A stretch of DNA of 64,000 nt from Candidatus Omnitrophota bacterium (GTDB taxonomy: Bacteria > Omnitrophota > Gorgyraeia > Gygaellales > Profunditerraquicolaceae): assembly GCA_026416665.1 (NCBI GenBank), contig JAOAET010000051.1, positions 11,800-75,799 of the forward strand, in the 5' to 3' direction. Each line of letters starts with the position of its first letter. The first letter of the stretch is position 1. This document shows positions 1 to 64,000 of this stretch, piece by piece. Made by a program: the position numbers and the translations under genes. The notes under the pieces are model-generated. The model made no database searches. It had not been told where the DNA came from and saw only the letters and a list, made by a program, of their open reading frames with translations.

Positions 1-238
1 TAATCAAAAGCACCAAGACTAAAGGGTTGAGAAATTTGGAAAGTATCTGGATCAGGATAGTACGTTTCTTCTTTTTGGCTGGCTCGTTATAACCGTATTG
101 CTGAAGACGACTCTGAGCCTCTTGTTCGGTGAGGCCTTTGAAAGATGTGTTTAGTTTGGAAAAAAGAACTTCTTGTGGACAACTGATATAGTCAAAATCC
201 CAATTTTGTAATTTTTTGATTCCGTTCTTATTTCTCAT
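1..238 (-). CDS. P-type ATPase, N-terminal fragment (MgtA-like Mg2+ transporter). The 3' end runs off the left window edge.
   Basis: Minus-strand ATG at 238..236 gives MRNKNGIKKLQNWDFDYISCPQEVLFSKLNTSFKGLTEQEAQSRLQQYGYNEPAKKKKRTILIQILSKFLNPLVLVLLI with no stop before position 1. The 'LTEQEAQSRLQQYGYNE' segment matches the conserved N-terminal region of MgtA/cation P-type ATPases. Not in the ORF track because it is truncated by the window edge. Confidence 0.45.
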   Translation of the reverse strand, partial: MRNKNGIKKLQNWDFDYISCPQEVLFSKLNTSFKGLTEQEAQSRLQQYGYNEPAKKKKRTILIQILSKFLNPLVLVLLI

Positions 239-356
239 AAGTATATTGACAATAAAAAAGATAAAACTTTTTTATCATCATTCTTGAAAGCCCTAAAAAC
301 AAACTTATCAATTCAATCTCTAAGCAGTTTGAGTTTCTGTTTTTACTTTAGCAGTT

Positions 357-384
357 ATTGTAAAGCAAAGAATATCTTTGTCAA
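357..384 (-). promoter_or_regulatory. Candidate sigma70 promoter for the mgtA-like gene: TTGACA, 16-nt spacer, TACAAT on the minus strand
   Basis: The reverse complement of 379..384 is TTGACA and of 357..362 is TACAAT. This would give a leader of about 120 nt before the ATG at 238. Confidence 0.3.
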
Positions 385-404
385 TAAATTTACAACTGTT
401 CCTT

Positions 405-440
405 TTTATTCTTTATTTCTCATTTATTCTTTATTTCTCA
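405..440. repeat. Perfect 18-bp tandem direct duplication (tttattctttatttctca x2)
   Basis: Positions 405..422 and 423..440 are identical. The repeat sits between the stop of the 471..3092 gene and the candidate promoter of the mgtA-like gene. Confidence 0.9.
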
Positions 441-470
441 AAATTTAATCTCTTTGTTCTCAATTTTTGA

Positions 471-3092
471 TTATAAACTTGCGTTACCTGGAATAAGTTT
501 TAAAACCTCATCCCTCAGCTTCTTGGCGATTGTTTCGTAGTCCCCATTTAACTGTTGAGGATAAATTGGATGGCCAAAGATAACCTTTATTGGATGTGGC
601 CGAGGCAATTTCGCACTTCTTGGCCAAGAATAATGTGAACCTTGAATATATACAGGAACTACTGGGATACCTAACTCTTTTATTAAGATACCCACTCCTT
701 TTTTGAACTCTTTTACCTGTTTATCTATAGAACGCCTGCCCTCAGGAAATATACAAACAGTTTTCTTATGCGATAATACGAAAGAAACTGCCTGCATACC
801 TAAGGTTAAGTGGGTCTCAGTATCAATAGAAATTAAACGACATATCTTGATTGCCCAACTCAGTAAAGGATGTTCAAAAATACGTTGATATCCTACAAAG
901 TAAGTATTAATAGAAATCTTAAAAGGTAAACTTAAGAAAATAAATAACCCGTCTAGGTAACTGGCATGGTTTGGACAGATAAGATACGGTCCTTGTTTGG
1001 GCAGATTTTGACTACCTTGGCTTCTTAATAACCACAAGATTCTAAAAAGTAATAAAAAAATGTTTTTGATTACAAAAGTAATTACGGTCTCATAAAACCC
1101 AAAATCAATTTTTATCTTTTTAATTACCTCTTCTGGAGGCAATTCAGCTAAAATTTCCTTCCAATTTTTTTCTTTGGTTTTTGTATGTCTTGGATTTTTG
1201 TTTTGAATTAATTGCTCTAAATTTATAATGAGGTCTTTAACAGTAGCTACTTTATAGAGTAACTCATCAGGAATTTTTATCTTTAAAAGTGCTTCTAAAC
1301 CCAAACCAAGTTCTACTCTTGTTAGAGAGTCAATGCCAAGGTCAATTTCAAGGTGACTATTTAAATCCACAGGTTTTTTTATTTCCTCTGAAATATAACG
1401 AATTATTTTTTTAGCGATTTCTTTATTTAAAATCGCCAGTTCCTCTTCTGTATAAGATGCCTTTTCTTCTTTAACAGGCAAATTCTTTGACAAATATTTT
1501 TCTATTAACTGATAACGTTTAATCTTTCCCAAAGCAGTCCTAGGCAACTTTTCTTTGGTAAGGACAAACCCCATGATATGTTGATAAGAAGGAAGCTTCT
1601 TACTTAATGCCTCTAAATCCCAGCGTATTTTCTCACGGATATTTAATTCTCTTTTTTGCTTAAAATATTCTAAGTCTGGCACTATAACAGCAAAAAGCAA
1701 AACGCTAGGATAACCAAAGGTCTTTTCTGTCTTAGGGATAATAGCTATCTCTTTTATCCAAGGACTGGTTTGGTAATACTCTTCCAATTCCTCGGGATAG
1801 ATGTTCTTACCCGACGACAAAACAATAACTTCTTTTTCTCTACCTACAAGGAAAAGATATCCTTCCTTATCAATGTAACCTAAATCACCAGAATAAAACC
1901 AACCTTCTCTGATTGTGTCTGCGGTTAACTTTTCCTGTTTAAAATATCCTGCCATTACATTAGGGCCTTTAATCAATACCTGACCTATTGCCTTTTTATC
2001 AGGATTGGCTATCTTAATTTCTACATCAGGCAATGGCTTTCCTACAGAACCAAATTTTATTCTATTTGGTGGATTAATTGTCACTACTGGCGAGGTCTCA
2101 GTCAATCCGTAACCTTCAATTATTTTTAACCCTAAGGTTGTTAAACCTTTTCCGATATCCGGTTCCAAACGCGCCCCACCGCTTACTAATAACCGTAAAC
2201 TGCCGAATTTACTACGCAATCTTATCCTGACAAAAGGCAAAATCAAAGGTCTTAAGACAAAAGGAATATTTTGTATCTTCTCCATTATTGCCTTATGAAG
2301 AAGAGAAAAAATCTGCGGCACCCCTACCAAAATTGTGATCGAGGCCTCACTTATTATCTGAAAAATTTCTTGAGATTTAATATTTAAGGCATAGGTCACT
2401 TTAGCGCCTAAGAAAAGCGGAACAATCAAAGTTACCATAAAGGCATACGCATGATACAAAGGTAAAACAGAAAGAAAATTATCTGAAGGATAACAAAGAT
2501 TTAGTTTTTTAATACTAATAAAATTTGAGCAGATATTCTTGTGTGTAAGCATTACTGCCTTGGGTTTACCCGTTGTTCCTGAGGTATAAATAAGCGAAGC
2601 GATATCCTCAGGTTTGACTTCAGGCCAGTTAATATGTTCGTAAGAAACATTCTTTATTTTTTCCTTTACTTCCTCTGCATCCAAAACGATAGCTTCTGTT
2701 TTAGTTCCTACTATGGCCTGCTTTATTTTTTTACTAAAGAGGTCATTGCTGGTAAAAACAATCTTCGCACTACAATCCAGTATAATATTTCTTATCTCAT
2801 CTGGACTTAATTGGGGGTCTAAAGGCAAACAGGATAAACCTGCTTTCATTATCCCAAAATACACTGTAGCCCACTCAGGACAGTTCTCTAAAATTAAACA
2901 GGCAAAATCCCCTTTTTTCAGGCCTTTTTCTCTGATCAAGAATCCAGCTAATTTTAAGGACAGGTCTTCTAATTGTTTGTAAGTCCATTTTTCCCAAACT
3001 GAGCCTTTTTTTATTTGAAAACACACCTGCTGAGGAAAATTTCGGACTGTCTTGCTAAAAAATTCAGTGATAACTAAATTCTCTTCATTCAT
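471..3092 (-). CDS. Tri-domain fusion: acyl-AMP/acyl-CoA ligase (AMP-binding), acyl-carrier-protein domain, transmembrane segment and PlsC-type lysophospholipid acyltransferase
   Basis: N-terminal AMP-binding motif 'LIYTSGTTGKPKAV', then 'YSGDLGY' and 'GKI' motifs. A phosphopantetheine attachment site 'LEIDLGIDSLTRVEL' follows. A hydrophobic helix comes next, then the PlsC catalytic motifs 'PNHASYLD' (HX4D) and 'FPEGRRS'. The ORF track starts at 3134, but the second Met (MNEENL...) at 3092 forms an ATGA overlap with the upstream stop, so that is the likely true start. Confidence 0.8.
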   Translation of the reverse strand: MNEENLVITEFFSKTVRNFPQQVCFQIKKGSVWEKWTYKQLEDLSLKLAGFLIREKGLKKGDFACLILENCPEWATVYFGIMKAGLSCLPLDPQLSPDEIRNIILDCSAKIVFTSNDLFSKKIKQAIVGTKTEAIVLDAEEVKEKIKNVSYEHINWPEVKPEDIASLIYTSGTTGKPKAVMLTHKNICSNFISIKKLNLCYPSDNFLSVLPLYHAYAFMVTLIVPLFLGAKVTYALNIKSQEIFQIISEASITILVGVPQIFSLLHKAIMEKIQNIPFVLRPLILPFVRIRLRSKFGSLRLLVSGGARLEPDIGKGLTTLGLKIIEGYGLTETSPVVTINPPNRIKFGSVGKPLPDVEIKIANPDKKAIGQVLIKGPNVMAGYFKQEKLTADTIREGWFYSGDLGYIDKEGYLFLVGREKEVIVLSSGKNIYPEELEEYYQTSPWIKEIAIIPKTEKTFGYPSVLLFAVIVPDLEYFKQKRELNIREKIRWDLEALSKKLPSYQHIMGFVLTKEKLPRTALGKIKRYQLIEKYLSKNLPVKEEKASYTEEELAILNKEIAKKIIRYISEEIKKPVDLNSHLEIDLGIDSLTRVELGLGLEALLKIKIPDELLYKVATVKDLIINLEQLIQNKNPRHTKTKEKNWKEILAELPPEEVIKKIKIDFGFYETVITFVIKNIFLLLFRILWLLRSQGSQNLPKQGPYLICPNHASYLDGLFIFLSLPFKISINTYFVGYQRIFEHPLLSWAIKICRLISIDTETHLTLGMQAVSFVLSHKKTVCIFPEGRRSIDKQVKEFKKGVGILIKELGIPVVPVYIQGSHYSWPRSAKLPRPHPIKVIFGHPIYPQQLNGDYETIAKKLRDEVLKLIPGNASL

Positions 3093-3895
3093 TTTAGATG
3101 GCGTTTTAGAAAGTCTGAGATTTTCAGCATACACTCTTGATTGTAAATGTAGAAGGCATCATTATGTCCACCTTGCATAACATACAACTCTTTTGGTTCT
3201 TTAGCTGCTGTAAAGAGCATCTGGGCATGTTTAAATGGCACAATCTCATCATTTTTACTGTGAATAAAAAGTTTAGGCATGGTGATTGTGCCTACTTTTT
3301 TTAGCGAGTCGTATTTTTGCGTTACAAAAAGCCACAGAGGAATAAATTTATAGATATCTTTGGCTAAGTTGACAATAGAGGAAAAACCACTTTCAGAAAT
3401 AAGTGCTCCTGCTTTTACCTTGCTTGCCAAATCAATAGCTACTGCTGCACCTAAGGATTTTCCGTAAAGCACGATTTTTTCAGGCGGTATTCTTTTTGTC
3501 TTGACCAGATATTCATAGGCAGCTATTGCATCTAAATATGTTCCTAATTCAGATGGGCTACCTTGACTTCTTCCAAACCCGCGGTAGTCAAAGATAAAAA
3601 AACTAAAGTTTCTTTCATTAAATAATTTAGCTACTTCTATACGGTGGCTGATATTGCCAGCATTTCCGTGAAAATAAAGAACCACTATATCCTGATTTTG
3701 TGCAGGAATAAACCAACCGTTTAGGATAAGACCGTCTTGTGTTTTAAAAAATATATCTTCATAATTTAAGCCTCTACCTAATGGTGTAAATTCTATAGTT
3801 TTTTCAGGATAAAAGATTGATTTATATTCAAATATTCTCATATATATAAGAAAAAGTGATACTAAAATAATTAAAAGAATAACTTTTCTTAACAT
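3089..3895 (-). CDS. Membrane-anchored alpha/beta-fold hydrolase (BEM46/ABHD-like)
   Basis: N-terminal TM helix, 'HGNAGN' oxyanion-region motif, GxSxG nucleophile elbow 'GKSLGAA' and a C-terminal 'GGHND' His motif. Its TGA stop overlaps the ATG of the downstream fusion gene (ATGA). Confidence 0.75.
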   Translation of the reverse strand: MLRKVILLIILVSLFLIYMRIFEYKSIFYPEKTIEFTPLGRGLNYEDIFFKTQDGLILNGWFIPAQNQDIVVLYFHGNAGNISHRIEVAKLFNERNFSFFIFDYRGFGRSQGSPSELGTYLDAIAAYEYLVKTKRIPPEKIVLYGKSLGAAVAIDLASKVKAGALISESGFSSIVNLAKDIYKFIPLWLFVTQKYDSLKKVGTITMPKLFIHSKNDEIVPFKHAQMLFTAAKEPKELYVMQGGHNDAFYIYNQECMLKISDFLKRHLK

Positions 3896-4243
3896 TCTCT
3901 GCTGTGCTTATCTGGGGCAAAGTAAAAACAAAAATACTACTTTAATCCTCCAGCATCACGCCTGCCCGTAAATTCCTCTAATCAGTATTTATTCTCTCAG
4001 GAACTTCCCAGAAGAATGGTAATAATCTTTACCGTGTGCACAAAGATAAAACCTGAAACTTCACCAATACAGTCAACAATATATCCTACCTAAAATGACA
4101 AAAATTCGAAAGAAACAAACCGATTGTCTAAGTTTCATTTAATCTAAAAACGCACCTTATATAACCAGATATATAAAAAATAAATACCTTTACTAAACAT
4201 AAATCCCTAAATAACGTAAGTAAATTCAGAACCCCTTTTCTCT

Positions 4244-5845
4244 CTATTCATTAAAAAGGATTTTCATAACTGTAGATAAATCCGTTACCAGTTTTTGTAT
4301 AGATGTATAATCTAACTTTTCATAGGTGTCTTCTGGTGTATGGTAATAAGGATTACGACAAAAGGCTGTATCGGTTAACATTATGGCTTGGTAGCCAAAT
4401 CTCCAAAAGGACCAATGGTCAGAGAAGCTTATTTCTGGTATTAAAAAAATTGGGGCAACTAAAAACTCTATCGGCAAACTTGACTGTTTCTTAAATTCCC
4501 TGACTATCTTCTTCAAAAAACCTGAAGAACGAAGATTACTTATTGACGCGATAAAATTTCCCTTATCAGGATAGTAATATCTGAAGAGCCTTGTAGGATA
4601 GTTCTGTGAATTTCTTTTATTTGAATAATAACCTATAGACTCTAAACATATAACCCCTACAATATTATCCCCTCTTTTTTTTGCTTCTTGTGCGTATTGG
4701 AAACTGCCCATATCCTTAGTCATAAAAAAAGGTGGCTCTTCATTGGTAAAAGCAATAAATTTTATAGTTTGTTTGATTTCTTCTGGTGATAAAATCCTGG
4801 CTATTTCAAGAAGCCCAGCTACTCCAGAGGCATTATCATCTGCTCCGACAGAACCGATTACTGAATCATAATGAGCACACACAATGAGAATTTTCTCAGG
4901 GTGCACTTTACCTATTTTAGTAGCAATAATATTTCTATAAATTTTTCCTTCCAGGGAATAAACCTGCTCTTGTGGTTGGTAGCCATAATTCTTAAATTCT
5001 TGTTTTATATAATCAGCTGCTTGCTCTAAGTTTTGGTGGTGGCTAAAATTTCTCTCGCCTATATCTATTGATAGAAATTTAACATGTTTTTTTAGATTAT
5101 CATGTATTATTTGCTCTTGATACGTGTCTTTAGTCTGGTCTGTCTTAGCCCTTATCATCGGAACAAATCTCACGGGAATAATATTACTAATCACAATCTT
5201 GCCATTTTCCTTTTTGACTAATTTTAATTCTTGATAGTCAGCTCCTACGGGAATAACTAATCTTCCACCTTCAGCCAGTTGCTCTATCAAGGGCTTCGGG
5301 ATATCTTCTGCAGCGCAGGTAACTATAATCGCATCAAAAGGAGCCTGCTCGGGCCATCCCAGAAAACCATCTGCACATTTAACGTGGATATTTTTGTAAC
5401 CTAAATCTGTAAGTAATCTCTCTGCACGCTCTGCCAAAGGTTTTAATATCTCTATGGTATAAACCTGGTGGCTTAACTCTGCTAAAATCGCTGCTTGGTA
5501 TCCAGACCCAGTGCCTATCTCAAGTACCTTCTGGTTACCTTTCAACTCAAGAAGCTCGGTCATCAATGCTACAATATAGGGTTGGGAGATAGTCTGACCT
5601 TCACCAATCGGCAGTGGTGTGTCATCGTAAGCAAAAGGTCTAAATAACTCAGGGACAAATAAATGTCTTTTTACTTTACGCATTGCCTCTAAAACAGGCG
5701 TATCTTTTATGCCCCGCGCTTGTATCTGTTCTATTACCATCTTCTCTCTTTGCCGGTCAAAGTCCTGACACCAGACATTTCTGTTTAAAGTTAGAGAAAA
5801 CATACTGATAAACACCAATAGTTCTGCTTTTTGTTTAAGCTGCAT
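4244..5845 (-). CDS. Fusion of protein-L-isoaspartate O-methyltransferase (PIMT/Pcm) and M28 family Zn-aminopeptidase, with an N-terminal signal or anchor sequence
   Basis: Hydrophobic N-terminus '[12 protein letters not shown]'. PIMT motifs '[17 protein letters not shown]' and '[18 protein letters not shown]'. C-terminal M28 metal ligands 'CAHYDSV', '[12 protein letters not shown]', 'FTNEE' and 'YYHTPEDT'. Confidence 0.8.
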
Positions 5846-5902
5846 CTTGTGGTCAAATAATATTCTAAGTCCAAAACTGTATTTCAGAAATTTTATTTTG
5901 TT

Positions 5903-6604
5903 TTATTTTCTTTTACCTACTGGCATTATATATAGCGGTTCTTCTTTTATATTTAAGACCTTTTTTACTGCCTCATCTACAAATGCACCAACAGCTACAG
6001 TGGCAAGACCTAAAGATTCTGCCTGAAGATAGATATTTTGTCCAACATGTCCTGCCTCAATATGAACATATCTTTCTCCTCGTTCTCCGTACTTTTGCTT
6101 TGTTCTTTCATACTGGGCACAAATAACCAAGCTTACGGGCGCATTTTTTACGGCAGTTTGAAAAAGAGAGCTAGCAGATAAAGCAAGTCGCTTATCACCA
6201 TCAACGATTTTAATAAGCGAATGTCTTTTGGGATTATATTGATAAACCCCTGTTGTTAATTTTTCTACATTACCAACCACTAAATAAATCTCTAAAGGAT
6301 AAAGAGCACCTGCAGAAGGAACAGCCCTACCACCCCATTTAGTAGTAATTCCTTGTGCTGACCAGAGAAGTTGTGCAACCTCCTCTAAACTTAAGGGGGC
6401 ATCTTTATATTCCCTTACCGACCTTCTTTTAAAAATAGCCTGCTCTACTGAAAGTTTACCTGTTGTCTGAATTGCTGGAAGTTTTATCTCTTCTTTACTT
6501 TCACTTTCTGCTAAAATTATTCCTTTATTTTTTAGAAAATAACCAACAGAAAGTAATTCTGCAAACATAATTACGCTTGCAATAACTAAAAAATATTTCT
6601 TCAT
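5903..6604 (-). CDS. SagB-type dehydrogenase / nitroreductase-family protein with an N-terminal signal or anchor
   Basis: 'RRSVREY', 'AVPSAGALYPLEIY', 'YERTKQKYGERGERYVHIEAGHVGQNIYLQAESLGLATVAVGAF' and a terminal 'PVG' are the signature blocks of the SagB-type dehydrogenase domain of the nitroreductase superfamily. Hydrophobic N-terminus. Confidence 0.75.
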   Translation of the reverse strand: MKKYFLVIASVIMFAELLSVGYFLKNKGIILAESESKEEIKLPAIQTTGKLSVEQAIFKRRSVREYKDAPLSLEEVAQLLWSAQGITTKWGGRAVPSAGALYPLEIYLVVGNVEKLTTGVYQYNPKRHSLIKIVDGDKRLALSASSLFQTAVKNAPVSLVICAQYERTKQKYGERGERYVHIEAGHVGQNIYLQAESLGLATVAVGAFVDEAVKKVLNIKEEPLYIMPVGKRK

Positions 6605-6620
6605 TCTTCTTCCTCCATTA

Positions 6621-7562
6621 TCACCATCCTTGAATATCCAAATTAGTAAGACCCATTTGTTTTGCCCATCTTATAACTTCTTGATACTCCTGTTTTGTAA
6701 TTCTGCGGGCAATCTCAGGATAAAGATAAGCTTGGTGGCAAGGTGTATACTGGGACATAATGTTAAGGTAGGTATCCTTAGGTAAATTATTTGCTATCCA
6801 TTCAATAATTTCCTTTGTCCCTGCTACCCTATTAGGCATAACCAGGTGCCGTATCATCAGTCCACGGTAAATTAAGTTATCTTCCGTAAGTTTTGCTACG
6901 CCCACTTGGCGATGCATCTTAAGAATTGCTTCTCTTGTGACTTCAGCATAATCTTTTACTTGAGGTAAATGCCTCTGGGAAAACTCGTTATCCCAATATT
7001 TAAAATCTGGAAGATAAATATCTACTACCCCGTCCAAGTAATTTAGTATCTCTCCACGCTCCCAACCGCAGCTGTTATAAACAATGGGTAATCGTAAACC
7101 TTTACCCACCGCAATATCTAAAGCAAAAAGAATATGCGCTAAATAATGTGTAGGCGTAACCAGGTTAATATTATGACATCCTATCTTTTGTAATCTTAAC
7201 ATCATCTCTGCTAATTCTTCTATACTTATTGCCTCTGCTTCTTCTCCCTGACTAATCTGCCAGTTTATACAGAAAACGCACCTTAAAGCACAATGTGCAA
7301 AGAATATAGTCCCTGAACCACCCGTACCAACAAGAGGTCTTTCCTCACCAAAATGCGGATGGAATGAAGAGACCATCAACTGAGAATTTGCCTGACAAAA
7401 CCCTTTCTTTCCAGCAAGTCGGTCTACTTTACACTGTCGCGGACAGAGCCTGCAACTTTTCATTATATCCCAGAGTCTTTGGGCACGTTTTGCAAGTTCT
7501 CCAGTTCTGTGTAGTTTTAAATAACCTGGCTCAAAATTTAACTTAGCAATGTCTTTGTCCAT
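6621..7562 (-). CDS. Radical SAM enzyme, PflX-like (pyruvate formate-lyase activase-related) with an extra N-terminal Cys motif
   Basis: N-terminal 'CRLCPRQC', then 'GFCQ' and the canonical CX3CX2C cluster 'CALRCVFC', plus a glycine-rich SAM motif 'GTGGSGTIFF'. The family assignment (COG1313-like) is from memory and not searched. Confidence 0.7.
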   Translation of the reverse strand: MDKDIAKLNFEPGYLKLHRTGELAKRAQRLWDIMKSCRLCPRQCKVDRLAGKKGFCQANSQLMVSSFHPHFGEERPLVGTGGSGTIFFAHCALRCVFCINWQISQGEEAEAISIEELAEMMLRLQKIGCHNINLVTPTHYLAHILFALDIAVGKGLRLPIVYNSCGWERGEILNYLDGVVDIYLPDFKYWDNEFSQRHLPQVKDYAEVTREAILKMHRQVGVAKLTEDNLIYRGLMIRHLVMPNRVAGTKEIIEWIANNLPKDTYLNIMSQYTPCHQAYLYPEIARRITKQEYQEVIRWAKQMGLTNLDIQGW

Positions 7563-8001
7563 AAAAAAGCTTTATCTTTTATCTTAAAAAGCACTCCTAT
7601 AGTAAAACATGCTTAATCTACCAAAAACATAAAAAAGTCAAACAATATTATTTTGGTTAATTTAGATAGGAAACCTCTAAAACATTTTTAAAACTATCGT
7701 TAAACTTCCTATTTAGACTTAGAATTTTTTCTAAAAATAGTTTTTACAAATTAAAAATTTTTTATTTGTAATTTCTTTCTTCTATCGGAGAGAAAACAGG
7801 ATTGCTTCCTACAAAAAAGACGTTGTCAGGGATGAGATAAAATTCAGTTTAAAAATATTTTACCAAAACAACATTTATAGCCAGAATAAGAAACAGAGTT
7901 CTTGCTTTAACGATACTGGCAATTATTTTCTATGCCAACAGGAGGCTTCTCCACCCTTCAAGCACTCTTTTTAGGAAAGTTAATTCTACTGTATTAGGTG
8001 A

Positions 8002-8169
8002 TTATAAATGATTTAGCACGAAATTACAGAAATAACTAACCAATAAATCAAAGATATCTTTATGATACCTGTGATTATATCTAAATTCAAGTTCTTTAAG
8101 ATAAAGAGGTAATCTTTCTTTAGATAACCCATGAAACTTTATAAGTTTTTCTAAAGTTGTGGTCTGCAT
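8002..8169 (-). pseudogene. Remnant of an IS1595/ISXO2-like transposase, C-terminal 55-aa fragment
   Basis: The minus-strand ORF reads MQTTTLEKLIKFHGLSKERLPLYLKELEFRYNHRYHKDIFDLLVSYFCNFVLNHL. The 'HL(P)LYLKEfEFRYNhR' block is the characteristic C-terminal motif of IS1595-family (ISXO2-like DDE) transposases. No upstream catalytic domain remains. It lies in an ORF-free AT-rich island next to tRNA-His. Confidence 0.45.
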
Positions 8170-8174
8170 AGCAT

Positions 8175-8202
8175 AAAAAACCTCCGCTTTTTTAAGCGAA
8201 GG
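8175..8202 (-). terminator. Rho-independent terminator candidate downstream of tRNA-His
   Basis: Inverted repeat cctccgc/gcgaagg (7 bp, one mismatch) with an 8-nt loop. On the minus strand it is followed by TTTTTT. Confidence 0.45.
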
Positions 8203-8384
8203 TTACTTATTTTTATGTGAAGTTTCCCACTTTGAATTCACCACTAAATAATTTATTTCTATTAACAGGCAAAATGGTATCATTAAAGCATATCTTTATC
8301 AATTTTTTCTTGTATAAATATTAATATGTTAAATACTAAACAACCACCTTTTTTAAATGAAAAGCTCTTTAATTTTCAAAGATT

Positions 8385-8462
8385 TGGGGTGGCTGAGGGG
8401 GCTCGAACCCCCAACCCTCAGAGCCACAGTCTGATGCTCTAGCCAGTTGAGCTACAGCCACC
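8385..8462 (-). tRNA. tRNA-His (anticodon GUG)
   Basis: The reverse complement is GGTGGCTGTAGCTCAACTGGCTAGAGCATCAGACTGTGGCTCTGAGGGTTGGGGGTTCGAGCCCCCTCAGCCACCCCA. It has the extra 5' G(-1) typical of tRNA-His, anticodon loop CTGTGGC and an encoded CCA. It is very close to E. coli tRNA-His. Confidence 0.9.
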
Positions 8463-8559
8463 ACAATTTTATCCTACAAATTGTTCAATAGAGATTACAA
8501 AAAAATTTATTTTATCTTATGAGTTAATATTTTTCAATAACAAAAAACCTTTATCTGTG

Positions 8560-10158
8560 CTAATTACTAGTATTACTTGAAGTTATTTCTTGCTTTTCTC
8601 CCTGCTTGATTGCTGGCGAAGTTTCTTTTTGTTCTCTACGAAAGCTTGCCTTTAAGGCACCAGTTAATTCTTGACCTATTCCTACTGTAGTATTAATTAG
8701 CGATTTTGTCAAGTCAGCGGCCGTAGAAAAAGTATCCTTTATTGCCGAAGCAGGCAAACGGATAACCTTGCCTACAGGACTCGGACGAGGTGCTGCTTGA
8801 CTTAAACGCTCTACTAAGGCATTACGAATAACCTGAATACCAAATTCTGGACTATCAAATTTTGTCCTGTAGGTAAAATCTAAAACTATTGCCTCCTGAT
8901 TCTGCTGTCTTAGCATTCCAATGACTTTTTCTGTAAGACGTTCAAGCCGGTCTTTTTGTTCATCCTTCTGCCTTGGTTTAAACTCAAGCTGGGTAAGTTC
9001 AAGTCTACAAAAAGCAGTAACTTCATTATTTACCCCAGTTATATTGCTGGTGAAGTTAAAACGTGCCTTTTGAATCCGTGCTTTCTCTATGTCAACCCAA
9101 GGGCTAAAATATGGCGAAAGTTTAATTGCGTCTAGATTTTTTATGCGAACATTAGCGTTTATGTTACGTCTATAGAAGTTAACCCAACCATCTATTACTA
9201 AAACACCTTTTTCATCTAACTGTGCTGAAGGAATATTTGCCCGGATTTTAAAAAAATTGACTGTATCAGCAGTAACTGGCCAACGAAAGTTTTCAATTAC
9301 AGCGTTTATTTCTTTCAGATTTAACTCAAGTGGCTGTTCACTTATCTTATGATCAACAAATCGTATCTGCCCTTCGGTTAAAATGATTTTCTTTATATAC
9401 AGAGAGTTTATAGGTATATTGCTTAGATTGCTAAGATTTAGACCTTGAATTCTTTTGCGAAACAAAGACAAAGGTACTTGTTCGCTTGAAACAGCCTGCG
9501 AACCCTGTGAGAAAAATTCAGATGAAGTTAAAGTTAGCTTTTGATTATTTTGGTTATCTTCCGGCAATAAAAAATTAGTTTTATTTTGAATTTGTATTTG
9601 AGCCTGCTGTTGTGTTTGACTTCCTGTTAAGTTCATTAGTTGATTTTGCTCTTGGATTTTTGGGGTTACTTGAGATTGCGTTTGTGATTCTCTATAAAAC
9701 TCCTCTCTAACTTTTAAATTTTTTTCTTTTGTGGAAACGGATTCACCAGAAGATACGTCTGTTGATGCAGGCGGTGACTTTACTTGTGTTTCAATATTCT
9801 GGTTTAAGGCGGAGTTTTCTAAATTATTTTGTTGTTTTTTCCGTTCAATTACAAAATCAAGCCCTTCTAAGTTAAGCTCAGATAAAACAATATTTTGTCT
9901 TAACAGACCAATAACGCCAAGACCTGCAGAAAGCTTCTTACAGTAAAACAAGTCATTTACTTTAAGGTCCAAAACCACCAACTTTAAAGGCAATTCCATA
10001 GTGATTGAACCAATCTGAACTCGCCGCCCAAAAAGCCTTTCTAAACGACTGGTGAAAATCTGTGGACCTTTTTTACTTACAAGATAATCTAAAGAAAAAA
10101 AAGCCAATAGTGCTATCACTAAAATGCCAACGGTAAACCAAATTACTACTCTGGTCAT
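8560..10158 (-). CDS. Membrane-anchored AsmA-like / DUF748-like protein with a Gln/Asn-rich low-complexity linker
   Basis: N-terminal TM helix, AsmA-like N- and C-terminal blocks and a central Q/N/S-rich region (~residues 110-230). Confidence 0.5.
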   Translation of the reverse strand: MTRVVIWFTVGILVIALLAFFSLDYLVSKKGPQIFTSRLERLFGRRVQIGSITMELPLKLVVLDLKVNDLFYCKKLSAGLGVIGLLRQNIVLSELNLEGLDFVIERKKQQNNLENSALNQNIETQVKSPPASTDVSSGESVSTKEKNLKVREEFYRESQTQSQVTPKIQEQNQLMNLTGSQTQQQAQIQIQNKTNFLLPEDNQNNQKLTLTSSEFFSQGSQAVSSEQVPLSLFRKRIQGLNLSNLSNIPINSLYIKKIILTEGQIRFVDHKISEQPLELNLKEINAVIENFRWPVTADTVNFFKIRANIPSAQLDEKGVLVIDGWVNFYRRNINANVRIKNLDAIKLSPYFSPWVDIEKARIQKARFNFTSNITGVNNEVTAFCRLELTQLEFKPRQKDEQKDRLERLTEKVIGMLRQQNQEAIVLDFTYRTKFDSPEFGIQVIRNALVERLSQAAPRPSPVGKVIRLPASAIKDTFSTAADLTKSLINTTVGIGQELTGALKASFRREQKETSPAIKQGEKQEITSSNTSN

Positions 10159-10287
10159 TTTTTAAATTTGATTCCAACCCTGGATTAAATGCCTTAAGGC
10201 AGGAAGATGTTGTGGTTCCAAGTTAAAAATTGATGTCTCAAATTATGTCTGCTTCTGATGCTGTTAGGCTTAACGATTCATATATCA

Positions 10288-10361
10288 TGCGCCTGGCAGG
10301 GATTGAACCTGATACCCACTGCTTAGAAGGCAGCTGCTCTATCCAAGTGAGCTACAGGCGC
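10288..10361 (-). tRNA. tRNA-Arg (anticodon UCU)
   Basis: The reverse complement is GCGCCTGTAGCTCACTTGGATAGAGCAGCTGCCTTCTAAGCAGTGGGTATCAGGTTCAATCCCTGCCAGGCGCA. The cloverleaf is resolvable with anticodon loop CTTCTAA. CCA is not encoded. Confidence 0.85.
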
Positions 10362-10373
10362 GCTTACACTACT

Positions 10374-10811
10374 TTACTCTTTTTTCTCTCCGTCAATAAC
10401 AAAATCGCCAGTGCGATTTAAAATCTTTGTAAGATAGAAAAGTGCCTTTTCTATATCGCCTAATTGTCCATAAAAAACGCCTATGTTAAAATTGGCCTCT
10501 TTATAATCAGGGTCAATAGCAAGCGCTGCGTGAAATGCTGCCTCTGCTGCTTGGGTATTACCCATTCTTGCTTGAAGAACCCCCATATTATTATAAACTG
10601 CCTTCATAATATCAGGGCGTTCGCCTCCAAGTAACATCATTGTTTTCTGGTAATGTGCCTTGGCAGTAACAAAATCGCCTGCCTTCTGAGCCCTGACAGC
10701 CTCATTATACCGGGCGAGCCCCTCTTCTACTTTAAAAGAATTCTGGCAGAAAGAAAAAATAGGAAATATCAAAAGAATAATTGTAGTTACCCAGTATATT
10801 TTTGTCTTCAT
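10374..10811 (-). CDS. TPR-repeat protein with a signal peptide
   Basis: N-terminal hydrophobic leader followed by three or four tetratricopeptide-like repeats ('AKAHYQKTMMLL', 'AEAAFHAALAIDPDY'). Confidence 0.6.
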   Translation of the reverse strand: MKTKIYWVTTIILLIFPIFSFCQNSFKVEEGLARYNEAVRAQKAGDFVTAKAHYQKTMMLLGGERPDIMKAVYNNMGVLQARMGNTQAAEAAFHAALAIDPDYKEANFNIGVFYGQLGDIEKALFYLTKILNRTGDFVIDGEKKE

Positions 10812-10962
10812 GACTTCACCCCTTTCTTTATAAAAATATCCAGAATAAATCCTTGCCTTATGAAGAAAACATTATTCTTTTAAAGCCAAAACCTGTTATT
10901 TTTTTATGAAGAACTTCCCTTAAAAGAATTAGTTTAACTTGTATTTTTAAAATACTGTTTTT

Positions 10963-11041
10963 TGGTCGGGGCGGACAGACTTGAACTGTCGACCTCTTGC
11001 TCCCAAAGCAAGCGCTCTAAGCCAAACTGAGCCACGCCCCG
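10963..11041 (-). tRNA. tRNA-Pro (anticodon UGG)
   Basis: The reverse complement is CGGGGCGTGGCTCAGTTTGGCTTAGAGCGCTTGCTTTGGGAGCAAGAGGTCGACAGTTCAAGTCTGTCCGCCCCGACCA. C1-G72 pair, perfect T-stem GACAG/CTGTC, anticodon loop TTTGGGA, encoded CCA. Confidence 0.85.
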
Positions 11042-11047
11042 TTGACT

Positions 11048-11671
11048 TCAATTATAACAATGCTTGTTTTCTTTCTCAATATATTTCTCTAATAACTGTT
11101 TTACCTTTTTTAAAGCCTTAAAACGATGACTGATTTTATGCTTCACTGAGATAGGCAGTTCTCCAAAAGTTTTACCAAAACGCCTGATAAGAAATAAAGG
11201 GTCATAACCAAATCCGTTTTTTCCACGAGGTTCTTTTGCTATACGACCATAACATCTACCCTCTACCACACCAATAAGTCCATTTTTATCTGCTAAAGCT
11301 ATAGCACAGACATAATAGGCACGTCGCTTTTTTTCAGGGACATCCTTTAACTGCTGCAGAAGTTTTTGGTTATTCTTCTCATCACTCTTATTTCTTCCGC
11401 TGTAGCGGGCAGAACGCACCCCCGGAGCACCACCTAAGGCATCCACACAAAGACCAGAATCCTCTCCCATAGTCAACATCCCAGTTTTAGCTGCAACAGT
11501 GGTAGCTTTTTTAATAGCATTTTCCTTAAATGTCTGGCCGTCTTCACGGATATAGATGGGTTTATTAATATCCGCTAGAGAAATAATTTTACAAGGCATA
11601 TCACGCATAATCTGTTTAATCTCACGCAGTTTTTTCTGATTTTTTGTAGCAACCAACAGAGTAATTCTCAT
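11048..11671 (-). CDS. rdgB: Non-canonical purine NTP pyrophosphatase (RdgB/HAM1 family)
   Basis: 'LVATKNQKKLREI' N-terminus and the 'GFGYDPLF...KISHR' C-terminal signature. Confidence 0.8.
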   Translation of the reverse strand: MRITLLVATKNQKKLREIKQIMRDMPCKIISLADINKPIYIREDGQTFKENAIKKATTVAAKTGMLTMGEDSGLCVDALGGAPGVRSARYSGRNKSDEKNNQKLLQQLKDVPEKKRRAYYVCAIALADKNGLIGVVEGRCYGRIAKEPRGKNGFGYDPLFLIRRFGKTFGELPISVKHKISHRFKALKKVKQLLEKYIEKENKHCYN

Positions 11672-12388
11672 TTATTTAATTATATCTTTAAGGGTCTTTT
11701 TTTGTAAGGCAATAAGTTGACGGATCCCTTTTTCTGCTAATTCTATTAATTCATCCATATGAGATTTTTTAAAGGTTGCCCGTTCTCCTGTGCCCTGTAA
11801 TTCAATGAATTCACCGCTTCCTGTCATTACCACATTCATATCTACGTCTGCCTGCGAGTCCTCTTCGTAGGTTAAGTCTAAAATTGGAGTGTGAGCTAAA
11901 ATCCCTACACTAGTTGCTGCTACAAAATCCTTAACCGGCAATGACTTAATTAAACCTTTTTCTTTTAATCTCGCTAATGCCTCAACCAGTGCGACAAAAC
12001 TTCCAGTAATAGAAGCAGTGCGTGTGCCTCCATCTGCTTGAAGCACATCACAATCAATCCAGATGCTCCGCTCACCGAGCTTCTTTAAATCTATTACTGC
12101 TCTTAATGCCCTACCTACCAAACGTTGAATCTCAAAGGCTCTACCGCTATCTTTGTTACGTAGAATGCGACTCTGACAGGAACGTGGCAGCATACCATAT
12201 TCAGCAGTAACCCAACCCGAACCTGTTCCTTTTAAAAATTGTGGCACATTTTCATCTACAGAAGCAGTGCAGATAACTTTAGTATCACCGCATTCAATAA
12301 GACAGGAACCTTCTGCAAATTTATTTACGTGTCTTGTTATAGTTACTGCTCGTAACTGGTCTGCTAAACGCCCATCTTTTCTTTTCAT
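11672..12388 (-). CDS. rph: Ribonuclease PH
   Basis: '[42 protein letters not shown]' and '[18 protein letters not shown]'. The ORF-track start at 12436 overlaps the upstream gene; the Met at 12388 is the likely start. Confidence 0.85.
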
Positions 12389-12425
12389 ATTAACCCCTTC
12401 TTCCTCTTTAACAAATAAAATATAT

Positions 12426-13856
12426 CTACTCGGCAACTATAATCTTGTTTTTTCCTTCTTTTTTAGCACGATAAAGTGCCTTGTCTGCTGTCTCAATAAA
12501 CTGCTCTTTGGTCATTTGCTCCTTAAATTCTGCAATTCCACCTGAGACAGTAAGCCGAATTACCTGATTTGTTAAAGCATTACGTAAATTCATTTCCGAA
12601 ATTGTCTTCTTTATTTTGTCTGCAACTACTTTACAACCGTGGCTGTTTGTAACAGGCAGAATTATGGCTATTTCGTCTCCGCCATAACGACAAGGGATAT
12701 CAATCTGCCGCACATTCTCTCGTATAATTGTTGCTACATGTTTTAATACACGGTCACCTTCTAGATGTCCAAAGCGGTCATTGTATTCTTTAAAACCATC
12801 TATATCAAAAATGATAATACTTAAGGGATGTTGGAATCGCTTTGCACGCAGAATCTCAAGAGTTAGTTCTTCGTGAAAATAACGGTGATTATATAAACCA
12901 GTTAAAGCATCAGTTACTGCTAAAGAAGCTAACTTCTCACAGAGTCGGATATTCTCTATTTGATTTACTGCCTGATGTGCAAGCAATGTTAGATAACGAA
13001 GGTCATCTTCTGTAAAAACATCCATCTGAGCAATTTTTTCTGTTACATTCATTACACCTACGACGCGGTTGTCTGCTTTAAGCGGTAGAGAAATAAACGA
13101 TTTAGTCCGATATTGCCCCTGCCGAAGACGTTGACAAAAACGCGGATCACTGTCAATATCACGCACAATCAAAGCTTCTGCCTGTTTCGCAACCCAACCC
13201 GCAATTAACTGCCCAATTTTGATACGCAGACCTTTGGTCTTATTATCTGTCGTCCCCTTTATACCTCTGATTACTAATTCTTGTGTTTCTTCATCAACAA
13301 ACATTACCGAAGCACGTTCTGCCTCTGCTATCGCCAAGGCCTGGTCTGCTAAAAAATCTGCCAACTCATCTAAATTATACATCTGGCTCATCCGTCTATA
13401 CGCTGCAGTAATAATCTCTAGTTTAACCTTTTCTTTCTCCAGCTGTTCAATAAGTTGATAATTATGTAACGTCAAACGCTGTTTCTCTAGACTTCTTCTT
13501 ATCACCAGCTTTAAGTGGTCAAAATCAAAAGGTTTAATCAGATAATCATATGCCCCAACTTTAAGCGCTTCTATTGCTGAAGAGATAGTGGCGAAACCCG
13601 TAAGAATTATAAAACTAGTTAATGGCGAAATGTGGTTAAGGGCGCGCATTAGTTCTATGCCTTGAATATCAGGAAGCACTAAATCCAAAATTGCCAGATT
13701 AAAACGTTGTTTCTTAGCCAGTTCTATTGCAGTTGCACCTTTCTGAGCAGTTACTACCACATAAGGTTCGTCACTTAACCCTGCTTTAATATGCTCAGCA
13801 ATAATTTTATCATCATCTACAATCAAAATATAATCTTTACTGTTGTCCTGCTCCAT
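12426..13856 (-). CDS. Response regulator receiver–GAF–GGDEF diguanylate cyclase
   Basis: Receiver motifs 'ILIVDDD...LDLVLPD', a central GAF-like region, and a C-terminal GGDEF domain '[12 protein letters not shown]' with I-site-like RxxD. Confidence 0.8.
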
Positions 13857-13877
13857 AATTTTACCTCTACATAAAAT

Positions 13878-15797
13878 TTAAGACGAAGAAGATTGAGGTT
13901 GTATTGTTGAACGCTCAATAGGTAAAATAATAATAAATGTCGTGCCTTGACCCGGCTCAGAAAAAACCTGAATTGTTCCGTTGTGTTCCTTAATTATATT
14001 TTGAGTAAGACATAATCCTAAACCAAGTCCTCTATTTTTAGTAGTAAAAAATGGCGTAAAAATATTATTTAGGACTTCCTTAGACATACCAATTCCTGTA
14101 TCTACAATTTTAATGTGAACATACCCCTGCTGTTCATAAGTAAAAAGTCCTAACCTGCCTGCTTCAGGCATTGCTTGTATTGCATTTACCAAAATATTAT
14201 GAACCGCCTCACGTAATTGCAAACCGTCTGCCTGAATATGCGGCAGGTTATGTTGAAACTCTTTATCTACACGAATTTTGTTGTTCCGTAAGGCATCCTT
14301 TAATTTCGCATCAGATAGAAGACTCTCTAAAAGATAATTGACATCCACATCGGTAAAAATAAGTTTTTTAGGATAACTAAATCTTAAAACATTGTCAATA
14401 GTTTGACTGGCTGATGTCAAACTTTCTTCAATACAATTAAGCAAAGAGACAAACTGCGGTGCCTCTTTCGCAAGCTTTGTCTTAAGATTGTAAAGGGAGG
14501 TGCGTATCTCCGCAAAATTATTTCGCAGTTCATGGCTTACTGAGGTTGCCATACGTCCCATTGCCGCCATTCGTTCATATTCAACTAGTTGCTTTTGCGC
14601 TGCCTCAAGTTGTTGGGAACTTTCCCAGACTTTGGTTTCAAGCTGGCGAACATTATGTGAACAGGATTCAAGTTGTTTCATAGTATCCATTAACCGCTGC
14701 ATTGTCTTATTAAAAAATTCTGCTAACTCCTGCAACTCATCACCAGAATTTATTTCAATTTGATGGGTAAAATCCCCTCGGACAAAGGCCTCAATGCCCC
14801 AATAAAGTTTATTCACAGAAGTTACAATAGCCCCACCATTAATAATACCTATAAGCAGGGAAAAACAGCAGGAGATAACCACAGCAATTATAAAAAGCTT
14901 GGTTAATTCATTACGCTGGGCAAAGATACTCTTTTCTGGTAAGCCCACACCAAGAATACCTATTGGCTGGTTGTTTACATCATAAAGAGGTGTGTAACTG
15001 GCATGGTAACTTTCTCCTGCAACATTAATTTTCCCTATATATTCTTTTCGCTGGTCTAAAATAGTTCTGACGGTTGCCTGAGGTAGCCTACCTCCCAATG
15101 CCTTCTGCGGTAGCCGAAAAGGAACATTTGAACAAATACGCATATCACCTAAGAAAATACTTGCTACAAGGTCAGTGGCGTGTGTAATTTTATCAATAAC
15201 TAACGAATTGTTATTAAGTAGATATCCTGCAGTCATTGTCCCGACAATAATCTCATTATTGTTTATTACTGGAAGTGTGGCGCGCATAACTAAACCACGA
15301 ACCGCTTGGGTATCATCAATCTGAGCCTTTTCTTTAAGATTAAATTTCTCTAACATATCCTGTTCCCAAACCTCTGTGCCTACAACCATTTGACCGCGCA
15401 ATGCCTTACGAATGTAATAATCACTAGCTAAGTCTTTTTCCTCCAACTGAGGATTAGTTATAGAAACAATAACTTTGCCAAATCTATCAGTAACTACAAA
15501 AAAATCCAAGTTATAAGTTTTAATTACTTTCTGGTATTCGTTCTTCAAAAGGTCAAGTTGGTCTTCTGCCATCAAGGTGTATACCCTGCGGTTCTGATCA
15601 CGGATGATAAACTTAAGATTATCAAGCTGGCTTTGATAAACCGCTTTAGCTATCAGTAAGTGATTCATCAAACGTTGTTCTGCTGAGATAACCGCAAAAC
15701 GGTGTAATAAAATAACCGAAATAATCCCTACTGAAACTAAAGGAACAAGCGAACTCAATAGTAGAGTCTTAAATAATTTAATCTGTAGCTTCTTCAT
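13878..15797 (-). CDS. Sensor histidine kinase with periplasmic Cache-like sensor, HAMP, HisKA and HATPase domains
   Basis: Two TM segments flanking a ~270-aa periplasmic domain. HAMP 'FVRGDFTHQIEINSGDELQELAEFFN', H-box 'SVSHELRNNFAEI', and G-boxes 'DTGIGM' and 'GLGLGLCL'. Confidence 0.8.
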   Translation of the reverse strand: MKKLQIKLFKTLLLSSLVPLVSVGIISVILLHRFAVISAEQRLMNHLLIAKAVYQSQLDNLKFIIRDQNRRVYTLMAEDQLDLLKNEYQKVIKTYNLDFFVVTDRFGKVIVSITNPQLEEKDLASDYYIRKALRGQMVVGTEVWEQDMLEKFNLKEKAQIDDTQAVRGLVMRATLPVINNNEIIVGTMTAGYLLNNNSLVIDKITHATDLVASIFLGDMRICSNVPFRLPQKALGGRLPQATVRTILDQRKEYIGKINVAGESYHASYTPLYDVNNQPIGILGVGLPEKSIFAQRNELTKLFIIAVVISCCFSLLIGIINGGAIVTSVNKLYWGIEAFVRGDFTHQIEINSGDELQELAEFFNKTMQRLMDTMKQLESCSHNVRQLETKVWESSQQLEAAQKQLVEYERMAAMGRMATSVSHELRNNFAEIRTSLYNLKTKLAKEAPQFVSLLNCIEESLTSASQTIDNVLRFSYPKKLIFTDVDVNYLLESLLSDAKLKDALRNNKIRVDKEFQHNLPHIQADGLQLREAVHNILVNAIQAMPEAGRLGLFTYEQQGYVHIKIVDTGIGMSKEVLNNIFTPFFTTKNRGLGLGLCLTQNIIKEHNGTIQVFSEPGQGTTFIIILPIERSTIQPQSSSS

Positions 15798-16344
15798 TGT
15801 TTTTTGGTCGATTGTTTAGCTTAGGAAAAATTGTCCCGGCATAGCTGTCAATAGCTACCCAAAGAGGCATCTTCTCTACTTTTAACCGATAAATTGCCTC
15901 TGGCCCTAAATCCTTAAATGCTATTGGAGATACTTCTTTTACAAAGGTAGATAACAACGCTCCGCAACCCGCCGGAGCAACTAAATACACTGCCTTGTAT
16001 TCTTTTATTGCCTTACGCACAAATTCTGAACGGTTACCTTTACCTATCATCACCGCTAAACCTTGTCGTAATAATAGAGGGGTAAAATCATCCATACGCC
16101 CAGACGTCGTAGGTCCACAAGAACCGATTATTTTTCCTTTAGGTGTTTTAGTTGGTCCGCAATAATATATTGCCTGTCCTTCTAAAACCAAAGGCAGTTT
16201 CTCTCCTCGGAGTATCATCTGGTAAAGCCTCTTGTGTGCCTGGTCGCGAGCAGTATAAATAAACCCACTTAACAATACTTGTTCTCCTGCCCTAAGTTTT
16301 TCTAAAGATTTCTTAGAAGTAGGGGTAGTTAGTTCTTTTACCAT
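15778..16344 (-). CDS. fumB: Class I (Fe-S) fumarate hydratase / L(+)-tartrate dehydratase beta subunit
   Basis: 'LLSGFIYTARDQAHKRL' and 'YYCGPTKTPKGKIIGSCGPTTSGRMD' signatures of the C-terminal domain of Fe-S hydro-lyases. Confidence 0.8.
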   Translation of the reverse strand: MVKELTTPTSKKSLEKLRAGEQVLLSGFIYTARDQAHKRLYQMILRGEKLPLVLEGQAIYYCGPTKTPKGKIIGSCGPTTSGRMDDFTPLLLRQGLAVMIGKGNRSEFVRKAIKEYKAVYLVAPAGCGALLSTFVKEVSPIAFKDLGPEAIYRLKVEKMPLWVAIDSYAGTIFPKLNNRPKNNEEATD

Positions 16345-16350
16345 AATAAA

Positions 16351-17412
16351 TCACAATGCAAAATCCTTTTCTATTGCTTTTTGAAACAACTCTTGGAGTT
16401 GCTTCTCATCTTGTACTAACGTCGCATCCTGAACTTCTTTAGGTAAAGTTATTTTTTGATTAGGGTATTCTTCTGTCTGATGTGCTATAAGTGTTGCCTT
16501 TATTGGCTCTGATATCCCTTGCATCTGTAAAGTAACTTCTATTGAGGCAGTAGAACCTAAAGGAAGAAAGCTATTTTTATCAATATAGTTTCTTGCTTGA
16601 AAAGAATTGACGGTAATCTGCAAAACTTGTCCTGATTGCTGACTAGCATAATCTTTAATAGTCTGCTCTAGCAGTTTTTTAAAATCAGGATTATTTACCT
16701 CTATTTCGTAAACCGCTTTACCCTGCCAATCCTTTTCCTGAATCTGTCCCATGAATGCGCCACTGCTAAACTCTTCTGATTGTATAAGAGAAAATAAAGG
16801 CCCCAATGCCTGCTGTAGTTCTTGAGGCATAGTTTTAAGAAATGCTTCTCTGTCTTCTACAGTTCCTTTACGTAGTTTCTCTAGTAACTGCCACATTACT
16901 TCAAAGGAAGGTTGATTGATACGATACCAACTATTATCTATAACCATATATAGATTGGAACCAACCATATATTGTTCAGTCTTCTTACCTTTTAATTTTT
17001 CTGCCATCAATGAAAACTGCTTTTCCATTACCACTGATACAGTAGGATCATCCTCAATTTTCTTTAACTGCTCTTCGGAAAGTCCCTGTGCACTGCCTTG
17101 CTTAAGAGCGGTCTGACGGGCCAGTTGCATCATTGTCTTGGTGTCAAAGTTATAGTCTTTTATCTGTACAACTGTATGCATTATCCGATTAGGAATGTCG
17201 GTTTCCTGGATTTGTTCTGTCTTAATATTAAAAAGTCCCTGCATTGCCAATTCTTGGACAACTACTGACCTCTGAAAGTTTACTGTGCGGATTGCTTCCT
17301 GCATCTTGTCTAAAATTAATTTTTTATCCACTGCCTGCTCTGTTGCAAACACTAAAGTTTGAATAACAAGTATCAGAAAACCTATTACCCAAAAAACTTT
17401 TTTAAACCTCAT
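16351..17412 (-). CDS. Secreted hypothetical protein inserted between the fumarase alpha and beta subunit genes
   Basis: Signal peptide 'MRFKKVFWVIGFLILVIQTLVFA'. No recognisable motifs. Likely start at the Met at 17412 rather than 17457. Confidence 0.5.
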   Translation of the reverse strand: MRFKKVFWVIGFLILVIQTLVFATEQAVDKKLILDKMQEAIRTVNFQRSVVVQELAMQGLFNIKTEQIQETDIPNRIMHTVVQIKDYNFDTKTMMQLARQTALKQGSAQGLSEEQLKKIEDDPTVSVVMEKQFSLMAEKLKGKKTEQYMVGSNLYMVIDNSWYRINQPSFEVMWQLLEKLRKGTVEDREAFLKTMPQELQQALGPLFSLIQSEEFSSGAFMGQIQEKDWQGKAVYEIEVNNPDFKKLLEQTIKDYASQQSGQVLQITVNSFQARNYIDKNSFLPLGSTASIEVTLQMQGISEPIKATLIAHQTEEYPNQKITLPKEVQDATLVQDEKQLQELFQKAIEKDFAL

Positions 17413-17425
17413 TCTCCCTCCTTTT

Positions 17426-18298
17426 TTAAATATCTGCTTCTGCACTGCGCAAGGCATGGCAACTTATATTTACACATACAGGTAAACCAGCAATATGAGT
17501 AGCTGCCTTTTCTATTTTTACCGCCAGAGCAGTTGTTTTCCCACCTAACCCCATTGGTCCAATTCCCAAGCGGTTTATTTTCTTTAATAAAGTATCTTCT
17601 AAATTGGCTAAAACAGAATCACTATTTCTATGATTTAAAGGACGAAGAAGCGCTTTTTTAGCGATAAAACAGGCGTAATCGGCAGTTCCCCCAATACCTA
17701 CACCCACAATATAAGGAGGACAGGCATCAGCACCGGCACAAGAAACTGTTTCAATAATAAAGGCAATTATTTCCTCTTTACTTGCGGTGGGAAGAAACAT
17801 TTTCAACCTCGTTTTGTTCTCACAACCAAATCCTTTCGGCAAAACTATGATATGTAAACGTCTGCCACCTGTTATTTCTGTATGAACGAGGGGTATACTT
17901 GATGCTGGCGTGGCTCTTTCTAAAGGATCAATAACAACAGAATCTCTGAAATACCCACGCCGGTAACCTTCCATTACTCCCGAAGAGACTGCTTTATACA
18001 AATTACCATCCACATGGACATTACTGCCGATTTCTATAAATACAGAAGGTAGCCCTGTATCTTGACAAATAGCCAACTTCTCTGAACGCGCAATTTGAGC
18101 ATTATCCAAAATTTGCTTTAAACATATACGCGCACGCTGGTTTTTTTCTTTAGCCAACGCCTTGTTCAGAGCTATAATTACATCCTTACGTAAGAGAGTG
18201 TTGGCTTGAAGACATAAATTACCCACTGTCTGTTGAATCACTCTCGCAGGAATAATCCTAATTTTTTGGAATTCTTCATCGTTTTTTAGGGAAACCAT
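17426..18298 (-). CDS. fumA: Class I (Fe-S) fumarate hydratase / tartrate dehydratase alpha subunit
   Basis: 'CQDTGLPSVFIEIG' and 'CPPYIVGVGIGGT' Fe-S hydro-lyase alpha-domain motifs, including Cys ligands. Confidence 0.8.
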   Translation of the reverse strand: MVSLKNDEEFQKIRIIPARVIQQTVGNLCLQANTLLRKDVIIALNKALAKEKNQRARICLKQILDNAQIARSEKLAICQDTGLPSVFIEIGSNVHVDGNLYKAVSSGVMEGYRRGYFRDSVVIDPLERATPASSIPLVHTEITGGRRLHIIVLPKGFGCENKTRLKMFLPTASKEEIIAFIIETVSCAGADACPPYIVGVGIGGTADYACFIAKKALLRPLNHRNSDSVLANLEDTLLKKINRLGIGPMGLGGKTTALAVKIEKAATHIAGLPVCVNISCHALRSAEADI

Positions 18299-18677
18299 AT
18301 TGGCACTCTACAGTAGTAGTTATTCCTCCGCGAGGATTAAACACTCCTTTTATCTTTACCCAACGTGGTTTGACTGCTTTTACAAAATCTTCTAAGATGC
18401 GATTAATTACATGTTCATGAAAAATACCCACATTTCTAAAGAAAATAGTATACATTTTAAATGACTTTAATTCTACGCACCACTTGTTAGGAGAATACTC
18501 AATGGTGATAGTAGCAAAATCAGGAAGACCAGTTTTCGGACAAATACAGGTAAATTCCGGAATCTCCAATAAAACTGAATAATGCTTATCGGGATACTGA
18601 TTCTTCCATACCTCAATAGGTGGTGTCTTTAGATTTCTAATATTTTCTTGTAGACCCTCGTAACTTGATTTTTTCAT
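18276..18677 (-). CDS. queF: NADPH-dependent 7-cyano-7-deazaguanine (preQ0) reductase, unimodular type
   Basis: 'EFTCICPKTGLPDFATITIEY' (catalytic Cys) and the QueF motif 'ELKSFKMY'. Confidence 0.85.
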   Translation of the reverse strand: MKKSSYEGLQENIRNLKTPPIEVWKNQYPDKHYSVLLEIPEFTCICPKTGLPDFATITIEYSPNKWCVELKSFKMYTIFFRNVGIFHEHVINRILEDFVKAVKPRWVKIKGVFNPRGGITTTVECQYGFPKKR

Positions 18678-18730
18678 TATTCTTTCTCCAAGGCTCTATT
18701 AATATAAAAGATAGTTGCTGTTGCTTTTCG

Positions 18731-19405
18731 TTAGGGTACACCCAGCAACTTGTGAATCTGAGGAATAACACAACAAGCAATATATGCTTTTTCAAAGATC
18801 TTTTTAAAATCTTCTATCTTTTCAGAAAGTAAATCTTTTTTTATCTGAGAACTATCGGGTTGTAGAACCACACAACAGGAAGGTGCGGTGTTCTGAATAA
18901 GGTTTATTGCTCTGTGAATATCTTCTTCTGATGTGCTCTCAGTAACCACTATCTTAATAAATACCTCTTTATGTGAAGCAATCTCTAAAAAAAGGCGATG
19001 TTCATCCCAAAAACTCCGCATACCAGTTGAAGAAGGAAGCTTAAAGTCCATTGCTACTATATCTACCAAATCTATTACCTGTTTTAAAGCCTCAGGCAGT
19101 GTCCCGTTGGTCTCAAGGTAATTACTAAAGCCTCTGTTGCTTGTTAAACTCATAATTTTTTTAAGAAAATCAAGTTGCAATAGCGGTTCTCCACCGGTAA
19201 AACTAACACTCTGTGTAATATTAAAATATCGGCTAAGCTCTGCAAGTAGTTCTTCAGCATCATACTCACGAAAAATACTCTGCCAAGTATCACAGAACTT
19301 ACAGGAAAGATTGCAACCATAAAAACGCACAAAAATCTGCCGTCTGCCTATATACAGACCTTCTCCTTGAATACTTACAAATATCTCCGAAATTCTCCCC
19401 TTCAT
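18731..19405 (-). CDS. queE: 7-carboxy-7-deazaguanine synthase (radical SAM)
   Basis: 'IFVRFYGCNLSCKFCDT' CX3CX2C cluster. Size and context fall between queC and queF. Confidence 0.8.
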   Translation of the reverse strand: MKGRISEIFVSIQGEGLYIGRRQIFVRFYGCNLSCKFCDTWQSIFREYDAEELLAELSRYFNITQSVSFTGGEPLLQLDFLKKIMSLTSNRGFSNYLETNGTLPEALKQVIDLVDIVAMDFKLPSSTGMRSFWDEHRLFLEIASHKEVFIKIVVTESTSEEDIHRAINLIQNTAPSCCVVLQPDSSQIKKDLLSEKIEDFKKIFEKAYIACCVIPQIHKLLGVP

Positions 19406-20094
19406 AATAGTAAAGGATCTTTTATACCTGCTTCTTTAAATCCCTTCTTACGCCAAAGACAACTATCGCAGCTTTGACAAGGATGTTTTTTCCCTCTGTA
19501 ACAAGACCAGGTCAACTGATAAGGGACACCGAGTTTTATTCCGCGTTCAATTATCTGGGCTTTCGTAAGATTAATTAACGGTGTTTTAATCTCTATTTTT
19601 TTATTCTGGGCTCCTGTCTTTGTCCCTACTGAAACTAATTTTCTAAATACTCGATAAAAACTTGAACGGCAATCAGGATAACCGCTGTAATCAACAGCAT
19701 TTGCACCAATAAAAATTGCCTCTGCACCTATTGCCTCTGCATAAGAAACAGCGTAACTTAAAAAAATAATATTCCGCGCAGGCACATAGGTGTTAGGGAT
19801 TGCCTTTTTTTTATCAAAACTTTCCTCTTCTGCTACGGGAATCTTCAATTTATAATCAATAAGACTTGACCCCTTCCAAGGAAGCGTAATCTTTAAAACT
19901 GTCAAAGGTACTTTGGCATATTCTGTTATTCTGCGACAAGCAACCAGTTCTTTTTTGTGTCGTTGGCCATAGTCAAAAGAAAGACAAAAACAGCGAAAAC
20001 CTTGACGGATTGCCTCAAATAAAGTAGTGGAAGAATCAAGTCCTCCCGAGAGTAAAACCACAGCTTTTTTATATATTTTGCTCTGTTTGCTCAT
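19402..20094 (-). CDS. queC: 7-cyano-7-deazaguanine synthase
   Basis: PP-loop 'AVVLLSGGLDSST' and a C-terminal Zn-Cys cluster 'CQSCDSC'. Confidence 0.85.
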   Translation of the reverse strand: MSKQSKIYKKAVVLLSGGLDSSTTLFEAIRQGFRCFCLSFDYGQRHKKELVACRRITEYAKVPLTVLKITLPWKGSSLIDYKLKIPVAEEESFDKKKAIPNTYVPARNIIFLSYAVSYAEAIGAEAIFIGANAVDYSGYPDCRSSFYRVFRKLVSVGTKTGAQNKKIEIKTPLINLTKAQIIERGIKLGVPYQLTWSCYRGKKHPCQSCDSCLWRKKGFKEAGIKDPLLL

Positions 20095-20443
20095 AATAAG
20101 TGGCAGAACTTGAAGGACTTTCCCACACAGTTACCGCACAAACTTCTGGTATACTCTTTTTAAGCTGCTTATAAATAAAAACAGCTATATTCTCTGAGGT
20201 TGGATTAATTTTGGTAAAAGGAGTAATTTTATTTAGATAGGCATGGTCAAACTGCTTTAAGATACGTTGTAATTCTTTTTTTAAAACGGAAAAATCAATA
20301 ACCATTCCTGTGTTATCCAATTCTTTTGACTGGGCAACTACTTCTATCTTCCAATTATGACCATGTAAGGCTTCACATTTACCTTTGTATGCGCGTAAAT
20401 TGTGGGCAGCACTAAATGAAGATTCCACCTTTACTCTATACAT
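20069..20443 (-). CDS. queD: 6-carboxy-5,6,7,8-tetrahydropterin synthase
   Basis: 'CEALHGHNW' Zn-binding motif and 'FSAAHNL'. The probable start is the Met at 20443; the ORF-track start at 20479 would overlap murI. Confidence 0.8.
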   Translation of the reverse strand: MYRVKVESSFSAAHNLRAYKGKCEALHGHNWKIEVVAQSKELDNTGMVIDFSVLKKELQRILKQFDHAYLNKITPFTKINPTSENIAVFIYKQLKKSIPEVCAVTVWESPSSSATYYEQTEQNI

Positions 20444-21227
20444 GGTTGACCTTCTTTGCATTGTGTATAGGACGACCAAGAAATTGTTTGGCTAAATTAC
20501 TAAACCACTCTGGATTATCAGAGACAAAAAACTGTTGTCTTCCTTTACCTGCGACTTTTAGTTGTTTTTCTCTGGACAAAATTTCTCTTACCTCCAACGC
20601 TACCTGCTTAGCTGAATCAATTAGGGTAACATTCTTTCCCATTACTTCTTGTATCAGCGGTTTAAGCAGAGGATAATGGGTACAACCTAAGATAAGTGTA
20701 TCTACATTTTGTTTTTTTAATGGCGCCAAATATTTTTCGGCAACATAAGATACTGCTGGTCCACTTAAAAAACCTTCCTCAGCAAAAGGAACAAACAAAG
20801 GACAGGCAACTGCAAAAACTTTTATTCTAGGGTCAAGCTGTTTAATTTCTCTTTCGTAAGCTCCGCTATTTATCGTTCCTCGCGTGCCAATAACACCGAC
20901 CTTTTTGTTCTTCGTAGCATATACTGCCTCTCGTACTGCGGGTGAAAGCACACCTACGATAGGTACTTTGAAGTGATGACGGATAATAGGTAAGGCTAAA
21001 CTGGAAACAGTATTACAAGCAACACATATAAGTTTTACATCTTGATTAAGCAAAAACAATATATTCTCAATAGAAAATTTTATAACAGTCTCCTGGGATT
21101 TAATACCATAAGGGACACGAGCAGTGTCTCCGAAATAGATTAGGTCTTCATAAGGCAAAACTTTTATAAGCTCTTTGACTACAGTCAACCCACCTACACC
21201 TGAATCAAATACTCCTATTGGTTTCAT
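20436..21227 (-). CDS. murI: Glutamate racemase
   Basis: 'IGVFDSGVGGLTV' and 'CNTVS' / 'GCTHYPLL' catalytic Cys motifs. Confidence 0.85.
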   Translation of the reverse strand: MKPIGVFDSGVGGLTVVKELIKVLPYEDLIYFGDTARVPYGIKSQETVIKFSIENILFLLNQDVKLICVACNTVSSLALPIIRHHFKVPIVGVLSPAVREAVYATKNKKVGVIGTRGTINSGAYEREIKQLDPRIKVFAVACPLFVPFAEEGFLSGPAVSYVAEKYLAPLKKQNVDTLILGCTHYPLLKPLIQEVMGKNVTLIDSAKQVALEVREILSREKQLKVAGKGRQQFFVSDNPEWFSNLAKQFLGRPIHNAKKVNHV

Positions 21228-22348
21228 TTTCTTCTTTCCTTGCTTTTCAAGGCATAAAATTCATCTGATAATTGCTGCTCCGGAATACAGCTTATCGTGC
21301 GGTCGTAATCACGTAATCCTTTATGAATTGCCTCAGCAATTTGTTGGCGGTAAGATGAAGCAGACAGAAGATGCGCTTCCTTTAGGTTAGACATAAAACC
21401 TACCTCTATCAAAACCGCAGGTATAGTTGAACGCCGTAATACACAAAAATTAGCCCCTTTTGAACCAATAACACGACAATCTAAGGATTGATCTATAGCT
21501 GAACAGATATGCCTTGCTAGACGAATCGACTCTTTTTTGTTGTAAGAATAAATCAAGTCCCATAGAATTGCCTTCAAAGTAGTATCTGAACTGGCCAAAG
21601 AATCCTTATAATCATCTAGGGAAAAAGTTCGGGCAGCATTCTGTGCCCTTTCCATATCACTTATCTTGGGAACCAAATAGTAGATTTCAAAACCATTTAA
21701 ACTTCTTTCACGATTAGCGTTGGCATGAATACTTACAAAAAGGTCGGCTTTTGATTTCTCAGTTAATCGCGCACGCTCTTCTAAAGGAACAAACTTATCG
21801 GTTGTCCTGGTCATTAATACCTCTACACCACTTCTACGTAAAAGATTAGCTATTCTTTTTCCTATATCAAGAACAACCTCTTTTTCATATAACCCGGATT
21901 TACTGATTGCGCCAGGGTCTTTACCTCCGTGACCAGGGTCAATAATTACTTTTCTTATAGAGTAAAAACCTATGGCTTTAGGTTTTGCTTTAGATATACC
22001 TACCAACGGTTCAATTATCTGAATACGAAATTGCTCTGGGACTACAATAGAACCGTCATATAGTTGCACTGGACGATTTAATGACTGCAAGGTTCCATTA
22101 ACAAAAACAGAGTTTGAATTAACCTGTAAGCGGATGCTCTGGGCTTGTCTGCGTAATTCTACTGTTCGTGTAAGAATATCATAGCTCCATTGTAGGTTAT
22201 AGTGCTTACATAAATCTACCAGCGACACATAACGCTGTCCATCTAAAAAGTAAGTTGTTAGTCCTGTGGTAGTAGAAAGTGTAGCACACCCTGAGGAAAT
22301 AAGAGTCAAAAATATTAACCCGAATAATACTTTTACTATTGTTTTCAC
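21224..22348 (-). CDS. N-acetylmuramoyl-L-alanine amidase (Amidase_3, AmiC-like) with an N-terminal AMIN-like domain
   Basis: 'VIIDPGHGGKDPGA', 'DLFVSIHANA' and 'VLIEVGFMSN'. Signal peptide. Overlaps murI by 4 nt. Confidence 0.8.
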   Translation of the reverse strand: MKTIVKVLFGLIFLTLISSGCATLSTTTGLTTYFLDGQRYVSLVDLCKHYNLQWSYDILTRTVELRRQAQSIRLQVNSNSVFVNGTLQSLNRPVQLYDGSIVVPEQFRIQIIEPLVGISKAKPKAIGFYSIRKVIIDPGHGGKDPGAISKSGLYEKEVVLDIGKRIANLLRRSGVEVLMTRTTDKFVPLEERARLTEKSKADLFVSIHANANRERSLNGFEIYYLVPKISDMERAQNAARTFSLDDYKDSLASSDTTLKAILWDLIYSYNKKESIRLARHICSAIDQSLDCRVIGSKGANFCVLRRSTIPAVLIEVGFMSNLKEAHLLSASSYRQQIAEAIHKGLRDYDRTISCIPEQQLSDEFYALKSKERRK

Positions 22349-22418
22349 AGAAGTAATAAGATAACTTCTAAACTTTATTAATTGCCTTCTCTTTTTAGAT
22401 TAAACACAATATTCTTTC

Positions 22419-22812
22419 TGGTGGAGGTGGGCGGAATTGAACCGCCGTCCTTAAATAGACAGATACAAACCCCTACATGCTTAGTCAGTCTATTTGTTCT
22501 TAAGCCTTAACCCTCCGGCTGACAGGATGGTTAAGGCCGCAAGCTTCCTTTTGTCTTACGCCAGTTCTGAAAGCTTAAAGAACTGGCGCCAGCCTAAATA
22601 ACCGGCTCAAACACCAGCCCTTAGGCAGACTGGGTTGAGGCTTCGCTAAATTAGTTAGCGAAGGCAAACGCAGGTGTCATTGATGTTGGCATCAATGGCA
22701 TCAACACTGGTGTGTTTGCGTTTATTTTTGCACGGATTGTTAACGCGGCCAACCATGCGTCCGCGGCATGCGTTTTGTACCCGACATATTTAAGTCGAGC
22801 CCTTTCACCCCC
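22419..22812 (-). ncRNA. ssrA: tmRNA (SsrA)
   Basis: The minus-strand 5' end GGGGGTGAAAGGGCTCGAC and 3' end GGCGGTTCAATTCCGCCCACCTCCACCA (tRNA-Ala-like acceptor and T-arm with CCA) match conserved tmRNA termini. An internal ...GTGCAAAAATAAAC-GCAAAC... resembles the E. coli resume-codon context. It lies immediately downstream of smpB. Confidence 0.85.
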
Positions 22813-22885
22813 AATTTTTTAAGAACAAATTTTAAACTTAGCCTACTGTAACACGTAAAAACACAGCTTTTTTTAGTAACCTGTT

Positions 22886-23344
22886 TTATTTTCTACTTGT
22901 ATTTTTTAAAACTTTCCTAATTTTTTGCTCCATCTCCCTTCGTTTAATATCCTCTCTCTTATCCCACTTCTTTTTACCTTTAGCTAAAGCAAGCTCTACC
23001 TTAGCAAATCCCCTATCATTAAAGTATACCTTAAGTGGCACAAGGGTCAATCCTTTTTGTGAAAGAAACCCTGCAATTTTTAAAATCTCTCTTTTGTGTA
23101 AGAGCAAACGTCTTGTGCGTGTTGGCTCGACATTTAAATAACTTGCTTGTGCATAAGGACTTATGTGTGCATTATAAAGATAAACCTGTCCTGCCTCTAC
23201 TCGAGCAAAACTATCTTTAAGATTAATCTTGCGTGCGCGAAGAGATTTGACTTCACTACCTTTTAATTCAATACCTGCCTCAAAACGCTGTAATATCTCA
23301 TAATCACGAAATGCCTCTTTATTAGTGGCAATGGCTTGGTTCAT
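22886..23344 (-). CDS. smpB: SsrA-binding protein
   Basis: 'KGSEVKSLRARKINLKDSFARV' and 'LLLHKREI' SmpB signatures. C-terminal basic tail. Confidence 0.85.
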   Translation of the reverse strand: MNQAIATNKEAFRDYEILQRFEAGIELKGSEVKSLRARKINLKDSFARVEAGQVYLYNAHISPYAQASYLNVEPTRTRRLLLHKREILKIAGFLSQKGLTLVPLKVYFNDRGFAKVELALAKGKKKWDKREDIKRREMEQKIRKVLKNTSRK

Positions 23345-24297
23345 TATAAAGTTCGGATGACAAAATATAAACTTAAAAATACAGGAATGGTAATTAAACT
23401 AAAAAGATGCCCCCAGAATATACCTTGACTTATCAAGATATCCTTTGCATTATATCGACTAACAATTACTGAGAGATTAGTGGCTGGAGGCATAGCAAGC
23501 TGAAGAATAATTAAGAACCCCAGCATCTCTGGTGTCGACCAAACAAAAATAAACCAAAGCCCTATTAAAGGCATAATCACTAATTTAGCTAAAGTAAACA
23601 TTGTGATTGGTTTTAAATACCTTTGGTTAATTCTTATTAAAGCCAAGTTACCACCTACAACAATCATTGCCAAAGGAACAGTGCAGTCTCCTATTTTCTC
23701 AAGTGGGTTTAAAACCCAAGACGGAAAAAAATGCTGCCAACCTAACCAAACCACAGCTAGCCCTAATAAGGTTGCTACTACTGGTGGATTGAATAAACTT
23801 TTAAAGTCAAACTCCTTTTTATCAAAATAAGTAAGCATATATATACCTAAAGAGAACATCACCAGATTAAAACCAAGTAAGAATAAAAACAGATAAATGA
23901 GTATAAGTTCTTGTTTATGATTTGGCAGAAGAGAGGATAAAAGCGTAAGTGGTAAATATCCTGAATTTTGAAAGGCAACCAGACTGATAAACTGTAACCT
24001 CTCTTCTTTTTCCTTAAGGAAACCACTACAAAAATATCCTACTATAAAACCTAATGCTGTGATAGCTAAACTAAGAACAGGAAACAACCACCATTGGGGG
24101 AAAGTATGAAAACTGAAGCTTTTAAGAAGACGGCTAAAAATTAGAAGAGGAAGCGTTACCTCAACTGTCAAAAGGCTTATAGTATTTAATCCACCTATCC
24201 CTAAGAGGTTTCGCTTGATAAGGAAAAAACCTATACCACCCAGAATAAAGCTTGAGCTCACCCCGGTCAAGGTGACCTGAAAAGCTTCCGCAAACAC
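23344..24297 (-). CDS. AEC (auxin efflux carrier) family membrane transporter
   Basis: About 10 predicted TM helices in a 5+5 arrangement. Similarity to the Mem_trans family is by eye only. Confidence 0.5.
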   Translation of the reverse strand: MFAEAFQVTLTGVSSSFILGGIGFFLIKRNLLGIGGLNTISLLTVEVTLPLLIFSRLLKSFSFHTFPQWWLFPVLSLAITALGFIVGYFCSGFLKEKEERLQFISLVAFQNSGYLPLTLLSSLLPNHKQELILIYLFLFLLGFNLVMFSLGIYMLTYFDKKEFDFKSLFNPPVVATLLGLAVVWLGWQHFFPSWVLNPLEKIGDCTVPLAMIVVGGNLALIRINQRYLKPITMFTLAKLVIMPLIGLWFIFVWSTPEMLGFLIILQLAMPPATNLSVIVSRYNAKDILISQGIFWGHLFSLITIPVFLSLYFVIRTL

Positions 24298-24529
24298 ACC
24301 TTTCCTCCTTATAATAAATAATTATAGCAGTTAAAACTATAAATCTCAAGAGAAAATGAAGTTATTTATTCCTAAAAAATAGGAATTATCTCATAAAACT
24401 ACCTCTCTAAGAAATCTACCCTATTATTTACAATCTTTTCTTACTTTAAATTTCTCAGTAAAAATAACTCAAGAATATAAAATATATATTGGCCAAAAAT
24501 ACGTTTACTCTCTGAAAGGTTTAAGAAGA

Positions 24530-24558
24530 TTGACAGATAAACTCTAGTAAATTATACT
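24530..24558 (+). promoter_or_regulatory. Sigma70 promoter for tRNA-Leu (TTGACA-17-TATACT)
   Basis: TTGACA at 24530..24535, an exact 17-nt spacer and TATACT at 24553..24558, 12 nt upstream of the mature tRNA 5' end. Confidence 0.7.
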
Positions 24559-24570
24559 TAGGTAGTATAC

Positions 24571-24655
24571 GCGGAGGTGGCGGAATTGGCAGACGCGCTG
24601 GTCTCAGAAGCCAGTGACGCAAGTCTTGAGGGTTCAAATCCCTCCCTCCGCACCA
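24571..24655 (+). tRNA. tRNA-Leu (anticodon CAG)
   Basis: GCGGAGGTGGCGGAATTGGCAGACGCGCTGGTCTCAGAAGCCAGTGACGCAAGTCTTGAGGGTTCAAATCCCTCCCTCCGCACCA. Long variable arm, anticodon loop CTCAGAA, encoded CCA. Confidence 0.9.
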
Positions 24656-24698
24656 TATCCATATATAGTGTAGGTTATCTAAAAGCTGTTGTGGCTCT

Positions 24699-25622
24699 TT
24701 AGTCTTTAATAAGGGAAACACCTTTACAGGAATTAATTTCTACCTGAACTGTTACATGGTGAATCCCAAATCTTTCTTTAAGCATCTGTTCTATTTCTCT
24801 AATTAATAGACACGTCTTACTTACTGGCATATCCTCTTTTAGATTAATATGGCCTTCTAAGTGGATATCCTTTTCATTTATTGACCATACATGGACATGA
24901 TGAATATCACTTACACCGTTAATTTCTTCAATTGCTTTTTGTATCTCACGAAGCTTTATTCCACGCGGGACATTCTGCATAAGGATATGAATACTTTGTT
25001 GAATAATTAAATAGCCTTCCTTTAGTACATAAAGTCCAATGATGAAGGTAAGAAGCGGGTCTATCCAATATATCTTTAAAAACACTATTGCAACTGCTGC
25101 TATAATTACCGCAAAAGAAGAAAGCGCATCAGAAAACAGATGCACATAGGCAGTACGAATATTTAGGTCGCGATGGGCACTGGTCTTCAATAGAATTACA
25201 GAAAACACATTAGAGAATAATCCCACTAATGATACTATTAACATTGTCCAACCATTAATTGGTCTTAAAGTATTAAGGCGCAGAAACGCCTCCTTGAACA
25301 AAAAAAGTGAAACCACCACTAAAATACAAGAATTAAAAAGGGCAGCTAGAATCTCTGCCCGTTTGTAGCCAAAAGTCTTATCTAAAGAACTCATCCTCCT
25401 ACTTAATCTTACTGCAAATAAACTAATTACTAATGCGGTGGTGTCGCTCAAATTATGTAAAGCGTCAGAAATAAGCGCTAAACTGCCTGAGAATATCCCA
25501 CCAATTACCTCTGCTAAAGTTGTTAAGAAGTTAAGCAGAATTGCCAAAAACAAACGCTTTTCTTTTTTTCTCTCCGGATGATGCTCCATCTTCTTTTCTT
25601 TAGCGTATAGAAAAATTTTCAA
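24699..25622 (-). CDS. Cation diffusion facilitator family metal transporter
   Basis: Six TM helices, 'HNLSDT' / 'HLFSDALSS' metal-site motifs, and a His-rich C-terminal cytoplasmic domain 'HHVHVWSI...LEGHI'. Confidence 0.8.
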   Translation of the reverse strand: MKIFLYAKEKKMEHHPERKKEKRLFLAILLNFLTTLAEVIGGIFSGSLALISDALHNLSDTTALVISLFAVRLSRRMSSLDKTFGYKRAEILAALFNSCILVVVSLFLFKEAFLRLNTLRPINGWTMLIVSLVGLFSNVFSVILLKTSAHRDLNIRTAYVHLFSDALSSFAVIIAAVAIVFLKIYWIDPLLTFIIGLYVLKEGYLIIQQSIHILMQNVPRGIKLREIQKAIEEINGVSDIHHVHVWSINEKDIHLEGHINLKEDMPVSKTCLLIREIEQMLKERFGIHHVTVQVEINSCKGVSLIKD

Positions 25623-25720
25623 GAATCTTGTGAAGTAATAGGCATTCTTACAAAACTGTCTTTAAAGATAGTGAGGAATTTCTTTTAGCTAGTTTTTTTG
25701 TTTTTAACCATTTATTTTCC

Positions 25721-26320
25721 TTAGAATTTTCTGCTTACTCCTAACAAAACCAGATGACTATCAATACCTTCATTAGGTTTTTTTATACTGCAATTAGAGA
25801 GATGACGAAAACGGTATTCTAAACTAACAGCACTATCTTTTATTTTACCTATCTTGATTCCCAACCCTAAGGTATCAATAAAATTAAACTGGGTTGCTTG
25901 TTCTCGGGTATGCTGGCTCATATAAACAAGCCCACTTCCCAACCGAACATACGGAGCTATTTTTTTATCTGGTGACAATAAAAATAATTTTATAAATAGC
26001 GAACAACCTGTTTCTATATTACTATTGGGTCTTGTAACAATAGCAATAAATGGCTCAACATCAACTACTGCTCTTCTCTCAAACCAGCTTAATTTTATTT
26101 TCTGCCAAAACTTATCCACATTATAGCTAATGCAAAAATAGATAGGCCAAAATACATAATGTCCTTTCCCATGTAAACGCCCCCGTGCCCCACCAGAAAA
26201 CCATTGGAATTCATCAGGTAAGGAGAAAGTTTTCTGCTGTAAGCAACCAAACAAATAAATTACTGCTAGAAAAACGATAGATAAAAGTTTATTGCCTATC
26301 AGATTATTTCTCTGTCTCAT
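25721..26320 (-). CDS. PagL-like outer-membrane lipid A deacylase (acyloxyacyl hydrolase family)
   Basis: Signal peptide. C-terminal 'FRHLSN' matches the conserved His/Ser catalytic motif of PagL. Beta-strand-like alternation, terminal aromatic residue. Confidence 0.45.
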   Translation of the reverse strand: MRQRNNLIGNKLLSIVFLAVIYLFGCLQQKTFSLPDEFQWFSGGARGRLHGKGHYVFWPIYFCISYNVDKFWQKIKLSWFERRAVVDVEPFIAIVTRPNSNIETGCSLFIKLFLLSPDKKIAPYVRLGSGLVYMSQHTREQATQFNFIDTLGLGIKIGKIKDSAVSLEYRFRHLSNCSIKKPNEGIDSHLVLLGVSRKF

Positions 26321-26331
26321 CTTTCCCCCCT

Positions 26332-27414
26332 TTACTTATTTAGTTTTAGTCTCCATTGTCTTGATGCTTCTTTATAGGCAATAAAAGACTCTTTTACAGA
26401 GAAATCATTTCGTAAAAGGCCAAAATAATCTATACCATTTTTCCAATGTCCATTAGTGTCACGCCAAAAGGCCCAAAATATTTTTTCAACGTACTTAATA
26501 TCGAGTAATTTAGTAAATACTAACCTAACCCATTGTGCTTGCTGGTGTTCATTAGGATTTTTACCCAACCACCAATTATCTACCCGCAACCCTCTACGCA
26601 CCCCAGGAGCCCCCAGTTCAGTAATCCATATTTTTTTATGCCCATCTTTGTTTCGCTGCATAATCTTATGTACCCGTTCAAGAAATGCCTGTGCACGTTT
26701 CAAAGCAAGCGGATCAAGCGGTGACTCAAACAAATGCACATTCATTATATCAAAATATCCAGCTGCACCAGCATCGTATAGTCTGTTTACCGAAGCAAGA
26801 CCATTTGCCAGCCCACCATTTAACACAAAACAGTTAGGATCCTCTTGTTTAATTGCACAATAAACATCCTTTAACAGCCCAACATATTTAACCAGTCCAT
26901 CTTGCGGCTGCCAATAAACATTAGAATCCGGCTCATTCCATATCTCCCAGTATCTTATTCTGTCTTTATAACGATTTACTACTTTTTGGGCAAATTGGAC
27001 AAATAGAAGATTATCTTTAGGTGGACAATTCCATCTTCCACAACTAGATGCCCAATCAGCACTATAATCAAGTAAACCTAGAATTTGAATATTACGACGC
27101 ACTAACATCTCAACTAGCTCATCATAAAGTTGAAAATTCCAAATCCCTTCTTGGGGCTCAATTTCTTGCCAAACGAAATCAAGCCGGACAATACTTACTC
27201 CTGCCTCTACCATCTTATCTACTGAAAGTAAACGACTATCTGTGTCAGGGTAGTGAAAATTGTTCCAGTTGTGGTTCCAGTGTAAAAAATCTAATACACC
27301 AAAAGGTGTATCACAGATATCTCTATTATCAGTTCCCATAACAACCCCTTGTCCTAAAAGAAAAATTAATATCAAAATACTACCTAGCTTTTTTTTCATA
27401 TGGCCTGTCTTCAA
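26332..27414 (-). CDS. Secreted TIM-barrel glycoside hydrolase (GH5/GH39-like clan GH-A)
   Basis: Signal peptide. 'RYWEIWNEPD' (acid/base Glu in the NEP motif) and 'ITELG' (nucleophile Glu). Confidence 0.65.
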   Translation of the reverse strand: MKTGHMKKKLGSILILIFLLGQGVVMGTDNRDICDTPFGVLDFLHWNHNWNNFHYPDTDSRLLSVDKMVEAGVSIVRLDFVWQEIEPQEGIWNFQLYDELVEMLVRRNIQILGLLDYSADWASSCGRWNCPPKDNLLFVQFAQKVVNRYKDRIRYWEIWNEPDSNVYWQPQDGLVKYVGLLKDVYCAIKQEDPNCFVLNGGLANGLASVNRLYDAGAAGYFDIMNVHLFESPLDPLALKRAQAFLERVHKIMQRNKDGHKKIWITELGAPGVRRGLRVDNWWLGKNPNEHQQAQWVRLVFTKLLDIKYVEKIFWAFWRDTNGHWKNGIDYFGLLRNDFSVKESFIAYKEASRQWRLKLNK

Positions 27415-28762
27415 CGTTAATGTAATCTGTAAATGAAAGTGACTCTCCCAACTCCTGCTTAACTACTCTAATACGGTCAGCTGTGAAAGGATGGGTCTTA
27501 AGATAATTTTTAGGACGAGGTGGTTTCCTACGATTGTCTTCTTGAAGTTTTTCGAGAAAACTAATCATACCCCGCGGGTTATATCCAGCAAGTTTTGCAT
27601 ATCGTGCTCCTAACTGGTCAGCTAATAATTCATCTTCACGGCTGTAACCCAATAAAAGAGTAGTAAACGCTGCATCAGAAGTTGCTAAAACTTCAGAATT
27701 CTCAGACAAGGGAATACTTAACAAGCGCATAAGGGAATATCCCATAATTGCCTGTAGTCTTTTGATACTGTGCCGAGCAACAATATGCCCTACTTCGTGT
27801 GCAAGAACAGCTGCTAACTCATCATCATTGGAGATTTTTTCCACCAACCCCTTGAAGACATATACATAACCACCAGGAAGGGCAACGGCATTCACTTCAT
27901 TTTCTTCAAGAACTTTAAATTCGTAATTAACATCCTTTCGGTCTGAGACAGTAGCAATTTGCTTACCAATACTTGCTACTTTCTCCTGAATAAGAGGATC
28001 AGAAACAGGCTTGTATTGTTTTTCAATTTCTTTAGCCATTGCTTGTCCTAAGGCTATTTCCCGCTCTGTAGAGTAATAAAATACTTCTTGTTGTCCTGTA
28101 ACTACATTGTATTCTGTAGAACAACCAGAGAATAAACCAGAAACCAAACTCAAGATACAAAAAATAGAAAAACTAAAAATACGCACCCCTATTTCTTTTA
28201 ACATCCGATATAATCGGCGAACAGGCAACCCCACTACATTATAAAAACAACCATCAATCCTTCGGATAAAAAAACCCCCTTTACCTTGTATATCAAAACT
28301 GCCCGCCTTATCCAAAGGATTAACACAGCGGAAATAACCTTTTATTTCTTTGTCTTGTAGATGGTCCATATATATCTTTGTCTTCTCAACGGCAAGCTTG
28401 GTAATTTTTTTCTCTACATCAATAACACATAACCCAGAATAAATCCACTGGGTTTTTCCTGATAAATATTTAAGCATCTTGCTTGCACTGGCTAAATCTT
28501 TAGGCTTTCCAAATACTTTTTTACCTTGCACTACAATCGTATCAGCTGCAATAACAATACCTTTTTTTAAACGGGCAGCTACTGCCTCTGCTTTACGACG
28601 GGCGTTTCTCTTTACTAGCTGAGCAAAAGACATCCCCTCTATAAAATCATCCTCTTTTATTCTACTAGGTATCACAGAAAACTTCAAACCAAATAACCTT
28701 AACAATTTCCTCCTTGCTTTAGAATCCGAAGCTAAATAGATAGGTTTTTGTTTCATTGCCAA
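27380..28762 (-). CDS. Fusion of a Maf-like nucleotide pyrophosphatase with an M48-family (HExxH) Zn metalloprotease, via a signal/lipobox-like hydrophobic segment
   Basis: N-terminal Maf motifs 'IYLASDSKARRKLL' and 'VIAADTIV'. Mid-protein 'RIFSFSIFCILSLVSGLFSGC'. C-terminal M48 'LAHEVGHIVARH' plus the downstream third-ligand region 'ELLADQLG'. One continuous reading frame. Confidence 0.7.
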   Translation of the reverse strand: MAMKQKPIYLASDSKARRKLLRLFGLKFSVIPSRIKEDDFIEGMSFAQLVKRNARRKAEAVAARLKKGIVIAADTIVVQGKKVFGKPKDLASASKMLKYLSGKTQWIYSGLCVIDVEKKITKLAVEKTKIYMDHLQDKEIKGYFRCVNPLDKAGSFDIQGKGGFFIRRIDGCFYNVVGLPVRRLYRMLKEIGVRIFSFSIFCILSLVSGLFSGCSTEYNVVTGQQEVFYYSTEREIALGQAMAKEIEKQYKPVSDPLIQEKVASIGKQIATVSDRKDVNYEFKVLEENEVNAVALPGGYVYVFKGLVEKISNDDELAAVLAHEVGHIVARHSIKRLQAIMGYSLMRLLSIPLSENSEVLATSDAAFTTLLLGYSREDELLADQLGARYAKLAGYNPRGMISFLEKLQEDNRRKPPRPKNYLKTHPFTADRIRVVKQELGESLSFTDYINVEDRPYEKKAR

Positions 28763-28788
28763 CCACTTCTTACTTTTTGCGGATTTTT

Positions 28789-30051
28789 TTAAGATAGAGT
28801 CTTTGTTTTAGCAAGTAACGCAGCAGATTTACCCGCAAGCCAACCGGTAGAGAAGGCTGCTTGTAGGTTAAATCCACCTGTATCAGCATCTACATCAATA
28901 ACCTCACCACAGAAATACAACCCTTGTATGAGTCTTGACTGCATAGTCCTTGGGTCAATATCTTTTACGGATACACCACCTCTAGTAATCATCGCTTCTT
29001 TTAACAAAGCAGTAGAGCAGATTCTTAAGCGAAAATCCTTTAATAATTGCACTATCTGTTGACGTTGTCTGGCAGTTATTTGATTGGCAGTTGTATTTGG
29101 TGAAAAGCCCAAACGTTTAACGAAGACATCTATCATACTAATTGGTAAAAGTTCTTTTAAAATATTCTTCCATCTTTTAGCTGGGGCATTTTGAAATTCC
29201 CGCAACAGTCTATTGTGTAGTTGTTCGAAAGACAAAGCAGGTTTGAAATCAATACTTACCCAAACCTCCTTTTTCTCTAGTAGCCAATCTGCAATTAATC
29301 CACTATAGGTTAACACAAGCGGGCCTGAAATGCCTTGGGCAGTAAAAAGCATCTCTCCAATATCAGTAATAATTTTCTTATTTTGATTAAAAAATGTCAA
29401 ACGTATATTTTTAAGAGTCAGTCCTTCTGGCAATACCTCATCCGTTCCTACCCATAAGCCCACCAGACCCGGCCTTAATGGCACAATACTGTGGCCTGTT
29501 TGTCTTGCCCAACGGATTCCGTCACCTGTAGAACCAGTATCTGGATAAGAAACACCCCCGGTAGCTATTACTACACAACAAGCAGATAATCTACGACCAT
29601 CTTTAAGTTTTACTGCACGAATATGATTTTCCTCAGTCACAATGTCTTTTACAGAACAGTTACAAATAACCTGCACATTTCTGCCTCTTAGTTCTCGCTG
29701 TAAAGTTTCCAATATAGTTTTAGCTTTACCTGAAGCAGGAAAAACTCTTTGCTGACGCTCAACTACCAATTCTACTCCACGCTCTCTAAAAAATTCCATT
29801 AAATCTGTATTAAAAAATTCTTTAAATGCATCACGTAAGAACTGACCGTTAGAGAAGAATCTTGAAAGAAATTCCTCAAGGGAACATAAATTAGTTAGAT
29901 TGCAACGCCCTTTTCCTGTTAGAAGTAATTTACAACCACAAGAAGAATTTTTCTCAAGTAGAATAACTGGATGGTAAAATTGTGCTGCGCAAATAGCAGC
30001 CATCATTCCCGCTGGCCCTGCGCCAACTATTATGATAGGAAGTTTTCTCAC
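28789..30051 (-). CDS. HI0933/BaiN-family FAD-dependent oxidoreductase
   Basis: 'IIIVGAGPAGMMAAI' dinucleotide-binding motif, 'ATGGVSYP' and a C-terminal 'TGGFNLQAAFSTGWLAG' signature of the HI0933 family. Confidence 0.75.
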   Translation of the reverse strand: MRKLPIIIVGAGPAGMMAAICAAQFYHPVILLEKNSSCGCKLLLTGKGRCNLTNLCSLEEFLSRFFSNGQFLRDAFKEFFNTDLMEFFRERGVELVVERQQRVFPASGKAKTILETLQRELRGRNVQVICNCSVKDIVTEENHIRAVKLKDGRRLSACCVVIATGGVSYPDTGSTGDGIRWARQTGHSIVPLRPGLVGLWVGTDEVLPEGLTLKNIRLTFFNQNKKIITDIGEMLFTAQGISGPLVLTYSGLIADWLLEKKEVWVSIDFKPALSFEQLHNRLLREFQNAPAKRWKNILKELLPISMIDVFVKRLGFSPNTTANQITARQRQQIVQLLKDFRLRICSTALLKEAMITRGGVSVKDIDPRTMQSRLIQGLYFCGEVIDVDADTGGFNLQAAFSTGWLAGKSAALLAKTKTLS

Positions 30052-30056
30052 AAAGG

Positions 30057-30617
30057 CTACACCCCAAGTTCTTTGAGTGTAAAGATTGGTCTAAGATTAA
30101 TGTTATGCTGGGCAAGATTTTCTTTTGCACCTTCGCTGCGGTCAACAATAACCAGTGCCTGCGATACGTGTACACCTAATTCCTGCAAAACTTGTTTTGC
30201 TTCAATAAGTGAATGCCCGGTCGTTGCTACATCGTCCACTAAAACAGCAATCTCATTAGTTTCTAAAGCAGGTCCTTCAATTCTCTGTTGCCTACCGTGG
30301 TCTTTAGGTTGTTTACGAATAATAAAGGTCTTAAGAGGTCGCTGGTTTAAAAAGCTTAAGCACGCTACTGCTCCAACAATGGGGTCTGCTCCTAAGGTAG
30401 GACCACCGAACGCATCTACTGTTTCGTCCTTTAACATTTCTAACATAAGCGAAGCCACCAACCAAGAGCCTTCCGGCATCATAGTGATAATTCTTCCATC
30501 AAGATAAAAAGAACTTTCTTTTCCAGAAGAAAGAATAAATTTTCCGCGTTTAAGGGCATGGCGTTGGATAAGTTCAAGAAGCCTTTTACGCATCTGTTGT
30601 TCATTAAGCTTTTCCAT
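30057..30617 (-). CDS. pyrE: Orotate phosphoribosyltransferase
   Basis: PRPP-binding motif 'VLVDDVATTGHS', 'GGPTLGADPIVGA', about 186 aa. Confidence 0.8.
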   Translation of the reverse strand: MEKLNEQQMRKRLLELIQRHALKRGKFILSSGKESSFYLDGRIITMMPEGSWLVASLMLEMLKDETVDAFGGPTLGADPIVGAVACLSFLNQRPLKTFIIRKQPKDHGRQQRIEGPALETNEIAVLVDDVATTGHSLIEAKQVLQELGVHVSQALVIVDRSEGAKENLAQHNINLRPIFTLKELGV

Positions 30618-30773
30618 AATTAACCCCTTTTCTGCATGGCCTTTATATTTATAACTTTTGATTCTAGGACTTTGATTTAATTACAACTTTACTGGTATTA
30701 TACCATCCACCCTTCTATTGTCAAATAACCAAACCTTTGACAATAAGTTATTTCGTTGCTATGATAAAGCATT

Positions 30774-31508
30774 ATGGAAAACTTCTTAGTAAATTTCCTG
30801 CGTGGCTTACGCAATCTTATTTATCCAGCAGTATGTCTTGGTTGCTCAAAGAGACTAAATCCTGATGAAGAAAATAATTTTCTCTGTCGAAACTGCTGGC
30901 AAGCACTTAAAAGAAATGTTCCACCTTTTTGCACAAGATGTGGACGCACTATTGAACAAAAAAATAAAGATTTTAATATTTGTAAGCTCTGCCAGAATCG
31001 AAGCGTCTACTTCGATAAGGCATATGCACCTTTTCGCTATGAAGGAGCCATACAGAAACTTATTCATTCTTTTAAATATAAAGGAAATGATTATATAGGG
31101 AAGGTCTTAGCTGATAATATAATAGAGTTTATTTTAGAATACCATCTTCCTGTTTCTGAGATAGACGTAGTTATGCCTGTTCCGTTATATAGTAGTCGTA
31201 AAAGAGAAAGAGAGTTCAATCAGGCAGAAGTATTAGCTCAGTTAATCGCCAAAAGATTTAATAAAACCTTAGTAAGTAACAACTTAATACGCACGCGTTA
31301 TACTTCTACACAAACAGAATTAGAATATGCGCAAAGATTAGAAAATGTCAAAGGGTGTTTTAACCTAAAAAGGCCACAAGAAGTTGCTAATAAAAACGTG
31401 CTTTTGATTGATGATGTATTAACTACTGCCGCAACCGTCTCAGAAGCAGCATCTGTGTTGAAAGAAGCCAATGCCAGATACATTGTTGTTGTAACAATAG
31501 CAAACTGA
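30774..31508 (+). CDS. comF: ComF-family phosphoribosyltransferase-domain protein with an N-terminal double Zn-finger
   Basis: 'CLGCSKRL...CRNCW...CTRCG...CKLC' Cys pairs and a C-terminal PRTase motif 'VLLIDDVLTTAAT'. Confidence 0.75.
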   Translation: MENFLVNFLRGLRNLIYPAVCLGCSKRLNPDEENNFLCRNCWQALKRNVPPFCTRCGRTIEQKNKDFNICKLCQNRSVYFDKAYAPFRYEGAIQKLIHSFKYKGNDYIGKVLADNIIEFILEYHLPVSEIDVVMPVPLYSSRKREREFNQAEVLAQLIAKRFNKTLVSNNLIRTRYTSTQTELEYAQRLENVKGCFNLKRPQEVANKNVLLIDDVLTTAATVSEAASVLKEANARYIVVVTIAN

Positions 31509-31510
31509 TT

Positions 31511-32608
31511 ATGAGAATTATCAGAAATTATATTTTAAGTGAGTTTATAGGTCCTTTGGTTTTATCAATGTTATTGTTAAGTTTTGTATTTACAGTTGGG
31601 CACCTTGTGCAAATTGCTTATTTAGTAATAAATAAAGGAGTGGATACCTTTACAGTGATGAAGCTTTTTCTACTACGTATTCCAGCTATTTTTACCTATA
31701 TTCTGCCTATCTCCGTATTAGTAGCAGTACTTATTTCCTTAGGAAGACTATCTTATGACAATGAAATAATTGCTATGCGCGCAAGTGGAATCGCCCCCAT
31801 ACGTATCGTTGCTCCTCTCTTGGTATTAGGAATAATTTTAAGTATGGCGATGACTATTATCAATGACCGCCTTATTCCCTATGCACACTTCCAGTGGCGT
31901 AAGACTTTAATAGAAGTTGGGATTCGCAACCCAGCTGCTGCACTTGAACCCGGAGTATTTATTACCTCTTTTGAACGTTATATTCTATTTATCTATGCTA
32001 TTGATGGTGAGAGACTCTATAATATCCGTATTTACGAGCCTCAAGGGGAGAATAAACCTACCAGAGTGATTGTGGCACGCCAAGGAGAATTCCTTGCCCT
32101 GCCGGAACAAAAAATTATTAAACTTAAACTAATAGATGGGACTGCAGACGAACCTGACCCCGAACATCCCTCTAACTTCTATAAACTAAATTTTAAGACT
32201 TATTTTATGACTCTCCAACTTGGCCAATTATCTGACCCTAATAAATTAGAAAAGAAACCTAAGGATATGACGGTATCAGAACTTAAAAAGGAAATTATTA
32301 AACTTAAGCAGGCAGAGGTAGATACTACGCCGCTGTTAGTTGAGATTCATAAAAAAATAGCCCTTGGTTTTGCCCCTTTTATATTTGTGCTTTTAGGTGC
32401 ACCTCTTTCTATGATAACCCGCCGTAGAGAAAAATCTCTTAATTTTGGAATTGCCTTTATTATTATTGGTATATATTATCTACTTCTTTTAGGTGCAGAA
32501 GCGTTGGCTATACAAGGTTATCTACAACCTTTGATTGCCTTGTGGTTACCAAATTTAGTTTTAGGTTTTCTAGGTTCTTATTTGTTTGTCCGATTATGCG
32601 TATCTTAG
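31511..32608 (+). CDS. lptF: LPS export ABC permease LptF/LptG family (YjgP/YjgQ)
   Basis: Three N-terminal TM helices, a periplasmic beta-jellyroll region and three C-terminal TM helices. 'IAMRASGI' family motif. Confidence 0.75.
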   Translation: MRIIRNYILSEFIGPLVLSMLLLSFVFTVGHLVQIAYLVINKGVDTFTVMKLFLLRIPAIFTYILPISVLVAVLISLGRLSYDNEIIAMRASGIAPIRIVAPLLVLGIILSMAMTIINDRLIPYAHFQWRKTLIEVGIRNPAAALEPGVFITSFERYILFIYAIDGERLYNIRIYEPQGENKPTRVIVARQGEFLALPEQKIIKLKLIDGTADEPDPEHPSNFYKLNFKTYFMTLQLGQLSDPNKLEKKPKDMTVSELKKEIIKLKQAEVDTTPLLVEIHKKIALGFAPFIFVLLGAPLSMITRRREKSLNFGIAFIIIGIYYLLLLGAEALAIQGYLQPLIALWLPNLVLGFLGSYLFVRLCVS

Positions 32609-33696
32609 ACCGATATATCAGCAATTTTTTTCTAAAAATGTTCTTTTTATGCGTAAGTGTTTTTCTATTCCTTTTTATCATTGTAGATCTGTTTAGCCAT
32701 CTTGAACTTATTCTAGAAAATAAACTTGGCTGGGCCATCTTAAAACATTATTACATAAGCCTTCTGCCAACAGTTTTTATACAAGTCAGCCCATTTGCGT
32801 GCCTACTTGCTACATTATATACCTTTGCCAAGATGAATAATGATAATGAAATTACTGCGATGCGTGCTTCTGGTTTAAGTGTTTTTGATATTACCCGAAC
32901 AACTATCATCTTTGGATTTATTTTGACTATCTTTGTCTTTTGGCTCAATGACCGTGTTGCCCCAGCGTTCCGTTATAAAAACAGTATTATTAAAGAAACA
33001 ATGGAAAATGCAAAACCTAATAAAGAATCACTTCAGGAAGAGATATTGAATAATCTAGCTGTCTATGGCAGGCAGAATCGCTTGTTTTATATTAAAAAAT
33101 TCAATCTCTCAAATAACCAGATGTTTGATATCATTATCCTAGAACATGATAATAACCAAAATATCGTCAAAAAAATAGTGGCGACAAAAGGCATTTATAA
33201 CGATAATGTCTGGAAATTCTTCCAGTGTATAACCTATCAATATTCTGAAGATGGTCAGTTAAAAGAATCACCTAAATACTCGGAAGAAGAAATTGTCCCT
33301 TTTCCAGAGACACCCCAAGACTTTATCTTGCAAAGGCAAAACCCCTCTTTTATGAATGTAGCACAACTTGAGGATTATATCTGGCGTCTTTCTAAAAGTG
33401 GAGCAACAGCAGCAGCCCGAAATTTCCAAGTAGACTATTATGATAGATTTACTATGCCATTGGCAAATCTAATTATTATACTATTAGGTATCCCTTTTGC
33501 CCTACGTATAAGGAAAAAGGCACCAGGGCTGTCAGCGTTTGGAGTGTCGTTAATTTTAGGTTTCTTTTATTACATTTTGTCTGCAATCTGTCTTGCCCTA
33601 GGTAAAGCAGGTATCATTAGCCCTATTTTTGCAACTACCGCTAGCCATTCTATTATGCTTATTATAAGCCTATATCTTTTAAGTACCCTTCCTTAA
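32593..33696 (+). CDS. lptG: LPS export ABC permease LptG/LptF family
   Basis: 'MRILDRYISNFF' start, 'ITAMRASGLS' and the same 3+3 TM architecture. Paralogous to and overlapping the previous gene. Confidence 0.75.
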   Translation: MMRILDRYISNFFLKMFFLCVSVFLFLFIIVDLFSHLELILENKLGWAILKHYYISLLPTVFIQVSPFACLLATLYTFAKMNNDNEITAMRASGLSVFDITRTTIIFGFILTIFVFWLNDRVAPAFRYKNSIIKETMENAKPNKESLQEEILNNLAVYGRQNRLFYIKKFNLSNNQMFDIIILEHDNNQNIVKKIVATKGIYNDNVWKFFQCITYQYSEDGQLKESPKYSEEEIVPFPETPQDFILQRQNPSFMNVAQLEDYIWRLSKSGATAAARNFQVDYYDRFTMPLANLIIILLGIPFALRIRKKAPGLSAFGVSLILGFFYYILSAICLALGKAGIISPIFATTASHSIMLIISLYLLSTLP

Positions 33697-33871
33697 AACC
33701 TAGAAATCCAAAAATTAACTTATCATTTTTAGAAAAGTTTGGCTATACCTGAAAAAATTAAATTATCTTGGTTTAAAACCATTAAAAGGATTTTTATGAG
33801 ATGAAATTATTTATCCGAAATAAAGATGGGGATTAATCTTAGAATATTTTTAAGATATTATTCTTTGTAAA

Positions 33872-34996
33872 TTAGAAGTTTAGATAAACACGAGGGATAC
33901 GATTACCCAAGCTACAAACAATTTCATAAGGTATGGTTTTCGCCAACTGAGCAAGTTCTTCCACCGTTATTGACTGCTTACCTTGCTTACCGATAAGTAC
34001 AGCTTCTTCTCCAATTTTGACTTTAGTGTTACCAACATCTACCATACATTGATCCATACAAATTCTGCCACTAATAGTAAAACGCTTTCCTTTGATTAAA
34101 ACAATTCCTTTATTGGAAAGTGCACGTGGGTATCCGTCACCATAACCAATAGGTAGAGTAACAATATTTGTAGCTTGTTTAGTCACATAAGTATGCCCGT
34201 AGCTAATACCTGTACCTTTAGGCACGCGTTTGACAAATATTACCTTTGTCTTAAGAGCTAACACTGGCTTGAAACGTAGCCCCATATGTCCTTGAGGATG
34301 CAAACCGTAAAGAACTAATCCAGGTCTGACCATGGTAAAGTGGCTGTTACGATATGCAAGTAACCCTATACTATTTGCGGCATGAATAAGTGGTATCTGA
34401 ATATTTTTTTTACTTAGTCTCAGAATCAGATTATTAAACAGATCAATCTGATGTTGAGTAAATTCCCAATCCATATCAGCAAAGGCAAAATGTGTAAATA
34501 ACCCTTCAATATTAAGCCAAGGTAAACAACTAATCTTACAAATCAATTCATCGGCATCCCTATAATCAACTCCTAAACGCGCCATACCCGTATCCACTTT
34601 AATATGGATATTGATTTTTCGTTTGAGGCTGTTTGCGTACTTATTCAGTTTTCTTGCAAAATCAATAGTACAAACTGTGGGAATAAGCTGCCACTTGAAT
34701 AATGCTGGTATATTTTGATTAAGTATAAGTCCTAAAACAAGAATAGGTTTTTTAATACCATCTTTGCGTAGGATTATTGCTTCATCAATAGAGGCAACGC
34801 CAAAATAATCTACCCCACAGCCAACAAGTTTACGAGCAACTGGCACAATACCATGTCCATAGGCATCTGCCTTAACTGTTGCTAAAATTTTAGTAGAAGG
34901 ATTAAGACGCCTGCGCACAATATCTAAATTATCTGCCAGTGCCTTAAGGTCTATCTCTGCCCATGTAGGACGGTAACTAATGATTTTTTTATTCAT
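33872..34996 (-). CDS. alr: Alanine racemase
   Basis: 'ATVKADAYGHG' PLP-lysine motif and a C-terminal beta domain. Confidence 0.85.
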   Translation of the reverse strand: MNKKIISYRPTWAEIDLKALADNLDIVRRRLNPSTKILATVKADAYGHGIVPVARKLVGCGVDYFGVASIDEAIILRKDGIKKPILVLGLILNQNIPALFKWQLIPTVCTIDFARKLNKYANSLKRKINIHIKVDTGMARLGVDYRDADELICKISCLPWLNIEGLFTHFAFADMDWEFTQHQIDLFNNLILRLSKKNIQIPLIHAANSIGLLAYRNSHFTMVRPGLVLYGLHPQGHMGLRFKPVLALKTKVIFVKRVPKGTGISYGHTYVTKQATNIVTLPIGYGDGYPRALSNKGIVLIKGKRFTISGRICMDQCMVDVGNTKVKIGEEAVLIGKQGKQSITVEELAQLAKTIPYEIVCSLGNRIPRVYLNF

Positions 34997-35003
34997 ATTA
35001 AGC

Positions 35004-35702
35004 TTATTTGATGCGCACCTGACACTCTTTAGGATACAAATATAAGGGTAAAACCGTAAAAGTATTACCTATTCTTTTGCCAAGTATAGCCTGTCGGCTT
35101 TCTTTTAAAAGGGCATAGCTTGACATAAACCAGTAATCTTTGTCTAAAAATTGCGCTTCAGGAAATTCCCTTTGTAGTAAATCCTTAGCAAAAATTAGAC
35201 CGTCACCAAAAAATGCTATATCCCCAAAAAATTTTTTTTCAATTGTTTTGTGTATATTTTTAACTAAATCGTCCTGAGAAATAAGTAAGTAAGGCCCTAT
35301 ACGTTTCCATAATCCAGAAATATTTTTATAAATTGCTGTGTAGAGAAGATTCCTTCGTGCATCAATAAGTGGAACAGAAAACCTGGCTTTATTATTTGCA
35401 TTATTCGCTAATATATCCAAACTTACTACCCCTACCAATGGTTTTTTTAGTGCCCAACTAAAACCTTTTAATGTTGCCATACCTATACGTACACCAGTAA
35501 ATGACCCTGGGCCTCTACCACAGCAAAAATAATCAAAATCCTTTAGGTTAAGCCTAATACTTTTAGTTATTCTCTGAATCGTTGGGATAAGTACTTCCGA
35601 TAGACGACGACCAATCTCAATCTCATAGAGATATTCACGGTCTTGCTCTGCGATTCCAATACACAAACGGGATGTAGAGGTATCAACGCTTAATATCTTC
35701 AT
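35004..35702 (-). CDS. tsaB: tRNA t6A37 biosynthesis protein TsaB (YeaZ)
   Basis: 'MKILSVDTSTSRLCIGIA' and the inactive Kae1/TsaD-like fold 'GPGSFTGVRIG'. Confidence 0.8.
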   Translation of the reverse strand: MKILSVDTSTSRLCIGIAEQDREYLYEIEIGRRLSEVLIPTIQRITKSIRLNLKDFDYFCCGRGPGSFTGVRIGMATLKGFSWALKKPLVGVVSLDILANNANNKARFSVPLIDARRNLLYTAIYKNISGLWKRIGPYLLISQDDLVKNIHKTIEKKFFGDIAFFGDGLIFAKDLLQREFPEAQFLDKDYWFMSSYALLKESRQAILGKRIGNTFTVLPLYLYPKECQVRIK

Positions 35703-36150
35703 AGATTTTTTTAGCTAATTCTTGATAATGCTGTCCATATCCTTTAAAAAAAATTTTTCTTGTCTGCTGCCCAGTTACTTCTAAATAAACCTCAAGAAAT
35801 TGCTTGGGCGTAAGATAACCTAGTTTATCAGCCCACTCAATAAGAGTAACTCCTTCGCCAAAGATAAATTCTTCATATCCGATAGATAAAATTTCATCTG
35901 GATTTTTTAGACGATACAAGTCCATATGATAGACCGTAAGCCTTCCCTCATACTGACGCATTAAAACAAAAGTTGGGCTGGTTACTTCTTTTGGGATAAC
36001 ACCTAGACCTGCACAAATTCCTTTCGCAAGTACAGTTTTCCCTGATCCTAATTCACCTATTAAACAAAGGATATCTGCCGGTCTCAATTTCCTTGCAATT
36101 TTCTTCCCTAAAGAGAGTGTATCTTTTTCCGAATTACTTATAAATTGCAT
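35683..36150 (-). CDS. tsaE: tRNA t6A37 biosynthesis ATPase TsaE (YjeE)
   Basis: Walker A 'GELGSGKT' and the characteristic 'HMDLYRL' motif. Confidence 0.8.
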   Translation of the reverse strand: MQFISNSEKDTLSLGKKIARKLRPADILCLIGELGSGKTVLAKGICAGLGVIPKEVTSPTFVLMRQYEGRLTVYHMDLYRLKNPDEILSIGYEEFIFGEGVTLIEWADKLGYLTPKQFLEVYLEVTGQQTRKIFFKGYGQHYQELAKKIYEDIKR

Positions 36151-36152
36151 AA

Positions 36153-37058
36153 CTAAAAGTGACTGAAACCTTGTGGCTTTAAACGAATTTTCCTACCAAA
36201 GCGGTCAATCATTATCATACCGAAACTTGCAGGCATAATTTGACCTAATACAAAGAAATTCTTTTTTGTCTTTCTTAAACGTCGTGCCTCTCTCAATGGC
36301 AAAGTAAACAGTAACTCAAAATCTTCACCACTGGTTAAGGCATCCCAAAGATTTTCACACTGCGTTGACCAAGGGATTAGTTCCTCATATAAAAACACAC
36401 CGACTTTACTTGCCTCTAAAATATGGTTTAGGTCCTGCAAAAGCCCATCAGAGACATCTATCATTGCATGCACTTGGTAGTTTCTTACCAGATACTGTGC
36501 TTCTTGAAGTCGTGGAGTGAAACTAAGGTGTTTTCCTTTTATGGAGCCACCAAAAGGTCCGCTTGAAAATAGAATATCTCCTGGCTTTGCCATACTACGT
36601 AAAGCAAGATGCCTTCGTCTTACAAGACCACTTATGCTTACACTAATCGCTAAACGGTCTAATTTGCTTATATCTCCACCAACTATTTCTACATTATATT
36701 GCTGGGCTATTTCTAACATACCGTCATATAAACGGTCAATGGTCTTTATAGGGGTATGCTCTGGTAAAGCTAAGGATACCAGACATGCCTTAGGTAATCC
36801 TCCACAACTTGCTATATCACTAATACAAACTGCCAGTGCCTTTCTCCCTATTAATCTTGGGTCACAATTACTTGTAAAGTCTACTCCCTCTACAATCATA
36901 TCACAACTTAAAAGTTGATAGTGTGTGCGATTATAAGGTAACACTGCACAATCATCACCTATTCCTAATTTAATGCGATTAGATAATTTTATCTTTTCAG
37001 AAATAACTTTAATTAATCCAAATTCACCTATATCCTTTACTCTTTTTAAATCTGCCAT
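36153..37058 (-). CDS. thiL: Thiamine-monophosphate kinase
   Basis: 'GEFGLIKVI...GIGDDCAVL' and 'DMIVEGVDF' AIR-synthase-related fold motifs. Confidence 0.8.
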   Translation of the reverse strand: MADLKRVKDIGEFGLIKVISEKIKLSNRIKLGIGDDCAVLPYNRTHYQLLSCDMIVEGVDFTSNCDPRLIGRKALAVCISDIASCGGLPKACLVSLALPEHTPIKTIDRLYDGMLEIAQQYNVEIVGGDISKLDRLAISVSISGLVRRRHLALRSMAKPGDILFSSGPFGGSIKGKHLSFTPRLQEAQYLVRNYQVHAMIDVSDGLLQDLNHILEASKVGVFLYEELIPWSTQCENLWDALTSGEDFELLFTLPLREARRLRKTKKNFFVLGQIMPASFGMIMIDRFGRKIRLKPQGFSHF

Positions 37059-37079
37059 TCTTACTTATCCGATATCCAC

Positions 37080-38126
37080 TTATTTCCCAAAAAGTATTTT
37101 GCGAATATTTCTTGTGTACGGCGGTCTAATAATTCCCTTTTCAGTAATAAATGCCTTAATAAACTTTGCATCGGTTATATCAAAAGCAGGATTAAAGACC
37201 TTTATACCCTTTACTGCCATTGGCTTTTTAAAAAATAGGGTAGTTACTTCCTCAGCGGGCCGTTCTTCTATTGGTATATCCTTTCCTTCTGAACAGTTAA
37301 GGTCAAAAGTAGAACAAGGTGCTGCTACATAGAAGGCAATACCGTGGTAGTATGCAAGAACTGCTAACATGTAAGTGCCAATTTTATTAGCAGTATCTCC
37401 GTTTGCTGCAATACGGTCAGCTCCTACTAACACACAATCAATTTTTTTATTTTTCATTAGGGTGGCGGCCATATTATCGCAGATAAGGGTAACATCTATA
37501 GCCTTCTGTTTCAATTCCCAAGTAGTTAACCGAGCACCCTGCAGAAGTGGTCTTGTCTCACAGGCAAAAACAGAAAAATTTTTTTTCTTTTCTTTTGCCC
37601 GAAACAAAATCCCTAAGGCAGTCCCATAATCGATAGTAGCCAATGCTCCGGTATTACAAATAGTTAAAACCCTTGCTTCATCAGCGATTAACCTCTCACC
37701 ATTTTCAGCTATTTTACGACAAACTAATTTGTCTTCTTCAATAATCTTAACAGCCTCTTTTAGAACAATTTTTTTTAGCTCTTTTGGTGAACAGCCTTTA
37801 TTGTTTAATACCGCCCGCCAAACTCGTTCAATACCCCAAAAAAGATTACGTGCAGTAGGCCGTGCGTGGCTAATTAATCTCTTTGCATAATTAAGTTCTT
37901 TTAAAAATTCAAAGAAATTTTTTGCACAAGAATCTTTTATCCCTAAATACAAACCTAAGGCTGCTGCTGCTCCTAATGCAGGTGCACCCCTTACCTTTAA
38001 TTTTTTGATAGCTGATACTAACGACTGTAGGTCATAACACCAAATATAACGAAAGGTATTGGGCAAAACACTCTGGTCAACTAAACGCACTGCCTGGTTC
38101 TTAAAAGCTATTGTTTGATAAATCAT
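37080..38126 (-). CDS. mtnA: S-methyl-5-thioribose-1-phosphate isomerase (eIF-2B alpha/beta/delta-like)
   Basis: 'LVDQSVLP', 'RGAPALGAAAALGL', 'TRPLLQGARLT' and 'GADRIAANGDTANKIGTY' family signatures. Confidence 0.8.
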   Translation of the reverse strand: MIYQTIAFKNQAVRLVDQSVLPNTFRYIWCYDLQSLVSAIKKLKVRGAPALGAAAALGLYLGIKDSCAKNFFEFLKELNYAKRLISHARPTARNLFWGIERVWRAVLNNKGCSPKELKKIVLKEAVKIIEEDKLVCRKIAENGERLIADEARVLTICNTGALATIDYGTALGILFRAKEKKKNFSVFACETRPLLQGARLTTWELKQKAIDVTLICDNMAATLMKNKKIDCVLVGADRIAANGDTANKIGTYMLAVLAYYHGIAFYVAAPCSTFDLNCSEGKDIPIEERPAEEVTTLFFKKPMAVKGIKVFNPAFDITDAKFIKAFITEKGIIRPPYTRNIRKILFGK

Positions 38127-38133
38127 ATCAACC

Positions 38134-38739
38134 TTAACGATATATTTTTTCTTGTAATTCTTTTATTCGCTCTTTAATCTTAGACCGAATAATACGGCAT
38201 TGGTTAGGTTTAAGCAGTTCTAATACCTTTCGATAAGCTCTAATAGCAGCTTCAATTTCACCAAGATTAGCCAAGGCATCTGCCAAATTATCGTAGGTAA
38301 CTGCCCTATCTGGTTCAAGTTCCAATGCTTTATTAAAACATTTGATTGCCTCAGTGTATCTTCCAATATTATTAAGAAGCCATCCTTTGTTGTGGTAAAT
38401 CGTGGCATAATCAGGTTCAGCGGCAATTCCTTTATCAAAATATTCCAGTGCTTCATCAATAATACCGAGCTCTACCATACACAAAGCACGGTCATTGTAA
38501 CTGGCACCGTCCTTAGGATTAAGCTTAAGCGCTAAGTCAAAATGCTCTATAGCGGAAACGAACCTATTTTTTAGCAAATCAATCTGACCTTTAAAATATT
38601 CAATCTCTGAAACAATATTTCTCTTTTTTGCCAAGGCTAGAAATTTTCTGGCAAGCCCAAGCGCCTGCTTTTTAGTACCGTAGGTAATTGCCTGATCTAA
38701 CTGATGGCGCTGACGTGCAAAAATAGTCTGTTTACTCAT
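38134..38739 (-). CDS. TPR-repeat protein
   Basis: Four or five consecutive tetratricopeptide repeats ('AIEHFDLALKLNPKD', 'ALEYFDKGIAAEPDY', 'AIKCFNKALELEPD'). Confidence 0.65.
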   Translation of the reverse strand: MSKQTIFARQRHQLDQAITYGTKKQALGLARKFLALAKKRNIVSEIEYFKGQIDLLKNRFVSAIEHFDLALKLNPKDGASYNDRALCMVELGIIDEALEYFDKGIAAEPDYATIYHNKGWLLNNIGRYTEAIKCFNKALELEPDRAVTYDNLADALANLGEIEAAIRAYRKVLELLKPNQCRIIRSKIKERIKELQEKIYR

Positions 38740-38742
38740 TGT

Positions 38743-39525
38743 CTATATCCTCAGTTTAAAAAAAGTTACTGCATTTAAGGTAGTTTGTCTTGCCACTTCC
38801 TCAAGAGTAACTCCTTTTATTAAGGCAACTTCTTCAGCTAACCGCCGAACAGAGGCTGGTTCGTTGCGTTTACCACGCATACCTTCTGGAGAAAGATATG
38901 GGGCATCTGTTTCAAGACAAATACATTCAAGCGGAGTTACCCTCACAAGTTGGCGTAAGTATTCTGATCTTTTATAGGTAATGTTACAGGTAAACGAAAC
39001 AAGATACCCTCGTGTTATACATTCTTTTAAAAATTGCTCATCTCCACTAAAACAATGAATAAGGACACTATCAACTGATTCTTCTTTTAGTATTTGTAAA
39101 GTCTTTTCTTGAGCCTGCCGACAGTGGATTACTACGGGTTTGGCTAATTTCTTAGAAATCCGTAACAAACAACGAAACAACTCTTCCTGTTTATTGGGAC
39201 TAGATAGATTGCGATAGTAATCTAGACCTATTTCACCAATAGCCACTACCTTGGGATTCTGTGCAAGATACAAAAACTCCTCTTCATCTTCAGCTCGCCA
39301 GGTATCTGCATCATGGGGATGACAACCCACAGTAGCAAATACATTTGGATATCGCTTGGAAAGTTCTATGCACTGACGAGAAGCTGATAAACTTGAACCA
39401 ACAGATATAATCCAATGCACATTTTGCCTTTGCGCAGAGGCCAAAACCTCATCCCTATCCCTGGCAAACTCTGGAAAATCAAGATGACAATGGGTATCTA
39501 CTAGTGACCAGTCTCTATTATCCAT
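38743..39525 (-). CDS. tatD: TatD-family metal-dependent hydrolase/DNase
   Basis: 'LVDTHCHLD', 'GEIGLDY' and 'HCFSG' motifs. Confidence 0.85.
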   Translation of the reverse strand: MDNRDWSLVDTHCHLDFPEFARDRDEVLASAQRQNVHWIISVGSSLSASRQCIELSKRYPNVFATVGCHPHDADTWRAEDEEEFLYLAQNPKVVAIGEIGLDYYRNLSSPNKQEELFRCLLRISKKLAKPVVIHCRQAQEKTLQILKEESVDSVLIHCFSGDEQFLKECITRGYLVSFTCNITYKRSEYLRQLVRVTPLECICLETDAPYLSPEGMRGKRNEPASVRRLAEEVALIKGVTLEEVARQTTLNAVTFFKLRI

Positions 39526-39537
39526 TAAAATAGTTTA

Positions 39538-41046
39538 CTACTCTGTCTCAATTCGGGGAAAAAGAGGCAGTGATTTTTTAATTACTTTCTGTCCTATCTG
39601 CTGCTGTATAAAAGCTGCTGTCTGTGGCATAAATGCCGAAAGTTCGCTATTTATCGCTCTAATAATTTCTACTAAAAATCTCATGAACAACGCAAGTTCA
39701 TTTTTCTTATTCTCCTTCAACAAATTCCATGGTTTGGTTTCTTCTATATACTTATTTGCCTTATTGATAAGTTCCCAGATTCTTTCAAGAGCCAGACTGA
39801 AATTAAAATCATTCTCAGGCTGTAAGATTTTAAATACATCTTCGGGTAATCTACGGACGACAAATTTAATCTCTTCGGCTTGCTTACTCAATGACTGGGT
39901 CCAGATATCTATTTCTGGTATAGTTCCAGAAAAATATTTCTCTATCATACTAAGCGTGCGATAAACTAAGTTCCCTAAGTCATTGGCTAAATCACTATTA
40001 TAACGTTTAACAATTGCTTCCTCTGAAAAGTTACCGTCTAAACCAAAAGGGACATCGCGCAAGAGAAAATATCTTAAACCATCTGCGCTATATTTTTGGG
40101 TAAGCTCAACAGGTGAGATGACATTACCACGAGACTTAGACATCTTAGTCTCTTGGCTTAACCACCAACCGTGTGCACAAATAGTCTTAGGTGGCTGTAT
40201 TCCTAAAGCATGTAGCATAATGGGCCAATAAATTGCATGTTGGCGTAAAATATCTTTGCCAATTAACTGTAAGTCTGCAGGCCACCACAAAGAGTGGTAT
40301 TGTCCCTTTTCATCAAAATCACCAACTGCGCTAATATAATTAATCAGCGCATCAAACCAGACATAAGTAACATAGTCACTATCAAAAGGAATAGGGATAC
40401 CCCAAGATAATCGCTCTTTTGGGCGTGATATACATAAATCCTCTAAACGATTTTCTTCAAGAAACCGAACTACTTCATTGTAACGTATCTGCGGACGGAC
40501 AAATAAAGGATTTCTCTTTAAATAATCCATTAGCCAATCTTGATATATAGATAAGCGGAAAAAATAATTTTTTTCTGTAATGTATTCTACTGGTCGTTGA
40601 CAATCAGGGCAGAGATTATCTTTTAGCTGTGATTGTGCCCAGAAGCTTTCACAGGGGGTGCAATACCATCCTTCATACTGTGCTTGGTAGATATCATTTT
40701 TTTCTTTCAAAATACTTAGCACCCTTTGTACTACCTTCTTATGCCTTTCTTCAGTAGTACGAATAAAGTCATTATAGGATATACCTAGAATTTTCCATAA
40801 TTCCTTGAAAGTCAATACAACCCTATCAGCAAAAGAAAGTGTATCTAGACCGGAAGCCTGTGCGGCCCGTTGTATCTTCTGCCCGTGTTCGTCTGTTCCT
40901 GTTAGAAACCAAACATTCTGTTGACCATACCTATTTCGCATACAACGGGCAATCGTATCTGCCGCAATTGTAGTATAAGAATGTCCAATATGTGGTTGGG
41001 CATTAATGTAATATAAAGGTGTAGTTAAATAAAACTTATTCGCCAT
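39538..41046 (-). CDS. metG: Methionyl-tRNA synthetase (short form without C-terminal dimerisation/EMAP domain)
   Basis: Class I motifs 'HIGHSYT' and 'KMSKSRGN', and a Zn knuckle 'CPDC'. Confidence 0.9.
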   Translation of the reverse strand: MANKFYLTTPLYYINAQPHIGHSYTTIAADTIARCMRNRYGQQNVWFLTGTDEHGQKIQRAAQASGLDTLSFADRVVLTFKELWKILGISYNDFIRTTEERHKKVVQRVLSILKEKNDIYQAQYEGWYCTPCESFWAQSQLKDNLCPDCQRPVEYITEKNYFFRLSIYQDWLMDYLKRNPLFVRPQIRYNEVVRFLEENRLEDLCISRPKERLSWGIPIPFDSDYVTYVWFDALINYISAVGDFDEKGQYHSLWWPADLQLIGKDILRQHAIYWPIMLHALGIQPPKTICAHGWWLSQETKMSKSRGNVISPVELTQKYSADGLRYFLLRDVPFGLDGNFSEEAIVKRYNSDLANDLGNLVYRTLSMIEKYFSGTIPEIDIWTQSLSKQAEEIKFVVRRLPEDVFKILQPENDFNFSLALERIWELINKANKYIEETKPWNLLKENKKNELALFMRFLVEIIRAINSELSAFMPQTAAFIQQQIGQKVIKKSLPLFPRIETE

Positions 41047-41124
41047 AATCGAAGTTTATTGTTTTAGTGTAGCTTAATTAAGAGATGAATTTAATCTATG
41101 GTTTTACCAATTTGCTTTACCTAA

Positions 41125-41907
41125 TTATTTGTAATGAACTTCTATTACTGCTCCTGTTTCTAATTCCACAGTTGCTGTGCGTTTGAAAACATTAACACTA
41201 ATTACTTTACCTTTTCCTTCCTTAAGATTAACGCGCTCCCCCTCTTTTGGTAAACCTTTAGAAAGTATCTTATAGGTCTCATATTCAAAATTAAGACAGC
41301 ACATAAGTCTACCACAAATACCAGAGATTTTAGGAGGGTTAAGTGGGAGCCCTTCTTCTTTAGCCATCTTTATTGTAACAGGTTCAAAATCTTTTAGGAA
41401 AGTAGCACAACACAGCTGTCTACCACAAGGCCCAAAACCACCAAAAAATTTTGTTTCGTCTCTTACCCCTATTTGACGCAATTCAATACGTGCTTTAAAA
41501 ATTTTGGCAAGATCTTTGACTAATTCTCGGAAATCTACCCTACCTTCTGCCGTAAAATAAAATACTATTTTTGTTCGGTCAAAAGAATACTCAGCCTGCA
41601 CAATTTTCATTTCTAATTTATGTTCCTCTACTTTTCTGATGCAAGTAACAAGTGCCTCCTTTGCCTTTGTGCGATTTTCCTCAATTTGTTTTTTGTCCTG
41701 TTCTCTGGCAATACGAACAATTTTCTTTATCGGTTGTTTATCCGATAGCTCCTTTTCATCTACCTTAAGTGATATTATCTGACCGTAATCTAAACCTCGG
41801 TCATGTTCAACAATAACCAAATCTCCTTCTTTTACCTCACAGCCACCGGTAAAATAATAACAGTTTTGTCCTGTATCTCTTAGCCGAACACAAACTATGG
41901 ATTCCAT
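41125..41907 (-). CDS. ricT: PSP1-domain protein (RicT/YaaT family)
   Basis: PSP1 C-terminal domain with 'CGRQLCCATFL' / 'CGRLMCC' Cys pairs. Located next to holB as in Firmicutes. Confidence 0.7.
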   Translation of the reverse strand: MESIVCVRLRDTGQNCYYFTGGCEVKEGDLVIVEHDRGLDYGQIISLKVDEKELSDKQPIKKIVRIAREQDKKQIEENRTKAKEALVTCIRKVEEHKLEMKIVQAEYSFDRTKIVFYFTAEGRVDFRELVKDLAKIFKARIELRQIGVRDETKFFGGFGPCGRQLCCATFLKDFEPVTIKMAKEEGLPLNPPKISGICGRLMCCLNFEYETYKILSKGLPKEGERVNLKEGKGKVISVNVFKRTATVELETGAVIEVHYK

Positions 41908-41929
41908 AAATCTGTCCTCGTTAAATAAA

Positions 41930-42964
41930 TTAGCTTCTTATCTCTGACAACACCATATTAAGTAGAAGTTTAAGATTGACATTCTGTTCGGTATATAACA
42001 AGGCCTCTTTTAAAACATACATAATCCGCTCTATTTTCTCCAAGGAAAAATCTTTTGCCAAACTCTCTAAAAGCGGAAGATTTTCTGAATCGGCTATTGT
42101 GCTAGGCGGAAGTTCTGCTTTTAAAAAATATAAGTCCCTCAAAAATAAAGAAATAAAACAGATAGACCTTATAAATCTTTCTTTATCTTGTAGGAATGTT
42201 TGCTCTGTATTAGGAAATCTTTGAACAAAAAATAAATTTATAACGCGCTTTTTTTCTGTGAGTAGCTGTTCACTATTCTCTCTTACCGCCTTACCTAAAC
42301 TACCCTCATAAAAATAGGCAAGATACCTGCGCGCCTCTTGGGAAAGGTCCTGTTGTTTGGCTAATATATCTTCTATTAAAGCTGTATTGACCCCAGAAAA
42401 TTTAAGCAGTTTACAGCGTGAAATGATAGTTGGATAGAGAAGATTTTTTTTGTCTGTGACTAAAATAATTACACTGTAGCCAGGTGGTTCTTCTAGAGTC
42501 TTTAGGAAGGCATTGGCTGCATCACTATTCAAATTGTGGGCATCATTAATAATTACTACTTTATAACAAGACTTAGTAGGCTTATAGGAGAGTTCCTGCT
42601 GTAACTGGCGTATTTCTTCAATTTTTATCTCTTTGCTCTTAGAACCCACAGATATAGCTTTCTTTTGCGTTTCTGTTTCAGGGATAGGGTATTCTGTGGT
42701 ATCTATCTCTTCTGCCTGTTTATCCACAATATAAACATCTGGATGGTTGCGACGCTCAATAGCTAAACAGTTATGACACCGCTGGCAACAGTCATCAGTC
42801 TGGTTAATACATTGAATAGCCTTTGCAAAATTAACTGCAGTTAAGAATTTTCCCACTGCGGTTGGTCCTGAAAATAGATAAGCACCTGCTACTCTTTTAG
42901 TTTGCAAGATACGCTGTAAAACAGAAATTTGCAGACTATGTCCTTTAATGTCTTTAAACGCCAT
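41930..42964 (-). CDS. holB: DNA polymerase III delta-prime subunit
   Basis: 'AYLFSGPTAVGK' degenerate Walker A, Zn module 'CQRCHNC', and 'VIIINDAHNLN'. Confidence 0.8.
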   Translation of the reverse strand: MAFKDIKGHSLQISVLQRILQTKRVAGAYLFSGPTAVGKFLTAVNFAKAIQCINQTDDCCQRCHNCLAIERRNHPDVYIVDKQAEEIDTTEYPIPETETQKKAISVGSKSKEIKIEEIRQLQQELSYKPTKSCYKVVIINDAHNLNSDAANAFLKTLEEPPGYSVIILVTDKKNLLYPTIISRCKLLKFSGVNTALIEDILAKQQDLSQEARRYLAYFYEGSLGKAVRENSEQLLTEKKRVINLFFVQRFPNTEQTFLQDKERFIRSICFISLFLRDLYFLKAELPPSTIADSENLPLLESLAKDFSLEKIERIMYVLKEALLYTEQNVNLKLLLNMVLSEIRS

Positions 42965-43580
42965 CTTTGAAGAATATCTTGTCTACAATTTTACGAATAC
43001 GTTGTTGGGTTGAATTTAAATCGTCTAATAATCTTACTACCTTTATTCTTTCAGGAAATTTTTTAGATAAAATACGATACCCCTGTTGGACACGCCGGTG
43101 ATAAGAAAAAGCCCTTTGTTCAATTCGGTCTTTCCTTCGTAATATTTTCTTAAACGCTTTTGATAAAGGAATATCCAAAAGTATAGTTAAATCAGGCGTA
43201 ATCCCCTCTGTTACAAATTCCCCTAATCTTTGAATAAATTCTAAATCCATGCCTAGTCCATATCCCTGATAGACAACAGTAGAATCAAGAAATCTGTCAC
43301 AAATAACAATAAATCCATTCTTCAAAGCAGGACGAATAACCTCTTCAACTGTCTGCGCCCTGCTTGCCATATAAAGTAAAAGCTCAGTCTTATCAGCCAT
43401 CTTAATATTATGAGGATCAAGAAGAATTCTACGAATCGCCTCACTGATTTTAGTGCCTCCAGGCTCACGTAAAAAGATAACCTTGCGATATTTACTTTTT
43501 AGATATTCAAATAGTAACCTTGACTGTGTGCTCTTACCACTACATTCCGTACCTTCAAAAGTAATAAATTTTGCTCTCAA
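42954..43580 (-). CDS. tmk: Thymidylate kinase
   Basis: P-loop 'ITFEGTECSGKSTQ' and the 'DRF' motif. The ORF-track start at 43691 overlaps cysS by 65 nt. A TTG at 43580 preceded by GGAGA (5-nt spacing) is the likely start. Confidence 0.75.
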   Translation of the reverse strand: MRAKFITFEGTECSGKSTQSRLLFEYLKSKYRKVIFLREPGGTKISEAIRRILLDPHNIKMADKTELLLYMASRAQTVEEVIRPALKNGFIVICDRFLDSTVVYQGYGLGMDLEFIQRLGEFVTEGITPDLTILLDIPLSKAFKKILRRKDRIEQRAFSYHRRVQQGYRILSKKFPERIKVVRLLDDLNSTQQRIRKIVDKIFFKDGV

Positions 43581-43626
43581 ATTAATCTCCTTCTTTAATA
43601 AATTATCTGCCCAAAATAAGCATTTT

Positions 43627-45063
43627 CTACAATTTCCTTCTCCAGGTTGTTCCTTCTTTGGTATCCTCAAGAATAATACCTTCTTGCTCAAGCTCTTTAC
43701 GAATACGGTCAGCTTCCAGAAAATTACGTTGTCTCTTGGCCTGAAGTCGTCTTTGTATCAACTCTTCAATACGTTTATTCTCTTCATCTTGGTTGGTTTC
43801 TTTATATGAAGTTACCGTAACTACTTCGTTGATGTCTATGCCTAAAACTTTAAGAAAATCAGAAAAAAGAATCTGTGCCTGTGCTACAAACATTTTATCT
43901 AAGATATTCTTGTTAGTCTGGCTAATTAATTCAAAAAGACACGCCACTGCCTTTGGGGTATTGAAGTCATCATCCATTGCCGCAACAAATTCCTGTCTTA
44001 AATTATCTAGCAGATGATTATCAAAATGTGAAAATACTTTTTGTATTTTTAAAGTGTTAATCTTATGCCAAAGAATACTGATTCTTTCAAGCGCCTGTTT
44101 TGCCTCTGAGATTTTTGTTTCAGTATAATCAATAGGATGGCTGTAATGTGTAGAAAGAAAAAAAAGTTTAAGTATACTTGCATATTTATAACGTCTTAAA
44201 AAGTCCTCAACAGTAATAAAGTTACCTAAAGACTTTGCCATCTTCTGTCCGTTTATCGTAAGCAGTCCGTGGTGTAGCCAATATCGGGCAAAAGATTTAC
44301 CTGCTGCTTCAGACTGGGCAATTTCGTTTTCATGGTGTGGGAAAATTAAATCAATACCACCTCCATGAATATCAAAGGCGTCCCCCAAAATGTCTGAACT
44401 CATTACAGAACACTCGATGTGCCAACCGGGTCTACCTTTACCCCAAGGGCTGTCCCAACACGGTTCTTCTTTCTTTGCCTTTTTCCAAAGGGCGAAATCC
44501 AAAGGATTGCGTTTCTGCTCATTAAGTGCTACACGTGCACCTGCCTCCATCTTCTCGAGAGACTGATTAGAAAGTTTTCCATAGGACTTTGCCTGGCTAA
44601 TGTCAAAATATACGTCACCATTAGATACATAAGCTACTTTGCGTTTAAGAAGCTCTTCAATAAAAGTAATCATCTTGGGAATATATTGGCTTGCTTTAGG
44701 CTCAATAACCTGTGGTTCTTTATAAGCAATGCCTAATTTATCTAATGCACAGTGGTAACTTTCTAAATACTTATCCGCAACTTTCTTAAAAGAAATCTGT
44801 AATTCTTCTTCAGGATACTCATTTCTTGCCTTATCAATAATTTTATCATCTACATCAGTTACATTACGCACAAATTTTACTTCATAACCTCGCCAGATAA
44901 GATAACGTCTTATTAAATCAAATACATAGGCACTGCGTGCGTGGCCGATATGCGGTTCGTCATAAACAGTAGGACCACATACATACATTGAGAACTTCCC
45001 TTTTTCTAAGGGAATTAATTCCTCTTTTCTACGCATTAAGGAATTATAAACCGTAATACCCAT
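43627..45063 (-). CDS. cysS: Cysteinyl-tRNA synthetase
   Basis: 'HIGHARS', 'KMAKSLGN' and Zn-ligand cysteines. Confidence 0.9.
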   Translation of the reverse strand: MGITVYNSLMRRKEELIPLEKGKFSMYVCGPTVYDEPHIGHARSAYVFDLIRRYLIWRGYEVKFVRNVTDVDDKIIDKARNEYPEEELQISFKKVADKYLESYHCALDKLGIAYKEPQVIEPKASQYIPKMITFIEELLKRKVAYVSNGDVYFDISQAKSYGKLSNQSLEKMEAGARVALNEQKRNPLDFALWKKAKKEEPCWDSPWGKGRPGWHIECSVMSSDILGDAFDIHGGGIDLIFPHHENEIAQSEAAGKSFARYWLHHGLLTINGQKMAKSLGNFITVEDFLRRYKYASILKLFFLSTHYSHPIDYTETKISEAKQALERISILWHKINTLKIQKVFSHFDNHLLDNLRQEFVAAMDDDFNTPKAVACLFELISQTNKNILDKMFVAQAQILFSDFLKVLGIDINEVVTVTSYKETNQDEENKRIEELIQRRLQAKRQRNFLEADRIRKELEQEGIILEDTKEGTTWRRKL

Positions 45064-45064
45064 C

Positions 45065-45751
45065 TTACTTATTTCTTTTCTCTAAGTCGGCTATGCGTTT
45101 CTCAAGCTCTTCTAAATTCTGCATAAGTGGATCTAAGATATGTATGTGGTCAAGGCTCACATCAATTTTTCTGCCGTCTTGTTTAGTTATCCTACCAGGA
45201 ACCCCCACAATGGTAGAGTTAGGCGGAACATCTCTTATTACCACTGCATTTGCACCAATATAAGAATTATCTCCTATAGTAATATTACCTAAAACCTTTG
45301 CTCCTGCACCAATGACCACATTGTTTCCAATAGTGGGATGGCGTTTACCTTTTTCAAGCCCTGTTCCCCCTAAGGTAACCCCTTGATATAGAAGCACATT
45401 GTCACCAATAATAGCAGTTTCACCAATAACTACTCCCATACCGTGGTCAATGAAACAACCTTTACCAATGGTTGCTCCTGGGTGAATTTCAACTCCTGTA
45501 AGAAAACGCCCTATCTGGCTAATCCATCGTGCAATAAAATATAATTTCTTTTTATAGAAAAAATGGGCGATGCGGTATAAGACTAAAGCATGTAAACCTT
45601 GATACAATAGTAAAATCTCCCATATACTTCGTGCTGCTGGGTCCTTTTCTTTAGCGGCTTTCACTTCCTCTTGGAAAAAAAGGAGAATAACAGTAACTTT
45701 TAAAGCTAAAAATATAATCAAGAATAATAAAAACTTAAGTAAAAATAACAT
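45065..45751 (-). CDS. cysE: Serine O-acetyltransferase (left-handed beta-helix) with an N-terminal hydrophobic extension
   Basis: Hexapeptide repeats '[34 protein letters not shown]' and the CysE N-terminal block 'DPAARS'. The first ~25 residues form a predicted TM helix. Confidence 0.8.
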
Positions 45752-45753
45752 TT

Positions 45754-46272
45754 TTACTCCTTTTTTAAAAGGCAGACAGCATACGCAGCAATTGCCTCAG
45801 CCCTGCCTACTTCACCAATTCCATTATTAGTCTTTGCTTTGATACTAACTGCTTCCTGTTTAACACCCGTAGTCTGACTGATTATCTGCTGCATAGCTTT
45901 TTTAAAAGGCACAAAGTTTGGCTGGCTGGCAATAATTACACAGTCGATATTTATAAGATTAAATCCTTCTTGTTTAATAGAATTAATCAACTTCTCTAAC
46001 AATGTCCTACTTGAAATCCCTTCATATGAAGGGTCAGTATCAGGAAAACATTCGCCTATATCCTGTTTTCCTGTTGCACCTAAAAGCGCATCACATATAG
46101 CATGTAAAAGAACATCGCCGTCTGAATGGCCAGAAAGTCCTTTAATATAGGGTATCTGTATTCCTCCGATAAACAGTGGTCTTCCCTCAATAAGAGGATG
46201 TATATCATAACCAAATCCTATACGGAGATTTTCCATAATATCAGGCCTTTCGTTTAGCCAATGCTTGAGCAA
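45754..46272 (-). CDS. ispF: 2-C-methyl-D-erythritol 2,4-cyclodiphosphate synthase
   Basis: 'GFGYDIHPL' and '[19 protein letters not shown]' signatures. Confidence 0.9.
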
Positions 46273-46957
46273 TTAAAGCGTCCTCAGCAGTAGTAACCTT
46301 GATATTCTCGTAACTACCCAAAACTACTGCCACAGGAAGCCCTATCTTCTCAACCAAACTTGCATCATCGGTTACATCTTCTTTAACAAATTTAGCTATT
46401 GCTTCCTCTATTAATCTTTTATGAAAAGCCTGAGGAGTTTGTACCTGCCAAAGTGTATCTCTTTTAAGGGTTTTTTCTACTAACATTTCATGATTAACTG
46501 TATTAATTTCTATTTGTTTAATAGTCTCTTTTACTGGGACTGCTAAAATTGCCGCACCCCAAAAACGTACTTTTTTTATAAGTTTTGTAACTAGTGACTC
46601 CTCCACAAATGGCCGTGCTCCATCGTGGATAATAACAATTTCTGTATGTGGACTGGTTACCTTTACTCCTTCAGCTACAGAATCTTGTCTACGTTTACCA
46701 CCTAATACAATTCTTTTTACTTTAGTAAATCCTTCCTTTTTTACTAAATGCTGTATCTGTGACTTGTTTTTTCTACTTGCTACAACAATTATCTCATTAA
46801 TCTGTGGATGTCGCTGAAAAGTACCGATACTATAACTAAGAAGTTTTTTTTTAGCTAATCTAATAAGCAGTTTATCATTATTCCTATCAAAACGACTACC
46901 TTTACCTGCTGCTAAGATTATACAACTAATGTACATCGTATTTAATAACTTTAGCAA
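46241..46957 (-). CDS. ispD: 2-C-methyl-D-erythritol 4-phosphate cytidylyltransferase
   Basis: '[11 protein letters not shown]' and 'VVIHDGARP'. Confidence 0.85.
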
Positions 46958-47909
46958 AAATCATTCTTCCTGCGGGAGTCTGAAGAACAGAGGTTACTGA
47001 CACTTTGACTTCCTGCCCAATTAATCTACGAGCATCTTCTACTACCACCATTGTTCCATCATCCAAATACCCCACTGCCTGGTTATATTCTTTTCCTTCT
47101 TTTAAAAGTTTAAGCTGTAACTGTTCACCTGGAAAAACCACAGGCTTAAGGGCATTAGCCAACTCATTTATGTTTAATACCTTTACCCCTTGGAAACTTG
47201 CTACGTGGTTTAGATTATAATCAACGGTTAGTATCTTTGCCTGCAGTATTTGTGCAAGTTTAACCAATTTTGCGTCAACCTCTCGCACCTCAGGGAATTC
47301 ATCCTCATGGACAGACAATACCAAACCTGCCTCTTTTTGTATACTATTCAATATCTCTAATCCTCTGCGACCGCGTTGACGTTTTATTGGATCGGTAGAA
47401 TCAGCAATTTGTTGAAGTTCTTTGAGAACAAAGCGCGGAATAATAATTTTCCCACTAAGAAACTTTGTCTTTAAGATATCTAGAATTCTACCATCAATTA
47501 TGGCGCTTGTATCTATAATTATTGTTTCCTCTTGTTGATCCTGGCGTCGCAAGCGAACATAAGGAATAATTAAATTAAATTCATCTTTGCCACGTAAACC
47601 AATAAGCATACCCAGATAGCAGAAGATTAGGGTTAAAATAACCCGAATATTTGCCTCTGTCTGTTCAGGGAGCTTTGCTAGACTGAAAGCATCTCCTACT
47701 AATTTCGCCATAATAAGCCCTAAGATAAGTCCAAATACTGTTGAGGACAACCCACGCACAGATACCCGTTTCATTAAACTCTCAAGTAAAATAATAATCA
47801 CACTACTTACAAAGCCAATGACTGCACCTAACAGATGAACCGGTGTAAGATAGTATCCCACAAGAATACTTGCTATTAAGAAAAGAATACGAACAGATAA
47901 AACATTCAT
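46926..47909 (-). CDS. PIN/TRAM-domain membrane protein (YacL-like)
   Basis: Three or four N-terminal TM helices, PIN domain '[13 protein letters not shown]', C-terminal TRAM-like beta domain. It sits between radA and ispD exactly as yacL does in Bacillus. Confidence 0.7.
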
Positions 47910-47945
47910 TTTACCTCCTATTAAAGAAAATAAAAACTTATGAGT

Positions 47946-49328
47946 TTATAACCTATTTTCTAAAGCAGTGTCTATTGCCTCTTTAAGACTCTTAACTGGA
48001 ATGATTTCTATTCCTGATGTACGTAGACCTTTTGCCACAGTTGCTGGAATAATACACTGCTTAAAACCCAATTTCTCTGCTTCTTTAATCCTCGTTTCAA
48101 TCTGTGAACAGCTACGAATCTCCCCTGCTAACCCCACCTCGCCAACAGCTACCAAAGTTTGAATCACTGGCATATCACGAAAGGCAGAAGCAACAGCCAA
48201 AGACACCCCTAAATCTGCTGCAGGGTCCTGCACTTTAATTCCACCAGCGATATTAACAAAAATATCTGTTGTTTCTAAAGCAAGACCAATTCTTTTCTCT
48301 AAAACCGCTACCAAAAGGGTAAGGCGGTTATAATCAAACCCTTCTGCCCTTCTACGGGCATAGCCATAACCAGCGTGGCTTACCAAAGCCTGTATTTCTA
48401 CTAATAAAGGGCGTGTACCTTCTACAATAGGCACAACTAAAGAACCGGAAATATTTTTAGGCCTTTCTGCAAGAAAAATCTCTGAGGGATTATCTACTGC
48501 CAGCAGACCTTGACTAGTCATCTCAAAAACTCCAATCTCATTAGTAGAGCCGAATCTATTTTTAACCGCTCTTAAAATACGGTAAGTAGAAAATCTGTCA
48601 CCTTCAAAATAAAGCACAGTGTCTACAATATGCTCCAATACGCGCGGTCCAGCAATAGTTCCTTCTTTAGTAACGTGTCCGATAATAAACATTGCTGTTT
48701 TAGTGGTTTTGGCAAGTTGCGTTAGAATCCCTGCGCATTCGCGAACCTGACTTACACTGCCTGGTGATGAAGCAATTGATGGCTCAAACATTACCTGGAT
48801 GGAATCAATAACCACAAGATGAGGTTTTAGTTTATTTATATATTCACAAACCGCGGAAATATCTGTTTGATTAACAATGTAAAGATTTATATTACTTACT
48901 TCTGTACCCAAACGCTGTGCCCTTAACTTGGTTTGGGTAACTGATTCTTCTCCACTTACGTAAAGAACAGTCAGACCTGAAGCCACTAAATGGCTACAAA
49001 TCTGCAGTGAAATTGTAGATTTACCTATACCTGGATCCCCTCCGATAAGGGCAACGCAACCTTTCACAATACCCCCACCTAAAACACGGTCAAATTCACT
49101 AATATTTGTGCTAAAACGCTCAGTTTTCTCAAGTTGTACATCTCGCAATAAAACTGGCTGTTGGCTATACAAAGCTTGTCGCTTAGTAGTTTTTGCTACA
49201 GGTGCAGTGTAATTTTCTTCTACAAAAGAATTCCAACTGTTACAATCTGGACACCGACCAAGCCACTTTGCTGATTGATAACCACAATGTTGACAGGTAA
49301 AGACAGTTTTAGTATTTGCCATAAGCAC
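47946..49328 (-). CDS. radA: DNA repair protein RadA/Sms
   Basis: Zn finger 'CQHCGYQSAKWLGRCPDCNSW', Walker A 'GGDPGIGKST', 'KNRFG' motif and a Lon-like C-terminal domain. Confidence 0.9.
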   Translation of the reverse strand: MLMANTKTVFTCQHCGYQSAKWLGRCPDCNSWNSFVEENYTAPVAKTTKRQALYSQQPVLLRDVQLEKTERFSTNISEFDRVLGGGIVKGCVALIGGDPGIGKSTISLQICSHLVASGLTVLYVSGEESVTQTKLRAQRLGTEVSNINLYIVNQTDISAVCEYINKLKPHLVVIDSIQVMFEPSIASSPGSVSQVRECAGILTQLAKTTKTAMFIIGHVTKEGTIAGPRVLEHIVDTVLYFEGDRFSTYRILRAVKNRFGSTNEIGVFEMTSQGLLAVDNPSEIFLAERPKNISGSLVVPIVEGTRPLLVEIQALVSHAGYGYARRRAEGFDYNRLTLLVAVLEKRIGLALETTDIFVNIAGGIKVQDPAADLGVSLAVASAFRDMPVIQTLVAVGEVGLAGEIRSCSQIETRIKEAEKLGFKQCIIPATVAKGLRTSGIEIIPVKSLKEAIDTALENRL

Positions 49329-49369
49329 TTAAAAATTCACTTTAAAAAAAATGATATAAGTTCAAAAGA

Positions 49370-50071
49370 TTATTTCTTTGGAGACTTTGGCTCTGCTGAC
49401 TTTTCTCGCGGTTTAACAAGAAGCTTCCAGGGATGTTTTCTTATGTCAACAACAAGTTCTTCAAGTTGCTTATACAATGAATCATCATAAAGTAGCTTGC
49501 CAAGGGTACCTTCTTTGTTCTTAATTTTAGTTAAACCATCATCTAAGTTCTGGGTAAACGAAGAAATAGAATTGGTTAACGTCTTTATGTCATTCATACT
49601 CTGGTCTAGTTTAGTGGCAATAGATTTAGCCAACTCTCCAAATTCATGCATTGGTAACGGATTATTACCAATAATCATGGCATTTTCACCTAAGAAATTC
49701 GCATAGTTTTTTCCTGGCATAATTTCAATATATTTTTCTCCCAGCAATCCCAGAGTATTTACCCATACTTCCGAATCTTCTGGTATATGCACTCCCTTAC
49801 GAATATAGGCGACAATCTCCACTTTTGTGTTGTTGGTCTCTTGACTGGCAACAATATTAATATGCCTTACCTGTCCTACATCTACTCCTGCGAAACGAAC
49901 AGGTGCACCTACTTTAACACCGTTTATAAAATTAAAAATAAAAGTAACCTTGTAGGCAGAGATAGTGTTTTTAAAATCACCGATTAAAAGCACGAAAATA
50001 AAAAGAATAATGATAGCAATAAAAACAAATATTCCTACTTTAAACTCAGTTTTTGTTTTTCCAAAGTTCAT
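49370..50071 (-). CDS. mlaD: MCE-domain protein MlaD
   Basis: N-terminal TM anchor followed by an MCE fold ('GVKVGAPVRFAGVDVGQV'). Confidence 0.7.
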   Translation of the reverse strand: MNFGKTKTEFKVGIFVFIAIIILFIFVLLIGDFKNTISAYKVTFIFNFINGVKVGAPVRFAGVDVGQVRHINIVASQETNNTKVEIVAYIRKGVHIPEDSEVWVNTLGLLGEKYIEIMPGKNYANFLGENAMIIGNNPLPMHEFGELAKSIATKLDQSMNDIKTLTNSISSFTQNLDDGLTKIKNKEGTLGKLLYDDSLYKQLEELVVDIRKHPWKLLVKPREKSAEPKSPKK

Positions 50072-50084
50072 AAGACCCCCTCCA

Positions 50085-50858
50085 TTATCTGAACTGTTCC
50101 ACAGTTTCGGTTATGGGACCTTCTGAAAGGCCATTAATAAACTGATATACAATAGGATGTTCTGTGTTCTGTATCTCTTGGGGAGTGCCTTCAGCAATAA
50201 TCTGTCCTTGATAGAGCATAGCAATACGGTCAGCAATCTTATAGGCACTCTTCATATCGTGAGTTACCACAATAGAGGTGACCTTAAGCTTATCATGCAG
50301 ACCGCGGATAAGTTCATTAATAGAATCAGCGGTAATGGGGTCCATACCCGTTGTAGGTTCATCATATAAGATAATTTCTGGTCTGGTGCAAATTGCTCTG
50401 GCTAAAGCAACTCGTTTCTTCATTCCTCCGCTTAGCTCCGAAGGCATTAAACTAGCAATACCTGAAAGCCCCACTAATGATAAAGCCTCTTCCACCCGTT
50501 CGTATAAAGCATCACCCGACATATTTTCGTGCTCAATCAACTCAAAACCAACATTTTCTCCAACAGTCAAAGAATCAAAAAGTGCTCCCCCTTGAAAAAC
50601 CATATTAATCTTCTTATGAAATTCTTGTGCTTCTTTTCGAGTTAACTGCCAGATATCTTTACCATATACAAAAACATTACCACTATCCGGACGAATAAGT
50701 CGGATAATATGTTTAAGCATAACACTTTTACCACAGCCGGAACGACCTATAACTACTAAGGTTGAACCGCGCTTAACTTTCAAGTTACAGCCGCGTAATA
50801 CCTTTTGAGAATTAAAAGATTTATAGACGTTACGTAGCTCTATGATATAATCTTCCAT
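50085..50858 (-). CDS. mlaF: ABC transporter ATP-binding protein MlaF
   Basis: Walker A 'GRSGCGKS', ABC signature 'LSGGMKKRVALARA' and Walker B 'ILYDEPTTGMD'. Confidence 0.8.
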   Translation of the reverse strand: MEDYIIELRNVYKSFNSQKVLRGCNLKVKRGSTLVVIGRSGCGKSVMLKHIIRLIRPDSGNVFVYGKDIWQLTRKEAQEFHKKINMVFQGGALFDSLTVGENVGFELIEHENMSGDALYERVEEALSLVGLSGIASLMPSELSGGMKKRVALARAICTRPEIILYDEPTTGMDPITADSINELIRGLHDKLKVTSIVVTHDMKSAYKIADRIAMLYQGQIIAEGTPQEIQNTEHPIVYQFINGLSEGPITETVEQFR

Positions 50859-50864
50859 TTGATT

Positions 50865-51650
50865 TTATGGAAATATAAAATAAAACAATGCGGTAAAGAA
50901 ACAATCGCACATAATTATAAGAATAAATGAGGTAACCACTGAACGGGTAGTTGCTTTACCTACTCCCTCTGCTCCCCCTTCTACATTGAATGCCTCGTAG
51001 CAAGACACAAGTGCAATAATCATTCCAAAAAAAATAGTCTTTGCCAATCCTGTAAACAAATCCTTAAAAAGTAGTGAATCAAAGGTGATATTTAAATAAA
51101 GCCGTGAGGAAATTCCTAGTTTCAACACACAGATTGCCCACCCTCCAAAAATTCCAACAATATCTGCATAGAGGGTCAAAACAGGCAATACAAAAGCTAA
51201 GGCTACAAGTCGCGGCACAACCAAATATTTTATAGGATTTGCTGCCAATGTCTCCAATGCATCTATCTGTTCAGTTACTTGCATTGAACCTAACTCTGCA
51301 GTAATTGCTGCTCCTACACGACCGGCAACCACTAAAGCAGTAATTACAGGCCCCAACTCACGGACAATGGAAAGAGCAACAATACTGGCAATATACATCT
51401 CAGAGCCAAAACGAATCATTAGATACGATATCTGAAATGCCATAATTACGCCAATAAAAAAGGCAATTAAAGACACAAGTGGTAAACTTTCTACACCTGC
51501 CTTATGCATCTGCTCAAATATTCTACGCCTTGAGTAAGGGGGAACAAAAATCCAAATAATACTCTGAAAAGTAAGGTTAGTTAATCCACCCAAAAAATAT
51601 ATAAATTGCTGAAATTGACTGAATAAGTCATTTTTAACTTTTCTAAACAT
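50865..51650 (-). CDS. mlaE: ABC permease MlaE
   Basis: Five TM helices, about 260 aa, MlaE family size and context upstream of mlaF and mlaD. Confidence 0.7.
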   Translation of the reverse strand: MFRKVKNDLFSQFQQFIYFLGGLTNLTFQSIIWIFVPPYSRRRIFEQMHKAGVESLPLVSLIAFFIGVIMAFQISYLMIRFGSEMYIASIVALSIVRELGPVITALVVAGRVGAAITAELGSMQVTEQIDALETLAANPIKYLVVPRLVALAFVLPVLTLYADIVGIFGGWAICVLKLGISSRLYLNITFDSLLFKDLFTGLAKTIFFGMIIALVSCYEAFNVEGGAEGVGKATTRSVVTSFILIIMCDCFFTALFYFIFP

Positions 51651-51654
51651 AGGC

Positions 51655-54066
51655 TTATTCGAAAGCTAATTCTTGGTTTTTCCTTACTACAGTTACAGTT
51701 TGACCTTCCGTAAATTTCTTAGCAATAATCTCCGAAGCCAAGGGATCCTCTAAGAAACGTTGAATAGTGCGTTTAAGTGGACGTGCGCCAAAAACAGGGT
51801 CAAAACCTTTTTCAATTAAAAACTCCTTTGCCTCAGCCGTAACATTTAGTGTAATTGCCTGTTCTTTAAGACGTTCAGCAACATGGGCGATTTCAATATC
51901 TACAATTTTCACCAAATCCTCTTTTACTAGAGGCCTAAACACAATAATATCATCAATACGATTGAGGAACTCAGGCTTAAAAGTGCGTTTTACCTCTTCT
52001 AATAACTTTTCTTTCATTTCTTGGTAAGTAATATCCTCTTTCTGTGCACGAAATCCAATGGAAGTAGCTTTACGGATTAACTCTGCTCCTACATTAGAAG
52101 TCATAATCACTACCGTGTTTCTAAAATCCACTTTTCTTGCGAAGCTATCAGTAAGGCGTCCTTCCTCAAATACCTGTAAAAGTAAATTAAACACATCAGG
52201 ATGTGCCTTCTCTATTTCATCTAAAAGTATCACAGAATAAGGTTTCCTACGCACTTTTTCAGTTAACTGCCCTCCCTCTTCATAACCTACATATCCAGGA
52301 GGTGCACCAATAAGACGAGAAACATTAAATTTCTCCATATACTCAGACATGTCTAACTGAATGATGGCATCTTCCTGACCAAAAAGATACTCTGCAAGGG
52401 CACGCGCAAGTAAAGTCTTTCCCACACCAGTTGGACCTAGAAAAATAAACGAGCCAATTGGTCGACGAGGATCCTTAATACCTGCTCGTGAACGCCTAAT
52501 TGCTGAGGCTATGGCCGAAATTGCTTCATCTTGCCCCACTACTTTTTTATGTAACTCGTCTTCTATCTTAAGCAGTTTCTCACCCTCTTTTTGTTCTAAA
52601 CGAAAAAGGGGAATTCCTGTCCATTGTGAAACAATTCGAGCAATATCTTCCTCTCCTACTTGTGGCCTTATCTTATCCTTAGTCTGTGCCCATTGACGAT
52701 TAAGTTTCTCTAGTTCTTCACGCGCCTGCCGCTCTTGGTCACGTAAGGCTGCAGCCTTTTCAAAATCTTGTGCCTTTATATGCATTTCTTTTTCTTTACG
52801 CAGTGCCTCTACCCTTGCCTCTAATTCCTTAATTTCAGGAGGCACCACTAATACATTTAAACGTGCACGTGAACCTGCTTCATCAATCAAATCAATGGCT
52901 TTATCAGGTAAAAATCTTCCTGAGATATAACGGTCGGATAACTTTGCCGCTGCTACTAATGCCTCTTCAGTAAAGGTAACACGGTGATGACTTTCATACT
53001 TCTCCCTTAGTCCTTTAAGAATTTCAACAGTCTGTTCCACTGTCGGCGGCTCAACCATTATTGTCTGAAATCTCCGCTCAAGAGCTGCATCTTTCTCAAT
53101 ATACTTACGATACTCGTCTAACGTAGTTGCTCCGATACACTGAATTTCACCACGGGATAAAGCAGGTTTAAGAATATTAGAGGCATCTATTGCCCCTTCT
53201 GCAGCACCTGCTCCTACTAAAGTATGCAACTCATCAATAAAAATAATTACATCCTGTGAACGCTTTATCTCCTCCATTACTGCTTTAATACGCTCTTCAA
53301 ATTGTCCGCGGTATTTTGTTCCAGCAATCATCAAAGCAAGGTCTAAAACAATCAGGCGCTTATGTCGCAATATCTCGGGGACATTTCCTGCAACAATTGC
53401 CTGGGCAAGACCTTCTACTATAGCGGTTTTTCCTACACCTGCCTCTCCTAAAAGCACGGGATTATTTTTTGTCCTTCGGCTTAGGATTTGAATAACCCGT
53501 TCAATCTCTGTCTTGCGGTTTATTACTGGGTCAAGCTTATTCTCACGAGCAAGAGCAGTCAAGTCTCTTCCAAAGGCATCTAAAGCAGGGGTTTTAGTTT
53601 TTGCCCCCTGTTGACTAAAAGTCGGCACATCTGAACCTAATACCTCCATTATCTTGTTTCGCACGGTAGTTAAATCTAAACCCAAGTTCAACAATATCTG
53701 CGATGCCACACCTTCTTCTTCGCGAATCAATCCCAGTAATAAATGCTCTGTTCCAATATAGTTGTGCCCTAAAGCACGTGCCTCTTCTGCGGCCAACTCT
53801 AGTGCCTTCTTTGCACGCGGAGTAAAAGGCAAATCTCCGATAATCTGAGTAGCTGGTCCTGGTTGCACTAATTTTTCAATCTCAATACGAATATTCTCTA
53901 ACGATACCCCCATCTTTTCTAAGACCGTAGCAGCCACTCCTTCTCCTTCACGGATAAGCCCTAAAAGTATATGCTCAGTTCCAATATAGTCATGGTTAAA
54001 TCTTTTAGCTTCTTCTTTTGCAAGAATAATTACCTTGCGTGCCCGTTCAGTAAAGCGATTAAACAT
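51655..54066 (-). CDS. clpC: ATP-dependent Clp protease ATP-binding subunit ClpC
   Basis: Two Clp_N repeats, two AAA+ modules ([16 protein letters not shown]), a ClpP-binding loop (IGF motif) and a linker/UVR-like middle domain. Confidence 0.9.
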
Positions 54067-54087
54067 ATTGCCTCCTATAAAGTAGCA

Positions 54088-55143
54088 TCACAGAGCTTTC
54101 TCTAATCTGTTGCGAATAAGCTCTGCGCGTTTTATATCACGTTCGTTTTGGTTTAGTTTTTTGTTCTCCATCTTCTGCAGATGCGCTGGTTGTGTAATAA
54201 TAAAAAGTTCATTGATAATTCGTCTGTTGATGTCTTTAATTATCTCTAAATCTACACCAAGCCGCACCAAAGAGAGTAACTCTGTTGTCTCCTGACTAGA
54301 GATTATTCTTGCGCTCTTTAATATTCCGTAGCTACGGTTAATCTTGTCTTCTAAGAGTGCTCTGTTTTGGGTAAGAAGGAGATTACGAGCCTGATTTTCC
54401 TGCTCAATAATTTGACGTATAAGACCATTTATGTTGTCAATAAGCTCAGTATCATTTCTTCCTAAGGCAATCTGATTAGAAATCTGAAAGAAATTACCCA
54501 TTGCTTGCGTTCCTTCACCGTATAAGCCGCGTGTAGCAAAACTTAATTTTGCAATTGCTGCTAGAACCTGATTAATCTGACGGGTCATTACTAACCCCGG
54601 CAGATGTAGCATCACTGAACCACGCATCCCCGTTCCTGTGTTAGTCGGACAAGCAGTTAAATATCCCCAATCTTCAGAGAATGCAAAAGATAACTCCTCT
54701 GCCAGGCAGTCATCAATACGATTGATTATGTTATAAGCCTCAAAGAGATTAAACCCTGACTGCATAACTTGGATACGCAAATGATCCTCTTCATTTATCA
54801 TAATAGAAACTATCTCTTCGCTATCTATTATCACAGCTTTTGAATCACTTTTTTGTGCATGTTCATAGGACATAAGGTGGCGTTCTACTAAAAACTGTTT
54901 ATCTAAACTGTCCATATCTGCTAATTTAAAAAGAGTGGACTTCTTCAGATAATCAATGTTTTTCATTGCCTCTTCCACCATATCCAAAACTTGTTTTGAC
55001 TGGCGTTTGTTTGCCCAGTGAGGAAAAGGCAACTTCTCAATATTGCGCGCAAAACGCACACGACTGGAGATAACAATATTAGAGTGTGGACCTGTTCCTT
55101 TCAACCACTCACTTGTATGAGATAGAAGGTCATTTAACTGCAT
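54088..55143 (-). CDS. mcsB: Protein-arginine kinase McsB (ATP:guanido phosphotransferase family)
   Basis: Phosphagen-kinase active-site region 'CPTNTGTGMR'. About 350 aa. It sits between mcsA and clpC. Confidence 0.8.
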   Translation of the reverse strand: MQLNDLLSHTSEWLKGTGPHSNIVISSRVRFARNIEKLPFPHWANKRQSKQVLDMVEEAMKNIDYLKKSTLFKLADMDSLDKQFLVERHLMSYEHAQKSDSKAVIIDSEEIVSIMINEEDHLRIQVMQSGFNLFEAYNIINRIDDCLAEELSFAFSEDWGYLTACPTNTGTGMRGSVMLHLPGLVMTRQINQVLAAIAKLSFATRGLYGEGTQAMGNFFQISNQIALGRNDTELIDNINGLIRQIIEQENQARNLLLTQNRALLEDKINRSYGILKSARIISSQETTELLSLVRLGVDLEIIKDINRRIINELFIITQPAHLQKMENKKLNQNERDIKRAELIRNRLEKAL

Positions 55144-55145
55144 AA

Positions 55146-55661
55146 TTATCCTTCTTGTTTCTTTTCCTTTTCTTGTAATTGCCGAATTTGGTCGCGAATA
55201 ATCGCTGCCTCTTCGTATGCCTCACGTTGAATAGCATCTTGTAGCTTACAACGTAATTGCTGAATATCCATTTTTTTCTTGTTTGCCTTTGTCGCTCCTG
55301 TTTTTGGAGGGCATTTACCGCAATGAATGCTTGAACCGTGTATTCTTTTTAAAAGTGGATACAAAAACTTCTTAAAAGCACTGTAACATTCACTGCAACC
55401 AAGTCGACCAATTTTTTTGAAGTCTTTGTAGCTCATCCCACAGTTAGGACACTTGGCAACATTAGACTCCTTCTCTTCTTGTGGTGGTTTCTCAATATCC
55501 GCAAGCCCTGCTAATAGGTCAGAAAGCCCAAACTGTTGTTCCATCTGTGAGCTTTTTTTACGAGCACACTCTTCACAAAGATGTAACTCACTCATTTGGT
55601 CATCAATAATTTCAGTTAAGTGAACAGTAGCAGTATTTTTTCCACAGACATCACATAACAT
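55146..55661 (-). CDS. mcsA: McsA, arginine kinase activator with two Zn-fingers and a UVR motif
   Basis: 'CDVCGK...CEEC' and 'CPNCG...CSEC' fingers plus the C-terminal UVR motif 'REAYEEAAIIRDQIRQLQ'. Confidence 0.75.
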   Translation of the reverse strand: MLCDVCGKNTATVHLTEIIDDQMSELHLCEECARKKSSQMEQQFGLSDLLAGLADIEKPPQEEKESNVAKCPNCGMSYKDFKKIGRLGCSECYSAFKKFLYPLLKRIHGSSIHCGKCPPKTGATKANKKKMDIQQLRCKLQDAIQREAYEEAAIIRDQIRQLQEKEKKQEG

Positions 55662-55693
55662 AAAAAGTCCTTTTTAAGATAAAATAAGATAAA

Positions 55694-56563
55694 TTAATAG
55701 CGTATCCCATCAGTCTTGGTCCTTTGATGAAACTTACGGATGAGTTTCTGAGTAATTTCTCCTGGCTTACCTGTTCCAATAGAACGGCCGTCAACATTAA
55801 CTACAGGAATAATCTCAGCAGCTGTACCAGTTAAAAAACACTCATCAGCATTATACAATTCATGCCGGGTAATTACATGTTCATGTGTGGGGATACGCAT
55901 CTTCCTGGCAATTTCTAAAACAGTATCGCGGGTAATACCACGTAAAGTCCCCATACACTGGGGTGGTGTATACAACTCTTTATTACGCACAATAAAAATA
56001 TTATCCCCTGTACATTCAGCAACATACCCCAACGAATCAAGCATAATTGCCTCATCGCAACCTGAATTAATTGCCTCTATTTTTGCTAAGATATTATTAA
56101 GATAATTTAAGGACTTTATCTGAGGGTTAAGCGCCTCCGGTAGATTTCTTACCGTCGGAACAGTCACAATACGCAAACCCTCTTGGTAAAATTTTTCTGG
56201 ATAAAGCTTAATGGTATCTGTAATAATAATAATTGTAGCATTTCCTTTACACTTACGCGGGTCAAGTCCTAAGTCTCCTATTCCTCTTGTAACAATTAAA
56301 CGAATATAGGCGTCTTTCAGATTGTTTTTACGTAAAGTAGCAATCACTGCTTTAATCATTTCTTCTTTAGTAAGCGGAATCTCTAACATAATAGTGTGCG
56401 CTGATTCATAAAGTCTATCAATATGCTCTTTTAGTTTAAAGACCAAGCGGTTGTAGGCACGTATTCCTTCAAAAACACCGTCGCCATAAAGTAAACCGTG
56501 GTCAAAAACTGAAATTTTTGCTTGCTCTTTCTTATAGAATTTACCGTTTATATAAACCTTCAT
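55694..56563 (-). CDS. ilvE: Branched-chain amino acid aminotransferase (fold type IV PLP)
   Basis: '[11 protein letters not shown]' and '[10 protein letters not shown]'. A D-amino-acid aminotransferase cannot be fully excluded. Confidence 0.7.
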
Positions 56564-56576
56564 TCAACCTCCTTGA

Positions 56577-57245
56577 TTAATTTAGAAGTATGCCATCGCG
56601 TAATTCATAAATAAAATCTGCTTTTTGGGCAATTTGTTCATTGTGGGTAACCAAAATAATTGTCATTCCGTAATCTCTATGAAATTTTTTAAGAAGTAAA
56701 ATTATCTCTTTGCTTGCCTGCGAATCCAAATTCCCTGTTGGCTCGTCACAAAGTAACAGCTGTGGTTTGTTAATTAAAGCTCTGGCAATTGCACAACGTT
56801 GCCTTTCTCCTCCTGAAAGTTGACTAGGGTAGTGATGCAGTCGCTTATCTAACCCTACTTGTTGTAATAAAATTTGCGCCTGTTTTAATATATCTTTTAA
56901 CTTCTCTCTACCTGTTATTAACGCAGGCATAGCTACATTCTCTAAAGCAGTAAATTCAGTTAAAAGATGATAAAACTGGAACACAAACCCAATCTTAAGA
57001 TTACGCAATCTGGCTAGTTCTGTCTCTGACAGTTTATATATATCCTGTCCATCTAAAAAAACATTACCTTCTTCTGGAGAATCTAATCCACCGATAATAT
57101 GTAAAAGCGTAGACTTCCCGGCCCCCGAAGGACCTACTAAGGCATTAAATGACCCCTTCTGAGCTTTCAAATTTACACCTTTTAGAACGTGCAGTTTTTT
57201 ATCACCGCTTAAGTATGATTTATGAACATTATGTATCTCTAACAT
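56577..57245 (-). CDS. lolD: Lipoprotein-releasing system ATP-binding protein LolD
   Basis: Walker A 'GPSGAGKST', '[14 protein letters not shown]' and the LolD-type motif region; adjacent to a FtsX-like permease. Confidence 0.8.
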
Positions 57246-58436
57246 CTATTCGTAGCGTAATGCCTCCACTGGCGCCAGCCCTGCTGCTTTAAAAGCTGGA
57301 TAAACCGTCGCAAGTAGAGTAATTACTAATGCTGCTAGCACAATTAATACAACATCTGGCCAAAACTGAACTGCAACAGGCATACGGTCAAGATAATAAA
57401 TATCTTGTGGCAACTTGACAAACTGGTATTTCTTCAGTAAACCACAAAGCCCCAAACCGCCGATTAAACCTAAACAGGCACCACTTGCACCAATCAACAA
57501 ACCCTCTAAAGTAAATATTTTAGCAATCTCTTTTTGAGATAACCCCATTGCTTTTAAAATACCTATATCCTTGGTTTTTTCTACCACCATCACTACCAAA
57601 GTACTTGCAATATTAAAGGAAGCCACTAAAACAATTAGCGCTAAAATAACAAACATTGCCATTTTTTCTAATTTCAATGCTGCAAAGAAACTAGCATTTG
57701 CCTCTATCCAGCTTTTAATGTTATAATCAAAACCTATTTTTTGGTAAAGCTTTGGTTTTATCCTCTCGGCAGCAAACATATCATCTAATCTAACTGCAAT
57801 TCCCGTTATGTGCTGACCCATTTCAAGAATCTCTTGGGCAGTAGAATAATGAACAACTAAAAGGTTTAAATCGTAATCGTACATGCCTGAACCAAAGATA
57901 GCCACCACCTTTAACTTGTATTCTTTTCCTGTTGGAGAATAAATCTGCATCTCTGAACCAACTGGTAACCCCATATAATTGGCAAGCTCTTTACCAATAA
58001 TAGCGGTTTTTGGTAATAGTCTTTCTAGAGCACCTTGTTTTATATACTGTTTCAGTTTTGTAACATTTTTTTCTTTCTCAGGGTCAATACCACGAAACTG
58101 CAGTGCCATATAACGTTGGTCGCTTTTTAATAAAACCTGTGCCTGTATAAAAGGTGAAACAGCAGCTACCCCTTTTACAGAAGTTATTTTTTCTTCTAGT
58201 TTATTATATGTCTCCATCCTAATTGGATGAAAACCCACAATATTTATATGTGCGTAATTACCAACTATTTTATCACGCAGGTCACGGTCAAAACCAGTCA
58301 TTACTGCTAAAACTACAAGTAGAGCCATTACTCCTATGGCTACTCCCAAGACAGAAATAATACTAATCAATAAGAGAAATCTTTCTTTGCGCCTGGTTAA
58401 TAAATACCGCAAACTAATCCATAGTATCAAAGGCAT
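57246..58436 (-). CDS. lolC: Lipoprotein-releasing system permease LolC/E (FtsX-like)
   Basis: TM1, a large periplasmic domain and three C-terminal TM helices (MacB/FtsX architecture). Confidence 0.75.
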   Translation of the reverse strand: MPLILWISLRYLLTRRKERFLLLISIISVLGVAIGVMALLVVLAVMTGFDRDLRDKIVGNYAHINIVGFHPIRMETYNKLEEKITSVKGVAAVSPFIQAQVLLKSDQRYMALQFRGIDPEKEKNVTKLKQYIKQGALERLLPKTAIIGKELANYMGLPVGSEMQIYSPTGKEYKLKVVAIFGSGMYDYDLNLLVVHYSTAQEILEMGQHITGIAVRLDDMFAAERIKPKLYQKIGFDYNIKSWIEANASFFAALKLEKMAMFVILALIVLVASFNIASTLVVMVVEKTKDIGILKAMGLSQKEIAKIFTLEGLLIGASGACLGLIGGLGLCGLLKKYQFVKLPQDIYYLDRMPVAVQFWPDVVLIVLAALVITLLATVYPAFKAAGLAPVEALRYE

Positions 58437-58439
58437 AAC

Positions 58440-59894
58440 TTAATTTTTACCTTCTTGAATAGGCCTTAAGAGTGGGAACAAAATTACGTCTCTAATAGAC
58501 GCCTGATTAGTCAAAAGCATAACTAAACGGTCAATACCTATGCCCAGACCACCAGCAGGAGGCATACCATGTTCAAGGGCAATGATATAATCAAGGTCTA
58601 TTGTTTTCTCCTTTGCCTCTGGGTCGTTCTGTAACTCTTCTTCAAACCTGCGTTTTTGCTCAATAGGGTCGTTTAATTCTGAATAGGCATTGGCTACCTC
58701 CATACCTGCCATAAACAATTCAAAACGTTCGGTTAGAAGTGGGTTATCTGGTTTAGTCTTGGCTAAAGGACAAAGCACAGTGTAATAATCCGTCACAAAC
58801 ACAGGGTTTGTTTCCATATCTTTTTCCAGCGTCTCTTCAATTACTTTATTGATTTGGCTGCGCGTTAAACGGTCTTTATCTTGAGCAAAGCCTGCTTTTT
58901 TCAGTTTATCAAGCATCTGAGAATGGCTGTCCTGAGGTTCAATTCCAAACTTAAGCTTGACTAACTGGGCAAAAGAAACTCTTTTCCACGGAGGAGTAAG
59001 GTCTAAGGTTTTCCCCTGATAATTAAATTGCAGTGTCCCAAATATCTGCTGTGCCACACTTACAATCATACTTTCACAAAGATGCATCATACTGTCCATA
59101 GTGGCATAAGCAGCATAAACCTCAAGCATCGTAAACTCTGGATTGTGTTTAATGGATACCCCTTCGTTTCTAAACGAACGATTTATTTCAAAAACACGGT
59201 CAAAACCTCCTACTAGCAACCTCTTTAAATATAATTCAGGGGCTATCCTTAAAAATAAATCTATATCATATTCATTATGGTGTGTCTTAAATGGTCTACC
59301 CGTGGCACCACCAGGTATAGGATGCATCATTGGTGTTTCCACTTCTAAGAATCCTTTCTCTTGTAAATAATTTCTTATTGCGCTGGTAATCTGTGACCTA
59401 AGCATAAAAACATTTTTTACTTCTTCGTTTGCAATTAGGTCAAGATACCTCTGACGGTAGCGCGCCTCTATATCTTTTAGACCGTGCCACTTCTCGGGTA
59501 AAGGCCTTAACGCCTTAGAAAGAACAACAAAGGTTTCAACTTGAATAGTGATTTCTCCGGTGTGAGTTTTAAATAACTGTCCTTCTACACCAATGAAATC
59601 CGCAATTTCTATGTTCTCCAATAGCTTAAATCTCTCTGCACCAATAAAATCCGCTTTAACATAAAGTTGGATTTTACCTGTAGAATCTCGCAGGTCCAAA
59701 AAGATAACCTTACCGTGTAGGCGCTTAGCCATAACCCTACCGCAGGCTTGGACTTTTTTACCCTCTTGGAAATGAGTAATAATTATGCCTATGTCTAAAC
59801 GGTGAGGTAACGGCCGATCAAATACCGCAACTTTTGCTTCTTCAAGTGCTTTACGTTTATTTAGTCGTTGTTGAATAATTTCTTCTAGTTCCAT
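58440..59894 (-). CDS. lysS: Lysyl-tRNA synthetase (class II)
   Basis: N-terminal OB fold and class II motifs 'FRNEG' and 'GGLGIGIDRLVMLL'. Confidence 0.9.
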   Translation of the reverse strand: MELEEIIQQRLNKRKALEEAKVAVFDRPLPHRLDIGIIITHFQEGKKVQACGRVMAKRLHGKVIFLDLRDSTGKIQLYVKADFIGAERFKLLENIEIADFIGVEGQLFKTHTGEITIQVETFVVLSKALRPLPEKWHGLKDIEARYRQRYLDLIANEEVKNVFMLRSQITSAIRNYLQEKGFLEVETPMMHPIPGGATGRPFKTHHNEYDIDLFLRIAPELYLKRLLVGGFDRVFEINRSFRNEGVSIKHNPEFTMLEVYAAYATMDSMMHLCESMIVSVAQQIFGTLQFNYQGKTLDLTPPWKRVSFAQLVKLKFGIEPQDSHSQMLDKLKKAGFAQDKDRLTRSQINKVIEETLEKDMETNPVFVTDYYTVLCPLAKTKPDNPLLTERFELFMAGMEVANAYSELNDPIEQKRRFEEELQNDPEAKEKTIDLDYIIALEHGMPPAGGLGIGIDRLVMLLTNQASIRDVILFPLLRPIQEGKN

Positions 59895-59961
59895 AGATGA
59901 TATATTATAAAGGATATTGGAAAGGGTGTCAATTGAAGAAAGCTAATGGCTTTACTTAATC

Positions 59962-59990
59962 TTGTCTAAAAAGTTAAAATGCGCTATAAT
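59962..59990 (+). promoter_or_regulatory. Sigma70 promoter (TTGTCT-17-TATAAT) upstream of the 60020 ORF
   Basis: TTGTCT at 59962..59967, a 17-nt spacer and TATAAT at 59985..59990. An AAGGAG RBS lies 7 nt before the GTG start at 60020. Confidence 0.55.
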
Positions 59991-60019
59991 TAAAAAGTAT
60001 GATTTAAAAGGAGTTTCTA

Positions 60020-60586
60020 GTGTCAAGGAAAAGAGTAATTACTATCTGCCTATTTTTTATCCTGAGCTATTTTAGTTTAGGTTCTTTTTATACCTATCCT
60101 AACCAAACACAAAACAAAAGCAAAGTAAAAGAAAGATTTCTGTGGTTTAGTTTAAAGAAGGATAAAAAAGATGCACCTAATTTATGGCATAACATCAATC
60201 TTTCTCTGGAACAAAAGGCCGCTTTAGATAAACAACGTCAGATTACTCAGCAGAAAAAAGAAAATCTTATCCAGCTGCTTAAAGAAAAATATGAGCAGTT
60301 GAATTTAGAGCTAAAAAATACTAAACTAGACAAAAGAAAGATGCAAGCATTTTCTTCTGATATTAAAAGGATACACGGACAAATAACTGATTTGCGTCTA
60401 CAAATCTTACTTTTTGTTAAAGACACCCTCAACAAAGAGCAATTTTCACTTTTTATGGCTAATTTAGAACGATATTCTCTAACGAATCCCAAGAAAACAA
60501 AAATTTCTCCCTCATCTGGGAAAGAATTCACACCTGCTTTTTGTCTAATACCATTATTGGAACTACCTATAGAAGAATTGCTTTAA
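60020..60586 (+). CDS. Exported coiled-coil hypothetical protein (possibly Spy/CpxP- or Skp-like periplasmic protein)
   Basis: GTG start with a strong RBS and promoter. Signal peptide 'ITICLFFILSYFSLGSF' and a heptad-rich Lys/Gln/Glu-rich body. No catalytic motifs. Confidence 0.5.
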   Translation: MSRKRVITICLFFILSYFSLGSFYTYPNQTQNKSKVKERFLWFSLKKDKKDAPNLWHNINLSLEQKAALDKQRQITQQKKENLIQLLKEKYEQLNLELKNTKLDKRKMQAFSSDIKRIHGQITDLRLQILLFVKDTLNKEQFSLFMANLERYSLTNPKKTKISPSSGKEFTPAFCLIPLLELPIEELL

Positions 60587-60821
60587 AAGTTTTACAACTA
60601 ACCTTACTCTCTCACCACCAAGCAATTACCAATATAAAAATGAACCTCTAATTTTACTAATTACCGAAAAAATTTGCGGGAGTTTTGCACTCTGTTTTTA
60701 GAGAATACACATATCAGATAATCATTGCCCAGAGAAAAAAAGAAGGAAAATTAAGTTTAAGTTAATCTGGGTATAATATTAAAGAGGGACAAAATATTAT
60801 CTTCAATATTAAAATGTTGGA

Positions 60822-61448
60822 CTACTTCTTACCTTCTGCTGATAAATCTTTTTTCTGGAAGAAAAAATTAAATATCTTCTTTACAAACTTAAAGAGCATC
60901 CAAATAAGCAGAATAGTAAAAGCAATTAGAATAAGCACAATAATGGTAGCAATAATGGGATGGCGAGCAACAAAATATAAAATTGCTAATACAAGAGCAT
61001 CTTCACCAGTTGAGGTAGCAATGTTTGACACCGGCTCAGGAGAGGTATTAATTGCTACACGAGCAGTTGCCTTTGCTACATGTGCCTCTAATGCTGCACC
61101 TCCACAAAGTATAGCTACAGGAAGCTGAACCACTGGTCCTACCCCTGCAGTAGCCAGATACCCTAAAGCTGCACCACCTATTGGCCGAATAAAAGTATGG
61201 ATGCTATCCCAGATTGAATCAACATAGGGAATTTTATCTGTAATAAATTCTACTACTGCTAACAAAGTTGCTACTATTATAACCAGAGGATTGGCAAAAA
61301 CAGAACTATCTGCAGGTAAAGTTAACAAATGCATCCTGTGCATTATACCAAGGCCTGCGATAGTAGCATAAAGGCGAATTCCCGAAGCCCAAGAACCGCC
61401 TAATAAAACTGCTAAGATTCCTGCAAAATCCATATCTGCTGTGCTCAC
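60822..61448 (-). CDS. Integral membrane protein of unknown function (possibly DUF4126-like)
   Basis: Four or five hydrophobic helices rich in Gly/Ala ('GILAVLLGGSWASGIRLYATIAGLGI'). Preferred over the overlapping plus-strand ORF 60814..61128. Confidence 0.5.
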   Translation of the reverse strand: MSTADMDFAGILAVLLGGSWASGIRLYATIAGLGIMHRMHLLTLPADSSVFANPLVIIVATLLAVVEFITDKIPYVDSIWDSIHTFIRPIGGAALGYLATAGVGPVVQLPVAILCGGAALEAHVAKATARVAINTSPEPVSNIATSTGEDALVLAILYFVARHPIIATIIVLILIAFTILLIWMLFKFVKKIFNFFFQKKDLSAEGKK

Positions 61449-61547
61449 TTTATGTTACTTTCATCAAAAAATTGTAACTGTTTTAATCTCAGCTTATTAT
61501 TAACCTGGTATGAAAAATACTTTAAAGACTTAATTAGGTGTATGGGT

Positions 61548-62324
61548 CTAGCTTAATTCTCGGATAATCTTGTCTGCGACAGACTTACCTGCAAGAAGCA
61601 TACCACCGAATATTGGACCCATACGGGGACCTCCAAATACTGCGTTTGCACACATACCACAGACATAAAGCCCAGGACAAACTTTTCGCGAGTGTTTAAC
61701 TATTATTTCTTCGGCGGCGTGCGCCCACATTGGGCCCTCTCCTACTAAACTACCTGTTTTAGTAGCCAATTTAATTGCAGATTTTTTAGCTACAATAGAA
61801 CAAACTTCCGCAGCATGGCCAGTAGCATCTACCACAAATTTGGCACGCACTGTTAAAGGGTCTACATGCAAATTAGCTATTTCTACCGCAGTCCAGTTTA
61901 GAACTAAACCACAGACTCTATTGTTACGCACCAGAACATCCTCTGCACTTATCAAATTAAAAATACGTACCCCTGCATGCACACAAGCAGAGCCGATACT
62001 GGTTACTGCATCAATAGAATCAGCTAAATAATAGCCTTGTTTATATGGTTTGGTTTTTACCCTAAACTCATCTAATATCTTCTTTGCCTGGGTTTGCACA
62101 ACAATTTCATTAAACATCATACCACCGCCCCACATCCCTCCACCAATTGAGAGTTTACGTTCAAATAAAACTACTTTTTTCCCTGCTTTTGCTAAATAAT
62201 AACCACAGACCATCCCTGATGGTCCTGCACCAACAATAGCCACATCGCTTTCTAGAGAATCCTTTAGTTTCTGTGTATAAGATGAAATAATTGCATTTGA
62301 TATTTCTATTTCATCAAGATACAT
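61548..62324 (-). CDS. thi4: Thi4-family thiazole synthase (sulfide-dependent ADP-thiazole synthase type)
   Basis: 'DVAIVGAGPSGMVCGYYLAKAGKKVVLFERKLSIGGGMWGGGMMFNEIVVQ' is the Thi4 FAD/NAD-binding signature. A glycine-rich tail is present. Confidence 0.8.
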   Translation of the reverse strand: MYLDEIEISNAIISSYTQKLKDSLESDVAIVGAGPSGMVCGYYLAKAGKKVVLFERKLSIGGGMWGGGMMFNEIVVQTQAKKILDEFRVKTKPYKQGYYLADSIDAVTSIGSACVHAGVRIFNLISAEDVLVRNNRVCGLVLNWTAVEIANLHVDPLTVRAKFVVDATGHAAEVCSIVAKKSAIKLATKTGSLVGEGPMWAHAAEEIIVKHSRKVCPGLYVCGMCANAVFGGPRMGPIFGGMLLAGKSVADKIIRELS

Positions 62325-62380
62325 TTTATCCTCCAGTTATGTTTTTATGATGAACTATATTTTTATTAAAGTTTATCTAT

Positions 62381-63148
62381 CTAAAATATTTCTAATGTTT
62401 TTGTCTGAACCCATCCTGTCTTATTATCTTGTCTTCTTATTTTAACCCAGTTATCTTTTTTGTCTATTATTTTTACTTTCATACCTTCATAAAGAGCAAA
62501 ATATTCTGTTGCTGAAACGATAGGCTCAAAACGAGCTGAGGTCTTCTCTACTATAACTACTGCCTGTTGATTAATACTTCTTTTACTGTTTAACAGCGCT
62601 AACAAGCAGATAACCTCTAGAAGTAAAGTGAAGGTTATTATAAAACCAATATACACACGCAAAGAGGTATTAAATCTAAAGCAGACAACTAAAGTAAGGA
62701 AAATAATAAATAAGATCGAAATTAAAATAGAAAGTGTATCAATACTGAACCTTTCGTTCACAGCCTCAATTAGTCTTGTTACAATGTTTCCAGAAACTTT
62801 CGGCAAATTGCCCTCAACAAAGGAGAGAACATATCTGTAATTATAATCTAAATCTTTATCATTTGGGATGAGTTGTTTTGCTTTCTCATAATTTAAGATG
62901 GCCTTACCCCACATACGTTTTTTGGCATAACAATTACCTAAATTATAGTAGAGATTACCGCTTTCAAGACCTTGTGCAAGTATCCGCTCATAAATGCGAA
63001 TTGCCTCATCGTAATTCTGCTGTTCATAATAAAGGTTTGCTCGTAAAAATAATGAATCGGCATTCTCTTGATTTGCCCAAACTAAGAAGGCACTGTTAAT
63101 AATAACTGCCGACAACCAAAATATCTTTTTAATTTCTTTATGTCTCAT
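62381..63148 (-). CDS. TPR + TM + C-terminal SH3b-like domain protein (BatE-like)
   Basis: Signal peptide, two TPR repeats, a TM helix and a C-terminal 'KDNWVKIRRQDNKTGWV' SH3b-like motif. Overlaps the upstream BatD-like gene by 4 nt. Confidence 0.55.
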   Translation of the reverse strand: MRHKEIKKIFWLSAVIINSAFLVWANQENADSLFLRANLYYEQQNYDEAIRIYERILAQGLESGNLYYNLGNCYAKKRMWGKAILNYEKAKQLIPNDKDLDYNYRYVLSFVEGNLPKVSGNIVTRLIEAVNERFSIDTLSILISILFIIFLTLVVCFRFNTSLRVYIGFIITFTLLLEVICLLALLNSKRSINQQAVVIVEKTSARFEPIVSATEYFALYEGMKVKIIDKKDNWVKIRRQDNKTGWVQTKTLEIF

Positions 63149-64000
63149 CTCTTTGCTTCAAAATAGGTAATAATTTCTTTAAGTTGTTTTAATAAATCTT
63201 GCATATGTTCAGAATTGGCCTCTAAAGGTGCATAACGCACTTTCTCACACTGCTCATAAATATTTCTTATTTTTGCTAAAATTTCCTGTGTAATACCATT
63301 TTGTAAAGCAAAACTCTCAAAGATATCTAAAGTTAAACTTGCTGCCTTTAAATGGAAACGGTCAGCAAGATATTCTCTGAGGGTATTAAAAATAGCATCA
63401 AAGAACTGCTGATTCTGTCTCTTACGAACATAGGCTTCTAATTCTTTTATTCTACGGCGTGCCCTTAAAGGTGCCTGTAAACGCCGGGCAAATTGTTCAT
63501 CTTGACTTAAACGTTGCCTAAAGGAAAGCAAGATAAAAGTAATTACAAAAGAAATAAAAATAATAATATTAAATAGCCAGTAACCAAAAGTCTGGTATAA
63601 ATATAAACCTCTTTTTCTCCATTTACCTGAAGAAGTTTTAATATAAAGTATATCTTTACCCAGTGTCTCCTGTTTTTTTATCTGAGGTTCAGGGACATTT
63701 GCGTCAACGACTTGGACTTTCTGTTCCTCTGATTTTAAAACTGTAATAGGTATAGCAGGATTACGAATTTCTTGATAGGTTTGGGTTCGTGGGTTAAAGA
63801 AACTAAAGGTAATCTCAGGGAGGTTGGTCACTCTCTCAGATAAAGGAATAAAAACCTGCTCAAATATCTTTGAATCTTTTTCTTTTCTAACTTGGGGTGG
63901 ATAAACTTTAAAACCCTCTTCTGAGACAGGTTGTGGTGCTTTTACTGTATCTAAATTTCCTTCACCTTTGACAACGATAGTAACCGTTATAGGGTCACCT
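63145..64000 (-). CDS. BatD-like protein, partial (N-terminus beyond the right window edge)
   Basis: The frame stays open upstream of the ORF-track start (GTG at 63831) to the window end (…GDPITVTIVVKGEGNLDTVKAPQPVSEEGFKVYPPQVRKEKDSKIFEQVFIPLSERV…). It has the C-terminal single TM helix and basic cytoplasmic tail typical of BatD. Confidence 0.5.
   Translation of the reverse strand, partial: GDPITVTIVVKGEGNLDTVKAPQPVSEEGFKVYPPQVRKEKDSKIFEQVFIPLSERVTNLPEITFSFFNPRTQTYQEIRNPAIPITVLKSEEQKVQVVDANVPEPQIKKQETLGKDILYIKTSSGKWRKRGLYLYQTFGYWLFNIIIFISFVITFILLSFRQRLSQDEQFARRLQAPLRARRRIKELEAYVRKRQNQQFFDAIFNTLREYLADRFHLKAASLTLDIFESFALQNGITQEILAKIRNIYEQCEKVRYAPLEANSEHMQDLLKQLKEIITYFEAKR

What the first reader, a model, noticed from the sequence alone, without database searches (positions are those of the whole stretch)
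38743..55661. Firmicute-type conserved gene order, including the McsA/McsB–ClpC arginine-phosphorylation module, in a diderm background with an embedded mlaEFD insertion
Reading the minus strand gives mcsA, mcsB, clpC, [mlaE-mlaF-mlaD], radA, a yacL-like PIN/TRAM gene, ispD, ispF, cysE, cysS, then tmk, holB, ricT(yaaT), metG and tatD. This reproduces the Bacillus clpC operon neighbourhood (ctsR-mcsA-mcsB-clpC-radA-disA-yacL-ispD-ispF-gltX-cysE-cysS) and the tmk-holB-yaaT…metS-yabD array. Yet the organism clearly builds an outer membrane (Lpt, Lol, Mla, PagL-like). The McsB arginine kinase/McsA pair is usually regarded as a Gram-positive trait. The Mla phospholipid-transport ABC system is inserted exactly between clpC and radA. 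No ctsR or disA is present at the expected positions.
Basis: partly seen in the sequence, partly recalled or inferred. Interest (0 to 1): 0.6.

Follow-up and report, generated by a model that had tools for sequence, protein, structure and literature searches.

The report
McsAB–ClpC module in an Omnitrophota genome
A bacterium of the candidate phylum Omnitrophota, which has an outer membrane, carries the complete arginine-phosphorylation protein-degradation module best known from Gram-positive bacteria, set in a very old string of housekeeping genes; this is the normal arrangement in several outer-membrane-bearing phyla, not an oddity of this genome.

Summary
mcsB reaches an NCBIfam protein-arginine-kinase equivalog cut-off. 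mcsA keeps both zinc sites. clpC keeps both N-domain GTEH motifs and the ClpP loop. No ctsR, disA, CtsR box or CIRCE is present.

The McsB is 100% identical to an NCBI MAG protein already named "protein arginine kinase [Candidatus Omnitrophica bacterium]".

The colinearity is longer than reported. It starts at lysS: lysS-[lolCE-lolD-ilvE]-mcsA-mcsB-clpC-[mlaEFD]-radA-PIN/TRAM-ispD-ispF-cysE-cysS. An unlabelled metagenome contig carries the uninterrupted backbone.

The reading "Firmicute trait in a diderm" is only partly right:
- The order is conserved across Omnitrophota.
- Parts recur in Verrucomicrobiota, anammox Planctomycetota, Elusimicrobiota, WOR-3, Gemmatimonadota and Latescibacterota. 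In these, mcsAB-clpC lies next to Lol and Mla or BamA-Skp genes.
- McsB trees split Bacillota from all diderm phyla (196/200), so recent transfer is unlikely.
- Chlamydial McsAB/ClpC is already published.
- tmk-holB-tatD also occurs in E. coli.

Verdict: a canonical, CtsR-less phosphoarginine-ClpC module in an ancient synteny block. It is a new member of a known kind, of moderate evolutionary interest.

The parts
59904..59932 (-). Promoter-like site, perfect sigma-70 consensus (TTGACA-17-TATAAT). Its -10 box ends 9 nt before the lysS ATG. It is the likely head of the co-directional gene string.
   Evidence: This is a consensus match only; function is inferred.
58440..59894 (-). lysS (lysine-tRNA ligase). 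It is the first gene of the colinear backbone.
   Evidence: TIGR00499, 561 bits against a cut-off of 428.
57246..58436 (-). lolC/E-type lipoprotein-release ABC permease (diderm-specific module 1).
   Evidence: MacB_PCD + FtsX; TIGR02212, 334 bits, below the 362 cut-off.
56577..57245 (-). lolD-type ABC ATPase (diderm-specific module 1).
   Evidence: TIGR02211, 281 bits, below the 308 cut-off; it is the best hit.
55694..56563 (-). ilvE, branched-chain amino-acid aminotransferase. It lies directly upstream of mcsA.
   Evidence: NF006185, 472 bits against 363; TIGR01122, 347 against 246.
55146..55661 (-). mcsA, activator of the arginine kinase. It has two CxxC...CxxC zinc sites (C3/C6/C29/C32 and C71/C74/C89/C92) and a C-terminal UVR/coiled coil.
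   Evidence: The Z2 cysteine spacing equals that of B. subtilis C81/84/99/102 (PMC11046695).
54088..55143 (-). mcsB, protein arginine kinase. It has a kinase domain with NEEDH and the catalytic Cys in CPTN, and a C-terminal dimerisation domain with the phosphoarginine receptor site (S283, R335, D336, R339).
51655..54066 (-). clpC, a class I AAA+ unfoldase. It has two Clp_N repeats with GTEH motifs, a short UVR middle domain, two AAA modules and an IGF ClpP-docking loop.
   Evidence: 1051 bits to B. subtilis ClpC over residues 1-793.
50865..51650 (-). mlaE, permease (diderm-specific module 2).
   Evidence: TIGR00056, 252 bits against 212.
50085..50858 (-). mlaF-type ABC ATPase.
   Evidence: the best hit is the MlaF equivalog, below its cut-off.
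49370..50071 (-). mlaD, an MCE-domain protein of the short type (233 aa, no beta-barrel).
   Evidence: This fits PVC MlaD as described in PMC10665443.
47946..49328 (-). radA/sms.
   Evidence: TIGR00416, 626 bits against 403.
46926..47909 (-). PIN+TRAM protein in the yacL position.
   Evidence: It is 41-54% identical to the gene at the same position in Bacillota loci.
46241..46957 (-). ispD.
45754..46272 (-). ispF.
45065..45751 (-). cysE, serine O-acetyltransferase.
   Evidence: TIGR01172, 253.5 bits against 210.65.
43627..45063 (-). cysS.
42954..43691 (-). tmk.
41930..42964 (-). holB (DNA polymerase III delta').
41125..41907 (-). ricT/yaaT (PSP1 domain).
   Evidence: NF041131, 300 bits against 70.
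39538..41046 (-). metG.
38743..39525 (-). tatD/ycfH-type hydrolase.
   Evidence: 38% identical to E. coli YcfH.

Best explanation
The window comes from an Omnitrophota (PVC group) genome.

**What the module does.** Positions 51655-55661 encode a canonical McsA-McsB-ClpC module.
- McsB, activated by the zinc protein McsA, phosphorylates arginine side chains of aberrant or regulatory proteins.
- The two N-terminal repeats of ClpC bind the phosphoarginine mark.
- ClpC unfolds the protein and feeds it to ClpP through its IGF loop.
- Unlike Bacillota, no CtsR repressor is attached. The module therefore most likely serves general protein quality control or regulated proteolysis, not a CtsR heat-shock switch.

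**Where it sits.** The module lies inside a long, tightly packed, co-directional housekeeping string that probably starts at a consensus promoter in front of lysS.
- The backbone is lysS-mcsA-mcsB-clpC-radA-PIN/TRAM-ispD-ispF-cysE-cysS. It is an ancient gene order shared with Bacillota-type genomes.
- In this and other outer-membrane-bearing phyla, envelope modules are interleaved: lolCE-lolD (plus ilvE) before mcsA, and mlaEFD after clpC.
- The same layout is inherited throughout Omnitrophota.

**Shown:** the gene identities, the conserved motifs, the conservation of order and its taxonomic spread.
**Inferred:** kinase activity, phosphoarginine-dependent degradation, co-transcription, and vertical (ancestral) origin of the block.
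For: **Identity of the proteins**
- McsB: NCBIfam protein-arginine-kinase equivalog above cut-off. Full-length match to the solved B. subtilis and Geobacillus McsB structures, E about 1e-100. NEEDH and the CPTN cysteine are invariant in a 37-sequence alignment. The phosphoarginine receptor residues S285/R337/D338/R341 of B. subtilis (PMC8370763) are conserved as S283/R335/D336/R339.
- McsA: all eight zinc cysteines and the UVR domain are present.
- ClpC: 1051 bits to B. subtilis ClpC over the full length, both GTEH motifs, the UVR middle domain and the 'SIGF' loop.

**Organism**
- The McsB is 100% identical to an NCBI Omnitrophica MAG protein.

**No CtsR**
- tblastn with a Paenibacillus CtsR hits 15 of 15 Bacillota-type loci, 0 loci from the three PVC phyla scanned (Omnitrophota, Verrucomicrobiota, Planctomycetota), and not the window.
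- CtsR-box matches are at background level (20 against 13.5 expected, none near mcsA). No CIRCE element is present.

**Conservation of order**
- Omnitrophota-type loci: lolD upstream in 18/18, clpC adjacent in 16/16, mlaE after clpC in 13/15.
- Verrucomicrobiota: ilvE-mcsA-mcsB in 22/22, clpC adjacent in 17/20.
- WOR-3: lysS-lolC-lolD-mcsA-mcsB-clpC.
- Gemmatimonadota, Latescibacterota and 'Handelsmanbacteria': lolA...lolC-lolD-mcsA-mcsB-clpC-bamA-skp-fabZ.
- Elusimicrobiota-type locus: lolC-lolD-ilvE-mcsA-mcsB.
- Anammox lineages: mcsA-mcsB-clpC-radA.
- Uninterrupted backbone lysS-mcsA-mcsB-clpC-radA-disA-PIN-ispD-ispF-gltX-cysE-cysS on contig L091.

**Trees**
- Bacillota separate from all diderm-phylum McsB in 196/200 NJ bootstraps. 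Verrucomicrobiota are monophyletic in 200/200. Between-phylum identities are uniformly 39-47%.

**Function in a PVC relative**
- Chlamydial ClpC-ClpP1P2 degrades casein only when it is arginine-phosphorylated (PMC10128030).

**Transcription**
- A perfect promoter sits before lysS. Intergenic gaps are tiny and no convincing terminators lie inside the string.
Against: - No biochemical data exist for any Omnitrophota protein.
- ClpP and a YwlE-type phosphoarginine phosphatase are not in the window, and the rest of the genome could not be examined.
- The B. subtilis octamer-latch residue R194 is Gln here, so the gated-octamer regulation may not apply.
- McsA scores below the Bacillus-type NCBIfam equivalog cut-off (166 against 210).
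- The trees are neighbour-joining only and midpoint- or un-rooted. They cover the 80 genome hits closest to the query out of more than 600, and support for Omnitrophota (62/200) and Planctomycetota (82/200) monophyly is weak. They cannot separate an ancestral origin from a very old transfer.
- Several loci I counted as Omnitrophota carry other names in their public records ('Planctomycetales', 'Deltaproteobacteria'). I grouped them by tree position and synteny.
- Promoter-like sites in the region are no more frequent than in shuffled sequence (50 against 51.5).
Confidence: 0.8

Rival explanations
1. Ancient horizontal transfer. The mcsA-mcsB(-clpC) cassette originated in Firmicutes and was transferred once or a few times into ancestors of the PVC and FCB-related phyla, landing by chance or by selection next to clpC or lysS.
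For: - The chlamydial mcsAB operon is separated from clpC and flanked by tRNAs, and its authors suggest acquisition (PMC10128030).
- Distribution among diderm phyla is patchy. Most Planctomycetota have mcsAB without an adjacent clpC (4/19), and a Dependentiae locus has mcsB alone.
- The literature treats the system as Gram-positive.
Against: - The genes flanking the cassette on both sides are single-copy essentials (lysS, radA, ispDF, cysES), and they keep the same order in Bacillota-type and Omnitrophota genomes. That is hard to obtain by inserting a cassette.
- Bacillota McsB form their own clan in 196/200 bootstraps, and no diderm sequence nests inside them.
- ClpC gives the same phylum-wise clans.
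- Between-phylum identity is uniformly low, at 39-47%.
Confidence: 0.15
2. Functional coupling. In diderm bacteria the phosphoarginine-ClpC system is kept next to Lol, Mla and Bam/Skp genes because it works with envelope biogenesis. It might, for example, clear lipoprotein or outer-membrane-protein precursors that fail to leave the cytoplasm, or tune transporter levels.
For: lolC-lolD lies directly upstream of mcsA, or with only ilvE between them, in Omnitrophota (18/18), about half of Verrucomicrobiota, Elusimicrobiota-type, WOR-3, Gemmatimonadota, Latescibacterota and 'Handelsmanbacteria' loci. Downstream of clpC lies either mlaEFD or bamA-skp-fabZ.
Against: - The evidence is purely positional.
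- The same string also holds unrelated housekeeping genes (lysS, ilvE, radA, ispDF, cysES).
- Planctomycetota, Dependentiae and Chlamydia lack the linkage.
- No experiment or paper linking McsB/ClpC to Lol, Mla or Bam was found.
Confidence: 0.15
3. The putative mcsB is a phosphagen (free arginine or creatine-type) kinase paralogue used for energy buffering, not a protein kinase.
For: It shares the ATP:guanido phosphotransferase catalytic domain. Bacterial phosphagen kinases do exist.
Against: - It lacks the N-terminal domain of phosphagen kinases. Only the C-terminal catalytic domain matches, and the protein is 351 aa.
- It has the McsB C-terminal domain (PF27454 on the identical protein P0001).
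- It passes a protein-arginine-kinase equivalog cut-off.
- It matches solved McsB structures at E about 1e-100, against 1e-27 for arginine kinases.
- It is flanked by mcsA and clpC.
Confidence: 0.02
4. The gene order has no meaning of its own. It is a by-product of genome streamlining in a small, densely packed genome where most genes face the same way.
For: About 27 consecutive genes lie on one strand with gaps mostly under 45 nt. GC skew is uniform across the window. The functions in the string are heterogeneous.
Against: Streamlining does not explain why the same order recurs in different phyla at 40-50% protein identity. These include large-genome Verrucomicrobiota and Paenibacillus with 7-8 Mb genomes.
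Confidence: 0.05

Closest known systems
Bacillus subtilis / Bacillota class III heat-shock clpC operon (ctsR-mcsA-mcsB-clpC) and its neighbourhood (radA-disA-yacL-ispD-ispF-gltX-cysE-cysS)
   Same: - McsA, McsB and ClpC match over their full lengths, with all tested functional motifs.
- The backbone genes follow the same order.
- From my own knowledge of the B. subtilis map, lysS also precedes this operon there, across rRNA operons. Two Paenibacillus loci fetched here have an rRNA operon directly upstream of ctsR.
   Different: - ctsR, CtsR boxes, disA and gltX are absent.
- lolCE-lolD-ilvE lie between lysS and mcsA, and mlaEFD between clpC and radA.
- McsB R194 (the octamer latch) is not conserved.
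- The module appears embedded in a long constitutive-looking string rather than forming a separate stress operon.
Chlamydia trachomatis ClpC with McsAB orthologues (PMC10128030)
   Same: - The host is a diderm bacterium of the PVC group.
- ClpC has conserved phosphoarginine-recognition residues and an IGF loop.
- McsA and McsB orthologues are present, and no CtsR-type control has been described.
- ClpC-ClpP1P2 needs an arginine-phosphorylated substrate in vitro.
   Different: - In Chlamydia, mcsAB is separated from clpC and flanked by tRNAs, and transfer has been suggested.
- Here the three genes are contiguous and sit in the ancestral-looking lysS...cysS string.
Minimal MlaEFD phospholipid-transport core (Veillonella parvula study, PMC10665443)
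   Same: Only mlaE, mlaF and mlaD are present. No mlaA, mlaB or mlaC lies in the neighbourhood. The MlaD is short and has no beta-barrel, as reported for PVC phyla.
   Different: - In V. parvula, mlaEFD lies in a large outer-membrane gene cluster next to a tamB homologue.
- Here it lies between clpC and radA.
- In some Omnitrophota relatives, an approximately 600-aa membrane protein with only a sub-threshold TamB hit sits between clpC and mlaE.
E. coli tmk-holB-ycfH cluster
   Same: tmk and holB are followed by a TatD-family hydrolase, and YcfH is 38% identical to the window's TatD.
   Different: The window has ricT (PSP1) and metG between holB and tatD, as Bacillus does.

Membership tests
McsB protein arginine kinase | Phosphagen-kinase-like catalytic domain with the NEEDH motif and the catalytic cysteine (CPTN) | tested here: met
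   PF00217 at 233 bits. NEEDH and C165 are invariant in alignment A1. Aligned to B. subtilis McsB (motifs named in PMC11046695).
McsB protein arginine kinase | No N-terminal substrate-specificity domain of phosphagen kinases; instead a C-terminal dimerisation domain with the phosphoarginine receptor site (S285, R337, D338, R341 in B. subtilis) | tested here: met
   Only the catalytic domain matches in a 351-aa protein. PF27454 (McsB_C) is recorded for the identical protein P0001. S283, R335, D336 and R339 are conserved.
McsB protein arginine kinase | Curated equivalog score | tested here: met
   NF002194 scores 466 bits against a cut-off of 385. The Bacillus-type model NF053707 scores 430 against 500, which is below its cut-off.
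McsB protein arginine kinase | Phosphorylates arginine residues in proteins | not testable with these tools
   This needs an enzyme assay or a phosphoproteome.
McsB protein arginine kinase | Autophosphorylated R194 that latches the closed octamer (B. subtilis-specific regulation) | tested here: not met
   The equivalent residue is Q192, while R190 is kept as R188. This feature belongs to B. subtilis regulation, not to the family as a whole. From my own recollection, the Geobacillus enzyme works as a dimer; this was not checked here.
McsA (arginine kinase activator) | Two zinc-coordinating CxxC...CxxC domains followed by a loop and a coiled coil / UVR domain | tested here: met
   C3/C6/C29/C32 and C71/C74/C89/C92. 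The Z2 spacing is identical to B. subtilis C81/84/99/102. UVR spans residues 133-164.
McsA (arginine kinase activator) | Curated equivalog score (Bacillus-type model NF053706) | tested here: inconclusive
   166 bits against a cut-off of 210, but the alignment is end-to-end (1-169 to 1-177 of 182), with E 7e-49. The model is tuned to Bacillus relatives. The McsA on contig L091 also falls below it, at 135 bits.
McsA (arginine kinase activator) | Encoded immediately upstream of mcsB | tested here: met
   The gap is 2 nt. The two genes are adjacent in 86 of 90 loci evaluated.
ClpC (class I Clp/Hsp100 unfoldase partnering ClpP) | Two Clp_N repeats with the phosphoarginine-binding GTEH motifs, two AAA+ modules, a short UVR-type middle domain, and a ClpP-docking (I/V)GF loop | tested here: met
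   Pfam finds Clp_N x2, AAA, AAA_lid_9, UVR, AAA_2 and ClpB_D2-small. The match to B. subtilis ClpC is 1051 bits over residues 1-793, with both GTEH motifs and 'SIGF' aligned to 'YVGF'. The role of E32 and E106 in phosphoarginine binding comes from my own knowledge of the literature.
ClpC (class I Clp/Hsp100 unfoldase partnering ClpP) | A ClpP partner in the same genome | not tested
CtsR regulon (class III heat-shock operon) | ctsR as the first gene of the operon | tested here: not met
   ilvE lies 32 nt upstream of mcsA. tblastn with CtsR gives no hit in the window or in any of the Omnitrophota, Verrucomicrobiota or Planctomycetota loci, against 15/15 Bacillota-type loci.
CtsR regulon (class III heat-shock operon) | Tandem heptad CtsR operator upstream of the operon | tested here: not met
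   20 matches at up to 3 mismatches against 13.5 expected. None lies upstream of mcsA or lysS. The single 1-mismatch match lies inside lptG at 32922-32938.
Mla phospholipid transport system | MlaE permease, MlaF ATPase and MlaD MCE protein encoded together | tested here: met
   PF02405 at 274 bits and TIGR00056 above cut-off. The MlaF and MlaD equivalogs are the best hits but fall below their Proteobacteria-tuned cut-offs.
Mla phospholipid transport system | Accessory MlaA, MlaB and MlaC (proteobacterial six-component system) | tested here: not met
   None was found among the window ORFs scanned. This fits the minimal MlaEFD core described in PMC10665443. The rest of the genome was not examined.

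The most novel reading that the evidence does not exclude
The string lysS-mcsA-mcsB-clpC-radA-PIN/TRAM-ispD-ispF-cysE-cysS is a relic of gene order that predates the split between Terrabacteria and Gracilicutes.

In outer-membrane-bearing lineages it carries envelope modules: Lol before mcsA, and Mla or BamA-Skp after clpC. The Bacillota version would then be the same string after loss of those modules and gain of ctsR and disA. The locus would record the diderm-to-monoderm transition.

The phosphoarginine degradation tag would be an ancestral bacterial system, possibly tied functionally to envelope-protein quality control, rather than a Gram-positive invention.
Probability: 0.25. Interest if true: 0.6.

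Novelty: new member of a known kind. Interest (0 to 1): 0.35.

Why it matters
Reviews and structural papers still describe arginine phosphorylation as a degradation tag of Gram-positive bacteria. This locus and its relatives show the complete McsA-McsB-ClpC set, with all tested functional motifs, as a stable, vertically inherited-looking feature of at least nine named outer-membrane-bearing phylum-level groups in these data (ten with Chlamydia from the literature).

There the set lacks CtsR and lies next to outer-membrane biogenesis genes.

- This widens the expected range of the phosphoarginine degron, and of ClpC-directed antibacterial ideas.
- It argues against a simple recent-transfer origin for chlamydial McsAB.
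- It offers a concrete synteny marker for studying how monoderm Firmicutes relate to diderm ancestors.

The proteins themselves are ordinary members of known families and are already named correctly in public annotation.

Tried and rejected
- **Exact look-up of the window's McsB** in the contig index found nothing, although an identical protein exists in the protein collection. The rest of the source genome (clpP, ywlE, rRNA) could therefore not be examined.
- **CtsR-box scan** and **CIRCE scan** found no operator. The one near-perfect CtsR-like match, at 32922-32938, lies inside lptG and is taken as chance.
- **Four literature searches** for McsB in diderm phyla, Negativicutes or Halanaerobiales found only two relevant sources. 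One is the Chlamydia ClpC paper. The other is one sentence in PMC11046695 about Proteobacteria.
- **A Biopython bootstrap run timed out**. I replaced it with my own numpy neighbour-joining.
- **Pfam on the extra ORFs between clpC and mlaE/radA** in relatives L009, L014 and L018 gave nothing, or only a sub-threshold TamB hit. I make no claim from these.
- **lysS was not found within 10 kb upstream of ctsR in the Paenibacillus loci**. The statement that lysS precedes the operon in B. subtilis rests on my own knowledge. The tool-based support for a lysS-mcsA junction comes from L091, WOR-3 and the Omnitrophota loci.
- **Rejected readings:** mcsB as a phosphagen-kinase paralogue, and mlaEFD as a recent insertion.

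Full report

Yes. The mechanical ORF list shows an unbroken run of minus-strand genes across 38743-55661.

- mcsA: 55146-55661.
- mcsB: 54088-55143. It has the ATP:guanido phosphotransferase catalytic domain and reaches the NCBIfam protein-arginine-kinase equivalog NF002194 at 466 bits, against a cut-off of 385.
- clpC: 51655-54066.
- mlaE, mlaF, mlaD: 49370-51650.
- radA: TIGR00416, 626 bits.
- A PIN+TRAM gene, then ispD and ispF.
- cysE: TIGR01172, above its cut-off.
- cysS, tmk, holB, ricT/PSP1, metG and tatD.

mlaEFD sits exactly between clpC and radA, with gaps of 4 to 41 nt. The gene 32 nt upstream of mcsA is ilvE, not ctsR.

The outer-membrane background is confirmed by LptF/LptG, PagL and LolCE/LolD in the same window.

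**2. What organism is it?**

The McsB is 100% identical over its full length to an NCBI MAG protein named 'protein arginine kinase [Candidatus Omnitrophica bacterium]'. Hundreds of 74-85% identical relatives are in metagenomes.

Omnitrophota belong to the PVC group. Public annotation already names this protein correctly.

**3. Are the three proteins functional-looking members of their families?**

*McsB*
- It aligns end to end with the solved B. subtilis and Geobacillus McsB structures (E about 1e-100). Arginine and creatine kinases match only the catalytic core, at about 1e-27.
- The NEEDH motif and the catalytic cysteine in CPTN are invariant in a 37-member alignment of 50%-identity cluster representatives.
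- The phosphoarginine receptor site that the eLife 2021 study defined as S285, R337, D338 and R341 (PMC8370763) is conserved as S283, R335, D336 and R339. I read this from ungapped alignment blocks.
- The B. subtilis octamer-latch arginine R194 is glutamine here. That particular regulatory device may therefore be absent.

*McsA*
- It has both zinc sites (C3/C6/C29/C32 and C71/C74/C89/C92), with the Z2 spacing of the B. subtilis protein, and a UVR/coiled-coil tail.
- It falls below the Bacillus-tuned NCBIfam cut-off (166 against 210) but aligns over the whole model.

*ClpC*
- It scores 1051 bits against B. subtilis ClpC over residues 1-793.
- It keeps both N-domain GTEH motifs, the short UVR middle domain and an IGF-type ClpP loop.

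**4. Regulation**

- A CtsR-box search gives background numbers (20 against 13.5 expected) and nothing near mcsA or lysS. No CIRCE element is found.
- A CtsR taken from a Paenibacillus locus hits all 15 Bacillota-type loci by tblastn. It hits none of the Omnitrophota, Verrucomicrobiota or Planctomycetota loci, and not the window. DisA behaves the same way.
- The only outstanding promoter-like site in 43-61 kb is a perfect TTGACA-17-TATAAT, nine nucleotides before the lysS start.
- Downstream of it, about 27 genes follow on one strand with very short gaps and no convincing terminator.
- I infer, but have not shown, that mcsAB-clpC is read as part of this long string rather than as a separate stress operon.

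**5. How far does the gene order extend, and how widely is it shared?**

It runs lysS (TIGR00499 above cut-off), lolCE, lolD, ilvE, then mcsA.

It returned 600 matching stretches, of which 599 were confirmed and the best 80 kept. I mapped the window's 21 proteins onto these and onto further loci by tblastn.

| Group | Arrangement found |
|---|---|
| Omnitrophota-type loci | lolD upstream 18/18; clpC adjacent 16/16; mlaE after clpC 13/15; then radA-PIN-ispD-ispF-cysE-cysS(-tmk). Holds down to 50% McsB identity |
| Verrucomicrobiota | ilvE-mcsA-mcsB 22/22; lolD upstream 11/22; clpC adjacent 17/20; some with mlaEFD and the PIN gene |
| Anammox Planctomycetota | mcsA-mcsB-clpC-radA |
| Other Planctomycetota | Mostly mcsAB alone |
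| WOR-3 | lysS-lolC-lolD-mcsA-mcsB-clpC |
| Gemmatimonadota, Latescibacterota, 'Handelsmanbacteria' | ftsK-lolA-...-lolC-lolD-mcsA-mcsB-clpC-bamA-skp-fabZ |
| Elusimicrobiota-type contig | lolC-lolD-ilvE-mcsA-mcsB |
| Dependentiae | mcsB alone |
| Bacillota | ctsR-mcsA-mcsB-clpC-radA-disA-...-PIN-ispD-ispF |
| Unlabelled contig L091 | hpt-ftsH-fol genes-coaX-greA-lysS-mcsA-mcsB-clpC-radA-disA-PIN-ispD-ispF-gltX-cysE-cysS, without ctsR |

Within Omnitrophota there are variants. One relative, L009, lacks mlaEFD. Three relatives (L014, L018, L020) lack radA.

L091 carries the whole backbone uninterrupted. The window therefore equals this backbone plus lolCE-lolD-ilvE and mlaEFD, and minus disA, gltX and ctsR.

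**6. Is it a recent import from Firmicutes?**

- Neighbour-joining trees of McsB (93 sequences) and ClpC (53 sequences) recover each phylum as its own group.
- The split between Bacillota and all diderm-phylum McsB has 196/200 bootstrap support. Verrucomicrobiota have 200/200. Omnitrophota (62/200) and Planctomycetota (82/200) are recovered only weakly.
- Mean identities between phyla are uniformly 39-47%.
- Both flanks of the cassette are single-copy essential genes in conserved order.
- Together this argues against recent transfer and fits long vertical inheritance.
- The trees are simple and unrooted, and they are drawn from a sample biased toward the query. A very old transfer cannot be excluded.

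**7. The second array**

tmk-holB followed by a TatD-family gene also occurs in E. coli K-12 as tmk-holB-ycfH, and YcfH is 38% identical to the window's TatD. Only the ricT and metG genes between holB and tatD resemble Bacillus.

**8. Comparison with what is known**

- The mBio 2023 study of Chlamydia trachomatis (PMC10128030) shows that a diderm PVC bacterium has ClpC with conserved phosphoarginine-recognition residues. ClpC-ClpP1P2 there degrades casein only when it is arginine-phosphorylated. McsAB orthologues exist as an operon away from clpC, and the authors suggest they were acquired.
- The PNAS 2024 McsAB structure paper notes homologues in 'some gram-negative bacteria' with untested activity.
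- The Veillonella Mla study shows that a three-gene MlaEFD core without MlaABC is widespread and probably ancestral, and that PVC MlaD lacks a beta-barrel. The window's Mla genes fit this description.
- None of the papers returned by these searches linked McsB to Omnitrophota, Verrucomicrobiota, Planctomycetota, the FCB-related phyla, or Lol/Mla/Bam genes.

**9. Verdict**

The finding is real and well described, but it is not an anomaly. It is a canonical, CtsR-less phosphoarginine-ClpC module, a new member of a known kind. It lies in an ancient housekeeping synteny block that diderm phyla share with Bacillota, with outer-membrane transport modules interleaved.

The most interesting residue is evolutionary. 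The recurring placement of mcsAB-clpC between Lol and Mla or Bam genes across several diderm phyla, together with the existence of the uninterrupted backbone, makes this locus a candidate marker for outer-membrane loss in Firmicutes. It also raises, weakly, a functional link to envelope quality control.

That reading is not established here. The comparison with diderm Firmicutes that would test it could not be run.

Noticed in passing
window 59895-59940 (minus strand): A perfect sigma-70 consensus promoter (TTGACA-17-TATAAT, 59932-59904) ends only 9 nt before the lysS ATG. The lysS mRNA would be leaderless or nearly so. The site heads a run of about 26 kb holding about 27 co-directional genes (lysS to alr, 59894-33872).
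   Followed up: partly
window 59895-60821: About 900 nt between lysS and the DUF4126 gene have no convincing gene. The only candidates are a 188-aa plus-strand ORF with no family match and overlapping short ORFs. No Rfam family matches at the gathering threshold.
   Followed up: partly
window 4244-5845 (minus strand): A single 533-aa ORF fuses a protein-L-isoaspartate O-methyltransferase (PCMT) domain to an M28 peptidase domain. This is an unusual pairing of protein repair and proteolysis.
   Followed up: no
window 27380-28762 (minus strand): A single 460-aa ORF fuses a Maf nucleotide pyrophosphatase domain to an M48 peptidase domain.
   Followed up: no
window 15778-18298 (minus strand): The class I fumarase alpha (17426-18298) and beta (15778-16344) subunit genes are separated by a 368-aa ORF (16351-17457). 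That ORF has only a weak DUF6612 match.
   Followed up: no
window 8388-10361: A 532-aa ORF (8560-10158) with no Pfam or NCBIfam match lies between two tRNA genes (8388-8461 and 10288-10361).
   Followed up: partly
window 22419-23344: A tmRNA gene (182 bits) lies directly next to smpB.
   Followed up: no
window 32922-32938 (minus strand): The only near-perfect CtsR-box-like sequence (AGACAAAGATAGTCAAA, 1 mismatch) lies inside the lptG coding region. I take it as chance.
   Followed up: yes
loci L003-L005, L008, L010, L012, L014 (record titles): Public MAG records carrying the same 16-gene order, and McsB that clusters with Omnitrophota, are titled 'Planctomycetales', 'Planctomycetia' or 'Deltaproteobacteria'. 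These are probably inconsistent taxonomic labels.
   Followed up: partly
L009 13481-14542; L014 13496-15310; L018 13393-15378; L020 (same position): Omnitrophota relatives vary at the clpC junction. L009 has an unknown ORF of about 350 aa instead of mlaEFD. L014, L018 and L020 have a membrane protein of about 600 aa between clpC and mlaE, with only a sub-threshold TamB hit, and they lack radA.
   Followed up: partly
L091 1-21059 (ENA ERZ27247880, unlabelled): This contig carries the uninterrupted backbone hpt-ftsH-folE-folP-folB-folK-...-coaX-greA-lysS-mcsA-mcsB-clpC-radA-disA-PIN-ispD-ispF-gltX-cysE-cysS. It has no ctsR and no rRNA operon. Its taxon is unknown, and its McsB is at most 43% identical to any labelled sequence.
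   Followed up: partly
L084, L088, L089 (Gemmatimonadota / Latescibacterota / 'Handelsmanbacteria'): mcsA-mcsB-clpC lies between lolA...lolC-lolD and bamA-skp-fabZ. It is flanked on both sides by outer-membrane biogenesis genes.
   Followed up: partly
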